A stretch of 64,000 nucleotides of DNA, from positions 23,210-87,209 of the IMG/VR virus record IMGVR_UViG_3300033143_004671, one strand, 5' to 3'. The DNA comes from a virus. This document shows positions 1 to 64,000 of this stretch, one piece after another. The stretch's first letter is position 1; each line of letters begins with the position of its first letter. The notes under the pieces were generated by a model that worked only from the letters and a program-made list of their open reading frames with translations, did no database searches and had not been told where the DNA came from. Made by a program: the position numbers and the translations under genes.

Positions 1-9
1 CTCGACCGG

Positions 10-540
10 TTGGCATCCAACTTGGTGGGTATCAGAAAAGACAAGGCAGATCTCGAGAAGGCAAGGGACATCGCCAATACCGTTCTGCTTCTCACGCAGG
101 AACAGGTCAAGGCGTACGTGGACGAGATAGTGACACTGGCCCTGTCCTCCGTCTATCCTGGCTACTCGTTTGAGTTAGAATATACGATCAAGCGAAACCA
201 ATCCGAAGCTACCCCATGGATCATAAAAGACGGTGACAGGTTCTCACCTCGGGAGGAAGTCGGGGGAGGCGTGCTAGACATAGCCTCACTAGGGATGAGG
301 CTGGCGATGTGGAGTCTGATGGAGCCCAAACCTGCCCCCATCTTCATACTCGACGAGCCTGCCAAGTTTGTCAGTCGAGATCGACAGGCCGATTTTGGCT
401 CGATGCTCCACGAGATCAGCAAGATGCTAGGTGTGCAGATCATTATGGTTTCACACTCGACAGATATAATAGAACAAGCGGACATGGCGTATGAAGTCAT
501 ACAGAATAAAGGTGTATCGAAAGTGACAAAGGTAGAGTAG
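10..540 (+). CDS. SbcC/Rad50 (T4 gp46-like) recombination ATPase, C-terminal part; probably truncated at the window edge
   Basis: Signature-like GGG, Walker B IFILDEP, H-loop VSH. Confidence 0.85.
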   Translation: MASNLVGIRKDKADLEKARDIANTVLLLTQEQVKAYVDEIVTLALSSVYPGYSFELEYTIKRNQSEATPWIIKDGDRFSPREEVGGGVLDIASLGMRLAMWSLMEPKPAPIFILDEPAKFVSRDRQADFGSMLHEISKMLGVQIIMVSHSTDIIEQADMAYEVIQNKGVSKVTKVE

Positions 541-550
541 AAAGGAAACA

Positions 551-898
551 ATGATGACCGACGAGATGAGTCCTAAACCAAAAAGAACGAGACGAAAGAT
601 CAAACCAGAGATTCGACTGTACCGTAAGATACAAAAGGCTATGGACGGTGACACTGCCGTTGCATTGAAGGGCGTGCTGAAGGCCCTTATAGGTCTGAGT
701 AAGGCCAAAGGAACAGTTGTTGCAATCCATACCTTAGTTGGATGCACAACGGGCAACCACGCACCTCACGTGGACCTACTTACCAAGTACGATAGCCGAT
801 TGATCTTGACAACTAGAACCCGAAAGGCAATCGCTAACCTCCAGAGGAGTAAACAATGGCCGACAGTAATGGAAGTTCTCAAGAAGTCGTTGGGGTAG
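551..898 (+). CDS. hypothetical basic protein
   Basis: ORF preceded by AAAGGA RBS. Confidence 0.6.
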   Translation: MMTDEMSPKPKRTRRKIKPEIRLYRKIQKAMDGDTAVALKGVLKALIGLSKAKGTVVAIHTLVGCTTGNHAPHVDLLTKYDSRLILTTRTRKAIANLQRSKQWPTVMEVLKKSLG

Positions 899-1812
899 AG
901 GAAGAGACCGTCTCGCCGACGTACGACAGGAAAAACAGGAAGGTACTACTAGCCGGACCCTATATTGGTGAGTTCGGTTGGGAGGTATTCTCCTGGCAGC
1001 CTCTCGTCCGTTCTGTCCTCCTCACCTCCCAAATGAAGGGCGAAGTGGATCACTGTATCGTCTACACGGGCCCAGGACGAGATAGGCTATATCCATGGGC
1101 GGAGGTCAGGACGTTCCCAGCCCCCGACTATGAGTCCGAATGCCTCGCCTGGCACGAGATGAACGAGGAAAAGAACAGTGAACTCAAAAGCCTGATCGAT
1201 ACTATGATCGGAGAGGTAAAAGAGGAAGGATGGGGCGACATCAAAACACTCACTCAAGCTCAGTTACCTTCTCTCGGCCACGAGTTCTTCGAGCGTGGTA
1301 TGCCCGATCTTCTTCTCCCCGAAGGTCCGACTGATTGGAATAAGTTCGATTTAAAGGACCCAATTGACCCTGGACGGAAGACCGTAGCTCTCTGCGTCCG
1401 CGACCGTGCTATGAGCGATTGGCGTAACCTGGAATACGAGGACTGGTATGACCTGGCAGAACTACTCGACAAAGAGTTCAATGTCATAATGCTAGGCATT
1501 ATCAATCGCCCCGATGATTGGCAGATGCCAGAAGGTGTAATCGACCTGACTAACAAGACGACGGTCAATGACCTGATCGACATCTTCCCGATCTGCGATC
1601 TCGTGGCGGGTGGCAGCACGGGGACGCTCCACCTTGCCTCCCGTTGTGCCAGACCTCATCTAGTATGGGCCGGTGAGAAGGAGGTTAGAAGGTACGCCGA
1701 GGCAAACTGGTTCGGGGCACCTCATAAGGTCTACGTCGAAGGGTGGCAGCCTGATATATATACCGTCCACATAGCAATCCAACACTACCTGAAACAGGGA
1801 GAATGGATATGA
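856..1812 (+). CDS. GT9-like (heptosyltransferase-type GT-B) glycosyltransferase
   Basis: GPYIGEFGWE N-terminus; DLTNKTTVNDLIDIFPICDLVAGGSTGTLHLA resembles the GT9 C-terminal motif. Confidence 0.7.
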   Translation: MADSNGSSQEVVGVEEETVSPTYDRKNRKVLLAGPYIGEFGWEVFSWQPLVRSVLLTSQMKGEVDHCIVYTGPGRDRLYPWAEVRTFPAPDYESECLAWHEMNEEKNSELKSLIDTMIGEVKEEGWGDIKTLTQAQLPSLGHEFFERGMPDLLLPEGPTDWNKFDLKDPIDPGRKTVALCVRDRAMSDWRNLEYEDWYDLAELLDKEFNVIMLGIINRPDDWQMPEGVIDLTNKTTVNDLIDIFPICDLVAGGSTGTLHLASRCARPHLVWAGEKEVRRYAEANWFGAPHKVYVEGWQPDIYTVHIAIQHYLKQGEWI

Positions 1813-2009
1813 GTGATGGAGAAAAAACCTATACCATTAAGGTCACCTGTACTAATTGTGGCGAGGGCGGAGAAGGCCTCGTAAGGCCCTACGAGGTGAG
1901 TGTTCCTATAGGAACACGTGCCAAGCATTTCTTACCTCACCACACCTGCCGAACTTGCGGGTGACATACACTCGTAGCAATCATAGCAAAAGGAACTCAG
2001 CAAAGATGA
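1809..2009 (+). CDS. small Zn-ribbon protein with an in-frame TGA at 1962-1964 (51 aa, or 66 aa if read through)
   Basis: Manual translation MSDGEKTYTIKVTCTNCG...CRTCG*HTLVAIIAKGTQQR*; ATGA overlaps with both neighbouring genes. Confidence 0.6.
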
Positions 2010-2737
2010 ATAAAGGACAAGTACTAATCACATTCGACGACTGCACAAGCGACCAACAGGAAGCCGCCTATGCCATGACGGAGAGAGGGCTAACAGGCAC
2101 GTTTGGTGCGGTAACGGATAGGATCGACACACCAGGATTTATCACTCTAGTCCGGCTCAAAGAATTATCCGACAGTCATTTCATCTGCAACCATTCCCGA
2201 AACCACATTTGGTCGGGAGGAGGTCAAGAGAAGGAAGGACTGAAAGAGCACGGCAAGGACGAGTTGACCAGTGACTACCATGATGGCAGGGAGTGTCTGA
2301 ATGCCTGGGGAATGCATGGCGACTACCTCATGGCTCCCTTTGGCACGGCAAACGTCCTGGGTGAGGAACACCTTGCCGAATTGATCGAGGAGTTCAAATG
2401 GATCCAGTTGACCTTTGGTGCCCCACTACCGGAGGAACTGGAACTGTGGACACCTACGGGAGGAAAGCGCCTCTATCCCCACGGTTATCCCGGTAGGGTC
2501 ATTGGCATCTCTGCGGCGGCGGACATGAGGCACCCTGGCGATGTTAAGGAGAAGGTGGAGAACACAGTCAAGCTAGGTTGCCTATGCGTCCTGCTTTATC
2601 ACAGGGTCGGGCACGTCGTAGGCAATGCAATGAACCTGACGTGGGAGCGATTCATCGAAGACATGGACATGATCTCTGGGTATGTAACTGAAGGCGGACT
2701 GGAATGTGTGACACCCGACATGCTAATAGGTGAATGA
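2006..2737 (+). CDS. NodB-type polysaccharide deacetylase
   Basis: LITFDD, NHSRNH, APFG and LLYH motifs. Confidence 0.8.
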   Translation: MNKGQVLITFDDCTSDQQEAAYAMTERGLTGTFGAVTDRIDTPGFITLVRLKELSDSHFICNHSRNHIWSGGGQEKEGLKEHGKDELTSDYHDGRECLNAWGMHGDYLMAPFGTANVLGEEHLAELIEEFKWIQLTFGAPLPEELELWTPTGGKRLYPHGYPGRVIGISAAADMRHPGDVKEKVENTVKLGCLCVLLYHRVGHVVGNAMNLTWERFIEDMDMISGYVTEGGLECVTPDMLIGE

Positions 2738-3603
2738 TGAAGTACAAGGAAGGATATGGCGTTGGCATTCCCACGTTGGGCAGGGATAAAATCCTACTAC
2801 GAACAGTCGAGGCGTTCCTCAGACAGACGAGGCCACCCGGGCATATCATAATCATAGATAATAATCCAGGCGATCATGCCATGGTGATTGATGCGAAAAG
2901 CAGCACAAGCCAGACGGAGGTCCTCTGTACGAAAGGCAAGGGCAAGAAAAGCGATGCCTCGGGCAGTCAACAGGCATTGGGTCTCCTTTCCATGCTCGGT
3001 TACAGAACGGCCGTTAAGTGGGATGACGATCTTATTCCCGAACTCGACTGTATGGAGCACCTCGTCTGTTGTGTCGGTAAGTACGGCTGTGTTGCCAGAG
3101 GCGGACTGTATCCGAGGACAGGTGAGACTAGAGCCACGACGATAAGACCGGTAGACGGCGTGTTCGTGGATGCTGGGGGGAGGCAAATCACCTATCCAGG
3201 TTACTACATGGAGGCCGTTGTGCCCGATGGTACTCCCTCTCATATCCAATTCTTTCATTGGGATTCTGTTCATGGTCATTGGACACTGAATACACCGGCC
3301 CTCTATTCGTCCTTCGCCTACTCGATTCCCGACGCACTACTTCTAGGTGGATTCTGTACCTCGTATAGTAGTCATTCATACAGGCATGAAACAGACTTCA
3401 CTTTGCGTCTGGCCAAAGTCGGACAACTTAGGATAGACACGAAAGCCAAAGCCGAGCATCTACTCGCTCCAGGGGGCCTACGGACAATCGATGAAAAAGA
3501 AGCACGGCGGATGAGAGAACACGACCAGGAACTCTTCGAGAGACGTATGGAGTCCTTTGGTATTAGTCCGACCGACTGGCGAGAGGGAGTGAGGCTACAA
3601 TGA
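2734..3603 (+). CDS. GT2-family glycosyltransferase
   Basis: VGIPTLGR, IIIIDNN, WDDD (DxD), LGGF...HETDFTLR. Confidence 0.85.
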   Translation: MMKYKEGYGVGIPTLGRDKILLRTVEAFLRQTRPPGHIIIIDNNPGDHAMVIDAKSSTSQTEVLCTKGKGKKSDASGSQQALGLLSMLGYRTAVKWDDDLIPELDCMEHLVCCVGKYGCVARGGLYPRTGETRATTIRPVDGVFVDAGGRQITYPGYYMEAVVPDGTPSHIQFFHWDSVHGHWTLNTPALYSSFAYSIPDALLLGGFCTSYSSHSYRHETDFTLRLAKVGQLRIDTKAKAEHLLAPGGLRTIDEKEARRMREHDQELFERRMESFGISPTDWREGVRLQ

Positions 3604-4601
3604 AAATCGCCGTATGCACGACACCTCAGAATCCCGTACCTCCTGTTAAGTATGGTGGGGCGGAAAAACGTGCCGACATCATCGTCCGTAAGATGATGGG
3701 GCGGGGACATATAGTCCATTTGTACTGTGGTCCTGGATCGACTTGTCCTGCGGACTGGAAGTTTGAAGCGACCTCTACCAAGATGTCGGCACAGCGAGAA
3801 TATATCCCTCCCATCTTAGATATTGGGTACGATGCAATACTCGACATGACTTCCTACCACATTATGTCATGGCCGAAGGGAGCGGAGAAAGACATAAGAC
3901 CAGTCGCCCTAATGGCTGGTGATCCGCACAAGAAGTATCCCCATGATACTATCAGGAATCGAGTGTATGTCTCAAAAGAGTTTGCAGCGTTCAACGGTTG
4001 TCCAAACCATCCAATCGTACACAACATTATCCACGAATGCCCTGAGAGCGTTGCTTATGAGTATGGGGAACCACCAGAGCGGTATGCATTCTATCTCGGA
4101 ATCATCCGACCAGAAAAGGGACTGCATATTGCAGCGAAGGCGTGCAGAAAGCTAGGACTGAAGTTCAAGGTGGGGGGGCCCATACTAGATGAAACCTACT
4201 GGGCCGGAATCGAGCCGTTGGATGGTGTCGAATATCTCGGGCTTATCGACAACGATTCCGAGGAGAAGTGGAAATTGTTCGGGCAGGCCTCCGTGTTTCT
4301 GTACCCCGCGCTATGGTGTGATGCCGGCCCTCTCGCACCGATGGAGTCATTACTGGCCGGTACACCTGTAGTAGGTTTTGCTAATGGTGGGATATGTTCC
4401 GACGTTCAAGATGACATCAACGGGTGGCTTCGGCCAAAAAACATGGCACTGGATTATATCTCTATGATCCGTCACACACTGGAGCTAGACCTGCATCCAG
4501 GACGAGTACAAAAGTCCATACTTAAGGCCATCGACCCCGACAAATGTGTGACCAAATTGCTCAAGCTACTCAAACGAGCGGCATCAGGGGAGGAGTGGTA
4601 A
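3600..4601 (+). CDS. GT4-family glycosyltransferase
   Basis: VPPVKYGGAE, LGIIRPEKG, MESLLAGTPVVG, GWL. Confidence 0.9.
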   Translation: MKIAVCTTPQNPVPPVKYGGAEKRADIIVRKMMGRGHIVHLYCGPGSTCPADWKFEATSTKMSAQREYIPPILDIGYDAILDMTSYHIMSWPKGAEKDIRPVALMAGDPHKKYPHDTIRNRVYVSKEFAAFNGCPNHPIVHNIIHECPESVAYEYGEPPERYAFYLGIIRPEKGLHIAAKACRKLGLKFKVGGPILDETYWAGIEPLDGVEYLGLIDNDSEEKWKLFGQASVFLYPALWCDAGPLAPMESLLAGTPVVGFANGGICSDVQDDINGWLRPKNMALDYISMIRHTLELDLHPGRVQKSILKAIDPDKCVTKLLKLLKRAASGEEW

Positions 4602-5518
4602 TGTTTGGCCCTAGTGATGTCTATGTACAACAAGAGTTCATCCATCATAGAATGGAAGGCTTCCATCAACTCCTAAGGGACACGGAGACGAAGTTCAAGC
4701 AAACCTTTGGTCTAGATCAAGATGAATGGATCGTCCTTTTCGTCACGGGGTCAGGCACATTGGCAAATGAGATCGTGCTCGATAGTTTAATTCCCGAGTT
4801 GCGGATACGGAGCAAAGGGCAGTTTTCCCGTAGGCTTAGATTACTGGCGTCCGAGCGCACGAAGGTTGGGATCGGCTCTCGTATGGCTGTTGCAGACGCC
4901 TATGTCGCCTATGAAACAGGGGAGAGTCGTTTCATTCACGCACCAGGGAAGGAAGGTGAAAGATCGCTGCTGTTCTGCGATATGATCTCCGCCTTCCCTT
5001 ACTATATGCCAGACGAGTCGGTAGACGTATGGACAACGGTCACAAGCAAGCAACTACGATGCGAACCTGGATTGTCCTTGATCGTCCTGAGGAAGCATTG
5101 TCTGCGTTATTTCAGGCCGGCAAGACCGAGTAATAGTACCTTGAGTCTAGCCTCCTATGCTCATTATCGAAACTGGGAGGAGACACCCCACACACCAGTC
5201 ATTCAATTGATCGACAATCTGAGATACGAGCTAGACAGCCGGACAAGAGATAAACCTCGATACTATGAAGACATGATCGACAATAGAAGGATGAAACTCG
5301 TCGAGGCTATCGGGGAGGAAAATGTCATTGGCGAAGGGCCTGTCGCCACCTTAAAACCCATAGAGGATCAGTTTGCTAAACAAAAAAGCCTGTACTGTAG
5401 TCCACATGGGTGGCAGATTTTTCTATATGCAAGACTATCGGTGGTGGGTACGATAGAGTTCGAGTGGCTAGTCAAGGAGTTAAAGTCACTCTATAAAGAT
5501 AAAGGAGTGGGTGTGTGA
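4601..5518 (+). CDS. class V PLP-dependent aminotransferase (2-AEP/serine-pyruvate type)
   Basis: MFGP start, TGSGTLANE, ETG, DMISAF, TSKQL (PLP lysine), TPHTP. Confidence 0.8.
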   Translation: MFGPSDVYVQQEFIHHRMEGFHQLLRDTETKFKQTFGLDQDEWIVLFVTGSGTLANEIVLDSLIPELRIRSKGQFSRRLRLLASERTKVGIGSRMAVADAYVAYETGESRFIHAPGKEGERSLLFCDMISAFPYYMPDESVDVWTTVTSKQLRCEPGLSLIVLRKHCLRYFRPARPSNSTLSLASYAHYRNWEETPHTPVIQLIDNLRYELDSRTRDKPRYYEDMIDNRRMKLVEAIGEENVIGEGPVATLKPIEDQFAKQKSLYCSPHGWQIFLYARLSVVGTIEFEWLVKELKSLYKDKGVGV

Positions 5519-5664
5519 GTGTACTGGCCGTCTTTCTCAATAAGAACAACCCGAACAACTGGCGTCCATGCGAGCGGGAGAGTATGGAACGACACTTTGG
5601 TAGTATCGAAGAGACTGACATTACCGAGGCAGATAAGTGGAAAGTATGTCTCGGCTCTGCCTAA
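5515..5664 (+). CDS. small hypothetical protein (49 aa)
   Basis: GTGA overlap with the previous gene and AAGGAG RBS; manual translation MSVLAVFLNKNN... Confidence 0.4.
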   Translation: MSVLAVFLNKNNPNNWRPCERESMERHFGSIEETDITEADKWKVCLGSA

Positions 5665-5677
5665 GGAAAACAAAAGT

Positions 5678-6529
5678 ATGAGGCCCATCGTATTTGTTAA
5701 GGCGAACCCAAACGCAGGATCAGCCAAAACCAGAGGCGACCAAGTAGCAAATCTACTTTTGAGTAGAGGACTCGACGCTAAAAGTGTATCGCTATCGCAA
5801 GCAAAACAAATGGATTTAAGTGAGTCCCTGGTAGTAGTTATAAAGGAACTTATCAAAGAAGCCTTTGACCTACGAGCCTGGAAGATAATCTATGATGTAG
5901 TAGACAATAGCTCGATAATCAAACAAAGTAACATATCCATAATTCCACAAGAAGTAGACGCAATCATATTCCCAAACAAACGAGCATATATGGATTTGGG
6001 GAAAGCCATTGACCGCCCTAGTTACTATATCTATCATCTCTCATTCAATGTCATCCCCATTAAATCCAAAATCTTCTCCGTGGCATATTGTGGAGCCAAA
6101 GAGGCGTTTCGCTCCATAGATAAATTACCGGGCATCGTCAAAAACTTCTACGACCCCACGATGCTTGAGAACCCAAAAAGATTAACAGCCTATCTAAAGA
6201 CAGCGAGACAAGTTGCCTGTCATCTAACCTTTAGGGACATCCCCTATAAACCTCCGATCAAGATTTCATTTGCTGCAAAGTGTGGTAGCGTGATTGTGGG
6301 GAACAGGGACAGTGGGGGAGCCGAGGAGTTTCTCGGTAAGGGTTATCCATATCTTGTCCAGAAGTATTCGATAGACGATCTTGCGGACATGATTGATAAA
6401 GCCGCTATGACTTTTCAATCTTCTATATGGAGAAGGGCTGAGGCGGCAATGGAAGATGTACGACAACGCTCTACAGACGATCGCATCATACAAGACTATA
6501 TAGACTTTTTTGAGAAAGTTCAGGGATAA
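5678..6529 (+). CDS. GT-B-fold glycosyltransferase-like protein
   Basis: IIYDVVDN, DAIIFPN, YKPPIKISFAAKCG resemble divergent phage GT4-like proteins. Confidence 0.55.
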   Translation: MRPIVFVKANPNAGSAKTRGDQVANLLLSRGLDAKSVSLSQAKQMDLSESLVVVIKELIKEAFDLRAWKIIYDVVDNSSIIKQSNISIIPQEVDAIIFPNKRAYMDLGKAIDRPSYYIYHLSFNVIPIKSKIFSVAYCGAKEAFRSIDKLPGIVKNFYDPTMLENPKRLTAYLKTARQVACHLTFRDIPYKPPIKISFAAKCGSVIVGNRDSGGAEEFLGKGYPYLVQKYSIDDLADMIDKAAMTFQSSIWRRAEAAMEDVRQRSTDDRIIQDYIDFFEKVQG

Positions 6530-6530
6530 A

Positions 6531-7505
6531 ATGAATGATAAGAATGCGATGAGTATAACCTCAAACGATGTTAAACTATTCAAACATCTAGATAGCCTAC
6601 AAGCATTGCAAAATGGTCAATCATCACCTGTGATGCTCCATATAAGCCCTACGAACCTATGCAATATGAAGTGCAGTCACTGCTGCTTCTTTGGTAGAAA
6701 TAGGACGCAGAACTTGAGCTTGGATATTATTCAAGCCGCGGTCGATAGTTTCTCTAAGTATGGCCTCAAGTCGCTGGAACTTACTGGTGGTGGTGAACCT
6801 ACTCTATATCCTGAGATGGGTGCATTGATGGAATGGTTGAAGGAAACTGGTTGGCCTGTTGGCATGAACACCAACGCTCTGTCTATCCACAATGTGCCTA
6901 CTTGGGATGCCTTTCGTTGGGTACGAGTCTCACTCAACATACTAAATGTCGAGAGTGATGCCGATGACTTCCTGAGAAATGTCCGATTTATCCAAGATAC
7001 AGGAACCAGAGTCACGGCATGCTACATCGTATCAAAAGACTATACTGACGAGTCCATAGAAAGGGTGCTGAGGTTTGCGGATACAGAAAGAATACCAACT
7101 CGGCTAGCGCCTGACTGCATACAAAAAAAACCAGACATTGCAAAGCTGATACAGAGGCTCGAAGATAGTTTTGGCAATGATCTATGCGAAAGCGAGTTTG
7201 TTTTCTTATCCTCATTCAATGTTTATCTTGAAGATAGACAAGACGACAGATGCTATCTCCATCTACTCAAACCCTTCCTGTATACTGATGGTTGGATATA
7301 CGACTGTCCAAGTTCTGAGCTATCGTATGAAAACAACCGAACTATGAAACCAAAGTTCCGCGTCTGCAAGTGGGATCAAATCCATGACCATTATAAATGG
7401 CCACCAAAGCCCAGGCACCAAACTTGTCATTATTGCAAATACGCTGAACAGAATAGGATTTTGAGGGCGGTCCTAGAGAGGACACAAGATAATGAGTTCT
7501 GCTAA
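6531..7505 (+). CDS. radical SAM protein with a SPASM-like C-terminus
   Basis: CNMKCSHC, TGGGEPTL, TNA, C-terminal Cys cluster. Confidence 0.9.
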   Translation: MNDKNAMSITSNDVKLFKHLDSLQALQNGQSSPVMLHISPTNLCNMKCSHCCFFGRNRTQNLSLDIIQAAVDSFSKYGLKSLELTGGGEPTLYPEMGALMEWLKETGWPVGMNTNALSIHNVPTWDAFRWVRVSLNILNVESDADDFLRNVRFIQDTGTRVTACYIVSKDYTDESIERVLRFADTERIPTRLAPDCIQKKPDIAKLIQRLEDSFGNDLCESEFVFLSSFNVYLEDRQDDRCYLHLLKPFLYTDGWIYDCPSSELSYENNRTMKPKFRVCKWDQIHDHYKWPPKPRHQTCHYCKYAEQNRILRAVLERTQDNEFC

Positions 7506-8145
7506 TAAGTTCGACAAAGACTACTATGAAAGAGGAGTAGAGTTAGGTGTATCATTATATACTAATTATCACTACATGCCTGAACGATCTAGACAAGAAG
7601 CAAAAGCAGTCATCAGTAATCTCGGATTGGACAAAGAGCACACGATACTGGATTTTGGTTGTGCAAAGGGTTTCCTAGTTAAGGCACTAGTTGAATTAGG
7701 ATACGATGCATACGGCACTGATATTAGTAAGTATGCTATATCCCACTGCGAACCAGAAATAGATCATCGCATATTTATTTTGTGTGATTCGATCATAAAG
7801 AATAGACGATTCGATTATGGTTTCTGTAAGGATGTGTTGGAGCATAGCGAGGACCTAGATACTGATCTATCCACGATTGCTAAACTATCCTCTCGATGGT
7901 TGGTTTGTATCCCACTAGCCGACAATGGTAATTACAGGATTGAAGACTATGAAAAAGACACCACACATTTGATAAGGGAAAACGAGGCATGGTGGATTAG
8001 GATGTTTGAGAAACACTTTCAGGTGATATCTAGACAATATAGATTGGCAGGATTGAAAGATAAATGGTATGATCTTTCTCCAAAGGGTAACATGTTTGTG
8101 CGTATGAGGAAAAAACATGAGACAAAAATATTGGAACAACGATAG
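7492..8145 (+). CDS. class I SAM-dependent methyltransferase
   Basis: ILDFGCAKG, DISKYA, DVLEH. Confidence 0.9.
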   Translation: MSSANKFDKDYYERGVELGVSLYTNYHYMPERSRQEAKAVISNLGLDKEHTILDFGCAKGFLVKALVELGYDAYGTDISKYAISHCEPEIDHRIFILCDSIIKNRRFDYGFCKDVLEHSEDLDTDLSTIAKLSSRWLVCIPLADNGNYRIEDYEKDTTHLIRENEAWWIRMFEKHFQVISRQYRLAGLKDKWYDLSPKGNMFVRMRKKHETKILEQR

Positions 8146-8848
8146 TGATGGTCAAGAGCCGCGTTTAGAATTGTTCGGGCTTCAACGGTCCGGCACTAGT
8201 TATCTCGGGCTGTTGCTAAAACTGAACTTCAATATGTTCTATTCAGGCAAAGCTCATAAGCATGCTAAGTTCAATCCAGAGAATACGAAAGTGGATTGTA
8301 TATTCATAACAAGACATCCTTATGCTTGGTTACCTTCCTTCTACGATCTAAGTAGGCGAAGGGGTGATGTTGGTTCGTCTTGCTCATTTTCTAGCTTTTT
8401 GAAAAGAGAATTAACCTGTTCCCTAGCGTGGGCCAACACACCATCTGTAACTCAGACATCCTCTAATCCAATAACATATTATTGTGAAGTGAATAAGAAT
8501 TGGTTGGATATCAATCAAACTCGATATGGAGAAAAAGTCTACAAAGGTCTGCATGTAAAATATGAGGATCTGTTGGACGCGAATGGACTTGTATCTCAAC
8601 TACATCGAATATGGACTTTCTTCGATCTTGAGCGGCAATTTATTACATGGGTTGATGTACTAGAAGAAGTGGGTCCTGACAAGTATCTAACTGTTCGCCA
8701 ACCTTTTGGCAGTAGACCGTACAGTAGAAAAGAGTACTACAAAAAGCAAAAGTATATAGATAGGTTTTCGGACGAAGATTTAGCTTTCGTACAAGGACAG
8801 ATTGACACCAGCGTAATGAACAGACTAGGATATGAAGCATTAAGGTAG
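8117..8848 (+). CDS. sulfotransferase-family protein
   Basis: GLQRSGTSYL (5'-PSB loop), RHPYAWLPS (3'-PB), KYEDL. Confidence 0.85.
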   Translation: MRQKYWNNDSDGQEPRLELFGLQRSGTSYLGLLLKLNFNMFYSGKAHKHAKFNPENTKVDCIFITRHPYAWLPSFYDLSRRRGDVGSSCSFSSFLKRELTCSLAWANTPSVTQTSSNPITYYCEVNKNWLDINQTRYGEKVYKGLHVKYEDLLDANGLVSQLHRIWTFFDLERQFITWVDVLEEVGPDKYLTVRQPFGSRPYSRKEYYKKQKYIDRFSDEDLAFVQGQIDTSVMNRLGYEALR

Positions 8849-9113
8849 CTCGAAAATACGAGTTGATACGACAAAGGATCGATACGATAAAGCTCTACAC
8901 TAGTTCGACCGGAACATGAGTCAGTTAGACACAAAAACGAAGTTTAAGGAAAGGTCCATACCTCATAAAATAGAGAGGTACTTGGATTCCCAGATAAAGG
9001 TAGACGTTCTAACTACCGAGGAATGCCTGTGATGATCTTCCGTAACAATTGGGACGAGATTGTCCATAGAATACTAGAGATGAACTTATGCATCATCTAG
9101 GATATAAAATCCG

Positions 9114-9299
9114 ATGACTAGGCGATACAAGTATGGACAGGGTAAATGCTCACAGTGCCACAGGATGATAGCATCGACTAAAAAAGGGTTGGCATACAGA
9201 CACGGCTGGACGAAGACTCAACCGCCCTGTACGGGTTCGGGTATAATGTTACGACAGATACGATACAATACACGATGGTCGGCCATAAGGTTTTTCTAA
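9114..9299 (+). CDS. small Cys/His protein ending in RFF
   Basis: CSQC...HG...CTGSG. Confidence 0.55.
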   Translation: MTRRYKYGQGKCSQCHRMIASTKKGLAYRHGWTKTQPPCTGSGIMLRQIRYNTRWSAIRFF

Positions 9300-9300
9300 C

Positions 9301-10242
9301 ATGAACCAGCAGCGATTAAGAGACATTCTAAATGGGTTGTCCATCGCCAACCAAACTGTCTCCAACCATGCCGTCAATATCAATTGTCCATATTGCATAG
9401 GTCGAAGATCGGGTAGAGAGGATACGAAGTACCGCTGCGGCATCTTCCTGTCGAGTCTCCGATACCATTGCTTCCGATGCAAGAGGACTGGCTCGCTGTA
9501 CAAACTGCTCGATACACTAGTCAAGACGACGAGCGAGCAATACGAATCGCTGATAGGTAAGGAAGTCCTGCCTGAAGATGAAACCCTATCCGACCACGTT
9601 CGGAACAGGATTCAAGGAACATCGGCGCGGGAACAAGTCATTATCAAACCCCCGCAGGACCCACGAGGATCGTCTCTAACGTACGATCTTGTCGATCAAT
9701 ACCCTTTATTACGTTCCTGGCTGAAAGCCCGTCAGATCGAAGCACAGACGCTCATAGACTACGGTGTGAGATATGGGGGTAATGTGGGGCCGAATGCCCA
9801 TCGATTGATATTGCCTGTCTACGACGAGGCCGGGAAGATGGTCGCGTGGCAGGGCAGGGATATTAGTGGCAGGAGGAGGATGAAATACTTCACCCAAGGC
9901 AACGTGACGGACTACTTGTTTTGGACGGAGTATATCAAAACGCCTTATGTAATCTATCTCGTCGAGGGAATATTTGACTGCTTGCGGATGGAGTATAATG
10001 CAGTAGCATCGTTCAGTCATTCTCTGTCCAGGAGACAGCGGACATTGTTATTCGACAACCAAAATCTGATCGATAAGCTAATCGTATGCTGGGACGCCGA
10101 TAGTTATGGGAAGGCAATAGGCTGCGCCCAAAATCTAGCTCCGATACTAAGAAAGGTTGGTGTCGTGAGATTACCAGAAGGACAGGACCCAGATAGTTTG
10201 GGTGGTGACGAGATCAGGAAACTGAAAGTAAGATGGGTATAA
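9301..10242 (+). CDS. DNA primase (Zn finger + TOPRIM)
   Basis: CPYC...CFRC, RLILPVYD...WQGR, VEGIFD, WDAD, DPD. Confidence 0.92.
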   Translation: MNQQRLRDILNGLSIANQTVSNHAVNINCPYCIGRRSGREDTKYRCGIFLSSLRYHCFRCKRTGSLYKLLDTLVKTTSEQYESLIGKEVLPEDETLSDHVRNRIQGTSAREQVIIKPPQDPRGSSLTYDLVDQYPLLRSWLKARQIEAQTLIDYGVRYGGNVGPNAHRLILPVYDEAGKMVAWQGRDISGRRRMKYFTQGNVTDYLFWTEYIKTPYVIYLVEGIFDCLRMEYNAVASFSHSLSRRQRTLLFDNQNLIDKLIVCWDADSYGKAIGCAQNLAPILRKVGVVRLPEGQDPDSLGGDEIRKLKVRWV

Positions 10243-11631
10243 ATGTCGGTCCACTTGAACAGTCACATGGAGAAGGCTTTCCTGAGACTCGCTATCACGG
10301 ATACCGAGTTTCTAAAACTCGTCTATGGAGCAGTCAATCCTAAACTCTTCACCTCCTACTTGACCGAGGACATCGCTCGAATCTGTTTCGACTATTACGA
10401 GCAGTTCAAGGAGGCCCCGCAAGATCATTTCCACGACGAACTGGTCAAGGCGACGCACAACAAAGCCGAGGACGAGCAAGACGAGTATATCCAGTATGTC
10501 GAAACGCTGAGGGACCTGGATCCACCGAATAAGCAGTATGTACTCCACCGCGTCGGTGACTTTGTGAAGATGAGGGAACGCGAGATTGCCATTATCAAAG
10601 CCGCCGACCTTCTCGCAGATGGTAAGTTGGACGAGCACGATAATCTACTCTACGATGCTCTCAAATCCGGGATACATGAGGAAGATGCTGGTCTCGATTA
10701 TCTGAAAGACTTGTCTAATGTCCAACACCGCGAGTCCGATCCCATCCTAATGAGGACGGGTATCAAGGCATTGGATAGGTTCATCGGAGGCTATCGAAGA
10801 GGCCAGTTGGTTTGCACACTAGGAGGATTGAAGGCGGGTAAGACGTGGTGGCTCATGCACACGGCAAGGGCCGCCTTATTACAGGGGCTCAAAGTCGTCC
10901 ATATCAGCCATGAGGTACAACTTGACGAAATGGAGACTCGGTACGATATGATGTTCTCGGGACGAGGATCGAAGAACGTAGGTCAATATGTCAAGTACAT
11001 CAGGTACGACCATTCTCGGGACGAAATGGTAACAAGCAGGATCAAAATCAAAACCGTGTACGATCCAAAGAAGGTAATGAAAGCTAGACATGCGGTTCTC
11101 CGATTCGGTGGGAGTCTACGGATCAAAAAGTATCCTATGGGGCAGTGCTCCCCAGCCGAGATAGAGCGATATTTGAACTACCTGGAATCGTTTGAATCGC
11201 TCATACCAGACGTCTTAATCATCGACTATCTGGACATCATGGATTTGTCTTCCTTCGGCAGCGAACTCAGGCATCAGTTAAACTCAGCATATATCTGGGC
11301 GAAGGGAATAGCGGACGAAAGGAATATCCTGGTACTGACGGTCAGCCAGGTAACGCGGGCCGCTTTGAAGAGGCGAAAAGTCACGGCGAAAGATGTAGCC
11401 GAGGATGTGAGGAAAGGCGCCAACGTCGATCTTATGCTCGCGATAGGCAGGGGCGAGGAGGAGGTGGATGCGAACCTGGCCGGGATCAATATCATAGCAA
11501 ACCGATCAGGTGTGCAGGATAGATCGTGTACTATTTCATTATGTTTCGACATTGGTCAATTCTGTCTATCGAGTTGGATAGGAAAGGACGTGGACGAGTT
11601 TGCTCTCGAGGTGTTTGGAGAAGATGAATGA
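10243..11631 (+). CDS. DnaB-like replicative helicase
   Basis: TGIKALD, GGLKAGKT Walker A, SHE, IIDYLD, SQVTR. Confidence 0.92.
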   Translation: MSVHLNSHMEKAFLRLAITDTEFLKLVYGAVNPKLFTSYLTEDIARICFDYYEQFKEAPQDHFHDELVKATHNKAEDEQDEYIQYVETLRDLDPPNKQYVLHRVGDFVKMREREIAIIKAADLLADGKLDEHDNLLYDALKSGIHEEDAGLDYLKDLSNVQHRESDPILMRTGIKALDRFIGGYRRGQLVCTLGGLKAGKTWWLMHTARAALLQGLKVVHISHEVQLDEMETRYDMMFSGRGSKNVGQYVKYIRYDHSRDEMVTSRIKIKTVYDPKKVMKARHAVLRFGGSLRIKKYPMGQCSPAEIERYLNYLESFESLIPDVLIIDYLDIMDLSSFGSELRHQLNSAYIWAKGIADERNILVLTVSQVTRAALKRRKVTAKDVAEDVRKGANVDLMLAIGRGEEEVDANLAGINIIANRSGVQDRSCTISLCFDIGQFCLSSWIGKDVDEFALEVFGEDE

Positions 11632-12578
11632 ACGTTGGATTACTCAATCTAGATGAGCTGACTAAAACTCCTAGAGGCAGTTCAATCGTGGGCGGCGTTT
11701 TCCCTAACTTAGCCATGATGAAGGTCTCCCAGTATCACAAACGGAAAGGAGATAATGTAACGCGCTATGCGAAGATCGCCCATAGTACAGGCTACTATGA
11801 TAGGATATACGCCTTCTCCGTATTCACCTGGTCGAGTAAGAAACAGGTTACGAGTGATATGATATGTGGAGGTTCTGGTTTCGATCTGTGCACCGTCTTA
11901 CCAGAGGAGATCGAAAACTCGCAACCCGACTATTCCCTATATCCAAAGTGCAAACCGGCCCTAGGATTCTTAACAAGAGGATGTATACGTAAGTGTGAGT
12001 TTTGTATAGTACCAGAAAAAGAAGGAAAGATTCATCCTTACAGGGACATCGAGGAGGTAGCCTCGCGGGGAGAAGATGTTGTCTTAATGGACAATAATAT
12101 CCTAGCTTGTAAGTACGGTTTGGATCAGATACAAAAAATCATCGACCTCCATCTAAGAGTAGACTTCAACCAAGGACTAGACGCCAGGCTAATATCGAGG
12201 CGAGTGGCCAAACTACTAGTCCAAGTACGATGGCTACAACCTATCCGCATGGCATGTGATTCTTCCAACGAGTTAGAACCAGTATTACGAGCTACAGAAC
12301 TGCTCGGAGAAGAAGGTTGTGGCCATAAGTCACATACTATACTCATGCTAGTAAAGGACGACATAGGGGATGCTAATAAACGTGCCGAAAAGTTGAAAGA
12401 GCATGGCCTTCGTCCTTTCGCCATGGCATACATGGATAGGGAAGGTAGAGTCTATCCTCCAGCCAAACGCTACGCCAATTATGTCAACAACCGCTTCGCC
12501 TTCAATACCGTTTCTTGGGAAGACTACAAACAGAACTACACAAAACCTAGTAGTGATAAAGGTGCGAGATTTTTCTAG
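11628..12578 (+). CDS. phage radical SAM protein
   Basis: FPNLAMMK, TRGCIRKCEFC, MDNNIL, DFNQGLDAR. Confidence 0.88.
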   Translation: MNVGLLNLDELTKTPRGSSIVGGVFPNLAMMKVSQYHKRKGDNVTRYAKIAHSTGYYDRIYAFSVFTWSSKKQVTSDMICGGSGFDLCTVLPEEIENSQPDYSLYPKCKPALGFLTRGCIRKCEFCIVPEKEGKIHPYRDIEEVASRGEDVVLMDNNILACKYGLDQIQKIIDLHLRVDFNQGLDARLISRRVAKLLVQVRWLQPIRMACDSSNELEPVLRATELLGEEGCGHKSHTILMLVKDDIGDANKRAEKLKEHGLRPFAMAYMDREGRVYPPAKRYANYVNNRFAFNTVSWEDYKQNYTKPSSDKGARFF

Positions 12579-12582
12579 TGTC

Positions 12583-12618
12583 CTCCTATCCCAAAAACCT
12601 GACGGAGGAGGATACGGA
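12583..12618 (+). repeat. 36-bp direct repeat, copy 1 (duplicate of the SNF2 gene start)
   Basis: ctcctatcccaaaaacctgacggaggaggatacgga is identical to 13583-13618. Confidence 0.95.
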
Positions 12619-12636
12619 TGATTGGGATAATAGTAA

Positions 12637-13575
12637 ATGAAACCAACCAAAACACAATTAGCCTTTCAGACATTATGTCAACGTCAATCTTTACCTCTCA
12701 AGGCTAAAGTACGAATGACACTACGGCGTATTCAAGAATGGTATGACCATTGGGAAGGTATGGTATACATAGCATTTAGTGGTGGCAAAGATTCAACTGT
12801 CCTACTACACCTCGTTCGTACCCTATATCCTGGAATACCTGCCGTATTCTGCGATACGGGCCTTGAATACCCAGAAATACGTAAGTTCGTTAAGACGGTT
12901 GAAAATACAACATGGTTAAAACCAAAGATGGGATTCAAGAAGGTATTGGAAAAGTATGGCTATCCCATTATCTCCAAGGAGCAAGCAAAGTATATTAGTG
13001 AGGTTCAGCAAGGAACAACTAAATATACGGAAAATAAAAGACTCGGTAAGGTATTAGGACGAAATGGTAAGCCGGTTGGTATGGTCTCTAAAAAATGGCA
13101 ATTTCTAATGTACCAAACTAAGGTGAGAGTTTCCGAACGATGTTGTGACATAATGAAAAAACGACCATTCCTCCAATATGAAAAACTTACAGGACGTTAT
13201 CCTATCCTTGGGGTAAAGGTGGAAGACAGCCAATTACGTCAGCTATCATCACAGCTATATGGATGCAACGCCTTTACAATGACAAGACCACAATCCCGAC
13301 CTATGATGTTCTGGCAAGAAGTTGATGTTTGGGCATACATCCAACAAGAAAAACTCGCCTACAGCTCTATCTACGATATGGGCTATTCCCGTACTGGTTG
13401 CATGTTTTGTATGTTTGGTGTTCATCTAGAAACTCAACCAAATAGGTTTCAGAATATGGCCATCACCCATCCAAAGCAATACAAGTTTTGCATGGAAAAA
13501 CTCGGACTAGCCCGTATACTAAAATATATACATGTTCCATACAAACCAATAAAACCGAAGGCACGATTCTTCTAA
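12637..13575 (+). CDS. PAPS-reductase-family (PP-loop) protein
   Basis: AFSGGKDSTVL, DTGLEYPE, CCDIMKK, RTGCMFCMFG. Confidence 0.9.
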   Translation: MKPTKTQLAFQTLCQRQSLPLKAKVRMTLRRIQEWYDHWEGMVYIAFSGGKDSTVLLHLVRTLYPGIPAVFCDTGLEYPEIRKFVKTVENTTWLKPKMGFKKVLEKYGYPIISKEQAKYISEVQQGTTKYTENKRLGKVLGRNGKPVGMVSKKWQFLMYQTKVRVSERCCDIMKKRPFLQYEKLTGRYPILGVKVEDSQLRQLSSQLYGCNAFTMTRPQSRPMMFWQEVDVWAYIQQEKLAYSSIYDMGYSRTGCMFCMFGVHLETQPNRFQNMAITHPKQYKFCMEKLGLARILKYIHVPYKPIKPKARFF

Positions 13576-15014
13576 TGTCACTCTCCTATCCCAAAAACCT
13601 GACGGAGGAGGATACGGACGACATCCTGCGAGGATTCAACTTCCCTACTACCCCTATGCACCATCAAGCTATCTCGATCATCTGGGCGATGGAATCGGAA
13701 GGGCGTGTTGCCTTCTTCCACGATGTAGGAACAGGCAAGTCCCTCACTTCCCTGTATACTCACTGGCTGTGGGACTTCGAGCGGCTCCTTATCGTCTGTC
13801 CGAACAGTGTAGTCGAATCGTGGGAGGAACAGATCAGTAAACATACTACATTCGATTGCTGCCTACTAAAAGGACCGGCGGAGTATCGTAAGAAACTGCT
13901 TCGACAATCGAAGGCCGCAATCTTCATTCTCAACTATGAAGGTCTGCAGGTCCTGTTCGGTGATCGAGTCAAGAGAGGCAAGAGAACTAAGAACGTACTG
14001 AACAGACAGAAGGTGAAGGATGCAAATATAGATGCCCTGATCTTCGATGAATGCCATGCTCTCAAATCAGAGACTTCGCTAATCAGCAGGATTAGTGCGG
14101 AGTTAAGTCGGCAGGCGAGTAATGCCATCATAATGACCGGGACACCGTATGGGACAGGTGACGAGGATTTCTGGTCTCAATTCTACGTCCTCGATGGTGG
14201 TTATACGTTGGGTGGATCGAAGAAGAAGTTTCTACAGAGGCACTTCACCTTCGACTGGTGGGGTTCGCCGCATATCAAACCAGGACATCGAGAACAGATC
14301 CTGGAACGAATCGCCCCAGTCACGCTGCGTTATGATAGGTTGGAATGCTTCGACTTGCCTGATCGTACGTACGAAGTTCGGCAGGTCGATATGACGAAAG
14401 AGCAACGAGGGTTGACGGACGACTTGATTGCAGGCAAGACTGTCTGGCACGAAAACGAATGTCTGGAGATGCTCGATCCGATGATCGTAGGCAACAAACT
14501 CGCACAAGTCACGGGGGGGTTCCTAAAGTTCAACCCTTCAGTAATGAGGCTCAAGAAGAATCCGAAGCTGGATCTATTAGTCGATCTCCTCGTATACGAA
14601 GTACGAGGAAAGGTTATTGTGTTTCATGCTTATGTAGAGGAAGGCAGGATGATCGAGGAGCGACTGAGTGAGATAGGCATCGGCCACGTATCGATGAGGG
14701 GGGAGACGAGTAAGGACGGCTGGAAACAATTCAAGGCGGAGAAGGCTTGTCGCGTCCTCGTCGCCCACCCGGCCAGCGGAGGCGTCGGGCTGAACCTGCA
14801 AGAGGCGAGCACGGCTATATTTTTCTCTAACGGATGTTCCGGAGCGACGGTCAGGGAGCAGGCGGAGGGACGTATCTGGCGGTTGGGGCAGGAACGTCCC
14901 TGCCTGTACATTGACATCCTCGCGCGGGGCAGCATCGACGAGCAACGCCTGGATAGGGTCGAGGAGCGAGCGGACATCGCTACCAAGATCCTTAACTATC
15001 TATCGGGCGCATAA
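13575..15014 (+). CDS. SNF2-family helicase
   Basis: DVGTGKS, DECH, MTGTP, GGVGLNLQ, QAEGRIWRLGQ. Confidence 0.92.
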   Translation: MSLSYPKNLTEEDTDDILRGFNFPTTPMHHQAISIIWAMESEGRVAFFHDVGTGKSLTSLYTHWLWDFERLLIVCPNSVVESWEEQISKHTTFDCCLLKGPAEYRKKLLRQSKAAIFILNYEGLQVLFGDRVKRGKRTKNVLNRQKVKDANIDALIFDECHALKSETSLISRISAELSRQASNAIIMTGTPYGTGDEDFWSQFYVLDGGYTLGGSKKKFLQRHFTFDWWGSPHIKPGHREQILERIAPVTLRYDRLECFDLPDRTYEVRQVDMTKEQRGLTDDLIAGKTVWHENECLEMLDPMIVGNKLAQVTGGFLKFNPSVMRLKKNPKLDLLVDLLVYEVRGKVIVFHAYVEEGRMIEERLSEIGIGHVSMRGETSKDGWKQFKAEKACRVLVAHPASGGVGLNLQEASTAIFFSNGCSGATVREQAEGRIWRLGQERPCLYIDILARGSIDEQRLDRVEERADIATKILNYLSGA

Positions 15015-15149
15015 ACAGTTACGTGTAAAATACACCTTTTCCCCACCCTGATTTTGTATTATTTGCTAGGTGTCCCTTCTTCGCCTTCGCTGAAAAATAA
15101 AAAGATTTTCACCTCACGTTATGTCTTGTACTACAAAGAGTTAAGGGCA

Positions 15150-15253
15150 GTTCGGCGTACAATTTTTACGCGGGAATCAGGAATACATTATACATGATGT
15201 ATTCCACCGCGTACAATTTTAACGTTGAACGAACGATATTTGACAACCGAATA
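15150..15253 (+). promoter_or_regulatory. putative early promoter/operator and boxA-like site
   Basis: Two gcgTACAATttt boxes (15158, 15212), inverted repeat gaatacat-N8-atgtattc (15181-15204), GATATTTGACAA at 15235. Confidence 0.45.
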
Positions 15254-15526
15254 AGAGACGACAACGAGCGGGACGAAAGTCACCGACGCTCCGGCAGGAG
15301 ATAAGGCCCACGCGAAGTCAGACGTACCAAACGATCCCAGCCAGTTCCAGATCCGACCCTGTTATTGATAGCGACCGTCACGGTGAACATCAATTGGAGG
15401 TGTCAGATCGGCATCGGCGACATACGACGCGGCGACAAACGGCGAACGCAGGGACCGAGGATCGACGGTATGGAGTGATAGTGGCCTGAGGGCGTTCATC
15501 AGGGTTCGACTCCCTGACGGGCCCAT
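15254..15526 (+). ncRNA. putative structured leader RNA ending in a tRNA-like T-arm/acceptor minihelix
   Basis: Long nested hairpin ~15348-15410; tcaggg-TTCGACT-ccctga (15499-15517) stacked on ggcctg/cgggcc. Confidence 0.4.
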
Positions 15527-15572
15527 GAGATGTCGAATACATTTAATACACCAACCTTGAAAGGACAGAACA

Positions 15573-15794
15573 ATGCCTATTGCACGATTCAAGAGGAACC
15601 TCGAAGGCAAGAGCACGTACATTTGCAACTCTTGCGGAAAGCGAACGAGAGAGACCGGTCATGGCGAATCGTCGGTTGGACTATGCCGAGATTGCTACGA
15701 GGAAACAGGATGGGAAAATACCCACAGTGACTACGACCACAAGAACAACCCCGATCCGAACTGTCCGATCTGTAAGAAGCTCGGACTTGCGTAG
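15573..15794 (+). CDS. small Zn-binding early protein
   Basis: CNSC, CRDC, CPIC; GAAAGGA RBS. Confidence 0.7.
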   Translation: MPIARFKRNLEGKSTYICNSCGKRTRETGHGESSVGLCRDCYEETGWENTHSDYDHKNNPDPNCPICKKLGLA

Positions 15795-15879
15795 TCCGTA
15801 CGACACTCACCCGAAGGCCTCACGGGGCCCGAGGGCCTGTGCCGTACTAACCAGAAACCCCAGATGAAAGGACAGGACA

Positions 15880-16083
15880 ATGGCTTTCGGAAACAATATA
15901 GCTGAACGCTCGGCCAAACGCAACATCATCCAAGCCATCCAAATCAACAGAGTCTGTAGAATGTCGATGCAAGAGGCCGTCGACAGTACGAAAGGTTACC
16001 TACAAAAAACGTTAGGTGACCCCCGCAAGTTGCACAGAGCCGAGTTCGACAGATACCCCATTAACGGCCTACCAGCGATGTGA
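15880..16083 (+). CDS. hypothetical early protein
   Basis: TGAAAGGACAGGACAATG leader. Confidence 0.6.
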   Translation: MAFGNNIAERSAKRNIIQAIQINRVCRMSMQEAVDSTKGYLQKTLGDPRKLHRAEFDRYPINGLPAM

Positions 16084-16119
16084 GGCCATCCGCAATGACG
16101 CGGGAGAATCGAGAGAGTT

Positions 16120-16305
16120 ATGAAAATACCCGAAGCAACATGCCATATCTGCAACGGACCAATCGTAGACAAGGTCGGCGTGCAGAGCAAGGGCGAGCAT
16201 GGGCCGGACGAACCGTGGCATTACCGCGCGTGCTCGCAATGCGGCGAAATCCAAGGCGGCCCGAATGCCTATGTCGCTCACAAGCACAAGCACCATACCC
16301 AGTAA
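16120..16305 (+). CDS. small Zn-finger-like protein
   Basis: CHIC...CSQC; follows a family A leader. Confidence 0.6.
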   Translation: MKIPEATCHICNGPIVDKVGVQSKGEHGPDEPWHYRACSQCGEIQGGPNAYVAHKHKHHTQ

Positions 16306-16339
16306 CCCCCGCAATGACGCGGGAGAATCGAGGATTTCA

Positions 16340-16549
16340 ATGCCGAACGATGACAAAACGAATGCCGAGATTGCCATGATCCGTGAGCGCCTCGGCGATC
16401 TGTCCGAGCGGGTTGACCACCTGTTGCAATGGCATTCGCTCACCGAACAGGAGCGCAATGACCTATCAGTCGTAGCCAATCACATCGACAAGGCGAGGCA
16501 CATTCGCCACAACCTCCGCAACGGCGCGGGAGAATCGAGAGAATCGTGA
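16340..16549 (+). CDS. hypothetical early protein
   Basis: MPNDDKTNAEI...; follows a family A leader. Confidence 0.55.
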   Translation: MPNDDKTNAEIAMIRERLGDLSERVDHLLQWHSLTEQERNDLSVVANHIDKARHIRHNLRNGAGESRES

Positions 16550-16797
16550 AACCGATTATTAAGATTATTAAAATCGACGGCACCGAGCACCGCGTCGATA
16601 TGACCGAGTACGAAGCGGCGATAAAAGCGCTATGCTCGGCCGCCAGCATCGCGCGCGACGCAGGGCACAAGTCGCGCTCACTGGCCGACAAGATGCAGTA
16701 TGACGCCCTGTCGCGCCTATACGATGCGAGCGCCAAGGCGCTCAAGGCCAACTACCACAACTATCAGGATGCACTTGTCGCCACGCTACCCAAGTAA
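16546..16797 (+). CDS. hypothetical early protein
   Basis: follows a family A leader. Confidence 0.6.
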   Translation: MKPIIKIIKIDGTEHRVDMTEYEAAIKALCSAASIARDAGHKSRSLADKMQYDALSRLYDASAKALKANYHNYQDALVATLPK

Positions 16798-16836
16798 CCA
16801 ACATCCCCGCAATGACGCGGGAGAAAAGAGAGAATC

Positions 16837-17022
16837 ATGCTAGTTGCAACCGTAGAAATCAGGATCGAGGAAAATGAAGGAGTGGACCTGACCGACAAGC
16901 AGCAAGAGGCCATCGCCGACGCGCTTGAAGCGCGAGATTGGGAAGAAGTGGTCGAGCAAGACCTGCGCGACAAGCTCGGCGATGATCTGATGGATCAAGT
17001 GTGCATAACCCGCAAGTGGTAG
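16837..17022 (+). CDS. small acidic early protein
   Basis: D/E-rich; follows a family A leader. Confidence 0.6.
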   Translation: MLVATVEIRIEENEGVDLTDKQQEAIADALEARDWEEVVEQDLRDKLGDDLMDQVCITRKW

Positions 17023-17107
17023 CCGAGCTTCTGCGGGCCGTCCTGTTGTGCTGTGAGCAGGGCGTCCCGTTGAATCCCGATAACCTCTAACCGATTGGAG
17101 AACCATC

Positions 17108-17422
17108 ATGGACAGCGCGAGACTCACAGACGAACACATCGAGGCAATTGCAGAAAACATGTTGCGAGACGCTGCGGATCAGGTCGGCTATACGTTCCGC
17201 TCGGATTGGCGGCGACGCGTGCAGCGACTGGCGGCAGTGCTCGCCGACCACCCGGACGCAATTGTCGTCGCCTGTTGCAATGAAAAAACGGGTGTGCGAT
17301 TCGGCAAACGCCTCTGCCGAGTTGGCCGGTGCCGAGCGCTGGGCCACACATGCACAGATGGACAGGGCTCGGGTTATCGACTGTGGGCCACGTGGGCCAC
17401 ACACGACCTCGCAACGGGATAA
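17108..17422 (+). CDS. hypothetical early protein
   Basis: follows a family B leader. Confidence 0.6.
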   Translation: MDSARLTDEHIEAIAENMLRDAADQVGYTFRSDWRRRVQRLAAVLADHPDAIVVACCNEKTGVRFGKRLCRVGRCRALGHTCTDGQGSGYRLWATWATHDLATG

Positions 17423-17446
17423 ACCTCTAACGTGGAGGACAGAACA

Positions 17447-17620
17447 ATGAAACTACTCAAACGCACAATCCACGGTGCCCGATACGTCCTGGCAGACGAT
17501 GGGATTGTTCGCCGAGCGGACACACATGATGTCGTTGGCGTCTGGATTCCCGGCGACGCTCTACACGTCTGTGTGACCTGGACAAGCCAATGTGATACGA
17601 TTGAAGAAATCGACGAATAA
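17447..17620 (+). CDS. hypothetical early protein
   Basis: GGAGG RBS, MKLLKRTIHG... Confidence 0.55.
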   Translation: MKLLKRTIHGARYVLADDGIVRRADTHDVVGVWIPGDALHVCVTWTSQCDTIEEIDE

Positions 17621-17644
17621 CCCCTAACCGATTGGAGAACCATC

Positions 17645-17959
17645 ATGACAGAGACCACACAATACACGATTGAACCAAGCCGGTCGCTGCTCGCGCACAG
17701 CGTCAAGATCGACGGCCGCATTGTTGCATATATCAACTGGCATGGCGGGCTTAATGACGCGACACGCGAACGGATACTGTCAATGTTCAGTGTGGCACCT
17801 GAACTGCTGGCGGCGTGTGAGGCGTTAGTCAGGGAATGCAACATGTATCTCGGGGGCCAGGATCGCAATCCTGACGGGACGTATGAGCAACCGGGCGACG
17901 AATCGATGGCATCCCAAGTGATGATCGCTCAGGCCGCGCTCGCCAAGGCCAGACCATGA
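17645..17959 (+). CDS. hypothetical phage protein (APELLAAC motif)
   Basis: follows a family B leader; APELLAACEAL...AALAKAR is a common phage motif. Confidence 0.65.
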   Translation: MTETTQYTIEPSRSLLAHSVKIDGRIVAYINWHGGLNDATRERILSMFSVAPELLAACEALVRECNMYLGGQDRNPDGTYEQPGDESMASQVMIAQAALAKARP

Positions 17960-17971
17960 AAGGAAGGCACA

Positions 17972-18181
17972 ATGACCAAACACTACATCAATAATGAGAC
18001 GCTCCGCAACTGGATTACACGATACCAGCACCTCGATTATTACGCTGACCTGACAGCCAAGTGCCGTAGGGCAATCCTGACCTCCTACACGGCATACAGT
18101 AGGAACATGACCACCAAGACGGCAAAGGAACTCACCGAGGAATTGATCGAGCAATTCCCCAATGAACTCATGTATGGATAA
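17972..18181 (+). CDS. hypothetical early protein
   Basis: GAAAGGA RBS. Confidence 0.55.
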   Translation: MTKHYINNETLRNWITRYQHLDYYADLTAKCRRAILTSYTAYSRNMTTKTAKELTEELIEQFPNELMYG

Positions 18182-18259
18182 TGGACAGGAGACAGCGGCC
18201 TGCATTGAAAGGACAGGACAATGAGAAACGACCACGACAATTTGATAGGAGACAGGAAG

Positions 18260-18901
18260 ATGGACCAGCATACATACACAATTGGGCAGACGGTAGTAAT
18301 CGAGAAGCATGGTCGCTATGGCACCAGATTAACAACCGATACGGTCAAGAGCATCTGGAAGAATGGTGTTATAGCTCTCCGTGGGACGAAGGATACGTAT
18401 ATGCCGAACGGTAGGAGACGAGGTGAAAGCTATACCAGTTACTATTCGACCTACTACAAGATCAGACCACTCAAGGATGGAGAGACCGCGAAGCAAATCT
18501 TGGCCGACCGAGAAGCCTTGGACAAGGCGGCGTCCGACGAAGCCGAAGCCAAGGAGCGGAAGCGAAATGAGGACATCGACAAATGGTGGGAAGAGACGGG
18601 ACAGGCAATCTGGGAAGCACGGCATACACTGCCTGGTACATTCATGGACGAGAAAGTCGAGATCATCCGGTATATGGATTCGCGCCACGAGGAGAGCTTC
18701 CTGACTTCCTGTATTGTGCTACACTACATCAACAAGTGGAACGGGAGGTCACAAGTTAGCATTCAGTGTGGAGGTATGGTCGGGCGAACGTGGGAGGAGG
18801 AAGACGGACAGACCGGGTCGACCATCAGCACGTTCAGCAGTTCGACGATCAGAGCGGACTCACTAAAGGCCGCCCTGTATGAACTCGTCACCCACAAGTA
18901 A
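18260..18901 (+). CDS. hypothetical protein
   Basis: ATAGGAGACAG leader; long ORF. Confidence 0.7.
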   Translation: MDQHTYTIGQTVVIEKHGRYGTRLTTDTVKSIWKNGVIALRGTKDTYMPNGRRRGESYTSYYSTYYKIRPLKDGETAKQILADREALDKAASDEAEAKERKRNEDIDKWWEETGQAIWEARHTLPGTFMDEKVEIIRYMDSRHEESFLTSCIVLHYINKWNGRSQVSIQCGGMVGRTWEEEDGQTGSTISTFSSSTIRADSLKAALYELVTHK

Positions 18902-18913
18902 AAGGATAGAACA

Positions 18914-19111
18914 ATGTACGTAGATAAGACACAAATCAGGATGCTCCTGTCCCTCGCACAGAAGGCCATGCTCGACGAGGAGCATTACATCAAGGAACAA
19001 GGCTTTTTGACATCCTCCCATAAGAGCATCAAGAAGCGAGCCAAAACATACTACACCGAGGCATGGGAGCTTCGGAAAGCAATCAACAAGTTCTTCTCTA
19101 TGACAGCATAG
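18914..19111 (+). CDS. hypothetical protein
   Basis: AAAGGA RBS. Confidence 0.55.
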   Translation: MYVDKTQIRMLLSLAQKAMLDEEHYIKEQGFLTSSHKSIKKRAKTYYTEAWELRKAINKFFSMTA

Positions 19112-19122
19112 GAGACAGACCA

Positions 19123-19371
19123 ATGACCTCGCATGTACCACTCACATGGATCGAACCGGGACACGACATCGACATCCTTCGGGTCGTCCTGAACGACGAT
19201 ACTCAAATCGGACACATCCGCATCGATAGGAAAGGAGGTAAGAATACGTACGTGGCGAACGCCTACACGAACAGGCACGTAGGCTGGGCGATCCTGGAGC
19301 ACAGCGACTTAGGCATGGCCCAGTGGTGGATCGCCACTCAATGGCAGGAATATCAAGACGGACTAGCATAG
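19123..19371 (+). CDS. hypothetical protein
   Basis: ATAGGAGACAG leader. Confidence 0.6.
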   Translation: MTSHVPLTWIEPGHDIDILRVVLNDDTQIGHIRIDRKGGKNTYVANAYTNRHVGWAILEHSDLGMAQWWIATQWQEYQDGLA

Positions 19372-19382
19372 GAGACAGGAAG

Positions 19383-19628
19383 ATGATCGAGAACAAGTTC
19401 AGATTCGTCGTGGCGGACAAGGATGTCCGTAGCATAGCCCTTACCTACGTGGACGAGCGTGGTAACTACGATGCCTGCTTAGGCTACTATAGGGCGAAGA
19501 AATGGAAGACCTTCGACGGAGCCGACAAGGCGGCACAGCGAGTATCTAAGCTAAACCCCATCGGTGGACCGAACCTCGTCGTCCAACGGATCGCGAAGAA
19601 TAGTGAGGGTAAATGGGTAAGGGCATAG
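19383..19628 (+). CDS. hypothetical protein
   Basis: ATAGGAGACAG leader. Confidence 0.6.
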   Translation: MIENKFRFVVADKDVRSIALTYVDERGNYDACLGYYRAKKWKTFDGADKAAQRVSKLNPIGGPNLVVQRIAKNSEGKWVRA

Positions 19629-19747
19629 AACGCCCTGTAAGGCCCTAACCGCAACCAATGTACCAAAGGACGTTTCGACAGTCGAAACGCCTTAGAACCA
19701 AACCTCGTACGTCCTAGACGGGCGTACAAACGATAGGAGACAGGCAG

Positions 19748-20764
19748 ATGTCACACGAAGTTACAGTAAGGGAAGATGGAACCGCCGAGGCCGCCTACGC
19801 CCTCAAGCCTGCATGGCATGGATTGGGCACGGTCCTCGATCACACAATGGATTCAGCGGAGGCAATGAAGGTTGCTCAGTTGAACTGGGATGTGGAGCAA
19901 GAGCCACTGTACTGGCATGAGGTCAAGGATGAGATGATCGAAGGAAAGCACGTAGTAAAGAGGCATCACGTACCCGGCAGTATGGTCAACCTTCGGTCGG
20001 ACAATCACGAGGTCCTGGGCGTTGTGAGTGATACATACAAGGTGGTCCAAAACAGTGAGGCGTTCGGGTTCGTAGACGACCTGCTCCCGGATGGTATCAT
20101 CAAGTATGATTCGGTCGGATCACTCAAGGGTGGGAAGGTCGTCTGGCTCCTGGCTAAGATGCCTGAGGAGTTTGAGGTCGCAGCGGGCGATACCTTAGAA
20201 CAGTACATTCTGTTCTTGACAGCCCACGATGGCTCACACGCTGTGCAGATCATGCCAACCTCGGTCAGGGTGGTGTGCTGGAATACGTACAAGCTTGCCA
20301 CGCAGGACGCCACGAAGCGGATGCTGTCGATGAGGCACACCACAAACATCAAGGACCGCCTCGAAGAGGCGAGGCAGATGCTAATGTCCGTCAACAAGAA
20401 GTTCAATAAATACCACGAGACAGCCAGGGCACTCGCCAAGACCTCAATCGACGGCAAGAAGTTCCAGGCATTCCTCAACGTCCTAATTCCGGACGAGGAG
20501 CACATGAACAACACCCGACGTGAGAACAAGCGGCGGGCCATCGAGGAGTGCCTGCTCAGTCACGAGAACCAATTGCCTTCCATGCGAGGAACGGCATGGG
20601 CGGCCTTCAACGCAGTGACCCAGTGGGCCGATCATGACTACAACTTCCGCGAGACAAGGCAAACGTCCCGCGAGGAGAATCGCATGGCAAGTGCCCTATG
20701 GGGTTCACAGGCAAACTTCAAGAGTTCGGCACTGGCGTTAGCAACCAAGGCGTTCTTGGATTGA
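19748..20764 (+). CDS. DUF932-family (phage/plasmid) protein
   Basis: PAWHGLG, YKVVQNSEAF, GSLKGGKVVW, AHDGS, RVVCWNT, GTAWAAFNAVT. Confidence 0.9.
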   Translation: MSHEVTVREDGTAEAAYALKPAWHGLGTVLDHTMDSAEAMKVAQLNWDVEQEPLYWHEVKDEMIEGKHVVKRHHVPGSMVNLRSDNHEVLGVVSDTYKVVQNSEAFGFVDDLLPDGIIKYDSVGSLKGGKVVWLLAKMPEEFEVAAGDTLEQYILFLTAHDGSHAVQIMPTSVRVVCWNTYKLATQDATKRMLSMRHTTNIKDRLEEARQMLMSVNKKFNKYHETARALAKTSIDGKKFQAFLNVLIPDEEHMNNTRRENKRRAIEECLLSHENQLPSMRGTAWAAFNAVTQWADHDYNFRETRQTSREENRMASALWGSQANFKSSALALATKAFLD

Positions 20765-20776
20765 AGGAGATCAAAG

Positions 20777-20959
20777 ATGGAAATGACCGTGACAATCGAT
20801 CTAACCGACGGCGACGGTCGCGGAGCAGTCCTAGTCAACGATGTTCCCGTAGCAAAAGCGATGGGCGATCAGACTTGGGTGTCTTCGATGATAGCCGATG
20901 GTATCGTAAAAACACTGCAACAACTAGGGTACGATGTAAAACTAGTCCACAAGGACTAA
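20777..20959 (+). CDS. hypothetical protein
   Basis: AAGGAG RBS. Confidence 0.55.
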   Translation: MEMTVTIDLTDGDGRGAVLVNDVPVAKAMGDQTWVSSMIADGIVKTLQQLGYDVKLVHKD

Positions 20960-21057
20960 CTACGGCATGATCCCGAGGGCTCCCTTTCGGGGGAGCCCGA
21001 CGGCCTGTGCCGTATAGGACGACACAGCACGAGACCTTAGATGCAGGAGACAGACAG

Positions 21058-21651
21058 ATGAAAGCAATAGCAACAGACCACATGAGGAAACTGGCCGAAG
21101 TATTTACCGAACTATCAGAAGGGACAAGGGAGGGCTTTCACGAACCCGACGAGCAAGGTATCAAACTAGTCGCTGTGATAGGGACGACGTTGGATAACGC
21201 CTTCGGTTCTCACATCGCAGTAGACCAACTAACAGCGGGGCATCAAGAAGCCGTCGTAGTATTCGAGCGACGGGTGGGCAATGCCCGGAAGACATATCAA
21301 ATGAACCTCGCCGACCTATGTGCCCTCGCCAAGATCGGAGCGAGTCAGCTTCTGAGGTATACGATAGAGGAAACATCTATCGGCGACGCCCAGCACGAAC
21401 GCCGACGAGAGATCGTCGTGTCGTATATGCATGTGGATGGAGAAAATGGACATGTGCTAAGTCCAACAGAGCACATGAATGTCTACTCCCTAGCTAACGG
21501 ATTTGGTGACCTCGCACCAGGACAACTCAGACAAATCGACGGCGGCTACGACTGGTCTCACGTCAGGGACAGTGACGAGTTCGGCGTGCAGCGGATGTAC
21601 GATGAGTTATGCAGGATCCTCGAGGCCAAGGGTATTGAAATACCCGAATGA
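21058..21651 (+). CDS. hypothetical protein
   Basis: AGGAGACAG leader. Confidence 0.65.
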   Translation: MKAIATDHMRKLAEVFTELSEGTREGFHEPDEQGIKLVAVIGTTLDNAFGSHIAVDQLTAGHQEAVVVFERRVGNARKTYQMNLADLCALAKIGASQLLRYTIEETSIGDAQHERRREIVVSYMHVDGENGHVLSPTEHMNVYSLANGFGDLAPGQLRQIDGGYDWSHVRDSDEFGVQRMYDELCRILEAKGIEIPE

Positions 21652-21664
21652 AAGGAACAAGAGG

Positions 21665-21892
21665 ATGACAATCGAAAGTTTAATGAACGCTCTACAGCGT
21701 GCGATTGATGCTCGGCACGAGTGCAATAAAGCCCACGACGCCTACGAAGGGTACTCATGGGGATGGGCAGGTTCGCGAGTCATCAAAGCCGTAAATAAAG
21801 CCCAAGCTGATTTTGAGGAAGCACTGGTCGGGTTCATCGACGACAGAATACGAAAGGCACTTGAAAGAAAGGAACAGGAAAAAGATGACTAA
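21665..21892 (+). CDS. hypothetical protein
   Basis: RBS upstream, MTIESLMN... Confidence 0.55.
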   Translation: MTIESLMNALQRAIDARHECNKAHDAYEGYSWGWAGSRVIKAVNKAQADFEEALVGFIDDRIRKALERKEQEKDD

Positions 21893-22169
21893 GACACAGA
21901 ATCAGATAATGAGGGACCCGGACCCGTTCGATGAACTGAAGGCAGAAATCCAGGGTCTTCTAAACGCGACCAAACGAATTATCAGGACACATAGGATTGG
22001 CGCTTATAAAGCTATGGAACTTTGTAGCGCGATGCTACGGTCGTGGGACGGCCTAAAAGACCTCGAGCCAGGCAACATCGACAAGGTGGATAGCCTGATC
22101 GGCCATCTGTTAGACAGGCGGGACGCACTCGCGAAGGAACTCAGACGATTGGAAGGTAAAAACCAATGA
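21885..22169 (+). CDS. hypothetical protein
   Basis: translationally coupled ORF. Confidence 0.55.
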   Translation: MTKTQNQIMRDPDPFDELKAEIQGLLNATKRIIRTHRIGAYKAMELCSAMLRSWDGLKDLEPGNIDKVDSLIGHLLDRRDALAKELRRLEGKNQ

Positions 22170-22366
22170 GCGAAAAACGACTCGACGAAATAGTAGGGCA
22201 GTTGTTGACCGAGCACGGTCTTCCTACTGTCCTACTCGCAATGGCCAATTGGCATACAATGCAAGCGCAGCGAGCCAAGACTAAAGGGGCCTCGATACGA
22301 TTACATAAGCAGCGGACGGAGCTGCTCAACGTCAAGACTGATTTCCAGGAACAGGAGATATGGTAA
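22166..22366 (+). CDS. hypothetical protein
   Basis: ATGA overlap. Confidence 0.5.
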   Translation: MSEKRLDEIVGQLLTEHGLPTVLLAMANWHTMQAQRAKTKGASIRLHKQRTELLNVKTDFQEQEIW

Positions 22367-22510
22367 TGAAGCAGAAGCGACAGATACGTACGAGGATCGT
22401 TTCTCCCGTACGATCTCACCCGAACGATGTATTGTACGTTGGGGACGAGAAAACACGTCAGAAACGATCCTCGCAACGATTTCACGCGGACAGAAAGGAT
22501 GGTACATCGT

Positions 22511-22744
22511 ATGACTGACAAGGACAAACAGAAACCCGAGGTAACGGACGAGGGAGGCATCACCAGCAGCACCGCCCCGTCGGCGAGACGGGAGGGGGAG
22601 ACGTGGGCCGAGACGGTAAAGCGGGTGACCGGGCCCGCGATGGAACGGGCACAAGAGAGTGACACCGTGGCATCCGAACCTCTGACCGATCCGTGGGGCG
22701 AGGTGTATGACGACGGCAATGGGCAGAAAGGAGGGGAAGAATGA
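22511..22744 (+). CDS. hypothetical acidic protein
   Basis: AAAGGA RBS. Confidence 0.45.
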   Translation: MTDKDKQKPEVTDEGGITSSTAPSARREGETWAETVKRVTGPAMERAQESDTVASEPLTDPWGEVYDDGNGQKGGEE

Positions 22745-23352
22745 CGGTCACACCGAGAGACGCGGCAAATATGTTCACACACACACTAGTCGATTTCATC
22801 AACAACAAGCAGGTATTTCATCTAACCAAAAGATCAATCGAGAACATCAGAACGGAGTTAAGGCTCCGTCACGACCAAGAGGAAGACCAGGAAAACGAAA
22901 GGAAGAAGGACATGGCACAGTACATCGACATCAGTAGTCTCGTCGGACGAGGAGGAAAAAGTAGTCTAAGGTGCCCGGACGATAGGATGACTTATAGAGC
23001 ATCCATCTCTAAGGCAAAGCAAGGGGCGAATCGCAAGGTGGCCTTACGCATTGGTAAGGCCCTTATGGAGCAGTCCAGGCTCGAGGCGGGAGACAAAGTA
23101 GAACTGCTCTTCGATCCCGATACCAACAGTGGTATCATCCGACTGTCCCAAACGGGTAAAGGCCTCAGGCTCAGTCCCATTGGCAACGATGCCGAGGACA
23201 GAAAGGCAAAGCAGGGCACTTATGCTAACTGCACTATCGGATTCCAGTGGCGCAAGGAACTCGGGATACCGAAATCCGATACAACGGTTCTCTGTGTCTC
23301 CGAAGTACAAGGCTATGAAATACACTTCATCATCCCAGACGAGAAGGATTAA
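22741..23352 (+). CDS. hypothetical protein with a possible AbrB-like segment
   Basis: LRIGKALMEQSRLEAGDKVELLFD resembles a swapped-hairpin motif. Confidence 0.55.
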   Translation: MTVTPRDAANMFTHTLVDFINNKQVFHLTKRSIENIRTELRLRHDQEEDQENERKKDMAQYIDISSLVGRGGKSSLRCPDDRMTYRASISKAKQGANRKVALRIGKALMEQSRLEAGDKVELLFDPDTNSGIIRLSQTGKGLRLSPIGNDAEDRKAKQGTYANCTIGFQWRKELGIPKSDTTVLCVSEVQGYEIHFIIPDEKD

Positions 23353-23368
23353 GGGAGGAGGATCCAAT

Positions 23369-23530
23369 ATGGCGACGAAACAGGCACAAAAATCCCTCAC
23401 AACAATCATCAGCCATATCGAGACATGGCGAAGGAGGTATGCGAAAAACCTCGACCCGACGGCACGATCCAGGGAAGCCCTGAGGACCCTAAAGAGATTG
23501 CTCGTCAAGGTCGAGTCGAAAAAAGATTGA
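23369..23530 (+). CDS. small basic protein
   Basis: GGAGG RBS, MATKQAQK... Confidence 0.55.
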   Translation: MATKQAQKSLTTIISHIETWRRRYAKNLDPTARSREALRTLKRLLVKVESKKD

Positions 23531-23535
23531 GTTCC

Positions 23536-23565
23536 ATGACAGGAAACCAACGAGGCATGTATAAT
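23536..23565 (+). promoter_or_regulatory. sigma70-like promoter
   Basis: ATGACA-N18-TATAAT. Confidence 0.55.
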
Positions 23566-23673
23566 GATTATGACTGTCTCCTGGTCGATGTGCTGGTCGG
23601 TGTCGGGCGATGCACCGGCCGGCCATCGGCCGTTATATCGAGTAAGGAAAATATCGCCCACAGGAGACATCAC

Positions 23674-24306
23674 ATGGATGAATCAGTCGCCCAAGAGGTT
23701 CCCGAATTAAGTTCAGTACTCGACCTCATATACCAACAGGCCAATTTTTGCTATAGACGGCTGCCCTATCCGAAACCTCACGACGTAGAAGACCTGGAAC
23801 AGGAGGGTAAACTACTCTATGTGAGGCTTGCATCGAAGTATGATCCAAACCGTGGGGCGAAGTTCACGACTCTGTTGCACATATCCCTCGTGAATATGTA
23901 CACCGGGATTTTACAGAAAGCATGGAGGCCTCACAACCACTTCGGGCAGGTGATGGATGTGGATAATCTCGACGAGTTCAGTGAGCCGGTGGCACGGAGT
24001 GAACCGGAGACAAGACTATCGGAGATATTCCTGCTGAGGCTCAGTCGGGATGCTTATCTATTCGCAAGGGAGTTCCTACATCCAGGCGACGAGTTTATTG
24101 CCTGGCAGCTTGTCGAGTATGGCAACCTTTCCCCATCCCCCATGCGGACGAAGAAACGCCTTCGCCGATTCTTCGGGCTCACGGACAAACAGACACGAAC
24201 GATCCTCGCGGAGTTAGCCTATAAGCTATCGCGGGCATCCGTAGAGCCTGGAGTAGTCGAGGAAGAGAAAACCAAAGAAGAAAAGAACCAGGAGGAAGCC
24301 ACCTAA
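23674..24306 (+). CDS. phage sigma-70-like factor (region 2 recognisable)
   Basis: EDLEQEG...KYDPNRGAKFTT. Confidence 0.75.
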   Translation: MDESVAQEVPELSSVLDLIYQQANFCYRRLPYPKPHDVEDLEQEGKLLYVRLASKYDPNRGAKFTTLLHISLVNMYTGILQKAWRPHNHFGQVMDVDNLDEFSEPVARSEPETRLSEIFLLRLSRDAYLFAREFLHPGDEFIAWQLVEYGNLSPSPMRTKKRLRRFFGLTDKQTRTILAELAYKLSRASVEPGVVEEEKTKEEKNQEEAT

Positions 24307-24356
24307 AAGCAAAATGATGCACGAGAAAGATTGACCCCTAAGAAAGGAAGAGGGAA

Positions 24357-24851
24357 ATGAAACATATAGAAAAGAATGGCGTCCATACAATCGAGTATGA
24401 TTGTGAGTGCCCAACGTGTGAAGGCTCCGGATTGTTTGTAGGACTCGCTGAACGTGATGGTGCCGCGGTTGTCTGTAATTTATGCAGAGGTACAGGAAAG
24501 CGCCACACCAAAATCATTTGGAAGGACTTTACTGGGAAAAAGCCCAAGCTAGGAGTAAAACGAGTCTTCGCTACCAATCCAGGAATCTGTATCGGAGAGA
24601 ACAAGAAGAAAAGATTGCTCCTCACCCACTTTGGCGGTCTGTCCTATGAAGAATGGCTACGAGGTGACGAGTTTACACCAGGTACGGAGGACCGCCAGCA
24701 CACTTGTCCAGCGTGGTGGTATCAATTGGCTGACTACGACAAGAAACCGAATTGGAAAGAATGCAATTCTTTAGGTCGTACGTTTCCGCACTGTTCATCC
24801 TTCCGAAATAAAGAGAAGTGCTGGGCACGATGGGATAGAGAGAACGCCTAA
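24357..24851 (+). CDS. Cys-rich hypothetical protein with CxxCxGxG motifs
   Basis: CPTCEGSG, CNLCRGTG. Confidence 0.7.
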   Translation: MKHIEKNGVHTIEYDCECPTCEGSGLFVGLAERDGAAVVCNLCRGTGKRHTKIIWKDFTGKKPKLGVKRVFATNPGICIGENKKKRLLLTHFGGLSYEEWLRGDEFTPGTEDRQHTCPAWWYQLADYDKKPNWKECNSLGRTFPHCSSFRNKEKCWARWDRENA

Positions 24852-24876
24852 TACTGATACTTCGATATGTAAACCG

Positions 24877-24910
24877 ACCCTCCCTTAATCGGGAGGGCCT
24901 TTTTTTATTT
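24877..24910 (+). terminator. rho-independent terminator at the point of convergence
   Basis: ccctccc-ttaatc-gggaggg followed by a T-run. Confidence 0.8.
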
Positions 24911-25475
24911 ACTCAGACATAACGTGATAACCATACCGCTCAGTCTTTTGAGCTATCGAGGTAGCTAGCCTCCTGTCCACCTGATACAACTCAGACCATG
25001 TATACTGGTAGTGCAATTTACTGTTCGTATCGGTTCGGAATGAAGGGAAGATCACGTCACCCAATTCCAACCGATCACAAATCTCCAGCCATGTATCACT
25101 ACCCTCTGATATGTCCTCCACCTTATACCGCCACCTCGCTTGCTCCTCGCACAACTCGGACCACCATAACCAATACAACATCGACTTGAGCAACGGGTGC
25201 TGACCCTCCGTCATCCTCGGCACCCTGCCTAGCATATTACGCCAAAACACATCTGCCGACGCCGAGATGCTCGATATGGTATGGAGAGGACATCTCGTTT
25301 GATGCCACGCGTGGTCGAACTGGATTGGATTCACATATCGAGTCAGGTCCCACAGTATGGAACCCTCGTAACCTAACTCGAATTGACGTATTGCCAGACC
25401 GCAGTTCCTAAGCACCTTGAGCATATAGGTCGTGCCTGATCTTACGGGGGCAAAGATTCCGAGTTTGTATACCAT
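24909..25475 (-). CDS. sulfotransferase-like protein at the end of the tail operon
   Basis: APVRSGTTYM, HQTRCPLHTISS, YKVEDI. Confidence 0.7.
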   Translation of the reverse strand: MVYKLGIFAPVRSGTTYMLKVLRNCGLAIRQFELGYEGSILWDLTRYVNPIQFDHAWHQTRCPLHTISSISASADVFWRNMLGRVPRMTEGQHPLLKSMLYWLWWSELCEEQARWRYKVEDISEGSDTWLEICDRLELGDVIFPSFRTDTNSKLHYQYTWSELYQVDRRLATSIAQKTERYGYHVMSE

Positions 25476-25478
25476 CCG

Positions 25479-26225
25479 TCACCCAATAGGATCGTTCGAC
25501 GTAGGCTCCGCTATCAGGTTCCCGTCGAAGTCACTCGCTCCATACCAAGACGTACCCGCCTTATCCCACCACCCCATGAGATGTAGGCAATCATCGAATG
25601 CCATATAGCCGTCCTTGCCTCCTTCGGAGGACATTGTAACGGCAACTGTCCAGGCGTGTCCTCCACTGCGGGCTCCCCTATGTGACAAGTACTGCTTACC
25701 CGCCGCATCGGAATCCAATCTTAGCCAGTCACTGTGAGCATCTGATATGGCTATCAATGCAGTACCTTGGGCTTGCTCACTCATTACATACCGCGATACA
25801 TTAGGTACTGAAGTATCCTTTACCTCGAAGACGATCACCAACCTATCCGATTCCAAGTAATGAGTAGCATCACTCGCGACGGGCAACACCTCGGGCAGAT
25901 TGACAACAATCTCCTGAGCGTCCGATGGGAAAGTATCCTGTACGAAATCAATATCGGATATGTATGCCGTATCCGACATTGAGATTTTCTCACGTTCCAC
26001 CGCATAGTAGAATCCGGTAGCGTCCGACTCGACACCTGGCGTAGCCACCCGACCCAGCCACCATCCCTTGAAGAAATTAGCAGTGAACATGGTCAAAGAG
26101 GATGTGTGCCGTATCTTGATCGACCCGTCCGAGACGAGGCGCCGTCTGACGGCATTCACAATCTTATTCAGGTGACCCGCTGAAACAAAGTCGCCTCGAT
26201 TAAACTTATCCACAAACTCTGCCAT
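25479..26225 (-). CDS. putative tail tip protein (SD-rich)
   Basis: position after TMP; 11 SD in 248 aa. Confidence 0.6.
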   Translation of the reverse strand: MAEFVDKFNRGDFVSAGHLNKIVNAVRRRLVSDGSIKIRHTSSLTMFTANFFKGWWLGRVATPGVESDATGFYYAVEREKISMSDTAYISDIDFVQDTFPSDAQEIVVNLPEVLPVASDATHYLESDRLVIVFEVKDTSVPNVSRYVMSEQAQGTALIAISDAHSDWLRLDSDAAGKQYLSHRGARSGGHAWTVAVTMSSEGGKDGYMAFDDCLHLMGWWDKAGTSWYGASDFDGNLIAEPTSNDPIG

Positions 26226-26992
26226 TACCAGTTACTCGGATCGAGGTTTGCACTAAAGTCTCCCTTATCGTAAGGCTGACTACCACCCGAATCACTCATC
26301 GTATCGAAAGCAGGACCTCCCGCTTTGTCCTTACGCCAAAACTCATTCCAACTATTGAGGTGCTTGTAGGCAAACTTATATGTCAGTTGATATACGGTAT
26401 TCCCTGCTCCATCCGTGCCTTCATTAGCATCCAGTCCCTCGAAGAGCAAGTGACTGTCTGAATATACAAAGCCCTTGATCGTCACCGATCCGTCGTTGAC
26501 CAGGCCCTGCATACTGACCACTTGTGTCTTTGCATTTGCGTTAAACGTGTTCACCGTCCCCGTAATCGTGATCGTAGCCGCTGGGAATATCTTGACACCG
26601 CTCGCATCCTCGTCCGTGACCGCCTTGTCGTCTGATACCCACTGAAATCCCTCACCTATCGTAATAGCCTCGCCGGACGTCTGCCAATGTTCCTGCCACG
26701 TCGTCCAGTCGCTATTGACTTCCTGGCTGCTCAGCTTGCGGGTTTCCCACCCAACGGACAATTTGGCCTGATTAGGTCCACCCGAAGTGTCGTCGACGTC
26801 ACCCAACGGGGTGACACCAATACTTGTGCACCGAAGGTGACTCAGATCACTATGAGCGGATCCCATCAACTCAGAGATCGAGGTCAGCCTATCCGCCCAT
26901 GGACATTTATACTCTTCGGTCAATCCATCCTGATCGACTTGTGCGGCCCTATTATGAGCATTCCAGAGTTTAGTCAGGTCTGAGATCGCCAT
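26225..26992 (-). CDS. putative distal tail/hub protein
   Basis: immediately downstream of TMP. Confidence 0.6.
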   Translation of the reverse strand: MAISDLTKLWNAHNRAAQVDQDGLTEEYKCPWADRLTSISELMGSAHSDLSHLRCTSIGVTPLGDVDDTSGGPNQAKLSVGWETRKLSSQEVNSDWTTWQEHWQTSGEAITIGEGFQWVSDDKAVTDEDASGVKIFPAATITITGTVNTFNANAKTQVVSMQGLVNDGSVTIKGFVYSDSHLLFEGLDANEGTDGAGNTVYQLTYKFAYKHLNSWNEFWRKDKAGGPAFDTMSDSGGSQPYDKGDFSANLDPSNW

Positions 26993-29560
26993 CTAGGCTA
27001 CCATCCTTCCTGCATTGACAATGTTCTTATTCAACTTCTCGGCTTCCTTTTTAATGGCCTCCAGGTTCTTATTCGCCTTCTTCGCCTCCTTCAACTCGGG
27101 TGACATAGCGACAGACTGCAAACGCCTGAACAGATCCTGGAATCCTTCAAACCGTCCCGCACCCATTCCAGGACCGGCCATACGCTTTTGAGCTTCCGCG
27201 TTTATTTGATCCTTGAACTGATCGAATAGTTTGGGGCCCAGACGATTCTTCATTGCTTGCACCCAGGCATCGGTCTCTGCCTTGCGTCTGGCGGCGTCGG
27301 GCATTCCTGCAATCGTACCTCGCCTCAACTCCTCTAGGGCGGAGACTTGGTCTTTCATATCCGAGATCATACTACGTCCGAGTCGTCGCGAGTTTTCCTT
27401 AGCCTCCCGCTCGGCCTTAGCTACCGCAGCTTTATCGATACGTTCCTTCTCCTTAACCACTTTCTCTGAATAACGTCTAGCCGTCTCTTCCGCCTCCCTT
27501 GCCTGTTTCTCAGTCGCTTCCTGCTCTTTTAGCCTTCTTTCCTCGTCCGACTTAAATAGTGCTGCATCTAGTTCATGCTGGGCTTTTAGTTTCGCTTGGT
27601 CAGATTTCAGTTTCAGATCAGATGCTAGCCTCTCAGCCTCCGCTACCTCCTCTGGTGTCTTCCCTGCCAGCTTTCTAGAGGTAAGTAGCTTCATCTGCTT
27701 CCTATTCGCCTCCAATATTCTTTTTTGATTCTCCAACTCTTCTCTAAGACTTTTCAGTCTATCCTTCTTCTCTTTCATCCTCACTTCGCGCTGCTCTCGG
27801 GCTGCTATTCGTATCTCCTGGGCTCTTAACTGCATAGCAGGATCTGAATAAGTCTCCATCCCCATTGTAAACTTATGGATCTCTGCCAGTGCTTTTTTCT
27901 TTTCCTCCCTAACTGCTTCCTCTGCATCTCCTATAGCCTTCGCAGTCTTTTTTATGCTTATCTGTATCGTCTTTTTCTCATTAAGGAGCAGTTGCTTATT
28001 TACCTCTTCCATTGCAGCAGCCCATGACAAAGCAGCATTCACAACCCCATCAATAGCAGAAGCTAGATTTGGCAAGCTATTCGTCAAGCTCGTCTGTAAC
28101 CTAACTAGTTCCATCTCCTCCTCTACTGACCGTTCCTGTTTCTCGGTAAGTTCCCGCAGGCGTTCCATTTTTTCCCTAATGGCTGCATTCTCAATCCTCG
28201 TCGAATCCGCCGCTTGCCGATTAGCATGTGACATCTCGATAGCCTTCTCCGTCATCTCGGCTATCTTACTACCTAACTCCTCAATCGCTCCCTCCCAGTC
28301 CCTAGTTGCAATTATGGCTATACCTATAATCGCAACAAACGCACCTATCGGGTTCATCGTCAGCAAAGTCAAGGCAACAGACAGTACCTTAACAGCAGCA
28401 GCTACAGCCATAATCCGCAGGGCCCAAGCCGCTGCTGTCTCTAGAAAAGCCAGAACCGCACCAGAATTGTTCCGTATCGCGGATGCTAGATTCCCGAGAA
28501 ACTTAACCAACCCCTTTACCTGAGGCATAAGAGCCTGACCTATCGAAATAGCAGCCTCATTGAATCCCGCCTTGACTTGCTTCAATTGAAATCCGACAGT
28601 GCGCTGTATCTTTGCAAAAGCCTGTTGAGTCAAACCAGTAGAGTTAGTCTGCAATGCTAGATCTTTCGACAGGCCGGTAAGGTCCTGCATCGCCGCCGCA
28701 ACACCTTTAAGTCCTCTAACGTTTGGGAATATCTGTCCAAGCTGTTCCGCCGTCAATCCGTTCAGTCTCTCGAAGACTCCCGACAATCCCTCGGCCCTAA
28801 GGGTTGCCGTATTCAATGCGATACCATACTGATCCGCAGCTTCCACAGCCTCCTCAGTGGGAGATAGAAATGTTCGTAATGTGCCCACAACGGCCGTCAT
28901 CGCTTGGTCCGACTTGATGCCTACACGGGTGATAGTGGAGATGGAAGCGAGCAGTTCCTCCAAACTCAATCCAGAAACAGCCGCCACAGCCGCGACTTTA
29001 CCTATCGACGATCCTAATTCCTCGAATGTGATCTTGCCCCTCTTCACTGTAGCCCACAGTTTATCGGACACCTCGGCCGCTCTTTCGGCGTCCATCTGAT
29101 AAGCATTCAAGATCGTAGTAATGGCATCTGTCGATACCGCCGTACTTGTCATTCCTGCCGCCGCCGCTTTCGCGGCAACGGCCAGTACGTTCATCGCTTT
29201 CTCGGGAGCTATACTGGCAGACAGGACGTCATACAATCCCTTGGATAGTGTCCTGGTCGATTCCCCAAACTCCACTGCGAGAGCCCTGACTTGTCTCTCG
29301 AATCTCGCCATGGTTGGTCCTACGTTATCCGACAGCATGGTCGAGACGTTCGCCATCTCGGATTCAAATCTGACTGCCTGCCTCACGGCTACGGCCATGA
29401 ATCCACCAATTGCAATGAACACTCGCTTTGCAGTTCTAGACACGGCTTGCAAGTTCTCATTAGCCCCTGATAAACTTGCATGGAATCCCTTGAGTTTCAT
29501 TTGAACGGCCCGCAGGCCCTTCACGGTGAACTCGGCATACAGTTCTGCAATCTTAGCCAT
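26993..29560 (-). CDS. tape measure protein (TP901-like core)
   Basis: FESEMANVSTM, GLYDVLSA, TVKRGKITFEEL, long coiled coil. Confidence 0.93.
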   Translation of the reverse strand: MAKIAELYAEFTVKGLRAVQMKLKGFHASLSGANENLQAVSRTAKRVFIAIGGFMAVAVRQAVRFESEMANVSTMLSDNVGPTMARFERQVRALAVEFGESTRTLSKGLYDVLSASIAPEKAMNVLAVAAKAAAAGMTSTAVSTDAITTILNAYQMDAERAAEVSDKLWATVKRGKITFEELGSSIGKVAAVAAVSGLSLEELLASISTITRVGIKSDQAMTAVVGTLRTFLSPTEEAVEAADQYGIALNTATLRAEGLSGVFERLNGLTAEQLGQIFPNVRGLKGVAAAMQDLTGLSKDLALQTNSTGLTQQAFAKIQRTVGFQLKQVKAGFNEAAISIGQALMPQVKGLVKFLGNLASAIRNNSGAVLAFLETAAAWALRIMAVAAAVKVLSVALTLLTMNPIGAFVAIIGIAIIATRDWEGAIEELGSKIAEMTEKAIEMSHANRQAADSTRIENAAIREKMERLRELTEKQERSVEEEMELVRLQTSLTNSLPNLASAIDGVVNAALSWAAAMEEVNKQLLLNEKKTIQISIKKTAKAIGDAEEAVREEKKKALAEIHKFTMGMETYSDPAMQLRAQEIRIAAREQREVRMKEKKDRLKSLREELENQKRILEANRKQMKLLTSRKLAGKTPEEVAEAERLASDLKLKSDQAKLKAQHELDAALFKSDEERRLKEQEATEKQAREAEETARRYSEKVVKEKERIDKAAVAKAEREAKENSRRLGRSMISDMKDQVSALEELRRGTIAGMPDAARRKAETDAWVQAMKNRLGPKLFDQFKDQINAEAQKRMAGPGMGAGRFEGFQDLFRRLQSVAMSPELKEAKKANKNLEAIKKEAEKLNKNIVNAGRMVA

Positions 29561-29835
29561 TACTCATCACCCATGTTCGTCGGTGGCCTCACACCTTTAC
29601 TCTCAATCCTCTCTCGCTCTTTCCTTCTATCCTCTCTCACGATCCTCCCCTTGTGTTCCTTATCGCCTTCAAAGTGCAGGAAGGTCTGGAAGACATCCTC
29701 GATCCGGGCACCCAACTCGGTGTATGTAAGATCGAGTATCTGTTCCTTCGTGAAACCATATCCGTATCGGGTGGATTGCAGGAGAGAGACTATATAGTCC
29801 CATCTGAGCCTGTCTCCACCCGGTCCAAGTTTTTT
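29560..29835 (-). CDS. tail assembly chaperone -1 frameshift extension (GT-like)
   Basis: A AAA AAC slippery site at 29829-29835; -1 frame is open for ~91 aa (YGFTKEQILDLT) and ends in a TAATG overlap with TMP. Confidence 0.8.
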   Translation of the reverse strand, partial: KKLGPGGDRLRWDYIVSLLQSTRYGYGFTKEQILDLTYTELGARIEDVFQTFLHFEGDKEHKGRIVREDRRKERERIESKGVRPPTNMGDE

Positions 29836-30236
29836 GAGTCGTCCTCGTCGGGCGTGTTTATTGTCTTCATCACAGTAGTCAGGTCTTCGATTGTCTCGTC
29901 ATCGAGCAGATCGTTCATCTCCTCAAACTTGAGTTCGGGATTAGAATGCCTCAGCGATCTCCACAGCATGAAGATCAGACCCTCGGCCGTTACCGCCTCG
30001 TACAGCAACTCGGCCTCGCTGATCGTCTGCGAAGCCAGGTCGGTCAGCACGCCCTTCCGTTCGTCGGCCGATAGTCCCTGAGCCGACGCCAGGAAGGCCT
30101 TGATCCGCTTACTGCGAATGAAATCCTGCAGGGCGAGATAGTCGCCTATCGTCGCCTGTTTCAGCGAGTACGTTACTCCCTTCAGTACGACGGTCATCGG
30201 CGTCGGTAATGCCTTTTCCAGTGAATCCGTTGTCAT
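29790..30236 (-). CDS. tail assembly chaperone (G-like)
   Basis: position between tail tube and TMP; GAAAGGA RBS. Confidence 0.8.
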   Translation of the reverse strand: MTTDSLEKALPTPMTVVLKGVTYSLKQATIGDYLALQDFIRSKRIKAFLASAQGLSADERKGVLTDLASQTISEAELLYEAVTAEGLIFMLWRSLRHSNPELKFEEMNDLLDDETIEDLTTVMKTINTPDEDDSKNLDRVETGSDGTI

Positions 30237-30352
30237 CTTCCTGCTCTTCCTTTCATAACACGTCAAATCCTTGCGAGGATTGTTTCTAACCAACGATCTC
30301 GCGATAAACGACCCGATACACGTTATATCGAGCAATGCCCTTACAGGGCGTC

Positions 30353-31603
30353 CTACGTTGTCTCCGTCCCAGGCCACATGGAACCCTGGAAGGTCAGATT
30401 GTCGGTTATCAGCGTATCCACCGCTGCCGAGGGACTGATACCGGAGACTATACCCCATCCGCTGAGGTAGTTGCCTGTATCCTCGTCAGTGTAAAATCGT
30501 AGAATACAACGCTTCGATATTACACCATAACCGAGGGGATTGATCCAATACCTGTCGGCCGAGCCAGTCCAACCCTTCAAGCCAGCTTTGAACGTACGCC
30601 AACCCGTCGAGCGGAAGTCAGTATCATCCATCATATCCGCAGCAATATCCAACGACCAACTCGTGAAACCACCACACTCGACAGTCATCGGATAGTGGCG
30701 ATAGGTCGCCGTGACGGCCTCACCGGCTTGCGATGTCTTAAACGTGATCGACCCTTTTGGTGTTATCGAGAAGTCCTGACCCAACACTTGAGTCACTCCT
30801 CCTGAGACCACCGTCAGGTTTTCATATTCCACATTCTCATACGCGGTGCGATAGACAGTAGTTGATCCGGAGTCCGACGTAAGCGCCTCGGTCGTCTCGG
30901 TATTGTAGGTCGTAGTAACCCAACCGTCACCACCAACTACGGCATCATTACTGTTCTTAGATGAATCGTCGCCGAAGGTGCCTGCCCCCTCGTGGAACAT
31001 CCACTCACCTTCGAGATCACCGAGAACGGCTCCGGGGAAGTTGCCCTTCCACAAATCACTAATCTGAGCATCTGTCAACGCCGCACTGTAGATGCGGACC
31101 AAGCCGACCCGAATAGCGTTGGTATTCGTGGGATCACCAAATACCAAATCACTCGTATTGGATAAGTCCCCAGCCGTCAGAGTCGCCGTATTTGCAGCGA
31201 CGGCATCCGTGTAGATACGAATCCTATCGTTGGCAACATCTCTCACACCAACCAGGTGAACCCAATTGTTATTAGCAACATCGGTGGCTCCGGCTACCAC
31301 ATCGCTTGTCGAGGCATCATTGGTTTGGAAGATGGGCTTACCACCTGTAAATCCAAGGAACCAACCAACTCCCGTATCGCTAAGCACAACTTCGCTAAGG
31401 ATTGATCCTTTAGAGACCAGATCGCCTATATTACTCACGTCACTGTTCGGCGTCATCCATGCCTCGACACTGAACGAGGCATCCGATGCAAAGTCCAGTT
31501 CACCGCCAGTAGGATCCGCGACGGTAATATCGCCGCCCGACGTACTGACGGCGTTCTGCTTTGAAAGATAGAACGCTCCGAGATACCCTTTTGTCGCTGC
31601 CAT
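30353..31603 (-). CDS. tail-tube-like protein with an inserted LamG/ConA-like domain
   Basis: FSVEAW, WVHLVGV, VRIYSAALT (LamG); WSLDIAADMMDDTDF...WRTFKAGLKGWTGS is paralogous to the next gene. Confidence 0.75.
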   Translation of the reverse strand: MAATKGYLGAFYLSKQNAVSTSGGDITVADPTGGELDFASDASFSVEAWMTPNSDVSNIGDLVSKGSILSEVVLSDTGVGWFLGFTGGKPIFQTNDASTSDVVAGATDVANNNWVHLVGVRDVANDRIRIYTDAVAANTATLTAGDLSNTSDLVFGDPTNTNAIRVGLVRIYSAALTDAQISDLWKGNFPGAVLGDLEGEWMFHEGAGTFGDDSSKNSNDAVVGGDGWVTTTYNTETTEALTSDSGSTTVYRTAYENVEYENLTVVSGGVTQVLGQDFSITPKGSITFKTSQAGEAVTATYRHYPMTVECGGFTSWSLDIAADMMDDTDFRSTGWRTFKAGLKGWTGSADRYWINPLGYGVISKRCILRFYTDEDTGNYLSGWGIVSGISPSAAVDTLITDNLTFQGSMWPGTETT

Positions 31604-31630
31604 AGTTTTCTCCTATCGCACAGCTTCTAA

Positions 31631-32017
31631 TTAGCCACCAGTGAACCACATATCACTCGTACCCTGGAAGTCCAGCGATTGGGTGGCCACACCATCAACG
31701 GTCGTGGCAGGATGCCAACCACTACAGATCGCCTGCCCATGCATGTAGTCAGTACTGTTGACATACAGCTTGATTGTAGCCGTCGATCCCACGTCACTCG
31801 GGACGATCTGGTTCGTACTGTCCACGTACAACTCGATACTACCAGACCAGCTATTGAGCCCACGTGTGAACTCACGCCATCCATTACTGTCAAAGTCGGT
31901 GGTGTCGTGAGTATCACCCGCGACATCCAACGACCACGAATGAGCGCGATAGACGACGTCCGAATCGACAATCGCACCCCAATCCAACTCTCCATCATAT
32001 CCAGGAATCGTACCCAT
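31631..32017 (-). CDS. major tail tube protein
   Basis: WSLDVAGDTHDTTDFDSNGWREFTRGLNSWSGS...FQGT. Confidence 0.8.
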   Translation of the reverse strand: MGTIPGYDGELDWGAIVDSDVVYRAHSWSLDVAGDTHDTTDFDSNGWREFTRGLNSWSGSIELYVDSTNQIVPSDVGSTATIKLYVNSTDYMHGQAICSGWHPATTVDGVATQSLDFQGTSDMWFTGG

Positions 32018-32046
32018 TATATTTCTCCTATCTAGCTAACCTTATT

Positions 32047-32451
32047 CTACTGCCAACGAATCCTAAAATCCGCCGTCATCTGCCACACTCTATCTTCTCC
32101 GAACCACGTTGGTCCGGTGCTGCCTTCTCTCGCACAACTTATGTGCGTCTTGCTATCGTACGTCAATGTAGCCCTATCGAAGACCACATTCAAGTCCGAA
32201 TACATCTGGTTGATAGTCGAGCTATCGTCGCTATCATCGTACAAACTAAACTGCACGATGGCTTCCTGCCAATCGCCATTCTCATTAAACGTCCTAACAG
32301 GCGTCTCGGAGATCAGATCGAAGGTGATCCAGGGCAATGTCTTATCGCCAGGCACGTGAGAAAAGTATACATCGCTCGTCACGGCGAGCAGTGTGGCATC
32401 GCTGGCCTTCGTGTTTATGGCAATAATCAATTCGTCGATATCACCTGGCAT
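32047..32451 (-). CDS. tail terminator (DUF3168-like)
   Basis: position; LPWITF, VQFSLY. Confidence 0.7.
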   Translation of the reverse strand: MPGDIDELIIAINTKASDATLLAVTSDVYFSHVPGDKTLPWITFDLISETPVRTFNENGDWQEAIVQFSLYDDSDDSSTINQMYSDLNVVFDRATLTYDSKTHISCAREGSTGPTWFGEDRVWQMTADFRIRWQ

Positions 32452-32877
32452 CTATATCTTCCTTATCGGTTTGCTAAAGATCCTTTTGATCTCCGGCTTT
32501 GCTTTCTCCAGAGCGGGCCGCATGAAAGGTCTGGGTTCCATCTTAGGAGTCCCAAACTCAAGCCACTTACCATACTTGACATTAGTACCCGCCCTGGAAA
32601 CAGGCAATGCAGGATGCACCCAATGCGTAATGCTTCTCTTCAACGTGCCTGTCTGCACTCTAGGCACTTCACCTGGCTTCGACCTGAACGAACCCACCTT
32701 ACCCGGCTTCTGTCCTTCCTGCAGGAACCCGCTCTCCGTCCGTCCACCCGCCTTCATCGACTCCTTTACTAACTGCTCGACGTAGACGGCTGCAACGAGG
32801 ACATCCCTACGGGATTTGTCCATCAAGGCCTTCTCAAACTCCTTGCCTCTCCAAATTAGTTTGCCTTTCGCTGCCAT
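32452..32877 (-). CDS. HK97 gp10-like protein
   Basis: TGTLKRSI, LEFGTPKMEPRPFMRPAL. Confidence 0.9.
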   Translation of the reverse strand: MAAKGKLIWRGKEFEKALMDKSRRDVLVAAVYVEQLVKESMKAGGRTESGFLQEGQKPGKVGSFRSKPGEVPRVQTGTLKRSITHWVHPALPVSRAGTNVKYGKWLEFGTPKMEPRPFMRPALEKAKPEIKRIFSKPIRKI

Positions 32878-32879
32878 AT

Positions 32880-33215
32880 CTATATCGCCTGTTTCAGTTC
32901 CCTCAAAACCAATTCCGTATGATGATCCATCTCATCGATGTTCCTGACCAGTTCTATCTCAAATGTCCTTGTCCCATATACTATCCTGTCCTGCTCCGTT
33001 ATCCCAGTGTAATTACCCGAGACGAACATATGATGGGTCACTGGTGTCCTCGTCGATCCATACAACTGAGCCTCCACACCTGTCATAGGTTGGATACGGG
33101 CGGGCATACTCGCATAGCGATTCGTCCACGTACGGGTGACGCCACCGCGTCGGGTGTTGGACACCGAGCACTGCTGCACATCTACCGTCACGTTCATTAG
33201 CGTATCAAACGACAT
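32880..33215 (-). CDS. head closure/head-tail adaptor
   Basis: PARIQP, DRIVYGTRTFEI. Confidence 0.8.
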   Translation of the reverse strand: MSFDTLMNVTVDVQQCSVSNTRRGGVTRTWTNRYASMPARIQPMTGVEAQLYGSTRTPVTHHMFVSGNYTGITEQDRIVYGTRTFEIELVRNIDEMDHHTELVLRELKQAI

Positions 33216-33216
33216 A

Positions 33217-34449
33217 CTATCGCCACACCTCGGCACCAGCCTTAATTCTTTCCATCATACGAAAGTGGTAATCAGATGCAATAGTAGCGACATTAGGCTG
33301 CCACGGCGAAGGAAAGACACAAAATCCTTTCGCTCCCAGATCCCTAAACTTCCGACACATCGCAACTACTTTCGCTTTAGATACCAGTGCCCCGCTATAG
33401 TCAGCAAAATTGGAATCTGCCAACAAGGTAATCCACAAATACCCTTCCATATCATGCCTATCCCCAGGATAGTCATTATTAGGTCTCGCTGTTATCAGAG
33501 GAGCAAGATCATTTCCGGCATGGTCTGCATCGTGAGCAAGCCATTCGTCTACCTGACTAGGCGGATCGCTGGCTAACCAAATACCCGGTCCCGATTCACG
33601 TTGTTCGTTTGGATGCTCTACATAGAAGGGACTCATTGGAATGTCCCCCACACCACTAAAGAAGTGCAGGTTCCCATCGTAGTAGTATATTTTAGGATCG
33701 GCACCCGCGGCGCTACGGATGTCGGCCGGCATGGCTGCCTTAGCCCCTATATATTCCTGATCGACTAGTACAAAATCGGGAGACCACCTGCTTATTACCG
33801 TCTGCATGTAATCGAGCCATGCGGCGTATCGCTCGGCATCGGTGTCGAAATCGTAGTAACTGTTATTCTCGTCGCTATCGTCGAAGATACCATTCCACGA
33901 GATTGTTACCGTTAGTGGATCTGCATACTGTGCCAGAACAGCTTTAAGCCAGACACTATGAGCACCCCCAACAAAGATGCCTACCGCATAGGCATCGAGG
34001 TAGGCGTCAATGATCTCGACCGCCTTGGCATCGGCCTGGGATCCCCCATTATCCAAATCGTAGACCCCATCCCAATCAATCTCGAATGGAAAAACAATCC
34101 TCGTGCTGGCTTCGGAGATCGTCACCTTTAACTCGCGAAGGATAACCTCGGTATGATGATCCATCAGATCCAAATCCCTGACGAATACTATCTCGAAAGT
34201 CCTGGAGCCAAAAACTACCCTATCGGCTTCCTCGATTCCAGTATACGTCGATGGCACAAACATCTTATGAGTTACAGGGGTCCTCTCTGAACCATACAAC
34301 TCCTGCTCCGTACCCGAAACGGGTTGGATTCGTGCAGGCATGCTAGTATACCTATCCGACCAGGTCAGGATAGACCCCGCCCTGCGTGTACCGGACTTCG
34401 TACACTCCTGCACATCAACCGTTATGTTCATCAAGGAGTCAAACGACAT
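33217..34449 (-). CDS. head-closure paralog fused to an ~300-aa unknown (possibly glycoside-hydrolase-like) domain
   Basis: first ~108 aa closely resemble 32880-33215; C-terminal domain contains VLVDQEY. Confidence 0.65.
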   Translation of the reverse strand: MSFDSLMNITVDVQECTKSGTRRAGSILTWSDRYTSMPARIQPVSGTEQELYGSERTPVTHKMFVPSTYTGIEEADRVVFGSRTFEIVFVRDLDLMDHHTEVILRELKVTISEASTRIVFPFEIDWDGVYDLDNGGSQADAKAVEIIDAYLDAYAVGIFVGGAHSVWLKAVLAQYADPLTVTISWNGIFDDSDENNSYYDFDTDAERYAAWLDYMQTVISRWSPDFVLVDQEYIGAKAAMPADIRSAAGADPKIYYYDGNLHFFSGVGDIPMSPFYVEHPNEQRESGPGIWLASDPPSQVDEWLAHDADHAGNDLAPLITARPNNDYPGDRHDMEGYLWITLLADSNFADYSGALVSKAKVVAMCRKFRDLGAKGFCVFPSPWQPNVATIASDYHFRMMERIKAGAEVWR

Positions 34450-34450
34450 T

Positions 34451-34630
34451 TCAGTCCTTTTTCACCAACCTCTCAAACTTGGCGACGATGGCACCAAATC
34501 CAAACACACCCAATACCTCAAACACCTGAGGAGGGATAGGCACACCACAGGCATTCAGTACGATGCCCGCGATAAGCAAACCAGCAGCCGTATACGTCTT
34601 TTTACCTTGCATGAACTTCAAAATGCTCAT
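34451..34630 (-). CDS. holin-like small membrane protein
   Basis: manual translation MSILKFMQGKKTYTAAGLLIAGIVL...; two hydrophobic stretches and a basic C-terminus. Confidence 0.6.
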   Translation of the reverse strand: MSILKFMQGKKTYTAAGLLIAGIVLNACGVPIPPQVFEVLGVFGFGAIVAKFERLVKKD

Positions 34631-34652
34631 AACTGTTCCTTTCCAACTAGCA

Positions 34653-35519
34653 TCAAACTCCCCTCACGACTACTTTGGCGTGAGGCTGAAGTTTCTCTCG
34701 TATCACACTCATCTGCGTTCTAACGGCAGACGACATTCCTGCTCCCTTCCTATAACTATAATCACCGATCTTCTCCGACTCGAGTGAACCATCCTGTTTC
34801 GACCAGTCGTAGAACAACTTCACGAGTTCCAGGGTCGCGTTTCGGATGGCCTCTGGTACGTCCTCCCTCGCATATCCAGCGGTATACTCAATCAAGATAT
34901 TCTTGTGTCCGTAGTCCCATCCCTTCGGATTGTACAGTCTACCACTATCGGCATCCTCGATCTCATATTCTGTTTCACTCTCTTCTGGTATCACGAGATT
35001 GACTATTCGATCCTTTGCCGACTGTGCAGGCACTATCACGAGTTCTGCCGGTGTGTAATCCCCAAACGTATCGACCACTACCGATGTCCAACCCGTCAGG
35101 GTGTTCACATCGGAGACTAAGGCAGTAATCGTAGCATGATCCGATAGGACAAGATCATTAGTCGTCGTAGTACCCGCTACACGCTTACTCAGCTTCAAAT
35201 GAACATCGGTAACCTGGACGGTTGCCCTACTCGCATCCCCATTATCGTATGTCACCGTAGCCACGTCATCTCGATCCGTACTGGCAAGATCGACCTGTGT
35301 CACTGGCACATTTTCGAGCCATAAGTAAGCCCGACCCGTCCCACTATGGTATTCTCGATATGACTGCGAGATTACATTGTAGCCCAACCAGTCATTGATA
35401 ACACTACAAGCCTGACTCACCATCTCGTCGATTTTTCTATCGTAGGTCGAGACGGTGACAGGCAAGTATCGCTTCGCATCTTCAAGACTGATGATTCCAA
35501 TTTTGCCGGGAACGGCCAT
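34653..35519 (-). CDS. head-tail connector (gp6/gp15-like) with an insertion
   Basis: SLEDAKRYL, YTAGY...VPEAI, ESEKIGDYSY. Confidence 0.8.
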   Translation of the reverse strand: MAVPGKIGIISLEDAKRYLPVTVSTYDRKIDEMVSQACSVINDWLGYNVISQSYREYHSGTGRAYLWLENVPVTQVDLASTDRDDVATVTYDNGDASRATVQVTDVHLKLSKRVAGTTTTNDLVLSDHATITALVSDVNTLTGWTSVVVDTFGDYTPAELVIVPAQSAKDRIVNLVIPEESETEYEIEDADSGRLYNPKGWDYGHKNILIEYTAGYAREDVPEAIRNATLELVKLFYDWSKQDGSLESEKIGDYSYRKGAGMSSAVRTQMSVIREKLQPHAKVVVRGV

Positions 35520-35872
35520 CAGATTTCCTCTTGTATGTTTATCTCGATGTCTTTGGTATACTGCACGACCGAGTTTGCATCGGTCACTTTGAAGGAGCCA
35601 ACATAGATTCCATACGAATCGCTGATGTCCGCCCAATCACTCGCAGTCGGTGTGATAGTCACCTCGGCATCACTCGCGGGTGATCCGATACTAATGTAGT
35701 CACTACCCGTCCCTCCCGTATTGCGGATGAAATAGGCCTGAGTGTATCGCTCGTGCCACTTCAACTGAAACTCGACTGTAGCTCCTGTCAAATCCAATGC
35801 ATCACCACTAGCATCGGATAGAGTAATGACCCAATCACGACAGTCCCCCTTATGCACTGTAAAATCGCTCAT
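35519..35872 (-). CDS. BppU-N-like virion protein (SD-rich)
   Basis: KGD...LDLTGATV; 6 SD in 117 aa. Confidence 0.6.
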   Translation of the reverse strand: MSDFTVHKGDCRDWVITLSDASGDALDLTGATVEFQLKWHERYTQAYFIRNTGGTGSDYISIGSPASDAEVTITPTASDWADISDSYGIYVGSFKVTDANSVVQYTKDIEINIQEEI

Positions 35873-36075
35873 TATTCCTGTAGTCCTACTGTCACGGTCA
35901 AGCTCGTCTGTCCTTTAGTTAATCCCGTTACCGATTCCATCCCTTTTGTCAGACCAGTCGTGCCGGTCATTCCAACTGAACTAGAAATAGTCTGCGAGTC
36001 TGCAACGGGGGAGACAGCAGCCGTATGCTTCCATCCCAACGCCCATCTCAATATATCAAATCGTCCTACTGACAT
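35872..36075 (-). CDS. small structural-module protein
   Basis: coupled to both neighbours. Confidence 0.5.
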   Translation of the reverse strand: MSVGRFDILRWALGWKHTAAVSPVADSQTISSSVGMTGTTGLTKGMESVTGLTKGQTSLTVTVGLQE

Positions 36076-37685
36076 TATTGCACTCTCGTAATCGGATTAG
36101 CATCCACGTCACTCGTCACCTTTTTCGTCAGGTGTGTTGTCGTCCCATCCGTCTTGTATATCGTCCAGTCGGATCCAACTATCTTGCTCTCCAGGATCGC
36201 CTGGACAACGGTATACATTGACCCTCCCTGAGCCGTAGCATCGACATCAGACATACTCGTACTAAGGAAGTCTCTCGTAATGTCACTAATGTTAGTCAGA
36301 CCTCTATCTGCCGCGTTCCATATATCAGAAGGGACAGCATGAAAATCAGAATCAGGTGTTGTCAGTGTCCTAGCAGCGGCTCCCCAAGTATCACTCGGAA
36401 CAGCATGAAAATCGCTCAAAGGTGTTGTGAGTGTACGGGTGCCCGCAGCCCACACGTCACTATCGGGAATGTTGAGGTTGGTATCGGCAGTAAGAACTCT
36501 AGTGCTCTGCACCCAAACATCAGATGCTATCTCGTCCTTAGTAGATATGACAGGCACAGAACCATCATTCCACGATGCTACGTTAACATCCTTTGTGCCT
36601 TGCACCCAAACATCCGAAGCAACAGCATCCTTACTAGTAGTAGACAGGGCGAAGTCACTCAATGCGGTTAGTGCCCTATTCGTTTCAGTCCATACAGCAG
36701 CAGCTACAGCATCCGAAGTAGGAGCACTACCTCCTCCCCCAGTAGTCCACGCCGAGTCACCTCGGTCTCGGATAGCTTCCAAGCTGTCAGTCGCGTTACT
36801 ATAATCACTAACATCTCCACCAACAGCTACGATATGAGCAAGGATGGTATTATTGGCCAGGACGCCGCTCAAGTCAGCATCACCAACCTTAGCCAAGTGG
36901 TCGAGATTGTAATCCGTGATGAGGGTATTCAGATTAGTATCCGATGTTAGTGTCCTGGTTCCTGCACCCCATATATCACTCGGAACGGCATGGAAGTCGC
37001 TAAGAGGTGTAGTAAGAGTTCTAGAGGCCTGTGCCCAAGTATCTGATGCAACGGCATCCTTACTAGCCGTGCTGAGAGCAAACCCGGCCTTGTCCGTGAG
37101 TGCTCTCGCAGCCGCGTTCCATATATCAGAAGGGACAGCATGAAAATCAGAATCAGGTGTTGTCAGTGTCCTTGTTCCAGCAGCCCAGACATCCGAGTCT
37201 GGCAGATTAGTCGCCGCAGTGAGCACTCTAGTGCTCTGCACCCAAGTATCCGACGCTACCGCGTCTTTACTCGCTGCAGACAAGGCAAATCCAGTTTTAT
37301 CGATCTCGGCTGACCTTACACTACCCGTAACGTCACTATTCAGAGCGTAGTAAGCGTCGCTGAACTTAACCGCATAGACAGGCGACTCAAAGGGCAGGAC
37401 ACCATCAGCGACACCAACGACCCGTAACTCACCTATAGTATTGTTTTGGGCGTCCGAGATACTAATGCTGTACACACCACTACCCTTATGTGCCCAAGCC
37501 CACTGGCCTGCATCCGATAAGGTAATATCGAACTTTGTTGATCCTGCCCCGTTTGTCTTTATCAGATCGACGGACATACCAGCCGCGTTATAGGCAACAC
37601 TGGTCTCCAATGTCTTGAAATCCGTATCATCGACCAACGGACCTACCGTTACGATCCATTCTTTATTGAGGGGTATATCGGGCAT
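36075..37685 (-). CDS. repeat-rich virion fibre-like protein (SDxW...TRTLT repeats)
   Basis: about a dozen W-containing repeats; 26 SD in 536 aa. Confidence 0.7.
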   Translation of the reverse strand: MPDIPLNKEWIVTVGPLVDDTDFKTLETSVAYNAAGMSVDLIKTNGAGSTKFDITLSDAGQWAWAHKGSGVYSISISDAQNNTIGELRVVGVADGVLPFESPVYAVKFSDAYYALNSDVTGSVRSAEIDKTGFALSAASKDAVASDTWVQSTRVLTAATNLPDSDVWAAGTRTLTTPDSDFHAVPSDIWNAAARALTDKAGFALSTASKDAVASDTWAQASRTLTTPLSDFHAVPSDIWGAGTRTLTSDTNLNTLITDYNLDHLAKVGDADLSGVLANNTILAHIVAVGGDVSDYSNATDSLEAIRDRGDSAWTTGGGGSAPTSDAVAAAVWTETNRALTALSDFALSTTSKDAVASDVWVQGTKDVNVASWNDGSVPVISTKDEIASDVWVQSTRVLTADTNLNIPDSDVWAAGTRTLTTPLSDFHAVPSDTWGAAARTLTTPDSDFHAVPSDIWNAADRGLTNISDITRDFLSTSMSDVDATAQGGSMYTVVQAILESKIVGSDWTIYKTDGTTTHLTKKVTSDVDANPITRVQ

Positions 37686-38501
37686 CTAACACGCCCTCCT
37701 CATTTTATTTCTTTGGTAGTAGTACCAAGACTTAGCGGCTGGCGCGGCCCCCGCCGTAGCCACCGCCCACAGTGCGATGTTGTCGGGCATGGTTATCAGG
37801 GCGTAGGGGTTGGCGTAGATGGCCCGCATCTGCGATGCTGTAAAACCATAGTCCCACACACCAAGAAACTTTGTCGTACCGTCCTGCGTGCGATCCGCCG
37901 CCGCCAGATTGCCGACGTACGCATCGCCAGCAAGCGTAATAGTCCCCGCCACGGTCGCCGAGTCGCTCTGTACCCCGTCAATCCAAAGCTGCGCCCCATC
38001 CGTCTCGCCAGCAACCCAACGCAGCGCGACCATTGTGTCAACGTCGAACTTGCCTGCGGGGAAATTGGTCGATCCGCCGAACGCGGTTCCGTTGACACGG
38101 CCGTAATATCTTCCAAGCGTATTGCCAAAAAAGAGTTCTGCTTCTGTGTTTGTCGCTGTGGCAAACGTCCGGCCATACTCGGTCCCAACCCCCTGAGATG
38201 CGATATTGATAATCGCCACGGCAGTCAGTTGCGACCACCCGTTCATTCTCGTCGAAAGCCCCGCAAGAGCGACCTTCTCTCCCTCCTGATCTGTTGTTAC
38301 CCCTCCGTTGGACCACGTGACGCCAGCATCAAGCGTGCCGCGATGACCATTCCCCGACACGTCCATCCAAACCCCGCCGCCGCCCTGGATGCCGGTGTAC
38401 AATGCCTGCAAACCGTTCCATAGCGAGGGAGCCTTTGATGACTTGCCCTTGGCCCGGCTGACCGCCAATACCTCGGCGAATGTTGGTCTCCGTATCGCCA
38501 T
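37686..38501 (-). CDS. LamG/ConA-like virion protein
   Basis: DVSGNGHRGTL, LWIDGVQ, VWDYGFT...IYANPY. Confidence 0.7.
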   Translation of the reverse strand: MAIRRPTFAEVLAVSRAKGKSSKAPSLWNGLQALYTGIQGGGGVWMDVSGNGHRGTLDAGVTWSNGGVTTDQEGEKVALAGLSTRMNGWSQLTAVAIINIASQGVGTEYGRTFATATNTEAELFFGNTLGRYYGRVNGTAFGGSTNFPAGKFDVDTMVALRWVAGETDGAQLWIDGVQSDSATVAGTITLAGDAYVGNLAAADRTQDGTTKFLGVWDYGFTASQMRAIYANPYALITMPDNIALWAVATAGAAPAAKSWYYYQRNKMRRAC

Positions 38502-38962
38502 TACTGCCCTTCTGGGTTGTACGGATACATCTTCAGGAAGTGCGATGACGAATCGGCAAGGTCTTGCCCGCAATCGTTCTTCACGGCAACGCGAAAATCG
38601 TATGGCGACAGCGGCACGCCCAGCACCTGCTGATATTGAAGGCCGTCCGTTTCATCAATGATGAAAATACCATGCAAGGAATTGCCGCTCGGTTTGATGT
38701 TCCCCAGATCGCCATGCTCGCCATCCGCGTACAGCGTTCCGTCATGCTGATAGAACAGATGAAGCTCGAAAATCAGGTTGCCATCGGGGGCCGCGTCGAA
38801 GTCGGCGAGTTTGAGCACAAAATCCGCCCACATGTAATGATACGTTCCGTTGGCGTAATCGCTTGCACCGAGAGCGTACGCGCCTTGAGCAAGGTTGTCC
38901 AATTGTGCAGTTGCAATTACTTCGCTGACCGTTTCCGGGTGCCAGAGTACCTTAGTGGCCAT
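38501..38962 (-). CDS. hypothetical virion-associated protein
   Basis: coupled ORF in the structural module. Confidence 0.65.
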   Translation of the reverse strand: MATKVLWHPETVSEVIATAQLDNLAQGAYALGASDYANGTYHYMWADFVLKLADFDAAPDGNLIFELHLFYQHDGTLYADGEHGDLGNIKPSGNSLHGIFIIDETDGLQYQQVLGVPLSPYDFRVAVKNDCGQDLADSSSHFLKMYPYNPEGQ

Positions 38963-38965
38963 GGT

Positions 38966-39271
38966 TTAACTCCCGTCCGCGAACACGTCCACGGCCGCGT
39001 CCACTTTCGTCTGAATGGCCGCGTCGGAGGCCCCTGTGATATTCGCAACCGATGCGTCCTTGTTCCCGGCAATCAACGCAGTAAGCATCTCCCGCGAGGC
39101 GGCGGCGGGATTGGTGAATGTCCGCTTCGCCCAGATCAGCCGGTTTGCGTGGTTCGCTGTTCCCGCGTCCTCGCCACGGACCGTATCGGCGGCGATAACA
39201 CACGCCACCTTGACCCTGTTGCGAAGCTCGCTGTTCGAGAGCAGCGGAAGCAATTCGTCGTATGTTGCCAT
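38966..39271 (-). CDS. hypothetical virion-associated protein
   Basis: NHANRLIWAK; in the structural module. Confidence 0.65.
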   Translation of the reverse strand: MATYDELLPLLSNSELRNRVKVACVIAADTVRGEDAGTANHANRLIWAKRTFTNPAAASREMLTALIAGNKDASVANITGASDAAIQTKVDAAVDVFADGS

Positions 39272-39352
39272 TACATCTTCTCCATCATTTCAGTCTCCAC
39301 TCTCCGGCCCGCCTTCAACCAGGCCTTACTCGTCGCCCTTCTCCAAAGCATA

Positions 39353-39580
39353 TCATTCATTTAGCAGACGCCTAACAAGTACCGTTGCTACACTAGCAAT
39401 GATTCCGACAAAAGCACCAGCACCTATAACAATACCAACCAACCGTGCCTTGAACAGGTTGATATTCTTGCCATGTGGGCAACCCGCTACATGGTCACTG
39501 ATCTCTTCTTTGAACGCCTCTCTCGCACCTTCCCGTATTGCAGCTTGCAGCAATTCTTTGTCTTGTTCACTTAACGGCAT
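39353..39580 (-). CDS. small membrane protein (holin/antiholin-like)
   Basis: C-terminal transmembrane segment. Confidence 0.55.
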   Translation of the reverse strand: MPLSEQDKELLQAAIREGAREAFKEEISDHVAGCPHGKNINLFKARLVGIVIGAGAFVGIIASVATVLVRRLLNE

Positions 39581-39592
39581 GCCTGTTGTCCT

Positions 39593-40774
39593 TTACATAG
39601 TAACCAATTCTTCCTTCGATACTCTTTCATTTTTGACGTTCAATATGTCTTTGAATAGTTCTATGAACTGTCCCGCTGTTCTAGCCGGATCAAACTCCCT
39701 CTCGGCCCTGCCTCTATTCGTCTCGATGCACTGTTCCTTATGCGTCCTCCAATCCTCCCAAGCATCATCCATCGCTTCCGAGAACCCCGTCAAATCCTCC
39801 TCGTCCGCACTATACAACACATAGGGATTTCCATAGCCAGCAACCACATTTAGACCACATGCCAACGCCTCGCGAATCGTCCTCGTGGCGATCTTGTGAG
39901 GTGTAATGAGCATATCGCCTGCCGAGTAAACCGTTCTGAGATTACTGACGATAGGCTTCACCTCACCCAATATACCCCTATCCTTCAAACAGTCGAATAG
40001 AGTGTCCCTCGCCAATCCGTTACCATCTATTCCATAAATATGAAGTTTGGCGCCTTCGTGTTTTTCCGCGAACAGGACAAAGGCGTTGAGAATATGGAAC
40101 GGGTCCTTATCCTTCCGCCAAATGTCGGCCATCACAACGTTGATTTCTCCCTTATTCCCACCGAAGTCATAATCAGTCTCCTCCCTGGTCCAGTAGTCGA
40201 GATCGACAAAAGGCTGAAATTGCCGAACGGGCTGGAAGACAAGTTTCCAGTACCGCTCGAATCCCGGCCACAAGGTCACCATGCATTTCCATCTTTCGTC
40301 CTGCATCATATCCTTGTACATCGAGTAGATCGGTGACCCACCATCCCGCTCGATCCGATATGAGCTATTAGGCCGTCCATGTGCCACATGAACTCTCGGT
40401 ATATCCAGAGTATCGAAGGCGGGTGTCAGGCCACCATGGCTTACTATCACATCCGATGTTTTGGCAAAAGCAAAGTCGGCTATTACAACACCCCGATCTG
40501 CGGAGTAGGCCGGAGGGCGGATACCTACCTCGTCCTTCTTATCGACTACACTGAACACATAGTCGCACTTCGGGCACTTCACCCCACGGCTGCTTCTGGC
40601 AAACACCTTGCCCCGCTTCTCCCTCGAAGACGGTCTTGGATCGACAATCATTGCATTGACACCTAAGGCCCGCTCCGCCTTCACGAGTTCGCGGACAGTC
40701 TCGTACATACCCGATAGATGGGATGTAACGGGAACTACGTGACTCACTCTCAACTTTTTCTTTCGTCTCTTCAT
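39593..40774 (-). CDS. GT4-like glycosyltransferase inside the structural module
   Basis: SGMYETVREL, HVAHG, FVDLD, RKDKDP, REALACGLNVV. Confidence 0.85.
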   Translation of the reverse strand: MKRRKKKLRVSHVVPVTSHLSGMYETVRELVKAERALGVNAMIVDPRPSSREKRGKVFARSSRGVKCPKCDYVFSVVDKKDEVGIRPPAYSADRGVVIADFAFAKTSDVIVSHGGLTPAFDTLDIPRVHVAHGRPNSSYRIERDGGSPIYSMYKDMMQDERWKCMVTLWPGFERYWKLVFQPVRQFQPFVDLDYWTREETDYDFGGNKGEINVVMADIWRKDKDPFHILNAFVLFAEKHEGAKLHIYGIDGNGLARDTLFDCLKDRGILGEVKPIVSNLRTVYSAGDMLITPHKIATRTIREALACGLNVVAGYGNPYVLYSADEEDLTGFSEAMDDAWEDWRTHKEQCIETNRGRAEREFDPARTAGQFIELFKDILNVKNERVSKEELVTM

Positions 40775-40786
40775 TCTTTCTTCCTG

Positions 40787-41311
40787 TTAGTAAGCATGTC
40801 CTTGGCATTTCAGTAGAGTTTCATCGGCGGAGGCGGCGGAAGACGCGACGGAGGCCAGTATCCTACTATTAGCCTCCTGTAATTCCATGTGAACCGGAAT
40901 GTTTGACGCCCTTATCTGATTACTGTTTCTCTCTGCAGCGAAAGTGGCAATCTCGACATATTCCGATGCATCACTCCTCCACAATTTCACCTGATACTCA
41001 GAGTTCGCATCCATCACCATATCGGCGAAGTAAATACCAAAGTCAGTTGTTATCGAATCAGCGGCAACAAGCTCGACTTTAGCCCCGCCCCAATTCCAAG
41101 CGACGTCAGATGATACCAGTGTTATGGAGTCGGCAGAATCGGGCACTACAAAACTAGTCCCGTGATTGTGTTCGTTCACTTCCCTGAGTAAACCATAGAT
41201 ACTGGAATCACTATGCACATCATTCTTATTACCAATGACATCATTGATCGTATTATTGTCCGCCGATCCCTTGTCGGGGACTCGTCTACTATTAGCTGCA
41301 TTCCACGTCAT
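40787..41311 (-). CDS. hypothetical virion protein
   Basis: DVIGNKND; in the structural module. Confidence 0.65.
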   Translation of the reverse strand: MTWNAANSRRVPDKGSADNNTINDVIGNKNDVHSDSSIYGLLREVNEHNHGTSFVVPDSADSITLVSSDVAWNWGGAKVELVAADSITTDFGIYFADMVMDANSEYQVKLWRSDASEYVEIATFAAERNSNQIRASNIPVHMELQEANSRILASVASSAASADETLLKCQGHAY

Positions 41312-41388
41312 TCTCTCTATCCTTCAAGAATCCGATTCGGCTTGAGATCGTACGTATAAGTCCGCCATAGTCTCACTCGTTTCTTGCG

Positions 41389-43170
41389 CTAGGCCAAATC
41401 AATCACACGGACCTCGGTTGTTCCCGTACCAGAATCGTCGAGCGTCTTGCCCGCCGTTCGCTGAACGTCCACAAAGGCGTTGTTAGTTGCGCCTTCGTAC
41501 ACCTTCGCATAAGCGGCCGCGCCTGCCTCGCCAGCGGGAATGTCTATCGTGCTGTTCTTGACGAGCAAGTTGTCGCAGTTGGCCCGCACGTAGATAATCG
41601 CCGAGGCACCGGCGACTTTCTTCTGGGCCGTGAAGGTCAGGCCGTCGATGAGCGTGTTGACGCAGGCGGTTGTCCCGATGTCGATGTAATCGCAGTGCTC
41701 CGCAATGCAGTTGACAACCCGGCCGTTGGCGACATCGAGAAACAACGCACGCGAACAGAACTCGAAATTGCACGAATCAACGATAGGGCCGACTCCGGAA
41801 CCTCTATACCCATAGGTCGCATTTAGCGCCCGATTATTACGAAAGCGATTGAAGTGGCCACTATCGAGGAAGGCAGTCTCGAAGTCCTGAACCACCACAT
41901 TTTCAACCAGTGCCCGCGTTGTCCACTGCGTTCGGAACCCCGCCCCGGACGCCACGCCCCCCATGTCGGCGATCCGCCCACCGTCCCACCTGCTCTGGTT
42001 GCCCATGACGACGGCTCCGTGGTCGGCGACCGTCCACGTGTCCCACACGAGCAACGCCCCCCGTGCATCCACGCTCGACCCGTCTCGAACGTAGATCGTG
42101 TCGGACAGGTCGTATCGACCGGGGGCCAGCGTGATCGTGCCGCCTCTTACTCCCGATGCCGTTGGCAGGCTTGTAAATGCCTGTTCGGCGTATTCGTTCC
42201 CACCATACTCATAGAAGATCATTTGCAGCATGGTCTCGCTTGGAAACGCTGTGCGTTGAATGTTGCTGGTGATGACGGACGGCACGTCGATATTGACCGT
42301 GCCGGTGTCAGACGACGACCTGAGCACGACGGCGTGGAACGTCCAGTCTTCCCGGCGGTAGTTGCCGGGAAAGTCCCCCTGGGCGATTGACCAAAGTTCG
42401 ATCTCCTCTTGCGCCGGGCGGCTTGCCGTGTGGTGGTAGCCGGTGAAGTGGCAGATCACCATGTAAATCCGCGAATTGTAGACGAAAACGTCGGGACAGA
42501 AGTAATTGTCTCCGAACAGAGGCTGTGTGGATTTCGTCCACGAGGTCAAATTCGTACTGGTGGCGATGGCCGTCCTTCGCGGGAAGACGCCGACGGTATT
42601 GTAGAACAGGTAGTACGTGGACGACACCTTGATAAGGCCGCACGGGTCCAGTTCCGAGGCCAGGGCGTCCCAGGATGTCGTGGCACCCGCGGCCGACATG
42701 GTAAGCACGGCCGTACCGCCGTTCTGCACGGTCCACGCGATGCCATTGGAAGAGGTCGAGTAGAAGATGCCGTCATTGAACCCGCGATGCAATGCCTTCC
42801 ACGTCGTCGCCCCCTCTTTCCAGACCCGTGCAACGGAGTAGTTCGACCACCCGGTAAGCGTTTGAGCATTGCCCCACGTCTTGCCGTCGGTCGAGTCGTA
42901 CCGCTTGTCTTTGTAGAACAGGTAGTACTTGGAATCATCCGCACAGTAAAACGCACACGGGTAGTAGTTGAGTTCACCGGGGATCGAGTCGCCCGTGCGG
43001 GTGAACAGGTTGGTTGTGACTAGCGCATTGGATGCCTCCACTATCTCGACTTCGTCGTTCACGCCATCGCAAACGTAGTCTGCGATGCTCCGTAGTTGAC
43101 GGGGACTATCGGCGGCCACCACGAGGATGGACCGCGTCACCGCCTTTAATGTAGCTGCATTCCACGTCAT
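41389..43170 (-). CDS. tailspike-like protein: GH43/32-like beta-propeller plus pectin-lyase-like beta-helix
   Basis: ADYVCDGVNDE, SxDG/SxNG..W repeats, YYLFY, GGTITLAPGRY, beta-helix C-terminus. Confidence 0.7.
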   Translation of the reverse strand: MTWNAATLKAVTRSILVVAADSPRQLRSIADYVCDGVNDEVEIVEASNALVTTNLFTRTGDSIPGELNYYPCAFYCADDSKYYLFYKDKRYDSTDGKTWGNAQTLTGWSNYSVARVWKEGATTWKALHRGFNDGIFYSTSSNGIAWTVQNGGTAVLTMSAAGATTSWDALASELDPCGLIKVSSTYYLFYNTVGVFPRRTAIATSTNLTSWTKSTQPLFGDNYFCPDVFVYNSRIYMVICHFTGYHHTASRPAQEEIELWSIAQGDFPGNYRREDWTFHAVVLRSSSDTGTVNIDVPSVITSNIQRTAFPSETMLQMIFYEYGGNEYAEQAFTSLPTASGVRGGTITLAPGRYDLSDTIYVRDGSSVDARGALLVWDTWTVADHGAVVMGNQSRWDGGRIADMGGVASGAGFRTQWTTRALVENVVVQDFETAFLDSGHFNRFRNNRALNATYGYRGSGVGPIVDSCNFEFCSRALFLDVANGRVVNCIAEHCDYIDIGTTACVNTLIDGLTFTAQKKVAGASAIIYVRANCDNLLVKNSTIDIPAGEAGAAAYAKVYEGATNNAFVDVQRTAGKTLDDSGTGTTEVRVIDLA

Positions 43171-43174
43171 GTTA

Positions 43175-43564
43175 TCATCTTTGCTGCACATACACGGAGG
43201 CCGTCGTATCACTACCCGATGCTGCGGAAGCCTCCAACTTCACCGCAAACAATCCTTTCACCTTCATCCACAAACTACCCGTACCGGACAAGGCGAGAGA
43301 AGTAAAATCTGTACCCGCCCCTTCAATCGGTGGTGTGATGTTGGTCACAAAATCTGACTCGGCATTTGCTATCACTTGGTACGCAGCATCAGGATGTGGC
43401 TTGATGCTTACCTGAAAGGCGTCGAATGCCTTATGAGGGGAGTTCTCGATAGACATCCACATATCCGTCGCCCCCTCGCGAACAAAAATCTCAGCAAGTT
43501 CACCGGTCGATGCCGCTGTAATCGCCACATCCAGGAATGATTGTTTCCAATAAGAACTAGCCAT
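43175..43564 (-). CDS. hypothetical virion protein
   Basis: ORF with RBS in the head module. Confidence 0.6.
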   Translation of the reverse strand: MASSYWKQSFLDVAITAASTGELAEIFVREGATDMWMSIENSPHKAFDAFQVSIKPHPDAAYQVIANAESDFVTNITPPIEGAGTDFTSLALSGTGSLWMKVKGLFAVKLEASAASGSDTTASVYVQQR

Positions 43565-43692
43565 CTTCAGTTCCCTTAGATGGCTGGTTTGTCGTAATCC
43601 AAACCGGCCATCTTTCTCAGTACCTCACCGTCGCTAACCTGTCCCCGAGGTACGGTGTCCAATGGACAGGTCACTAACACAGCACAGCGATT

Positions 43693-43756
43693 CCCCGCAT
43701 GGGGTTGGTGAGTGGAATATTTCACCCTCACCCTTTAGCTATGTGCCTAGCTATTC
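43693..43756 (-). repeat. 64-bp three-hairpin element, copy 1
   Basis: near-identical to 44793-44856. Confidence 0.9.
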
Positions 43757-44134
43757 TTCTTCAGTCTCGGCGATCCTTCTTCGCCTTTTCTTTTTGGCTT
43801 TTCTCGGATCGGTTCCCACATCAGCTTCCTCGTTCGTCCTCGTGGCAATAAGTTTTGCGATAGGGCGAGTTTTGTCGATTGATTGGATCAACCGGTTGGC
43901 TATCCTGGGGGGAACCCACACCTCTGCTGATGTCTCGAAATCCCACACAATCCGGATCTTACCATCGGAACCTACTTCCTGTTTTTTAGTCGGGGCATAG
44001 TTAGTTCCTTCATCGACAAAATCACCTTTCTTGTTTACCTCTACCGATGAAGAAATTGTGACATACCGATGAGGCTGAATCTGTATCAGCATCGTCGGCG
44101 CCTCTTCCTTAGGATCGAACCTATACGCAGCCAT
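43751..44134 (-). CDS. hypothetical protein
   Basis: GGAG RBS; basic C-terminus. Confidence 0.6.
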   Translation of the reverse strand: MAAYRFDPKEEAPTMLIQIQPHRYVTISSSVEVNKKGDFVDEGTNYAPTKKQEVGSDGKIRIVWDFETSAEVWVPPRIANRLIQSIDKTRPIAKLIATRTNEEADVGTDPRKAKKKRRRRIAETEEE

Positions 44135-44244
44135 CTCACATCTCCGACGCCTTGCTCCTTTCGGCAGCTCGCGTCTAAACCTGATCGCCCGCGTTAACCG
44201 ACGACCAAGTGCTTCTCACAAACCTTACCGTGCCTACGGCGTGC

Positions 44245-44703
44245 CTACGGCGTGATACAAACATCGCTTCCGTCGGCTCCCAAGTAGAATACACCCGACA
44301 CTCCGGTATCGCTAGTCGCGATACCGGTAAACTTAATCCCATCGCTCTCGCCAGAAGCGTCCTCGGAAGCCGACAGGTATATTGTGCTCTGAGCACCAAG
44401 CATAAGCTTTACAGTGTCGCTTAGCCTGACATCACCACCCTGAAAATGCCAGTCACCGGTCAGCTTCGTATCGGTCCCATCATGCGTGATCGATGCATCA
44501 CCAGCATCACCAAACTCAAGTTTTACAGTATCGGACAAGCGAAGGTCCGCACCTTCTATATCCAGTACGCCGTTGGACGAGTCATACCGGAACGCCACGT
44601 CACCATCCGTCCCGAAGTAGAACTCTTTGTCATCTCGCATCCAAACGTCATCGAACGTCTTCTGGAATGCACATGCCGAACGTCCACTAGGAATCGCTCC
44701 CAT
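44245..44703 (-). CDS. putative head fibre/decoration protein
   Basis: repeated RLSDTVKL..G; downstream of the capsid gene. Confidence 0.6.
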   Translation of the reverse strand: MGAIPSGRSACAFQKTFDDVWMRDDKEFYFGTDGDVAFRYDSSNGVLDIEGADLRLSDTVKLEFGDAGDASITHDGTDTKLTGDWHFQGGDVRLSDTVKLMLGAQSTIYLSASEDASGESDGIKFTGIATSDTGVSGVFYLGADGSDVCITP

Positions 44704-44792
44704 GATTTTTACCTCTGTCCGGTCTTATCTCCGATCTGATATGAGCGCCGGACAGCTCTATCAGACCCTGGACACAACACGACACGACACAT

Positions 44793-44856
44793 CCCCGCGT
44801 GGGGTTGGTGAGTGGATGTTTCATCCCTCACCCTTTAGCTATGTGCCTAGCTATTC
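44793..44856 (-). repeat. 64-bp three-hairpin element, copy 2
   Basis: near-identical to 43693-43756. Confidence 0.9.
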
Positions 44857-44981
44857 CATATTCAGTTTTCATTCGAGGTCGTGGGTGCCGGGCGGCAGGG
44901 CCAGGAAGAAGGAACCCTGCCAGCCCAGCACCCGACCTCAACACCCAGTATCGTACTGGGGGCCCATCGAGGCCTAGTTCA

Positions 44982-45488
44982 CTAATACGCTGTGCGAGCA
45001 CCGGCCCACGGTGCTTCAAGCAAATCGTGGCCGATAAACACAGCAGAGATTTTACTTCCGGTTCCATCGGAGTCATATTGCACGTTGACATACCTGCTCA
45101 CGTTCGGGAGGTTGATAATATACGTACCATCCTCCGTCAGGTTTGCAATGGTATTGGACGAGACAGTAACATCACTGATCGCCGTACCCAGGTTGCCCTG
45201 TGCATAAAAACTCGAACGGTCAGAAGCAATCAAAACCTTTGCCGTGCCGTCGCTCGCGACAGCGGACAACGCAGTACCACTCGTGGCAAAGTTTGAAGCC
45301 GATGAGGTCCAAACTTCGACGTTCGCCTGATCACTACCAGCGGCATTATCCAGAACGATGACCAGGGTCCCGTTCTGGGCTCCGCCCGTATCCACTTCGT
45401 TGAAGATCAGATCGCTACCGGCCGCGCCTGTGGCGACGTTGTTCATCATCTGGGCGAATCTGGTTTTGAAAATGTTACCTTTCGGCAT
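44982..45488 (-). CDS. putative capsid decoration/cement protein (SD-rich)
   Basis: directly after MCP; 6 SD in 168 aa. Confidence 0.65.
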   Translation of the reverse strand: MPKGNIFKTRFAQMMNNVATGAAGSDLIFNEVDTGGAQNGTLVIVLDNAAGSDQANVEVWTSSASNFATSGTALSAVASDGTAKVLIASDRSSFYAQGNLGTAISDVTVSSNTIANLTEDGTYIINLPNVSRYVNVQYDSDGTGSKISAVFIGHDLLEAPWAGARTAY

Positions 45489-45503
45489 TAGTTTTCTCCT
45501 TCA

Positions 45504-46604
45504 CTACGCCTGCAGACCCTTGACGACCACGAAGGCGCCGGGCTGTCTCAGAACCGAACCGACGTGTCGGACGAGTCTGATGGCAATCTGATCTAGTTCG
45601 AAGTAGCGATCACTGGAAGCCTCGATACGCATCGCGCCATTGTCGCCGAGTAGGAGTTCCGACCATCGTCCACCGACCACGTACGACTCGGTCGCGGCGG
45701 GACGGTTTACGATGGATACCTTTGTAGTATGACGGAAGGGAGCACCTTCGATGTTTATCACACCGTTAGCACTGACCCCTTGTCCGGAGCCTTCAGCGAA
45801 GATGTACCTACCGTTGCCATCCTTAAGCTTGCCCAGAGTATGGGCAGTTCTCGGGTGACCGATCCAACCAGTCAACTCCGCATTGGTGTTCAGGCGGACA
45901 TTGTAAATTGCATCCTTAAACGTATCAAACGTCGGGGATGCACTAATGTCCGTAGAAACAATACGAGGATGGTAGTAGATACCCAGCGGCTGTTGACCAC
46001 CGGTACCTTGCAGGATAACCACGTCTTCCTCCAAGGCCATCTCTTCGGCGAGATCCTGGCGTACCAACGCATCAATCGACGTATTGGCATTCTCGATAAG
46101 CTCGCGACTCGTCTTATAGAGGCAGACCGCCTTCTTGAGTTCCAGGGAATCATTACCGAACTCCAGAGTGGTATCCTCTGTGATCGTCGTGTTCTCTGCA
46201 CCCCAAGAAATCGTGGTCGAGGCATCGATCCGATTCATCGTGAGTTTACTACCAGGGAGCGTAATCGTACGAACGCCAGGCATGGCCCGAACCACTGCCG
46301 TCTCTTTCAAGAGCGGAATGATCTCACTCTGCAAAAGCTCAGGAACAAGCACACCACCACGGGTGCCCGTGTCCTGTCCGAGGGCCTTCTCGTAGAGTGC
46401 CTTCTCGACCTCGGCATCGGACCAGTCATCTAGCGTCACACCACGAAGATACTTGGAGATTGAAACCTTCTCCTCTTTCACTACCGCGTCGGCAGAACCC
46501 TGGCTTTTTCTAATGCCCTTTGTCAGACTTGTGGAAAATGCCTTTGCAATGCCTTCGCGGATAGTAGCCAGAAGTTGGGTCCGATCTTCTTTCTTGATCT
46601 TCAT
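45504..46604 (-). CDS. HK97-fold major capsid protein
   Basis: GGVLVPE, SRELIENA, GTGGQQPLGI, LKDGNGRYIF, PGAFVV. Confidence 0.95.
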   Translation of the reverse strand: MKIKKEDRTQLLATIREGIAKAFSTSLTKGIRKSQGSADAVVKEEKVSISKYLRGVTLDDWSDAEVEKALYEKALGQDTGTRGGVLVPELLQSEIIPLLKETAVVRAMPGVRTITLPGSKLTMNRIDASTTISWGAENTTITEDTTLEFGNDSLELKKAVCLYKTSRELIENANTSIDALVRQDLAEEMALEEDVVILQGTGGQQPLGIYYHPRIVSTDISASPTFDTFKDAIYNVRLNTNAELTGWIGHPRTAHTLGKLKDGNGRYIFAEGSGQGVSANGVINIEGAPFRHTTKVSIVNRPAATESYVVGGRWSELLLGDNGAMRIEASSDRYFELDQIAIRLVRHVGSVLRQPGAFVVVKGLQA

Positions 46605-46626
46605 TGTACTTTCCTTTATACGCTAC

Positions 46627-47547
46627 TCACTCAGTCCCTTCCCCGGTCAGACCATCGACGACAGCACTAACAATGTCTGCACCAAGATCAGCAGGACTGA
46701 TTTCTTCTTCATCTCCACGGGCAGAATCCTCTTCCGACCCACTGCCTTGCTCCGACTCTTCGTCAGCAGCCTCGGTCTCTTCGGTATTCTCCGACTCTTC
46801 TTCTTCCTTCCGCCTCGCCTCCAGAGCCGACGCGACACCCTCTATCAATTTTGGTAGCAGGGTTTCTATCAGCTTATCCTGGTCTAAGGCAGGTATCTCT
46901 TCAGTCTCGGTCTCTTCCTGTTCAATCTCTTCCTCGGTCACGTCTTGCTCTTTATCCTCAACGCCTACAAGCTCGGTGTTCACCGCAGCCTTGACGATTG
47001 ATAGCATTGCCTCCTCCAGATCGGGCGGCATATCATCCCTGTACATCCCCAACGTCTCGAGGTGAGGCACGATAGCCTTAGCCACGCATTCCTCGATCAG
47101 TTCCGGAGCACCCTCTCCCAACAGTTCCTCGATCTGTTTCATATCCTCGTCGGATGCCAATAGCACATCCTCGTCGTCTACCGTATCGACGATCTCCGCG
47201 TTCTTCGTCAACCTGAACGTCTGTAGACTCTTGAACCCGGCTTTGTCCTCTCCCCCGTCCACAGAATATGTGATGCCCAGGGCAATATTGGAATCGCCGA
47301 TTGGTTCGTACCACATCGATAAGGCTTTAGCGTTTTCGATCTCCTTGCCATTGATCTTAACTACCGTATCGTCTGGCGTGCCTTTGGTCTCAAACTCTAC
47401 CTTGGCACTTTTGAACTGTTTTTGCACATCCTCTGGATCGTCCACCCGCTTACAGAATAAGAATGGAAGGCTGTTTGCGGGCTTGTCCACGAGGGAAACT
47501 TCATCGACTTGTATATTCCTGAGCCGTCTGATTCTACGCTTCGCCAT
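46627..47547 (-). CDS. scaffold protein with an N-terminal prohead-protease segment
   Basis: LRNIQVDEVSLVDKPAN followed by an acidic coiled region; precedes MCP. Confidence 0.75.
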   Translation of the reverse strand: MAKRRIRRLRNIQVDEVSLVDKPANSLPFLFCKRVDDPEDVQKQFKSAKVEFETKGTPDDTVVKINGKEIENAKALSMWYEPIGDSNIALGITYSVDGGEDKAGFKSLQTFRLTKNAEIVDTVDDEDVLLASDEDMKQIEELLGEGAPELIEECVAKAIVPHLETLGMYRDDMPPDLEEAMLSIVKAAVNTELVGVEDKEQDVTEEEIEQEETETEEIPALDQDKLIETLLPKLIEGVASALEARRKEEEESENTEETEAADEESEQGSGSEEDSARGDEEEISPADLGADIVSAVVDGLTGEGTE

Positions 47548-47729
47548 GATTCAAGGATTCTAGTCTACCCGGTATCACAAAAACTGGCACCTAGAATGGC
47601 GGGCGGCCATCCGACGGTCCTTTCACCTTATAGAATAATAGGTGGGACAGAACGAGGTCTCACCAAACCCAAACAACGCCGACTACCCAAGAGATTTCTC
47701 ATAAAGTTTTTTGTTTCTTCTCCTAAAAT

Positions 47730-47738
47730 TGATATAAT
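47730..47738 (+). promoter_or_regulatory. extended -10 promoter for the HNH gene
   Basis: TGaTATAAT, then hairpin aaatacgt/acgtattt and GAAAGGA RBS. Confidence 0.6.
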
Positions 47739-47773
47739 GAAATACGTAGTACGTATTTATAGAAAGGACAAAC

Positions 47774-48460
47774 ATGATACGAACCTGCCTGACTTGTAAG
47801 CGCACATTCCAGTCAGATGAGAATATCTACTGCTCGAAGAAGTGTTGTCCCGACAAGACCGATCTGACCGGAGCCCCGACTAGAACGAAAAGCAAAACCC
47901 AAAAAAGGAGGACCTGCGAAACCTGTTTAGCCTCCTTCACTCCTCCCTCGCATGGACCGGACTATGTATACTGCTCCCGAACCTGCACACCTAAAGGACG
48001 CAACAGAAACGGAAATCTTCGGGCCCCCCCTCATACTTGTTATGACAATACCGAATATAGGGACAAACAAAGCAAGGCGTGGAAAGAATACTGGAAGCGA
48101 TGGCGGGAAGAGAACCCGAGGCCCCGCAGACCCTCGGGAGCCTTTCCCGACAACTGGTCGTCTATACGTAAAACCATCATCGGACGAGACGAGGGCACCT
48201 GCCTGGTCTGTCATCAACAGATGGACGAGGTAACCGTCCACTTCATAGACGAGGACAGGACTCACGTATCACCAAACAACCTGGTCACTGTCTGTACCCA
48301 ATGCCATGAAAGCAAAGTTCACAGGATGCCTCCTACGAAACTCAAGGTGAGTGAACGGACGAAACAATGGTTAAAGAACAGGGACCGCTGGAGACGATAC
48401 TTTGAATCGGTGATGTCTAATGAGAGTATGAGGGAGAAGAATAGCTCACTAAGGCTCTAG
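47774..48460 (+). CDS. HNH-family endonuclease-like protein with YCS Zn-finger repeats
   Basis: YCSKKC, YCSRTC, RDEGTCLVC, VHFID...NLVTVCTQCH. Confidence 0.8.
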   Translation: MIRTCLTCKRTFQSDENIYCSKKCCPDKTDLTGAPTRTKSKTQKRRTCETCLASFTPPSHGPDYVYCSRTCTPKGRNRNGNLRAPPHTCYDNTEYRDKQSKAWKEYWKRWREENPRPRRPSGAFPDNWSSIRKTIIGRDEGTCLVCHQQMDEVTVHFIDEDRTHVSPNNLVTVCTQCHESKVHRMPPTKLKVSERTKQWLKNRDRWRRYFESVMSNESMREKNSSLRL

Positions 48461-48483
48461 ATCATTACGCGGATTCCCTAAGG

Positions 48484-48858
48484 TTATTTTTCGTCGAAGG
48501 GGAAAGGAATATTGGCGGCATCAAATGCCCTCTTAGCATCTTCTAGGGCCCGATCATATTCTACTTGACTCGCGGCATTGTCCCTTTCGAGTCCGTCCAG
48601 AATATTCTTCACCCGCTGATTGTACCGGCTCGCCCGCGAACTGTACCGGCTCGGAGGATGAATTGTAATAGTTACATCAGGAGAGTTCACATTCTCGCTA
48701 GGCCCTCTCCTTTCTCCTGCCCTCGATCTTACTTCCACTTCGAGTTTTGGTTCTGTTTCGGAGAACCCCAATACGTCGCTAAGAATGTAAGCACAGACAC
48801 ATACTACAATGAAACAAACAATCCAAATTGTCGATTCGCTCTTCATCCCGCTCTTCAT
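48484..48858 (-). CDS. membrane-anchored hypothetical protein
   Basis: N-terminal TM segment. Confidence 0.6.
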   Translation of the reverse strand: MKSGMKSESTIWIVCFIVVCVCAYILSDVLGFSETEPKLEVEVRSRAGERRGPSENVNSPDVTITIHPPSRYSSRASRYNQRVKNILDGLERDNAASQVEYDRALEDAKRAFDAANIPFPFDEK

Positions 48859-48885
48859 TCCTTTCCCTCAAGGCAAAACAAGGAA

Positions 48886-48980
48886 GCCGAGGATTGCTAG
48901 GCGAGCCACGCACTCACCTGGTCGTTGTAGATTCCGACACTGTAAGGCTAAAGGCAATCCTCGACTCCCGACTCCACAAC
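48886..48980 (-). ncRNA. putative pseudoknotted RNA 3' of tRNA-Lys
   Basis: crossing helices; G-U pairs form only on the minus strand. Confidence 0.5.
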
Positions 48981-49008
48981 AGCAAACAACGCCTGGTACG
49001 TCGAAGTA

Positions 49009-49082
49009 AGGACCCGGCTGGACTCGAACCAGCGGCCTGCGGATTAAAAGCCCGATGCTCTAGCCGACTGAGCTACAGGTCC
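49009..49082 (-). tRNA. tRNA-Lys(UUU)
   Basis: cloverleaf GGACCTG/CGGGTCC, D arm GCTC/GAGC, loop CTTTTAA, TTCGA T-loop; no encoded CCA. Confidence 0.9.
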
Positions 49083-49198
49083 AAAACTGCTAGGAAGCTA
49101 TGCTGACTTATTCGACCCTACTATTTTAGAAGGGCTTTTTGTCCAGAGTAGAGTTTCCTTCTTTACTACTCACCTTTTAGCAGTCTTTTTATAAGACA

Positions 49199-49270
49199 AG
49201 GACCGGTAGGATTTGAACCTCACATCTTGCCGTTTCTTTGAACAATGCTCTACCATTGAGCTACGGTCCC
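49199..49270 (-). tRNA. tRNA-like gene with an aberrant anticodon arm (pseudo-tRNA)
   Basis: GGGACCG/CGGTCCT acceptor, GCTCAATGGTAGAGC D arm, GGTTCAAATCC; no canonical 7-nt anticodon loop. Confidence 0.65.
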
Positions 49271-49272
49271 AT

Positions 49273-49720
49273 GTCACGCCCCGATTCAGCGGGGCGTGAC
49301 TGTGCAACTCGCATACCCGCGAGGCAATGGGGTATGCCTCTTCGATTGTCTCGATGAGTCCACGATCTCCTTATGCAAATAGTACACCGTGAAACGTCCG
49401 ACAACCGAACGTGAATCATTGCTTCCCTGGCGGGATTCCCCACCCCGCACCACACAGCCGAACCACGGGCAACCCCGGGTGTGCTCCGCGTCGAAGCCAT
49501 GTGGCGGATGGCTCCTACGTGCCCGCGTATCATCGACTGTCCTATCTCCTGCCACAATAACACCGGCGCCGCCACGCCACAGGGAAGCAATATCACAGGG
49601 CCTGTCGGTGCCGTGTACGTCGGCAAGGCGGAGGGAGACCTTGCAACGGTCGAATCGCTGCCTGTCAGAACGACCCGTCCGACAGGCCCATGTTTCGTAT
49701 TCACGTGTCAACCCGCCCTT
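49273..49720 (-). ncRNA. putative large structured ncRNA
   Basis: several long perfect stems; TATAAT at 49727-49732 on the minus strand; no credible ORF. Confidence 0.6.
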
Positions 49721-49786
49721 CAATCCATTATACAATGCTCGAACAAAACATGTTTGTTTTATTTTTCAACGTCCCGCGAACGATCA

Positions 49787-51151
49787 CTAACCCTCCGGTC
49801 CCAGAGGAACCACCGTAGCAGTCCCAGCCATCGAGAAGCCCGTAATCTCACCTTCCTTAATGGCCTTCCACAGCTTCTCGTACTCGTTGGGGACGTGAGT
49901 AGCCAAATACCAGGAACCTTCGGGAATCGTCTCGCCCCACTTCACCACTTCCTGGTCCGCGAAGAAGCATTCCACGACGGGGCATTTCAGTGGCTTGCCC
50001 GAGTGCATGAACTTTATCCGACCACCCGATCCAATCATCCATGTCTTCATAGCCTTATAGATGTCATCGGCAGTAGCGAAGTCGCCTTGGCTGTCTACAG
50101 TATTTGAAGTGTACACTATACCGCCTACAATGCGTTCCTCCTCGTTTTTGAGAAAGGCCGCCTCGTCTGCCTCTTCCCTTTTCTCGACAGCCGCCTCGAC
50201 TGTCGTTTTCATCTTGTGCTCTTTAAGCCACGCCTTCGCTTGAGCGACTGTGAACTTGTTCGCACTAAAACGTACGGATTGCACTTTGCTCTTACCCCCT
50301 TTAATTCCCCAAATGACGTGAATGCCCGGACCGAACTTGTTATTCTCTCGTCTGAATCCATCGAACTGTCCTGGAGGCAATTGACGGGCGGCATGTTCCT
50401 TCGGGTATGGTTTGGAGATAAAATTGACTATCGGATGCCCGTTCTCGTCCAACGCTTCCTCCAGACAATCATCCTCGACCTCGGGGATCGTCTCTAAGGG
50501 GCTTTCCTCCTCTACCCGTATGTCGGGGGCACTGTCATCGAGATCGTCGTTCTGAGGCAGTCCTAGACGTTTCTGAAGCCCTTCTACGTCGTGTTCGTAC
50601 TCCATATCCAGCCGTGGTACAAGCACGAGATCAAAAACAGGAACGACAGGAGCTTCCAGATCCACACCGTCGCGACGAACCACAATGGGCTTCCCGATCC
50701 GACTGAATATCTTTTCGACAAGAGTAACCTCCAATTCATTGGCGAAGATGGGGTCTCCAAACTCATACCCGTCCAGCCTGACCTCGACGTGATCCGCCGT
50801 CTTCGGCGATTTAACAAATGCACCAGACAACGACACTACAGCTTCCTGAACCATGATTCTCGGCAATTCGCAAACGTCGATGCCTCGCGTCTTCTTGGAC
50901 AGCATCCGCTTGTCCAGTGAATATGGTTTAAGTTTCCTGCCTCGCTTTCTCAATTCATCGGTGATGATAATATAAGCCTCCAAGAGGGCGTCCCTGACAA
51001 TCGGTGTGTAGACGCCCAGCATGTTCTTTCTCAGCTTCTCGTCATACTCCCTGGAGGTCCGGCTTATCTGATCGGCCCTTTGCCTCATGTTTACCAACTC
51101 CGAAACCTGGAGCTGTTCCACGTTACCCGCGCTCACGTCTTCGATTCTCAT
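49787..51151 (-). CDS. XkdF-like prohead serine protease, multidomain
   Basis: EERIVGGIVY...VDSQGD...MH...GSW...IKEGEITGFSMAG; also a PYPKEHAARQ domain. Confidence 0.85.
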   Translation of the reverse strand: MRIEDVSAGNVEQLQVSELVNMRQRADQISRTSREYDEKLRKNMLGVYTPIVRDALLEAYIIITDELRKRGRKLKPYSLDKRMLSKKTRGIDVCELPRIMVQEAVVSLSGAFVKSPKTADHVEVRLDGYEFGDPIFANELEVTLVEKIFSRIGKPIVVRRDGVDLEAPVVPVFDLVLVPRLDMEYEHDVEGLQKRLGLPQNDDLDDSAPDIRVEEESPLETIPEVEDDCLEEALDENGHPIVNFISKPYPKEHAARQLPPGQFDGFRRENNKFGPGIHVIWGIKGGKSKVQSVRFSANKFTVAQAKAWLKEHKMKTTVEAAVEKREEADEAAFLKNEEERIVGGIVYTSNTVDSQGDFATADDIYKAMKTWMIGSGGRIKFMHSGKPLKCPVVECFFADQEVVKWGETIPEGSWYLATHVPNEYEKLWKAIKEGEITGFSMAGTATVVPLGPEG

Positions 51152-51166
51152 ATCATTACTCCTTCG

Positions 51167-51643
51167 TCACTCTGCAGACACCAGTTCCCTGAGTCTCCCT
51201 AAAATCCTTTCACTCTGTTCTTCGTCTCCGGGCAACAACGGCCCGTATTCCATCCGGTCCAGTATGAACTCGGCATCACTATCGGGCAACCGCTTCAACA
51301 GCGATGTCACATAATCCTTGTCCTCCGCTCCAAAACCTGTTTTATACACCAGCCCATCGGCAGCGTTATCCATGTTTGTCCAGCCCATACCTCCCGCCGA
51401 ATCCCTCGGCAGGTAACGCTGAGTCTTCAAAGCCCCAACCAAAGTACCATAGGCATACTGGAACTGAGCGGGGCTGATTGTGTTCCCCTCATCCGAATAC
51501 CTACACTCGGACAATACAGACGCTACCAACGCTTCACTCTCCACTTCGTCCTTGCAGTACCTGAGATACAAGTTCCACCTGGCCATCGCCCTACTTGTTA
51601 TCTTACTAGCGAGGAGTATGAGTTTCTGTGGTGTGGAGGTCAT
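51167..51643 (-). CDS. hypothetical protein
   Basis: AAGGA RBS. Confidence 0.6.
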   Translation of the reverse strand: MTSTPQKLILLASKITSRAMARWNLYLRYCKDEVESEALVASVLSECRYSDEGNTISPAQFQYAYGTLVGALKTQRYLPRDSAGGMGWTNMDNAADGLVYKTGFGAEDKDYVTSLLKRLPDSDAEFILDRMEYGPLLPGDEEQSERILGRLRELVSAE

Positions 51644-51800
51644 TTGGGTTTCCTTCGGGAGAATCTAATACCCCCATCTCCTACAAGGGGTTTCCTATGG
51701 TCTTCCTTTCCCAAAATCATCGCCTTAGGTATCCCTTTTGGAAACGCCTTACACGTTGTTTTGTCTAAGTAGAGTTTGCACTGAGGACACTGCCAAGTCA

Positions 51801-53435
51801 TCATAGATTAAACTCCTTTATTACCTTCGCGGCTTCTTTTGCTATTACTCCCTTCCGTCCTTCTTTCGATGCCCGATATGCTTCCGCCCACAACTCATTA
51901 GCATTTGTCGCTGAATAATGCCCCAATTCTTTTGTTGCCCCCTTCATAACGGCGGCAGGGTCCCCTTTGTGTGCCTTCAATATCCGCTCCCATAATACAC
52001 GCTGTGGCGACTTTTCCAGCTTTGCATCTTGTACCATGGCATTCACAGTTTTGAAGTGACCTACTTCGTGCCTAACCACACCTGTCGGCGTCATACCATT
52101 AGCAAATCCTGTCTTACTCATACCATCAGCCAACGTCTTCATCTTTTTCATCGTCCGCATCTCGGCACTATAGGAAAAAACGCCGCCAGCATCGGTCATC
52201 TGCATACTTGCCACGGCAGACCCACTATCGAAAGGACGTATCGCTTTCAGATTAGTTACCCCTTCATCCGCTAAAGTTTTATTTACCAAGTTCGCTACAT
52301 CGACCGAAGTCTGGGAGTAGTCTACATCGTGTGCCAACCCATGCTCCTTCGCCCATGCTTCCGCTTTTTTCCTTGTCTTGGCTGGCTGGAATGATGGGCC
52401 ACGCGGAACACCAACAGGCTTAACAGGTTTGATCGTGGGCTTGGGCAGCTTAGGTGCTTTCTCACCTACTCGAGGTCCGGCTACTGGTGTCCACGAGCAC
52501 CGACAGTTGGGATGAATTGGTATGATTCCCGATCCTACCTCCCTCTTATATGTGTGCCCATCATATCCTGCGCATACAATGCAGGCATCGGCCGAGGCAT
52601 CGAATCGTATGAACTCAATCTCCGCTTCCTTATACATCTCCAACGTACCTTCACTCACTGCCCTGGCCGTCTCCGTCCTCGCTATCATCTCACCCCGGTA
52701 TCGCAGCTTCTTCGCGGCTTCCCGCCTCAACACTCTCAGTTGCTTGTCGATAGACAGCCCTTGATTCGCCAATCGTTCCTGCAGTTTAATCATCGCCCCC
52801 ATCTGCCTACCATTCAATCCCACGGCTTTCACCGACCTGATCTCCCGCCCTACCGTCCCCATGTCCTTTCCCTTCGCCACGCCGTCGGCAATGACTACCC
52901 TCAATCCCTCTTTTGTCTCATTCGCTATCAGAGTGACAAGCCTGTTCGTATTCGCCGCCGCCCACGATACCGCCTTGGGATTGACGAGATCGAACGGTGT
53001 GGAGATATTTGCCAACTGCCCGGCTACCTTAGCGGCCTTCCCATAGATTCTCATGTAATGAGGGCCTATGGCATTGTCGCCTTTCGTCCGTATGCAATTC
53101 CAATCTGAAATCTTCGCGGTGACGCGAGTGAACTTCCTTGCCTTCTCGATGGGGCCGTAGAACGCCCTCACCATATCCTCGATACGACCATCGGCCAATA
53201 CCTTCTCTAACATCGACGTGGGTTGGTATTCCCCGTACTTCTCCGCCTTACTGAGATCAGCTTCCTTCCCCTGTATGAGTTGCTGTTCGATTCCCCACAA
53301 GACGGCCCTGTCGATCAGGGCAAGCCAACTGCGCACCGTCCTGTAGAAAGGACGCACCTCCTGCCGATAGACCCTGAGGAACCTCTTGTGTTCCTTCGTT
53401 GTCGCTTTCGATATATGCGAGCACTGCCCTGTCAT
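51801..53435 (-). CDS. MuF/SPP1 gp7 head morphogenesis protein with a C-terminal zincin-like domain
   Basis: IARTETARA, PIHPNCRC, RHEVGH...YSATNANELWAEAY. Confidence 0.9.
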   Translation of the reverse strand: MTGQCSHISKATTKEHKRFLRVYRQEVRPFYRTVRSWLALIDRAVLWGIEQQLIQGKEADLSKAEKYGEYQPTSMLEKVLADGRIEDMVRAFYGPIEKARKFTRVTAKISDWNCIRTKGDNAIGPHYMRIYGKAAKVAGQLANISTPFDLVNPKAVSWAAANTNRLVTLIANETKEGLRVVIADGVAKGKDMGTVGREIRSVKAVGLNGRQMGAMIKLQERLANQGLSIDKQLRVLRREAAKKLRYRGEMIARTETARAVSEGTLEMYKEAEIEFIRFDASADACIVCAGYDGHTYKREVGSGIIPIHPNCRCSWTPVAGPRVGEKAPKLPKPTIKPVKPVGVPRGPSFQPAKTRKKAEAWAKEHGLAHDVDYSQTSVDVANLVNKTLADEGVTNLKAIRPFDSGSAVASMQMTDAGGVFSYSAEMRTMKKMKTLADGMSKTGFANGMTPTGVVRHEVGHFKTVNAMVQDAKLEKSPQRVLWERILKAHKGDPAAVMKGATKELGHYSATNANELWAEAYRASKEGRKGVIAKEAAKVIKEFNL

Positions 53436-53695
53436 TTAGGCTTCTCGATGTCTATTGCCGTCTCCCCCAACTCGATGTCTATTGCCGTCCCCTCCAGGCT
53501 CTCACTGATGAAGCCGTCTGGTAGCCCAGAAGTGGCAACATCTACAGGCGCCCACCATGCCAGATGGCAAACCAATTCCCGAATCGCCTTGCCTAAGTCT
53601 TCCTTAAACATGATGGGATGAATCGTCACTCTCACTCCCACCTTGTTCAGTATGCCCAAAAAGGCATCGGCTATCTCTTCGTCGGTCATCATCAC
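53432..53695 (-). CDS. hypothetical protein
   Basis: coupled ORF with TAIDIE twice. Confidence 0.45.
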   Translation of the reverse strand: MMMTDEEIADAFLGILNKVGVRVTIHPIMFKEDLGKAIRELVCHLAWWAPVDVATSGLPDGFISESLEGTAIDIELGETAIDIEKPK

Positions 53696-53955
53696 TTCAC
53701 CGGCATGGCACAGGTTGGAGGTCTGGTTGCCTTCTTCAATCGGATCGACTGCTTGAACTTCTCAGTAATCTGTTTGATCGTTTTCTTGTCCTTCTTCTTC
53801 ATCATCTCGACCCCCACTTTACAAAAGCCGCTGGCATAAACATGAACCAGATAGGGTGCGGGCTCTTGCATACCCACACGGCAATGGCCACCACTATGGC
53901 CGTGCAAACGCACAGTGTCATTCTCTCATATTCCGACACGTCTCCCATCTTCATC

Positions 53956-54237
53956 TCATATCTCCACCGCGAAGATGTCCGTCTCCCGGATCATCCGATA
54001 ACGCTCGCCTTCCATCTCGATCTCAAAACCTACCTGTGTCGAACAATAAACAAGATCGCCCCGCCTCACTTGCATGGGCATCCTCGATCCATCTTCCAAC
54101 AAACGCCCAGGTCCCGCCGACATCACTACCGCCTCACCCGTATGCCGAGGCTCCGCGTTGTCGGGCAGGTGAATGCCTCCCGGCGTTATCCTCTCCTCGA
54201 CGATCTTAACCAGCACCCTATCGTCTGTCGGGGTCAT
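53956..54237 (-). CDS. groES: co-chaperonin GroES (Cpn10)
   Basis: PTDDRVLV, TPGGIHLPD, SAGPG, VRRGDLV, RETDIFA. Confidence 0.9.
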   Translation of the reverse strand: MTPTDDRVLVKIVEERITPGGIHLPDNAEPRHTGEAVVMSAGPGRLLEDGSRMPMQVRRGDLVYCSTQVGFEIEMEGERYRMIRETDIFAVEI

Positions 54238-54293
54238 CTACAGTTCTCCTTGCGTCACACAGTAGCATCCGACCAGCTACCACTCGCCTTTCT

Positions 54294-54536
54294 TCAGTGC
54301 CCATTTTCATTCTCTTCCTGACAAAGCAGTTCTTCCAACATCCCAACGGTACAGTCCTTCTTGTGTCTCCAATGAGCGGTCGCCCCGCACTCGCTGCACG
54401 TATAGTATCCATGGTCGTCGAGGGTCGCGGCATTCACTGCCGCCTGCATCTCGTCGACCAGTCCTTCCTCGACGGTCATCTCCTCCTTGACTACCTCCAG
54501 GATTTCTCTTTCGAGTTCGGCATCCTTATCACTCAT
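54294..54536 (-). CDS. hypothetical protein
   Basis: CSECG...HKKDC. Confidence 0.55.
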   Translation of the reverse strand: MSDKDAELEREILEVVKEEMTVEEGLVDEMQAAVNAATLDDHGYYTCSECGATAHWRHKKDCTVGMLEELLCQEENENGH

Positions 54537-54778
54537 TTCCTATTTCCTTTTCTAAGTCGCCTCAATTCCCCAATCACAGCAGGATGGGCTATGAGTTTAT
54601 TGCCTACCTTGTAGACCACGGGGTCTGGCACAAATGTATTCTCCCAACCCACCCACGGCCTCCATGGACGCGTAAACAGGCGTTCCCGCCACATCCGTTT
54701 TCTAGGCGGACCGAGAACGGTGAGCTTGTGGTCGCTTATCAACTGCAATCCCATTGGTGGTGGTTGACTGTCCATCAT
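54533..54778 (-). CDS. hypothetical phage protein
   Basis: WRERLFTRPWRPW...AHPA. Confidence 0.65.
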   Translation of the reverse strand: MMDSQPPPMGLQLISDHKLTVLGPPRKRMWRERLFTRPWRPWVGWENTFVPDPVVYKVGNKLIAHPAVIGELRRLRKGNRK

Positions 54779-54910
54779 TCTTCTTCCTTTCACCAGAACC
54801 GAGGAATCGTTTCTAAGTACACCTTGTTCCATAACCACCTCATTATACGTTTATACAGAGAAAACCCCTTAGAGACGATCCTCGTACGTCCTGCGTATGG
54901 TTGAGAGGTT

Positions 54911-55081
54911 TCATGCCATCCTCTCCGCATGTCTCGCCGACTTATTATGCACTGGCGAGGATGGCACGCGAGTATCCTCGACAGAATATACTCTAGGAAG
55001 GCTCTTGCTGCATCCACGACATATCCGATTATGACGTCCTTCGGACATAAACATCTTCTGGCACCTCAAACATCGCCGCAT
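54911..55081 (-). CDS. small Zn-finger protein
   Basis: RRCLRCQKMFMSEGRHNRICRGC. Confidence 0.65.
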   Translation of the reverse strand: MRRCLRCQKMFMSEGRHNRICRGCSKSLPRVYSVEDTRVPSSPVHNKSARHAERMA

Positions 55082-55092
55082 TCCTTTGCCTC

Positions 55093-55551
55093 TCATCCTT
55101 GTGCTCCCGGGTCTGTCCATATTGGTCGATACGATGGGTCCATTGCCTCGTCGAAATCCGCGACCTCGTGCATCCCATCTTCCAGATTAGTGTCGGGCCC
55201 CAACGTATCGAAGATAGAATGCCGGACGAGGCGCCACGTCTCATTGTCTATTTGCAGCTTGCCGGTCTGTTGCAGCTTGCCCAGTATTGCTTCGAGGAGG
55301 CCCCGAAGCTTTCTATTCTCCGCCTTAAGTGCCTGAAACTCGTCGCTACCGACGAGGCTGTCCAGCTTCTCTGTCTTGTCGAGGAGTATGTCGAGGAGTT
55401 GAGTGGACAAGACAAAGGCCTCCGGAGGTGCGTCCCGTTTGGTCTTGGCCGCGAGCACGGTGTAAGGTTCAGCGGATAAACACTTCCTGACGGACCACCA
55501 TTTGGCTTCCGTCATTCTCGCCGAACTGACATCTCGTCTGGCTAGGTCCAT
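55093..55551 (-). CDS. hypothetical protein
   Basis: ORF in the operon. Confidence 0.55.
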   Translation of the reverse strand: MDLARRDVSSARMTEAKWWSVRKCLSAEPYTVLAAKTKRDAPPEAFVLSTQLLDILLDKTEKLDSLVGSDEFQALKAENRKLRGLLEAILGKLQQTGKLQIDNETWRLVRHSIFDTLGPDTNLEDGMHEVADFDEAMDPSYRPIWTDPGAQG

Positions 55552-55552
55552 A

Positions 55553-55846
55553 TCAGGGCTCCATGGCTGAATGCTCTTCGGGAGGGGAGGAATACAAGGG
55601 GCGGGCGTGAAGGGGAGGACGAGGTCCGTTCCTGTATCGGTTCACCGCTCCCCCATTAAACTTCACGACAACGGTCCTCGTCCCGTTGACTTCGAACTGC
55701 CTCCATCCATCATAGGGAGGAAGTTCGTTCTCACCACATACGGCTTCCATACACCACTGATCGTCCGACACCATACTAAGCTCATTACAGATGAACCTTA
55801 GTGCTTCCGCTTTCATCTTTGAGCCCACATTCAATATCACTTCCAT
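55553..55846 (-). CDS. hypothetical protein
   Basis: ORF in the operon. Confidence 0.55.
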   Translation of the reverse strand: MEVILNVGSKMKAEALRFICNELSMVSDDQWCMEAVCGENELPPYDGWRQFEVNGTRTVVVKFNGGAVNRYRNGPRPPLHARPLYSSPPEEHSAMEP

Positions 55847-55847
55847 T

Positions 55848-56264
55848 TCATTCTTCCTTTCCCTTTGCTACGGGCCTCTTTCCCGTATCGTCTCTCGGAG
55901 GACCACAAGCATCGAACAATGCCCATAATGCCTCTCGGTTCTGGTTCGGATTCGGGTACGCCGGGTTCTGCGGACGCATTCCTCGCAGACGGCAACAGAA
56001 CAACTTGGTTGCCCATATCGTACCAAACATGGCATCCACCTCTTTGCAATCCGCTATAGCCTGCTTGAGAACATCCAAGTTCTCTATTGTAACCTCCTCG
56101 CAGTCAGCACAAGCCCAATAAAACAAGTCATTGCAGTTGACGAAAAGCGTGATTGGTGCATACTCGGTATCAGTCCTCCACATCAGATCGTCACTGCTAC
56201 CGAGATCACCGAACATGGCAAACGCGTCGAGGATGGTTAGAATGTCTTCCTGTTTCGTCGGCAT
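55848..56264 (-). CDS. hypothetical phage protein
   Basis: CNDLFYWACADCEE, GMRPQ...LFDACGP. Confidence 0.7.
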   Translation of the reverse strand: MPTKQEDILTILDAFAMFGDLGSSDDLMWRTDTEYAPITLFVNCNDLFYWACADCEEVTIENLDVLKQAIADCKEVDAMFGTIWATKLFCCRLRGMRPQNPAYPNPNQNREALWALFDACGPPRDDTGKRPVAKGKEE

Positions 56265-57757
56265 CACTCTTCCTTTCCCAGTTCCCATCTCAATTCAGCG
56301 ATCCTGCTCTCCACCGTTTCCTCTATCTCGTCACCCAATCGATCCACCCTGCTGGCTAGTTTGTCCTCCCTGCGTTCCAGTTCCTCCTCTGAAGGTTGCC
56401 CCACGGGCACTAGCGTATTCTTCATGTAGAACATATCGCCGCCCAACTGCCCCTCGGGATAGGGTTCCATATTCAACTGTTTCCGTGCCTCGTTCGGCGT
56501 CACCAACCCATGCTCTATCCACTTGACCAACCGGTCCGTCAACCTGTCCTTGTCCTCTTGCAAAAGTTCCTTCGTATCGAAGAGCATATAGTACTCGTTC
56601 TCTTCATCGTCGGCGATGTCGGAGAACATAGGCAGATAGTGAAGCAACAGTGCGGACTCGATCTTTTTGATCTTGGTGCCTATCGTCTCCTTGTGGAACG
56701 ATTCGATCTGCAGGAAGTAGTTGTCGTACTTGGCGTGTTCCAGCAATCCCACCATGACAGGGGGCACACCGAGTGCAGCCAGGATGGCCTGCCTGTTCTC
56801 TTTCCTGCCTTGGAGGAACTCGATGTCCTTTGGGTTGGACGATAGTGGGATGAAATCAATCCCATCCTCCGTGGAGAAGACAGGAATCTTCCTGCCCTTA
56901 CCCCGCAGGAAGTTGGTCAACTGCCTGGCGAAGTCCTCCATCCTGGATTGGCTCATCCGCCCCTTGACCGATATGATTCCTTCCGCAGCCAAACCATGCT
57001 CGAAGAAGTCCAAGTTCCACGATGCCATCTGCTTGTCTTGTCTCACATCGTCGATGCTGACCTGCAGGGAACCCAACCCCAACCAATCCTCCACTGGATT
57101 GAAATACTTGAATGGCACAATCTCGTCCGGCCGGAACACCTTGGGTTTGCCCACACCCCTCTTGTCCACCACGAACTTGTACTCCTTAATTCCATTGCCC
57201 GACTTATCGGGTTCAGGCGTGACCCTGTCCGGCCTGAGAGGGAAGAGTTCCTCGACCCACTTCTCTTCCAACAACGTTGTCTCACCTGCCACAACCTCCT
57301 TCTTGTTCTTGACAGTTTCCCAGTACGCCATGCCCACGCACTCGAGGTAGACGACTGTGCTCTCTATCAAATCGAATCCCGTGGAATCGGGGTTGGGTTT
57401 GCGAAGGGTACTCAATGACCTGTGATCCGTGATCTCTTCGATCTCCTTCGTCTTCTTGTTCCGTTTGAAGAGCTGAAGTTTCAGTTGGGCTATCGTATTG
57501 GCGATAGCATAAACGCCCGCGTACGCCCAGACGTGCTTAGTGTAAAGAGCCAACCACTCCTTCGTATTCCTGGGGATCTTGACCGCCTGCCCCATCGTAG
57601 TCGAATGTTCGACTACCGCGGCTGCGGCAACCGATGCCTTGACAATCTGCCTTGGTGATAACCGATCGAGCAGGAGTTTACCTAGCTGCGAGTAGATTTT
57701 ATCCTCGGTCTCAGGTATCACCCGTCTCTTGCGTACGGCCTTTTTCTGCTTTGTCAT
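56264..57757 (-). CDS. HK97-family portal protein
   Basis: LRKPNP, GMAYW, LRPDRV, FFEHG, LGVPPVMVG, TPNEARKQL. Confidence 0.95.
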   Translation of the reverse strand: MTKQKKAVRKRRVIPETEDKIYSQLGKLLLDRLSPRQIVKASVAAAAVVEHSTTMGQAVKIPRNTKEWLALYTKHVWAYAGVYAIANTIAQLKLQLFKRNKKTKEIEEITDHRSLSTLRKPNPDSTGFDLIESTVVYLECVGMAYWETVKNKKEVVAGETTLLEEKWVEELFPLRPDRVTPEPDKSGNGIKEYKFVVDKRGVGKPKVFRPDEIVPFKYFNPVEDWLGLGSLQVSIDDVRQDKQMASWNLDFFEHGLAAEGIISVKGRMSQSRMEDFARQLTNFLRGKGRKIPVFSTEDGIDFIPLSSNPKDIEFLQGRKENRQAILAALGVPPVMVGLLEHAKYDNYFLQIESFHKETIGTKIKKIESALLLHYLPMFSDIADDEENEYYMLFDTKELLQEDKDRLTDRLVKWIEHGLVTPNEARKQLNMEPYPEGQLGGDMFYMKNTLVPVGQPSEEELERREDKLASRVDRLGDEIEETVESRIAELRWELGKEE

Positions 57758-58061
57758 TTCTGTTTACCTCGTTAGGTAGTTTACACGTTATCGTAGGCAG
57801 AGGAGGTAGTGGAGTACTGGTCGTCGGTTCCTCGGGCCATGGTTCGCCTGGCCCTGTCGTGTTGTCCTCCTTTATAATAATAGGAGGAGAGAGCATTGGA
57901 GGATGGTAGACACCGGCCATCGCGGCAGTCAGCTTCCTGCAGTCGCAGATGAACTTAGAACCTATTGGTATCTCATCTCCCTCTTTCTCGAACACACCAT
58001 ATATAGGACACCCGCAGTGCGGGCACGCTCCTATCTGTCTCGTCCTCGTCTGTTCACTCAT
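57711..58061 (-). CDS. hypothetical protein
   Basis: CPHCGC; AAGGAG RBS. Confidence 0.55.
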   Translation of the reverse strand: MSEQTRTRQIGACPHCGCPIYGVFEKEGDEIPIGSKFICDCRKLTAAMAGVYHPPMLSPPIIIKEDNTTGPGEPWPEEPTTSTPLPPLPTITCKLPNEVNRNDKAEKGRTQETGDT

Positions 58062-58092
58062 ACTACGTCTCCTTCACTATTATATTATAACG

Positions 58093-59412
58093 CTAACCGG
58101 CCATTGCACTCGATGCCCAATCCCACGCCGCGTCGTAATAGCACATGACCCATGCATCGGCGTAGTCGGGCGAATGTCCCAGTCTCTTCCTCAACGTCTT
58201 CTTTGGCTCTATTTGTATGGCCCTGTCCGATGCATTCCTCAGGTACTTTATCGTACCCATCTCGTTTATCAGTTCAGAATGATCGGGCAGGTCCGCCTTG
58301 CCCTCGACAATGAGATTCCTTAAGCCCCAATATGCCTCTGCTCGTTTGTTCAAGAATCCCTTTCGCCCCGCCTTGGCCCCTGCGATAAATGGTATGGCGG
58401 GATACCCCATCTCGATCAACCTGTCACACACACCACTACCAACGCCTATCGCGTCGATATTGATTACAGTCGGATGGAACCTGTCGGATAGCATGGCCAC
58501 CTGATTAGCCGTGGCCATCGTGCCCTGCCCCTTACGCTCTAACAGTAGCCTCGACTTCATGCCCTCTCTCATCGCGACTATCGTTTTGTCATTTCCATAC
58601 TCGCCCACGTCCACACCAAAGGCACAATCCTCGCCCGGGTCGATCTTCCGCTTCGACGCCTCGGTCAGTTTGTCGGCGGGGAAGATAGCCTCGAAGTCGA
58701 CCACCACGTTCCAATCGCCTTCGATGTACTGACTCACCCACTCCTCGTTGTTTGCCCACTCCGTTCTCAGGTCCTGCTCATACGCGGGGTCGGCATGTAT
58801 GTTGTCCCGCAGCTTGGATTGGACGAACAGGTGCCCGGGACGGTTCGGCGCATCGACCCATCGCGACTTGACCCATCCCATTTGAGGGTTGCAGGAATTG
58901 CCACACCTGGGTGGTGGGATCTGCATTCGTCCCGTATATATGTTCCTCCCCTTGGATCGCCTCATTCGGGTAGACCAGAACTTATATACCTCCTCCGGCA
59001 CGTCTGTCACCTCGTCGATATACCCAGCCGCGAGTTCGAGCGACCTGATCTTGGACAGGATGTCACCAGACGCGGACTCACTGGGTTTCAATCCTCCATA
59101 GACGATCTCCGATCCGTTGCACAGAATGATCTCGTGACTGTTCCTGTCGTGCTTCCGTACCAGGCCCTCGTAGCATAGCAGCCACTCCTCCATCGTCTTG
59201 TACGTCGTTGTCCTGAACTCAGAGAACTGCCACCTGAATATCCCTACTCGGATGCCCGCCCAGGCCAGACAGTATCGCAGAGCGTCGTTGACCAGCCAGA
59301 CGGACTTCCCACCTCCCACGGCACCACCAAACAGGATATGCTTCTGCTTGGCCTTGTGGGCTATCAGTTGTCTCGGATGTGGTACGTAGGTAAGTTGTAT
59401 GTCTATGGCCAA
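58093..59412 (-). CDS. terL: terminase large subunit
   Basis: GGAVGGGKS, IDEV, CNP, GVDVG, IDAIGVG, SPDYADA. Confidence 0.95.
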   Translation of the reverse strand: MAIDIQLTYVPHPRQLIAHKAKQKHILFGGAVGGGKSVWLVNDALRYCLAWAGIRVGIFRWQFSEFRTTTYKTMEEWLLCYEGLVRKHDRNSHEIILCNGSEIVYGGLKPSESASGDILSKIRSLELAAGYIDEVTDVPEEVYKFWSTRMRRSKGRNIYTGRMQIPPPRCGNSCNPQMGWVKSRWVDAPNRPGHLFVQSKLRDNIHADPAYEQDLRTEWANNEEWVSQYIEGDWNVVVDFEAIFPADKLTEASKRKIDPGEDCAFGVDVGEYGNDKTIVAMREGMKSRLLLERKGQGTMATANQVAMLSDRFHPTVINIDAIGVGSGVCDRLIEMGYPAIPFIAGAKAGRKGFLNKRAEAYWGLRNLIVEGKADLPDHSELINEMGTIKYLRNASDRAIQIEPKKTLRKRLGHSPDYADAWVMCYYDAAWDWASSAMAG

Positions 59413-59571
59413 CTGCTCATCTCTTTCCTTCTTCCATGTAATTTTCCTTTTTTATCCTATAGTTTTTTTCTTCATATCTACCCAAAGTTTCAGTGAAACT
59501 TTACGGGTATTCCACAGCCCTGCAGCCGGGCTCTCTGCAACATAACTATTCTCCGTCAAAAGCCATAATGT

Positions 59572-59754
59572 CTACAAGACTCCGATCAACTGCAACCGAG
59601 CCTGTAGATCACATAAAAGAGAATCAAACGCCGCGTCTCCGCCCTTGCGTTTTAACATGTCTATCTCTGCTTGAACCTCTTCATCCGTCGGTCGTCGATG
59701 CAGATTATAGTGGACCTTTACCGCGTGTCTTGCCTTCTCGAATACCTCACTCAT
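59572..59754 (-). CDS. hypothetical protein
   Basis: short ORF with RBS. Confidence 0.45.
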   Translation of the reverse strand: MSEVFEKARHAVKVHYNLHRRPTDEEVQAEIDMLKRKGGDAAFDSLLCDLQARLQLIGVL

Positions 59755-59838
59755 GTCACTCGCCTTTCTGGTGCAATCGAATGCACCTCACACCCCTCGA
59801 CTATCACAGCTTTTCACCATCAAGAAGAACAGGTATGA

Positions 59839-60009
59839 TCATCGTCTGCTCTTAGGTGGAGGAGGAAACTTTATAGCCCCTCTCGGACGCTTAGGTTGCG
59901 GCTGATAACCTCTACTCCGACTCTCGTGTAAGAGCAGACCTAGTAGAAACAGGAAACCAAAGACTACTACAGCGGTCTCAATAAACTCACTTACAAGTTC
60001 AGGACTCAT
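59839..60009 (-). CDS. small membrane protein
   Basis: TM segment followed by GYQP...PPPP. Confidence 0.5.
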   Translation of the reverse strand: MSPELVSEFIETAVVVFGFLFLLGLLLHESRSRGYQPQPKRPRGAIKFPPPPKSRR

Positions 60010-60475
60010 CCCTTGTCTCCTCGACTCTCTTTTTCGCACAATCGGGGCACGACGGAATTCCAAGCTCTTCTTGCTCTTCCACGGTCAACTTCATCATCGC
60101 GTTGTGCCGGGTTGCATTTTTCGTATTGTGCCGCTTAGTAATAACATCCGCCCACTTTAGAAACTCGGCCTTGTGGAACCGGCTGACGGGATGCATATTC
60201 TCCGCATCGTCCAAGATCATCTGAACCAGCCATTCATTCGTGAATATGCCGCCATCGCCGAAGCCTCGGCATGCGTCGTCCATATTCTCCTGTACGCGGC
60301 GTTTATCACTGGCCTTGTGTTTCTTCCACCACTGGCGAATCTGTGGCGTTTGCAACTTTTCCAACAATGCGTCAGCTTCGAGTTCGCCACACAAGTAGCA
60401 CAGCATTCTCGCGACTTCATCGAGCCGCTCCATATCACTTTGGCCCGGCATGGGCCCGCCGTCTCTACATGGCAT
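59999..60475 (-). CDS. hypothetical phage protein
   Basis: MPCRDGGP, WWKKHKASD, KLTVEEQEELG. Confidence 0.7.
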   Translation of the reverse strand: MPCRDGGPMPGQSDMERLDEVARMLCYLCGELEADALLEKLQTPQIRQWWKKHKASDKRRVQENMDDACRGFGDGGIFTNEWLVQMILDDAENMHPVSRFHKAEFLKWADVITKRHNTKNATRHNAMMKLTVEEQEELGIPSCPDCAKKRVEETRDES

Positions 60476-60550
60476 TTCCCTATCCTTTCTTGTGTTTCTT
60501 CCTGTGGCACGCATAGCATAGCACGTCACACTTGGTTTTTTGCGACTCGC

Positions 60551-61003
60551 TCATTGGTTCTCCTCTCTTGCGGCGACGTACGCAGCGAGCATGGCTAGGG
60601 GGCGCGATACAAACAACGTTGGGCGATCGTGCATTTCCCACTCGCCATCGACTAACACGCGCCACAACCATTCTGGATCATCCGCGAACATGTTAAATGA
60701 TTGAACAAAAAAATTACGCTCACAGTCTTGCGAGACTACCACCCCCGCCTCGTCAAGCTCCCGCTGTATCGAGCGGAGGATCAGGCTGGCGGCTTCGTGG
60801 TCCGAGTACGGTTCGGCGCGGCCGCTGGACGGCGAGTATTCAACAGAAGACGGAACCCATCGCACTCGAACCCACCCCGCACCCACATATTCCAGCCTGC
60901 ACCGGCCTTTCCCATCCTTCCACTCGCCCGCCACGTCCAGCCCGCTCTTGCAGTAGGCTGCCAAGAACTCGGCCGTCTCGGCTGCTTGTTGTTCAGGTGT
61001 CAT
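60551..61003 (-). CDS. hypothetical protein
   Basis: AAGGAG RBS. Confidence 0.6.
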   Translation of the reverse strand: MTPEQQAAETAEFLAAYCKSGLDVAGEWKDGKGRCRLEYVGAGWVRVRWVPSSVEYSPSSGRAEPYSDHEAASLILRSIQRELDEAGVVVSQDCERNFFVQSFNMFADDPEWLWRVLVDGEWEMHDRPTLFVSRPLAMLAAYVAAREENQ

Positions 61004-61183
61004 CGGTGTTCTCCTTCATCCTATCTGGCGCCGCGAGGAAACTCTTCCTTTTGCGTCTTCGTGTCATCTCACTCACCGTCCTTCCCGTTCTGTCAGCCTT
61101 CGGCTGACGCAATCTGCCGTTACTCCGTCTCTTCGGTTACACCCGCCGGCGGTGGGCCTTTTGTCGCTGTCGTTCGGACATTT

Positions 61184-61444
61184 TCAGTTTCTTCGCCTTT
61201 CTTGCGGCCGCCTTCGGCGGCTCCGTCTTTCGGTTTCGTATCTGGTCAACAGGTCCACTCTCGCGGTCAATCGCTCCAGCCAGTCGATCAGCATCACGAT
61301 GTCGCCCTTGGTGGCTTCGGTCTGCCGTAGCCATTGCACGATGTCTGAGTTGGGCGCGATCCGTGTCCCTGTCAACTTCTCCAGCGCTTGGCGTTGATCG
61401 TCTGTAAGCTCAAATCTGATTTCGGATTCCTGCGCGTCGCTCAT
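61184..61444 (-). CDS. hypothetical protein
   Basis: GAGG RBS. Confidence 0.5.
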   Translation of the reverse strand: MSDAQESEIRFELTDDQRQALEKLTGTRIAPNSDIVQWLRQTEATKGDIVMLIDWLERLTARVDLLTRYETERRSRRRRPQERRRN

Positions 61445-61481
61445 GATGTGGCCTCTATCTCAGCGACCTGTTCTTCAGGTG

Positions 61482-61820
61482 TCATTCGCCCATCTCCTTG
61501 TAAGGCTCTTCGCTTTCAGGCTCGGTGATGGCGTCAAGATGCTCCCGCCAGTGGCTGTTCGCCTGCGCGAGCAGGATGCGAATATAGGTGTGCCACCAGC
61601 CAACATCCCCACCACCACCGTCCCCAAGCATACCAGCGTCGTAATCCGGAATCGCCTCTATCCCGTCAAGCGCCTCGGCCTTCCCGGCGGGCTGGTCCAG
61701 ACCTCGAATGTCTTGCACGAGCGCTGCGCGGCGGCGGGGGTCGATGCCGTCTGCTTCCGTTACGATCTCGACGACTTCCTCCAGCATCTCGCGACGGTTC
61801 AGTGCTTCGCCTGGGTTCAT
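61482..61820 (-). CDS. hypothetical protein
   Basis: DYDAGMLGDGGGGDVGWWHTYIR. Confidence 0.6.
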   Translation of the reverse strand: MNPGEALNRREMLEEVVEIVTEADGIDPRRRAALVQDIRGLDQPAGKAEALDGIEAIPDYDAGMLGDGGGGDVGWWHTYIRILLAQANSHWREHLDAITEPESEEPYKEMGE

Positions 61821-62488
61821 GATGATACTCCGAGCAGGCTTGTGAGTATGGACTCTAGGCGCGCGTTTTGTTTATCCCACGCCATTTTCCACGCCACGTC
61901 CCGCGACGCTTCCCGTGCCGCTCCCCTCGCCACGTCCCGCGACGCTTGCCACGCCGCCCCCCACGCCGCCGCCAGCGCCGCCCTCCACGCCGCTTCCCAC
62001 GCCGCCCCCCACGCCGCTTGCCACGCCGCTTGCCACGCCGCTCCCCGTGCCGCCTCCATCGCCGCCCCCCACGCCGCTCTCAATTCGGCACCTGTGGCCT
62101 GCCCATCGAGCCACAGCAGTTTGATATGCAGGGCCTTCCAGCATCGCTCATCCACAATGCCAGCGAGTTCGAGGGCGGACATTGCACAATCCACGGCGAA
62201 CTCGTGCAAAGCATCTGTCGCATCCGCCATTGCGGTGATCTCTCGCGTTTCAGCAACGGCCTTGCCGTTGCCTTCGACGATTTTACCACCTAGTCTTACT
62301 CGGCAAGCCAAAGAGCCTCTCGCATGGTCGAGTGCATCTATCGCCCGCCTGCTCGCGTGCATTCCGCTTCGGCACAGTACAGGAGGCCCGTCCGCCGTCA
62401 GCACTTCGCCAACTTGCGGCTTGCACCCGTCGCCGTATCGCAGCCTCCCATCATCTTGCAGGAACTGCCAACCTATCCAGTCACGCAT
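61817..62488 (-). CDS. phage protein with an AAW-repeat tract
   Basis: LCRSGMHAS...DAL; (AAWx)n repeat. Confidence 0.75.
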   Translation of the reverse strand: MRDWIGWQFLQDDGRLRYGDGCKPQVGEVLTADGPPVLCRSGMHASRRAIDALDHARGSLACRVRLGGKIVEGNGKAVAETREITAMADATDALHEFAVDCAMSALELAGIVDERCWKALHIKLLWLDGQATGAELRAAWGAAMEAARGAAWQAAWQAAWGAAWEAAWRAALAAAWGAAWQASRDVARGAAREASRDVAWKMAWDKQNARLESILTSLLGVSS

Positions 62489-62700
62489 AATTCACCTGTC
62501 CTTTCTTGTTTTTCGACAGCCTCTTTGATCGCCTCGCGCCTGCCCGCGTCCTTCCAGAACTCTTGGAACGTCGGCGAGCAATCGCGGAGGGCTTCATTCT
62601 CTTCCCGCAGGCGAGTGAGTTCGGCAATCAGCACCATCAGGCCGTCGTGGTCAACAGCATCCTGGTTCTCGATGCACGTTACAATCTCGTCGAGTATCAT
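62473..62700 (-). CDS. hypothetical protein
   Basis: short coupled ORF. Confidence 0.5.
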   Translation of the reverse strand: MILDEIVTCIENQDAVDHDGLMVLIAELTRLREENEALRDCSPTFQEFWKDAGRREAIKEAVEKQERTGELCVTG

Positions 62701-62749
62701 TCTTTCACTCCTTCGCCGCTTCGGCTGCATCCGTCTCGCAGACAGGTTT

Positions 62750-62863
62750 TATCTCGCGCACGTTCATGTTCTTCCCTTTCACAATCGTGGTGGGTGTGGA
62801 TACGCGCTTCGCACTACATCCGCACAGCGCGATAGGATGAGCTGCCGTGCGGCATCGGCGGCG
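62750..62863. repeat. 114-bp exact direct repeat (second copy 63887-64000, cut by the window end)
   Basis: identical sequence tatctcgcgcacg...catcggcggcg. Confidence 0.95.
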
Positions 62864-63904
62864 CGGCATGGGCGGCATAGGCGGCATAGGCGGCGACGTA
62901 GGCGGCATCGGCGGCATCGGCGGCGGCATCGGCGGCGGCATCGGCGGCGGCATCGGCGGCGGCATCGGCGGCGGCATCGGCGGCGCAGGCGGCGGCATGG
63001 GCGGCGGCACCAGAGGCATCGACGTAGGCGGCGGCATAAGCGGCATGGGCGGCGGCGTAGGCGGCATCGGCGGCGTTGACGGTGCAGGCGGCGGTATGGG
63101 TGGCGGCACGGGCGGCATCCCGCACGTCATCCAACGACACGCCCCCTGTTCGCCCCTCGCCCACGACTCTGTTGTCTCGATAGTCGATAGCGCCACGCTG
63201 TCGCCTTGTGGCACAAATGGCAACCCCAGCCGGGCACATGCGCATGCCGCCAGCGCGAGTTTCTTTCTCGAACGGCTCTCGGGCGGGCCGCAGAGTCTGC
63301 CGAGAAGCCACAGCATGTGGTCACCGCGCTTGCAATCGGCCCACGCTTGGTCAACCGTCTTTTGCTCGCTCACCCACCTCAGGGCGTTTGTAATCTCGCC
63401 CCACGGACACTCCGGATTGTGCGGCACTGTCTGCCACGAGTGCCCTATCATCTCTTCGAGCATCGGGCCGGACGGCCAGCATTCGCGGCAGAGGATGTTG
63501 TTATCCTCCGGAAGCGCGTTGGCTGTACACAGTGCCGCGTCCAGTCGCGCTTTCAGCAGGGCGGCCAGCCTCCTGGCAACGGCCTTCGCCGCTTCGGCTT
63601 GACTGAGCCGTTTGCCGAGCTTATGGTTCTCTGCCTGTAAGCATGCCAGTTCGCTCTCGTATTCCTTGCGTTCCGCGTCCCAGCACCTCTCGCAGGCCGT
63701 CTCCTTCGCCGCCTCTCGGCCACTGTATATCCCGTACCCGACGCCATCTTCATTGGCTGGGCCACGGTGGCCGGGAATGCATTCCGGGCCGGGCTCCCCG
63801 CACCACAGGAGATCGTCGAGGGCACACCCGCATTCCTGATCGCTGCACAGTCCGTCGTAACCGTTTACCCGCAGCCACTCAATTAGTATCTCGCGCACGT
63901 TCAT
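62779..63904 (-). pseudogene. composite Cys-rich/Ala-repeat phage gene with two frameshifts (~63143 and ~62865)
   Basis: AWADCKRGDHMLWLL domain continues as VSLDDVRDAA-(AADA)n, then AADAARQLILSRCADVVRSAYP, in different frames. Confidence 0.55.
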
Positions 63905-64000
63905 GTTCTTCCCTTTCACAATCGTGGTGGGTGTGGATACGCGCTTCGCACTACATCCGCACAGCGCGATAGGATGAGCTGCCGTGCGGCATCGGCGGCG

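Follow-up and report, generated by a model that had tools for sequence, protein, structure and literature searches.

Ser-Asp-hydrophobic motifs in accessory virion proteins of an uncultured phage clade: a predicted O-glycosylation tag and its candidate glycosyltransferase

Why do about ten accessory virion proteins of an uncultured 87-kb phage, and of its relatives, carry Ser-Asp followed by a hydrophobic residue at two to five times expectation? The dipeptide Ser-Asp (SD) was singled out in a preliminary description of the window, the 64,000-nucleotide stretch of this phage's DNA that was analysed here and to which all positions refer. It was proposed to be a sequon through which phage enzymes coat the virion with a possibly sulfated or methylated glycan; the role suggested for this glycan, shielding or host mimicry, is speculation. 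Does the excess persist once composition is allowed for? If so, is it a structural feature of these proteins or a tag for modification, and which enzyme would write it?

The Ser-Asp excess in the late virion block

The late block at 24909-47547 encodes 25 proteins, in which SD occurs 106 times against 42.7 expected from composition-preserving shuffles inside each protein (2.49x, z 10.4). It ranks first of the 400 dipeptides, and the runner-up, DF, has a z of 3.7. The reverse dipeptide DS (1.02x) is at expectation, as are TD (0.83x) and SE (0.95x), and the order specificity described for the repetitive fibre, 26 SD versus 6 DS, was reproduced. The excess is confined to the block from MCP to tail, both in this phage and in a relative at 35–59% protein identity; the packaging block (13 SD, 9.5 expected) and the early genes (34, 47.3 expected) show no enrichment. 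The control counts of the preliminary description were also confirmed, with 0 SD in the 508 residues of the helicase, 1/462 in DnaB, 1/497 in the portal, 2/439 in TerL, 2/366 in MCP and 8/855 in the tape measure protein (TMP). Taken singly, five proteins reach p ≤ 0.001: TMP, the fibre and the products of 25479-26225, 35519-35872 and 44982-45488. There is no individually significant excess in MCP or the tail tube by these within-protein shuffles. MCP, scaffold, adaptor, chaperone and glycosyltransferase (GT) seem at first to avoid SD, but DS is depleted in them to an equal degree, so the avoidance is not specific to SD and was not used as evidence.

Chance, composition or a bias at the DNA level could be suspected for two reasons. 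Most of the SDs of the fibre lie within internal repeats, so that its counts are inflated and not independent, and AGY codons are mildly over-represented among SD serines (47% vs 34%, p 0.013). However, with the fibre left out the block still has 80 SD against 36.7 expected (Poisson 4e-10), DS is not enriched, and the excess that survives shuffling is replicated in relatives. In frame 0 the codon pattern (TCN|AGY)GAY is found 106 times, compared with 13 and 34 times in the remaining two frames, and all 12 codon pairs are present, with both serine codon classes in use. Being frame-specific, the signal acts at the protein level, as had been proposed, and a cause in the DNA is ruled out by the frame specificity together with the 12 codon pairs. 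We regard this explanation as already refuted.

Common ancestry of the SD-rich proteins was also considered and rejected. An all-against-all BLAST search linked just the tail tube with the LamG-tube protein, and the copies of a duplicated head-completion domain; the spread of SD over unrelated proteins, as first described, was upheld.

A three-residue motif and its bearers across the clade

Relatives were reached with the 117-residue protein, the GT and the tail tube as queries, MCP having found no close relatives in phage, IMG/VR or metagenome collections. A complete relative of 93.5 kb has 97 SD against 35.2 expected (z 11.3), so that SD is an outlier at z 10–11 among the 400 dipeptides in two genomes whose proteins share just 35–59% identity. 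Over 28 related viral loci, hereafter the clade, SD stands at 2.06x expectation (each locus 1.2–3.44), and over 47 outgroup loci at 0.85x, a contrast that is essentially one evolutionary event. DS is close to 1 in both. SD enrichment is a clade trait that reflects clade-wide selection, and the homologues from GT-free phages are not SD-rich. With this result and the excess left after correction for composition, the proposal withstands two of the refuting tests set for it at the outset.

The actual motif has three residues, S-D-(A/V/I/L/F/T). Of 102 SD columns, 85 have a hydrophobic residue or Thr as the next residue, compared with 20 of 47 SD sites in early and packaging proteins of this phage. 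Conservation reaches 52% at SD sites and 20% at other dipeptides, and novel SD sites in orthologues are still enriched two- to fourfold in six families; the sites are partly conserved and partly turning over at a steady high density. At some SD columns the pair alternates with AD, as is expected at a small-residue structural position.

The bearers are all encoded on the reverse strand, and the nine SD counts made by hand in the preliminary description, repeated below with protein lengths, were exact. On the head side, the 168-residue protein that adjoins MCP (44982-45488) has 6 SD against 1.2 expected. Its clade orthologues stand at 4.8x, and SD occurs three times in the majority consensus of its 36-member family. 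It is a putative beta-sandwich protein, a fold for which the ESM Atlas gave leads only, and is possibly a capsid decoration or cement protein. Two further virion proteins, of 152 residues with 5 SD (44245-44703) and of 129 residues with 2 SD (43175-43564), belong to families at 3.1x and 3.7x, with novel sites in orthologues at 2.6x and 2.7x. The Ig-like virion protein of 117 residues (35519-35872, 6 SD) has a family value of 3.9x, and its S19, D20, S57, D58, D79, S84 and D85 are invariant across homologues at 48–71% identity.

Among the tail proteins, the terminator (32047-32451, 4 SD in 134 residues), assigned through PHROG tail-terminator families, has a family value of 2.5x and two conserved sites. 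A protein with a LamG domain (Pfam Laminin_G_3) and a tube-like part (30353-31603, 7 SD in 416 residues) stands at 2.75x, and its C-terminus is 39% identical to the tail tube. The protein at the distal-tail position just downstream of TMP (26225-26992, 6 SD in 255 residues) stands at 3.75x, with novel sites at 4.25x and 8 SD against 0.9 expected in its orthologue from locus L039. The tail-tip protein at 25479-26225 has 11 SD in 248 residues against 2.3 expected from within-protein shuffles; its homologue in L039 has 15 against 2.6, and the protein at the equivalent position in relative G001 has 11 against 2.9.

Two major components fall outside this pattern. MCP, the main exposed protein, has 2 SD where 1.3 are expected, and its orthologues have 2 where 7.0 are expected. 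The proposed coating of the whole virion is thus not upheld, and the tagged proteins would be accessory ones rather than a coat over the entire particle. TMP (26993-29560, reverse strand), first described as intermediate with its 8 SD (1.6 expected), is probably outside the system: a hydrophobic residue comes next at only 2 of the 8 SDs, so that the extended motif is missing, most of the sites are not conserved in relatives, and the TMP of G001 has 2 SD against 2.6 expected.

Could the motif be structural? In the main rival explanation, SD-hydrophobic serves the structure or assembly of these fibre and beta-sandwich proteins, for instance by starting a strand, capping a turn or binding an ion in the repeat of a trimeric fibre. 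The GT would then accompany the fibre cassette on other grounds, for example to act on a host envelope glycan. Many SD sites are indeed fixed columns, and hydrophobic residues flank SD on both sides, which makes a strand-edge location possible. The fibre (36075-37685, 26 SD in 536 residues, each followed by a hydrophobic residue or Thr) is built of internal repeats of the form SD.W....TR.LT..SDFHAVPSD.W, and in its wider family of 119 homologues, where the pooled SD ratio is 1.0, the xD.W position is mostly A. Yet a feature intrinsic to a fold would not demand S to the exclusion of T, D to the exclusion of E or N, and one fixed order of the two, nor would it arise simultaneously in some ten unrelated protein families within one clade while new sites continue to emerge at two to four times expectation. 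The tail tube (31631-32017, 3 SD in 128 residues), which matches the PDB weakly only (E 0.006), bears on this directly, as its SDs are gains of the clade. SD19 is invariant and lies inside a three-residue insertion. PSDVG takes the place of the outgroup's GLTGGS, and the C-terminal QGTSDL that of QGTGAL; most clade tail tubes have an SD near the C-terminus, here 6–7 residues from it. Outgroup tubes are Gly-rich at these same positions, so the SDs are clade-specific swaps for loop and terminal segments and are not needed by the fold. On balance we find the structural explanation doubtful.

The glycosyltransferase gene and its genetic neighbours

The favoured reading, a tag for O-glycosylation, calls for an enzyme, and the candidate initiating protein O-glycosyltransferase is a 393-residue protein encoded at 39593-40774 on the reverse strand. 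Its AF2 model (pLDDT 86.5, pTM 0.84) is of the GT-B fold and GT4 type, with two Rossmann-like domains, an inter-domain cleft and full-length superposition on known enzymes, in agreement with its first annotation as a glycosyltransferase. BshA superposes best (Z 28.7, rmsd 2.8 Å, 319 residues), followed by MshA, PimA and glycogen synthase; MshA, PimA, GlgM and TarM have Z 25–27, and the E-values from Foldseek are near 1e-13. Family membership rests on the fold, the sequence being highly divergent: Pfam Glycos_transf_1 scores 22.6 bits, under its 26.4 cut-off (E 8e-5), and only over residues 207–331. PDB searches with the single protein or a profile gave nothing useful, and tblastn found no homologue in 50,697 records of cultured phages. 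In 12 homologues at 24–60% identity R298, R301, E302, A305 and G307 are invariant, while the first Glu of an EX7E-like motif is not evident. Residues 57–100 form a short extra insertion of low confidence with four short strands, in which Cys67 and Cys70 are conserved.

Which known enzyme does it most resemble? BshA and MshA, the nearest solved structures, superpose over the full length (Z 27–29, rmsd about 3 Å, about 320 residues). They differ from the phage GT in sequence (13–18% identity), in lacking its insertion and in having small molecules as acceptors, L-malate being named as the acceptor in the BshA PDB entries. That the nearest structures, including PimA, are small-molecule or lipid GT4 enzymes with non-protein acceptors is a point on the side of the structural explanation. 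The staphylococcal enzymes SdgA and SdgB O-GlcNAcylate adhesins with Ser-Asp repeats (PMC3794999, PMC8561734), and in the SdgA/SdgB/GtfA/TarM subfamily an inserted DUF1975 beta-domain of ten antiparallel strands is responsible both for binding of the SD repeat and for oligomerisation (PMC8561734). The phage GT is like these in being a predicted cytoplasmic GT-B enzyme of the GT4 type whose predicted acceptor is Ser followed by Asp, and in lying near genes for SD-rich proteins, which in distant phage loci have true tandem SD repeats. In contrast to SdgB it has no DUF1975 Pfam domain or insertion and 393 rather than about 500 residues; SdgB and GtfA rank 26–44 in Foldseek, and TarM (Z 25.3) falls below BshA. 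The phage motif also differs from the Sdg substrates in being dispersed, directional (SD, not SDSD), followed by a hydrophobic residue and set in folded virion proteins. With no sequence relationship to SdgA/SdgB detectable in PDB sequence and profile searches, the modelled phage GT is not specifically SdgB-like.

Orthologues of the phage GT at 46–60% identity occupy the same position in every clade locus that covers it. Among loci that extend 4.2 kb or more upstream of the tail tube gene, the GT is present in 10 of 12 from the clade, the two exceptions being contig-edge effects, and in none of 19 from the outgroup, so SD enrichment and the GT co-occur as had been anticipated. By gene content the GT belongs to the core of the late operon in this clade, and in L038 and L039 the gene for the 117-residue protein directly follows it. 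More distant GT homologues (26–36% identity) were found in 33 loci of phages that are otherwise unrelated, the GT being the sole gene common to this phage and most of them. There, a strong SD excess marks 9 of the 58 ORFs that flank the GT and 2 of the 316 remaining ORFs (Fisher p 1.3e-6), and about two thirds of these loci have no SD-rich neighbour. The SD-rich neighbours combine varied N-terminal domains with tandem SD-I/L/V repeats. Their regular spacing of 7–11 residues is typical of a structural repeat, but recurrence of the GT-SD adjacency in unrelated phages would be hard to reconcile with a purely structural motif. Judged by this neighbourhood, the GT family is genetically coupled to SD-rich proteins.

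Other glycan genes lie in an early cluster at 856-5518 on the forward strand and, from their HMM matches, are candidates for elongation, tailoring or donor synthesis. The match of a GT1-family enzyme at 3600-4601 is solid, those of a GT2 enzyme at 2734-3603 and a GT at 856-1812 are weak, and 1856-2737 encodes a deacetylase. Five genes of this cluster have homologues at 36–45% identity in G001, and none was found there for 5519-8848. Only about four of the five GT-like genes first listed have any HMM or fold support. The two sulfotransferases did not hold up: the Sulfotransfer_1 and Sulfotransfer_3 HMMs have no match anywhere in the genome, and 8117-8848 matches no Pfam or NCBIfam entry.

A predicted glycosylation tag

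Since the SD-hydrophobic excess is accompanied by a phage-encoded sugar transferase that is itself conserved, the motif probably serves as a site of sugar attachment. The fuller proposal, to which we give an even chance, is that S-D-(A/V/I/L/F/T) is a phage O-glycosylation tag on accessory virion proteins with the GT at 39593-40774 as its writer. The bearers would be the fibre, the small beta-rich head-side proteins, the tail tube, the terminator, the LamG-tube protein and the tail-tip proteins. The GT, a retaining enzyme of GT4 fold, would be produced from the late operon alongside them in the cytoplasm and would move a sugar from a host nucleotide sugar onto the Ser hydroxyl, recognising the Asp and the next hydrophobic residue. 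The early genes at 856-5518 may serve to lengthen or modify the glycan or to supply its donor. Still at the level of inference are the action of the GT on protein, the role of Ser as acceptor, the identity of the sugar, the function of the glycan (such as stability, adsorption or shielding) and the link between the early glycan genes and the virion proteins. Tentatively, we propose a widespread and previously undescribed phage GT4 family that O-glycosylates the Ser of an S-D-hydrophobic tag and is used in two ways, on tandem repeats in GT-adjacent fibres or on about ten accessory head, tail and tail-tip proteins.

Acidophilic Ser-directed enzymes exist. They give a general precedent for another explanation, that the SD serine is modified by a different phage or host transferase or with a group other than a sugar, as in phosphorylation, and a sequence pattern leaves the chemistry unspecified. 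However, the conserved late block yielded no recognisable kinase or other enzyme that modifies proteins, and the GT is the only enzyme that tracks the motif across lineages. We therefore consider this explanation unlikely.

Glycosylation on a three-residue tag has a parallel in the general O-glycosylation system of Bacteroidota, whose motif D-(S/T)-(A/I/L/V/M/T) occurs in S-layer, outer-membrane-vesicle and other virulence-associated proteins (PMC8550257). Both motifs unite Asp with a hydroxy residue and with a third residue that is hydrophobic or bears a methyl group, and both are dispersed over many folded proteins. Unlike the Bacteroidota sequon, the phage motif is S-D-X and not D-S-X and makes no use of Thr, as the ratios for SD, DS and TD show, and its predicted bearers are virion proteins assembled in the cytoplasm. 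Mycobacteriophages glycosylate their own virions with phage-encoded GTs, the glycans being on C-terminal extensions of capsid and tail tube subunits (Freeman et al. 2023, as cited in PMC12619734). This phage is similar in having a phage-encoded candidate GT for its own virion proteins and a clade-specific SD near the C-terminus of the tail tube. Going by that citing account, it differs in its untagged MCP, in its dispersed tripeptide sites and in the absence of a homologous GT from the 50,697 phage records.

In the literature searched, phage virion glycosylation is described for mycobacteriophages only, as far as Freeman et al. (2023) are cited in PMC12619734, and no sequon for phage virions was found. 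If the proposal is true, S-D-(A/V/I/L/F/T) would be the first glycosylation sequon of bacteriophage virions to be defined by sequence, predictable from genomes alone, and glycosylated virions and their acceptor sites could be predicted from metagenomes. The GT and its tag would form a compact pair for glyco-engineering of phages or proteins, and the finding would be relevant to how stable phages are, how they adsorb and how hosts or immune systems recognise them.

Ser-Asp excess in the late block

The hand counts of the Ser-Asp dipeptide (SD) from which the preliminary description proposed a virion O-glycosylation sequon were all reproduced exactly, and SD is above expectation after correction for composition. 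With the expectation taken from residue shuffling inside each of the 25 proteins of 24909-47547, SD occurs 106 times against 42.7 expected (z 10.4) and ranks first among the 400 dipeptides, the second being DF at z 3.7. Under the same within-protein shuffling the reverse dipeptide DS (1.02x), TD (0.83x), SE (0.95x), GD and AD are unremarkable. One fifth of the Asp residues in this block have Ser just before them. The packaging block (48484-61003) has 13 SD versus 9.5 expected and the early plus-strand genes have 34 versus 47.3. The 26 SD of the fibre (36075-37685) lie mostly within internal repeats; when the fibre is left out there are still 80 versus 36.7 expected (Poisson 4e-10). The tail-tip protein (25479-26225), TMP, a 117-aa protein (35519-35872), the fibre and a 168-aa protein (44982-45488) are individually significant (p<=0.001); the excess is not significant in the MCP or the tail tube when each is tested alone. 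The coding frame contains the hexamer class (TCN|AGY)GAY 106 times, the two remaining frames 13 and 34 times, and all 12 codon pairs for SD are present, so the signal is at the protein level. Of the Ser codons in SD 47% are AGY, versus 34% for other serines of the block (Fisher p 0.013), and at equivalent repeat positions the fibre has TCT in one type of repeat and AGT or AGC in the other.

The source record is a single linear contig of 87,209 bp (CheckV completeness 84%), of which the window covers bases 23210-87209, with the late genes on the minus strand. PHROG and Pfam scans bore out the earlier gene labels: helicase (13488-15014), TMP (26993-29560), tail tube (31631-32017), terminator (32047-32451), tail completion (32452-32877), head-tail adaptor (34653-35636), MCP (45504-46604), portal (56264-57757) and TerL (58093-59412). 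No close cultured phage was found, MCP identity to cultured phages being <31%. The 118-aa head completion protein (32880-33236, minus strand) is 67% identical to the first 111 residues of the next, 410-aa protein (33217-34449, minus strand), a Phage_HCP domain. The 11 orthologues found in the clade, the relatives of this phage by tail tube, are 111-117 aa long and match only the ~110-residue Phage_HCP domain, so this phage carries a duplicated copy with a C-terminal extension. A second tail-tube-like protein (30353-31603), 39% identical to the tube over its C-terminal 100 residues, has a Laminin_G_3 (LamG) domain fused N-terminally and may be a decorated tube variant; forms in relatives have 209-216 aa or 407 aa. 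The C-terminal domain of a 454-aa protein (49787-51151) matches head-maturation protease PHROGs, and the protein adjoining the MCP (46627-47547) matches the same PHROG at its N-terminus only; the division of protease and scaffold roles between them may be unusual.

Distribution among relatives and carrier proteins

Related IMG/VR loci were fetched with the 117-aa and 168-aa proteins, the glycosyltransferase (GT) of the late operon and the tail tube as probes, and the clade and outgroup were sampled by anchoring on the tail tube, which leaves the sample unbiased as to GT. In the clade (tube identity >=39%; 28 loci, 76,000 residues) SD is observed 803 times versus 390.7 expected, or 2.06x (1.2-3.44 per locus), with DS at 0.90x. 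In the outgroup (tube identity 30-37%; 47 loci, 117,000 residues) the figures are 479 versus 564.9, or 0.85x (0.31-1.34 per locus), with DS at 1.04x. The two separate cleanly by SD ratio, and SD enrichment is a clade trait, not a single-genome quirk. G001, a complete relative of 93,511 bp with terminal repeats, is syntenic at 35-59% protein identity (MCP 50%). SD is the top dipeptide of its MCP-to-tail block (97 versus 35.2 expected, z 11.3), with z 0.4 in its packaging block and -1.3 in its early genes.

Pooled over clade orthologues, SD is enriched in the 168-aa protein (4.8x), the 117-aa protein (3.9x), the distal-tail-position protein (26225-26992; 3.75x), a 129-aa protein (43175-43564; 3.7x), a 152-aa protein (44245-44703; 3.1x), the LamG-tube (2.75x), the tail tube (2.6x) and the terminator (2.5x). 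The fibre is also enriched, and the tail-tip protein has 11 SD versus 2.3 expected here, 15 versus 2.6 in the relative L039 and 11 versus 2.9 in its G001 equivalent. Over clade orthologues there is no enrichment in the MCP (0.48x), scaffold, GT, adaptor, head and tail completion proteins or chaperone, and the TMP excess of this phage is not seen in G001 (2 versus 2.6 expected). The fibre gene sits between GT and the head-tail connector genes, outside the tail-tip region, and is missing altogether in some relatives (L034, L035, L038-L040); its hundreds of metagenomic homologues are made of xD.W....R.LT repeats.

The motif and its turnover

Eight enriched families together have 102 distinct SD columns, and in 83% of these SD precedes A, V, I, L, M, F, W, Y, T or C, versus a background of 52%. 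E, K and P are never found at this third position, and D, G, N and Q are seldom found there. A residue of the first set follows SD in 26/26 cases in the fibre, 2/8 in TMP and 20/47 in the early and packaging proteins of this phage. This preference makes S-D-hydrophobic the unit. Among homologues of the 117-aa protein (48-71% identity), S19, D20, S57, D58, D79, S84 and D85 are among 17 invariant columns, and SD appears three times in the majority consensus of the 168-aa family (36 representatives, mean identity 34%). Orthologues keep 52% (67/130) of the SD dipeptides of this phage versus 20% of other dipeptides, with Ser kept at 55% in SD versus 29% elsewhere and Asp at 66% versus 45%. Orthologue SD sites that do not align to an SD here are still at 2-4x expectation in six families, which indicates that density is held while sites turn over.

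Is SD a tag read by an enzyme or a motif of the fold? At some columns S alternates with A, and hydrophobic residues flank SD; both count against a tag. SD-hydrophobic might instead be a structural or assembly motif with GT linked indirectly, an explanation we consider possible but rather doubtful. All three SDs of the tail tube are clade-specific, one within a 3-residue insertion; GLTGGS of the outgroup is replaced by PSDVG, and QGTGAL at the C-terminus by QGTSDL. Judged from the sequences, the tube fold has no need of SD, and the stretches that were exchanged resemble loops or chain ends. A tag read by an enzyme fits better than a fold-intrinsic motif because residue identity and order are strict, with a third-position rule, and because SD arises at once in ~10 families of virion proteins, unrelated to one another, within a single clade.

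Glycosyltransferase genes and the coupling of GT to SD

Part of the glycan gene set claimed earlier held. The early cluster includes a GT1-family gene (3600-4601), a deacetylase, a radical SAM enzyme and a methyltransferase, with weaker glycosyltransferase signals at 856-1812 and 2734-3603; neither of the two proposed sulfotransferases was confirmed in the genome. Only the first five genes of this 8-kb cluster have G001 homologues; the radical SAM enzyme, the methyltransferase and two unassigned genes do not. The target of the cluster may be the virion, DNA or the host envelope. Conservation of 856-5518 in G001, with 5519-8848 lacking homologues there, would fit a swapped cassette.

The late-operon GT (39593-40774, minus strand) has Glycos_transf_1 similarity below threshold and no sequence match in the PDB or among cultured phages. 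An AF2 model built with 12 homologues has a confident GT-B fold (pLDDT 86.5) and superposes full-length on retaining GT4 enzymes (BshA Z 28.7, MshA 27.3, PimA 25.6, TarM 25.3), and homologues as distant as 24% identity all keep R298, R301 and E302. The enzymes closest in structure have small molecules or lipids as substrates, which counts against the tag, and SdgB and GtfA rank 26-44 in the Foldseek search. Residues 57-100, in the N-terminal domain, form a short insertion modelled with low confidence; its conserved cysteines, Cys67 and Cys70, make a CPxC-like pair, and it may serve as a small element for metal binding or acceptor recognition.

Of the clade loci in the tube-anchored sample, 12 extend >=4.2 kb beyond the tail tube gene on its upstream side, and 10 of these contain GT; among comparable outgroup loci 0 of 19 do, a contrast that is essentially one evolutionary event. 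One clade exception is a contig ending in the fibre; in the other, G001, GT is found at the opposite end of the record. A scan with a diverse GT alignment gave 33 loci with homologues at 26-36% identity. Strongly SD-rich ORFs (>=6 SD, p<1e-3) make up 9/58 of those directly flanking these distant GTs versus 2/316 of the others (Fisher p 1.3e-6), and both of the latter lie within 2.2 kb of a GT homologue. An SD-rich neighbour is missing in two thirds of the distant loci, a further point against the tag. In nine distant loci GT is the sole gene with detectable similarity to the structural block of this phage. The SD-rich neighbours carry tandem 7-11-residue repeats that start with S-D-I/L/V, joined to differing N-terminal domains, and a hydrophobic residue comes after SD in 24/24 to 40/42 cases. 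In L152, L145 and L166 the ORF immediately upstream of the GT homologue has SD-heptad repeats C-terminal to an apparent beta-helix domain of tailspike type, whereas L155 and L161 have them on a different, small N-terminal domain, so the module appears mobile between carriers.

An enzyme-read tag is likewise favoured by the replacement of sites at unchanged density and by the recurrent genetic link with a single GT family. The obvious functional analogue is the SdgB/SD-repeat system (PMC3794999), although GT lacks DUF1975, the domain by which SdgB reads SD repeats (PMC8561734). The three-residue unit also recalls, in reversed order, the Bacteroidota O-glycosylation motif D-(S/T)-(A/I/L/V/M/T) (PMC8550257). 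We give an even chance to the reading of S-D-hydrophobic as a glycosylation tag carried by the accessory virion proteins of this clade.
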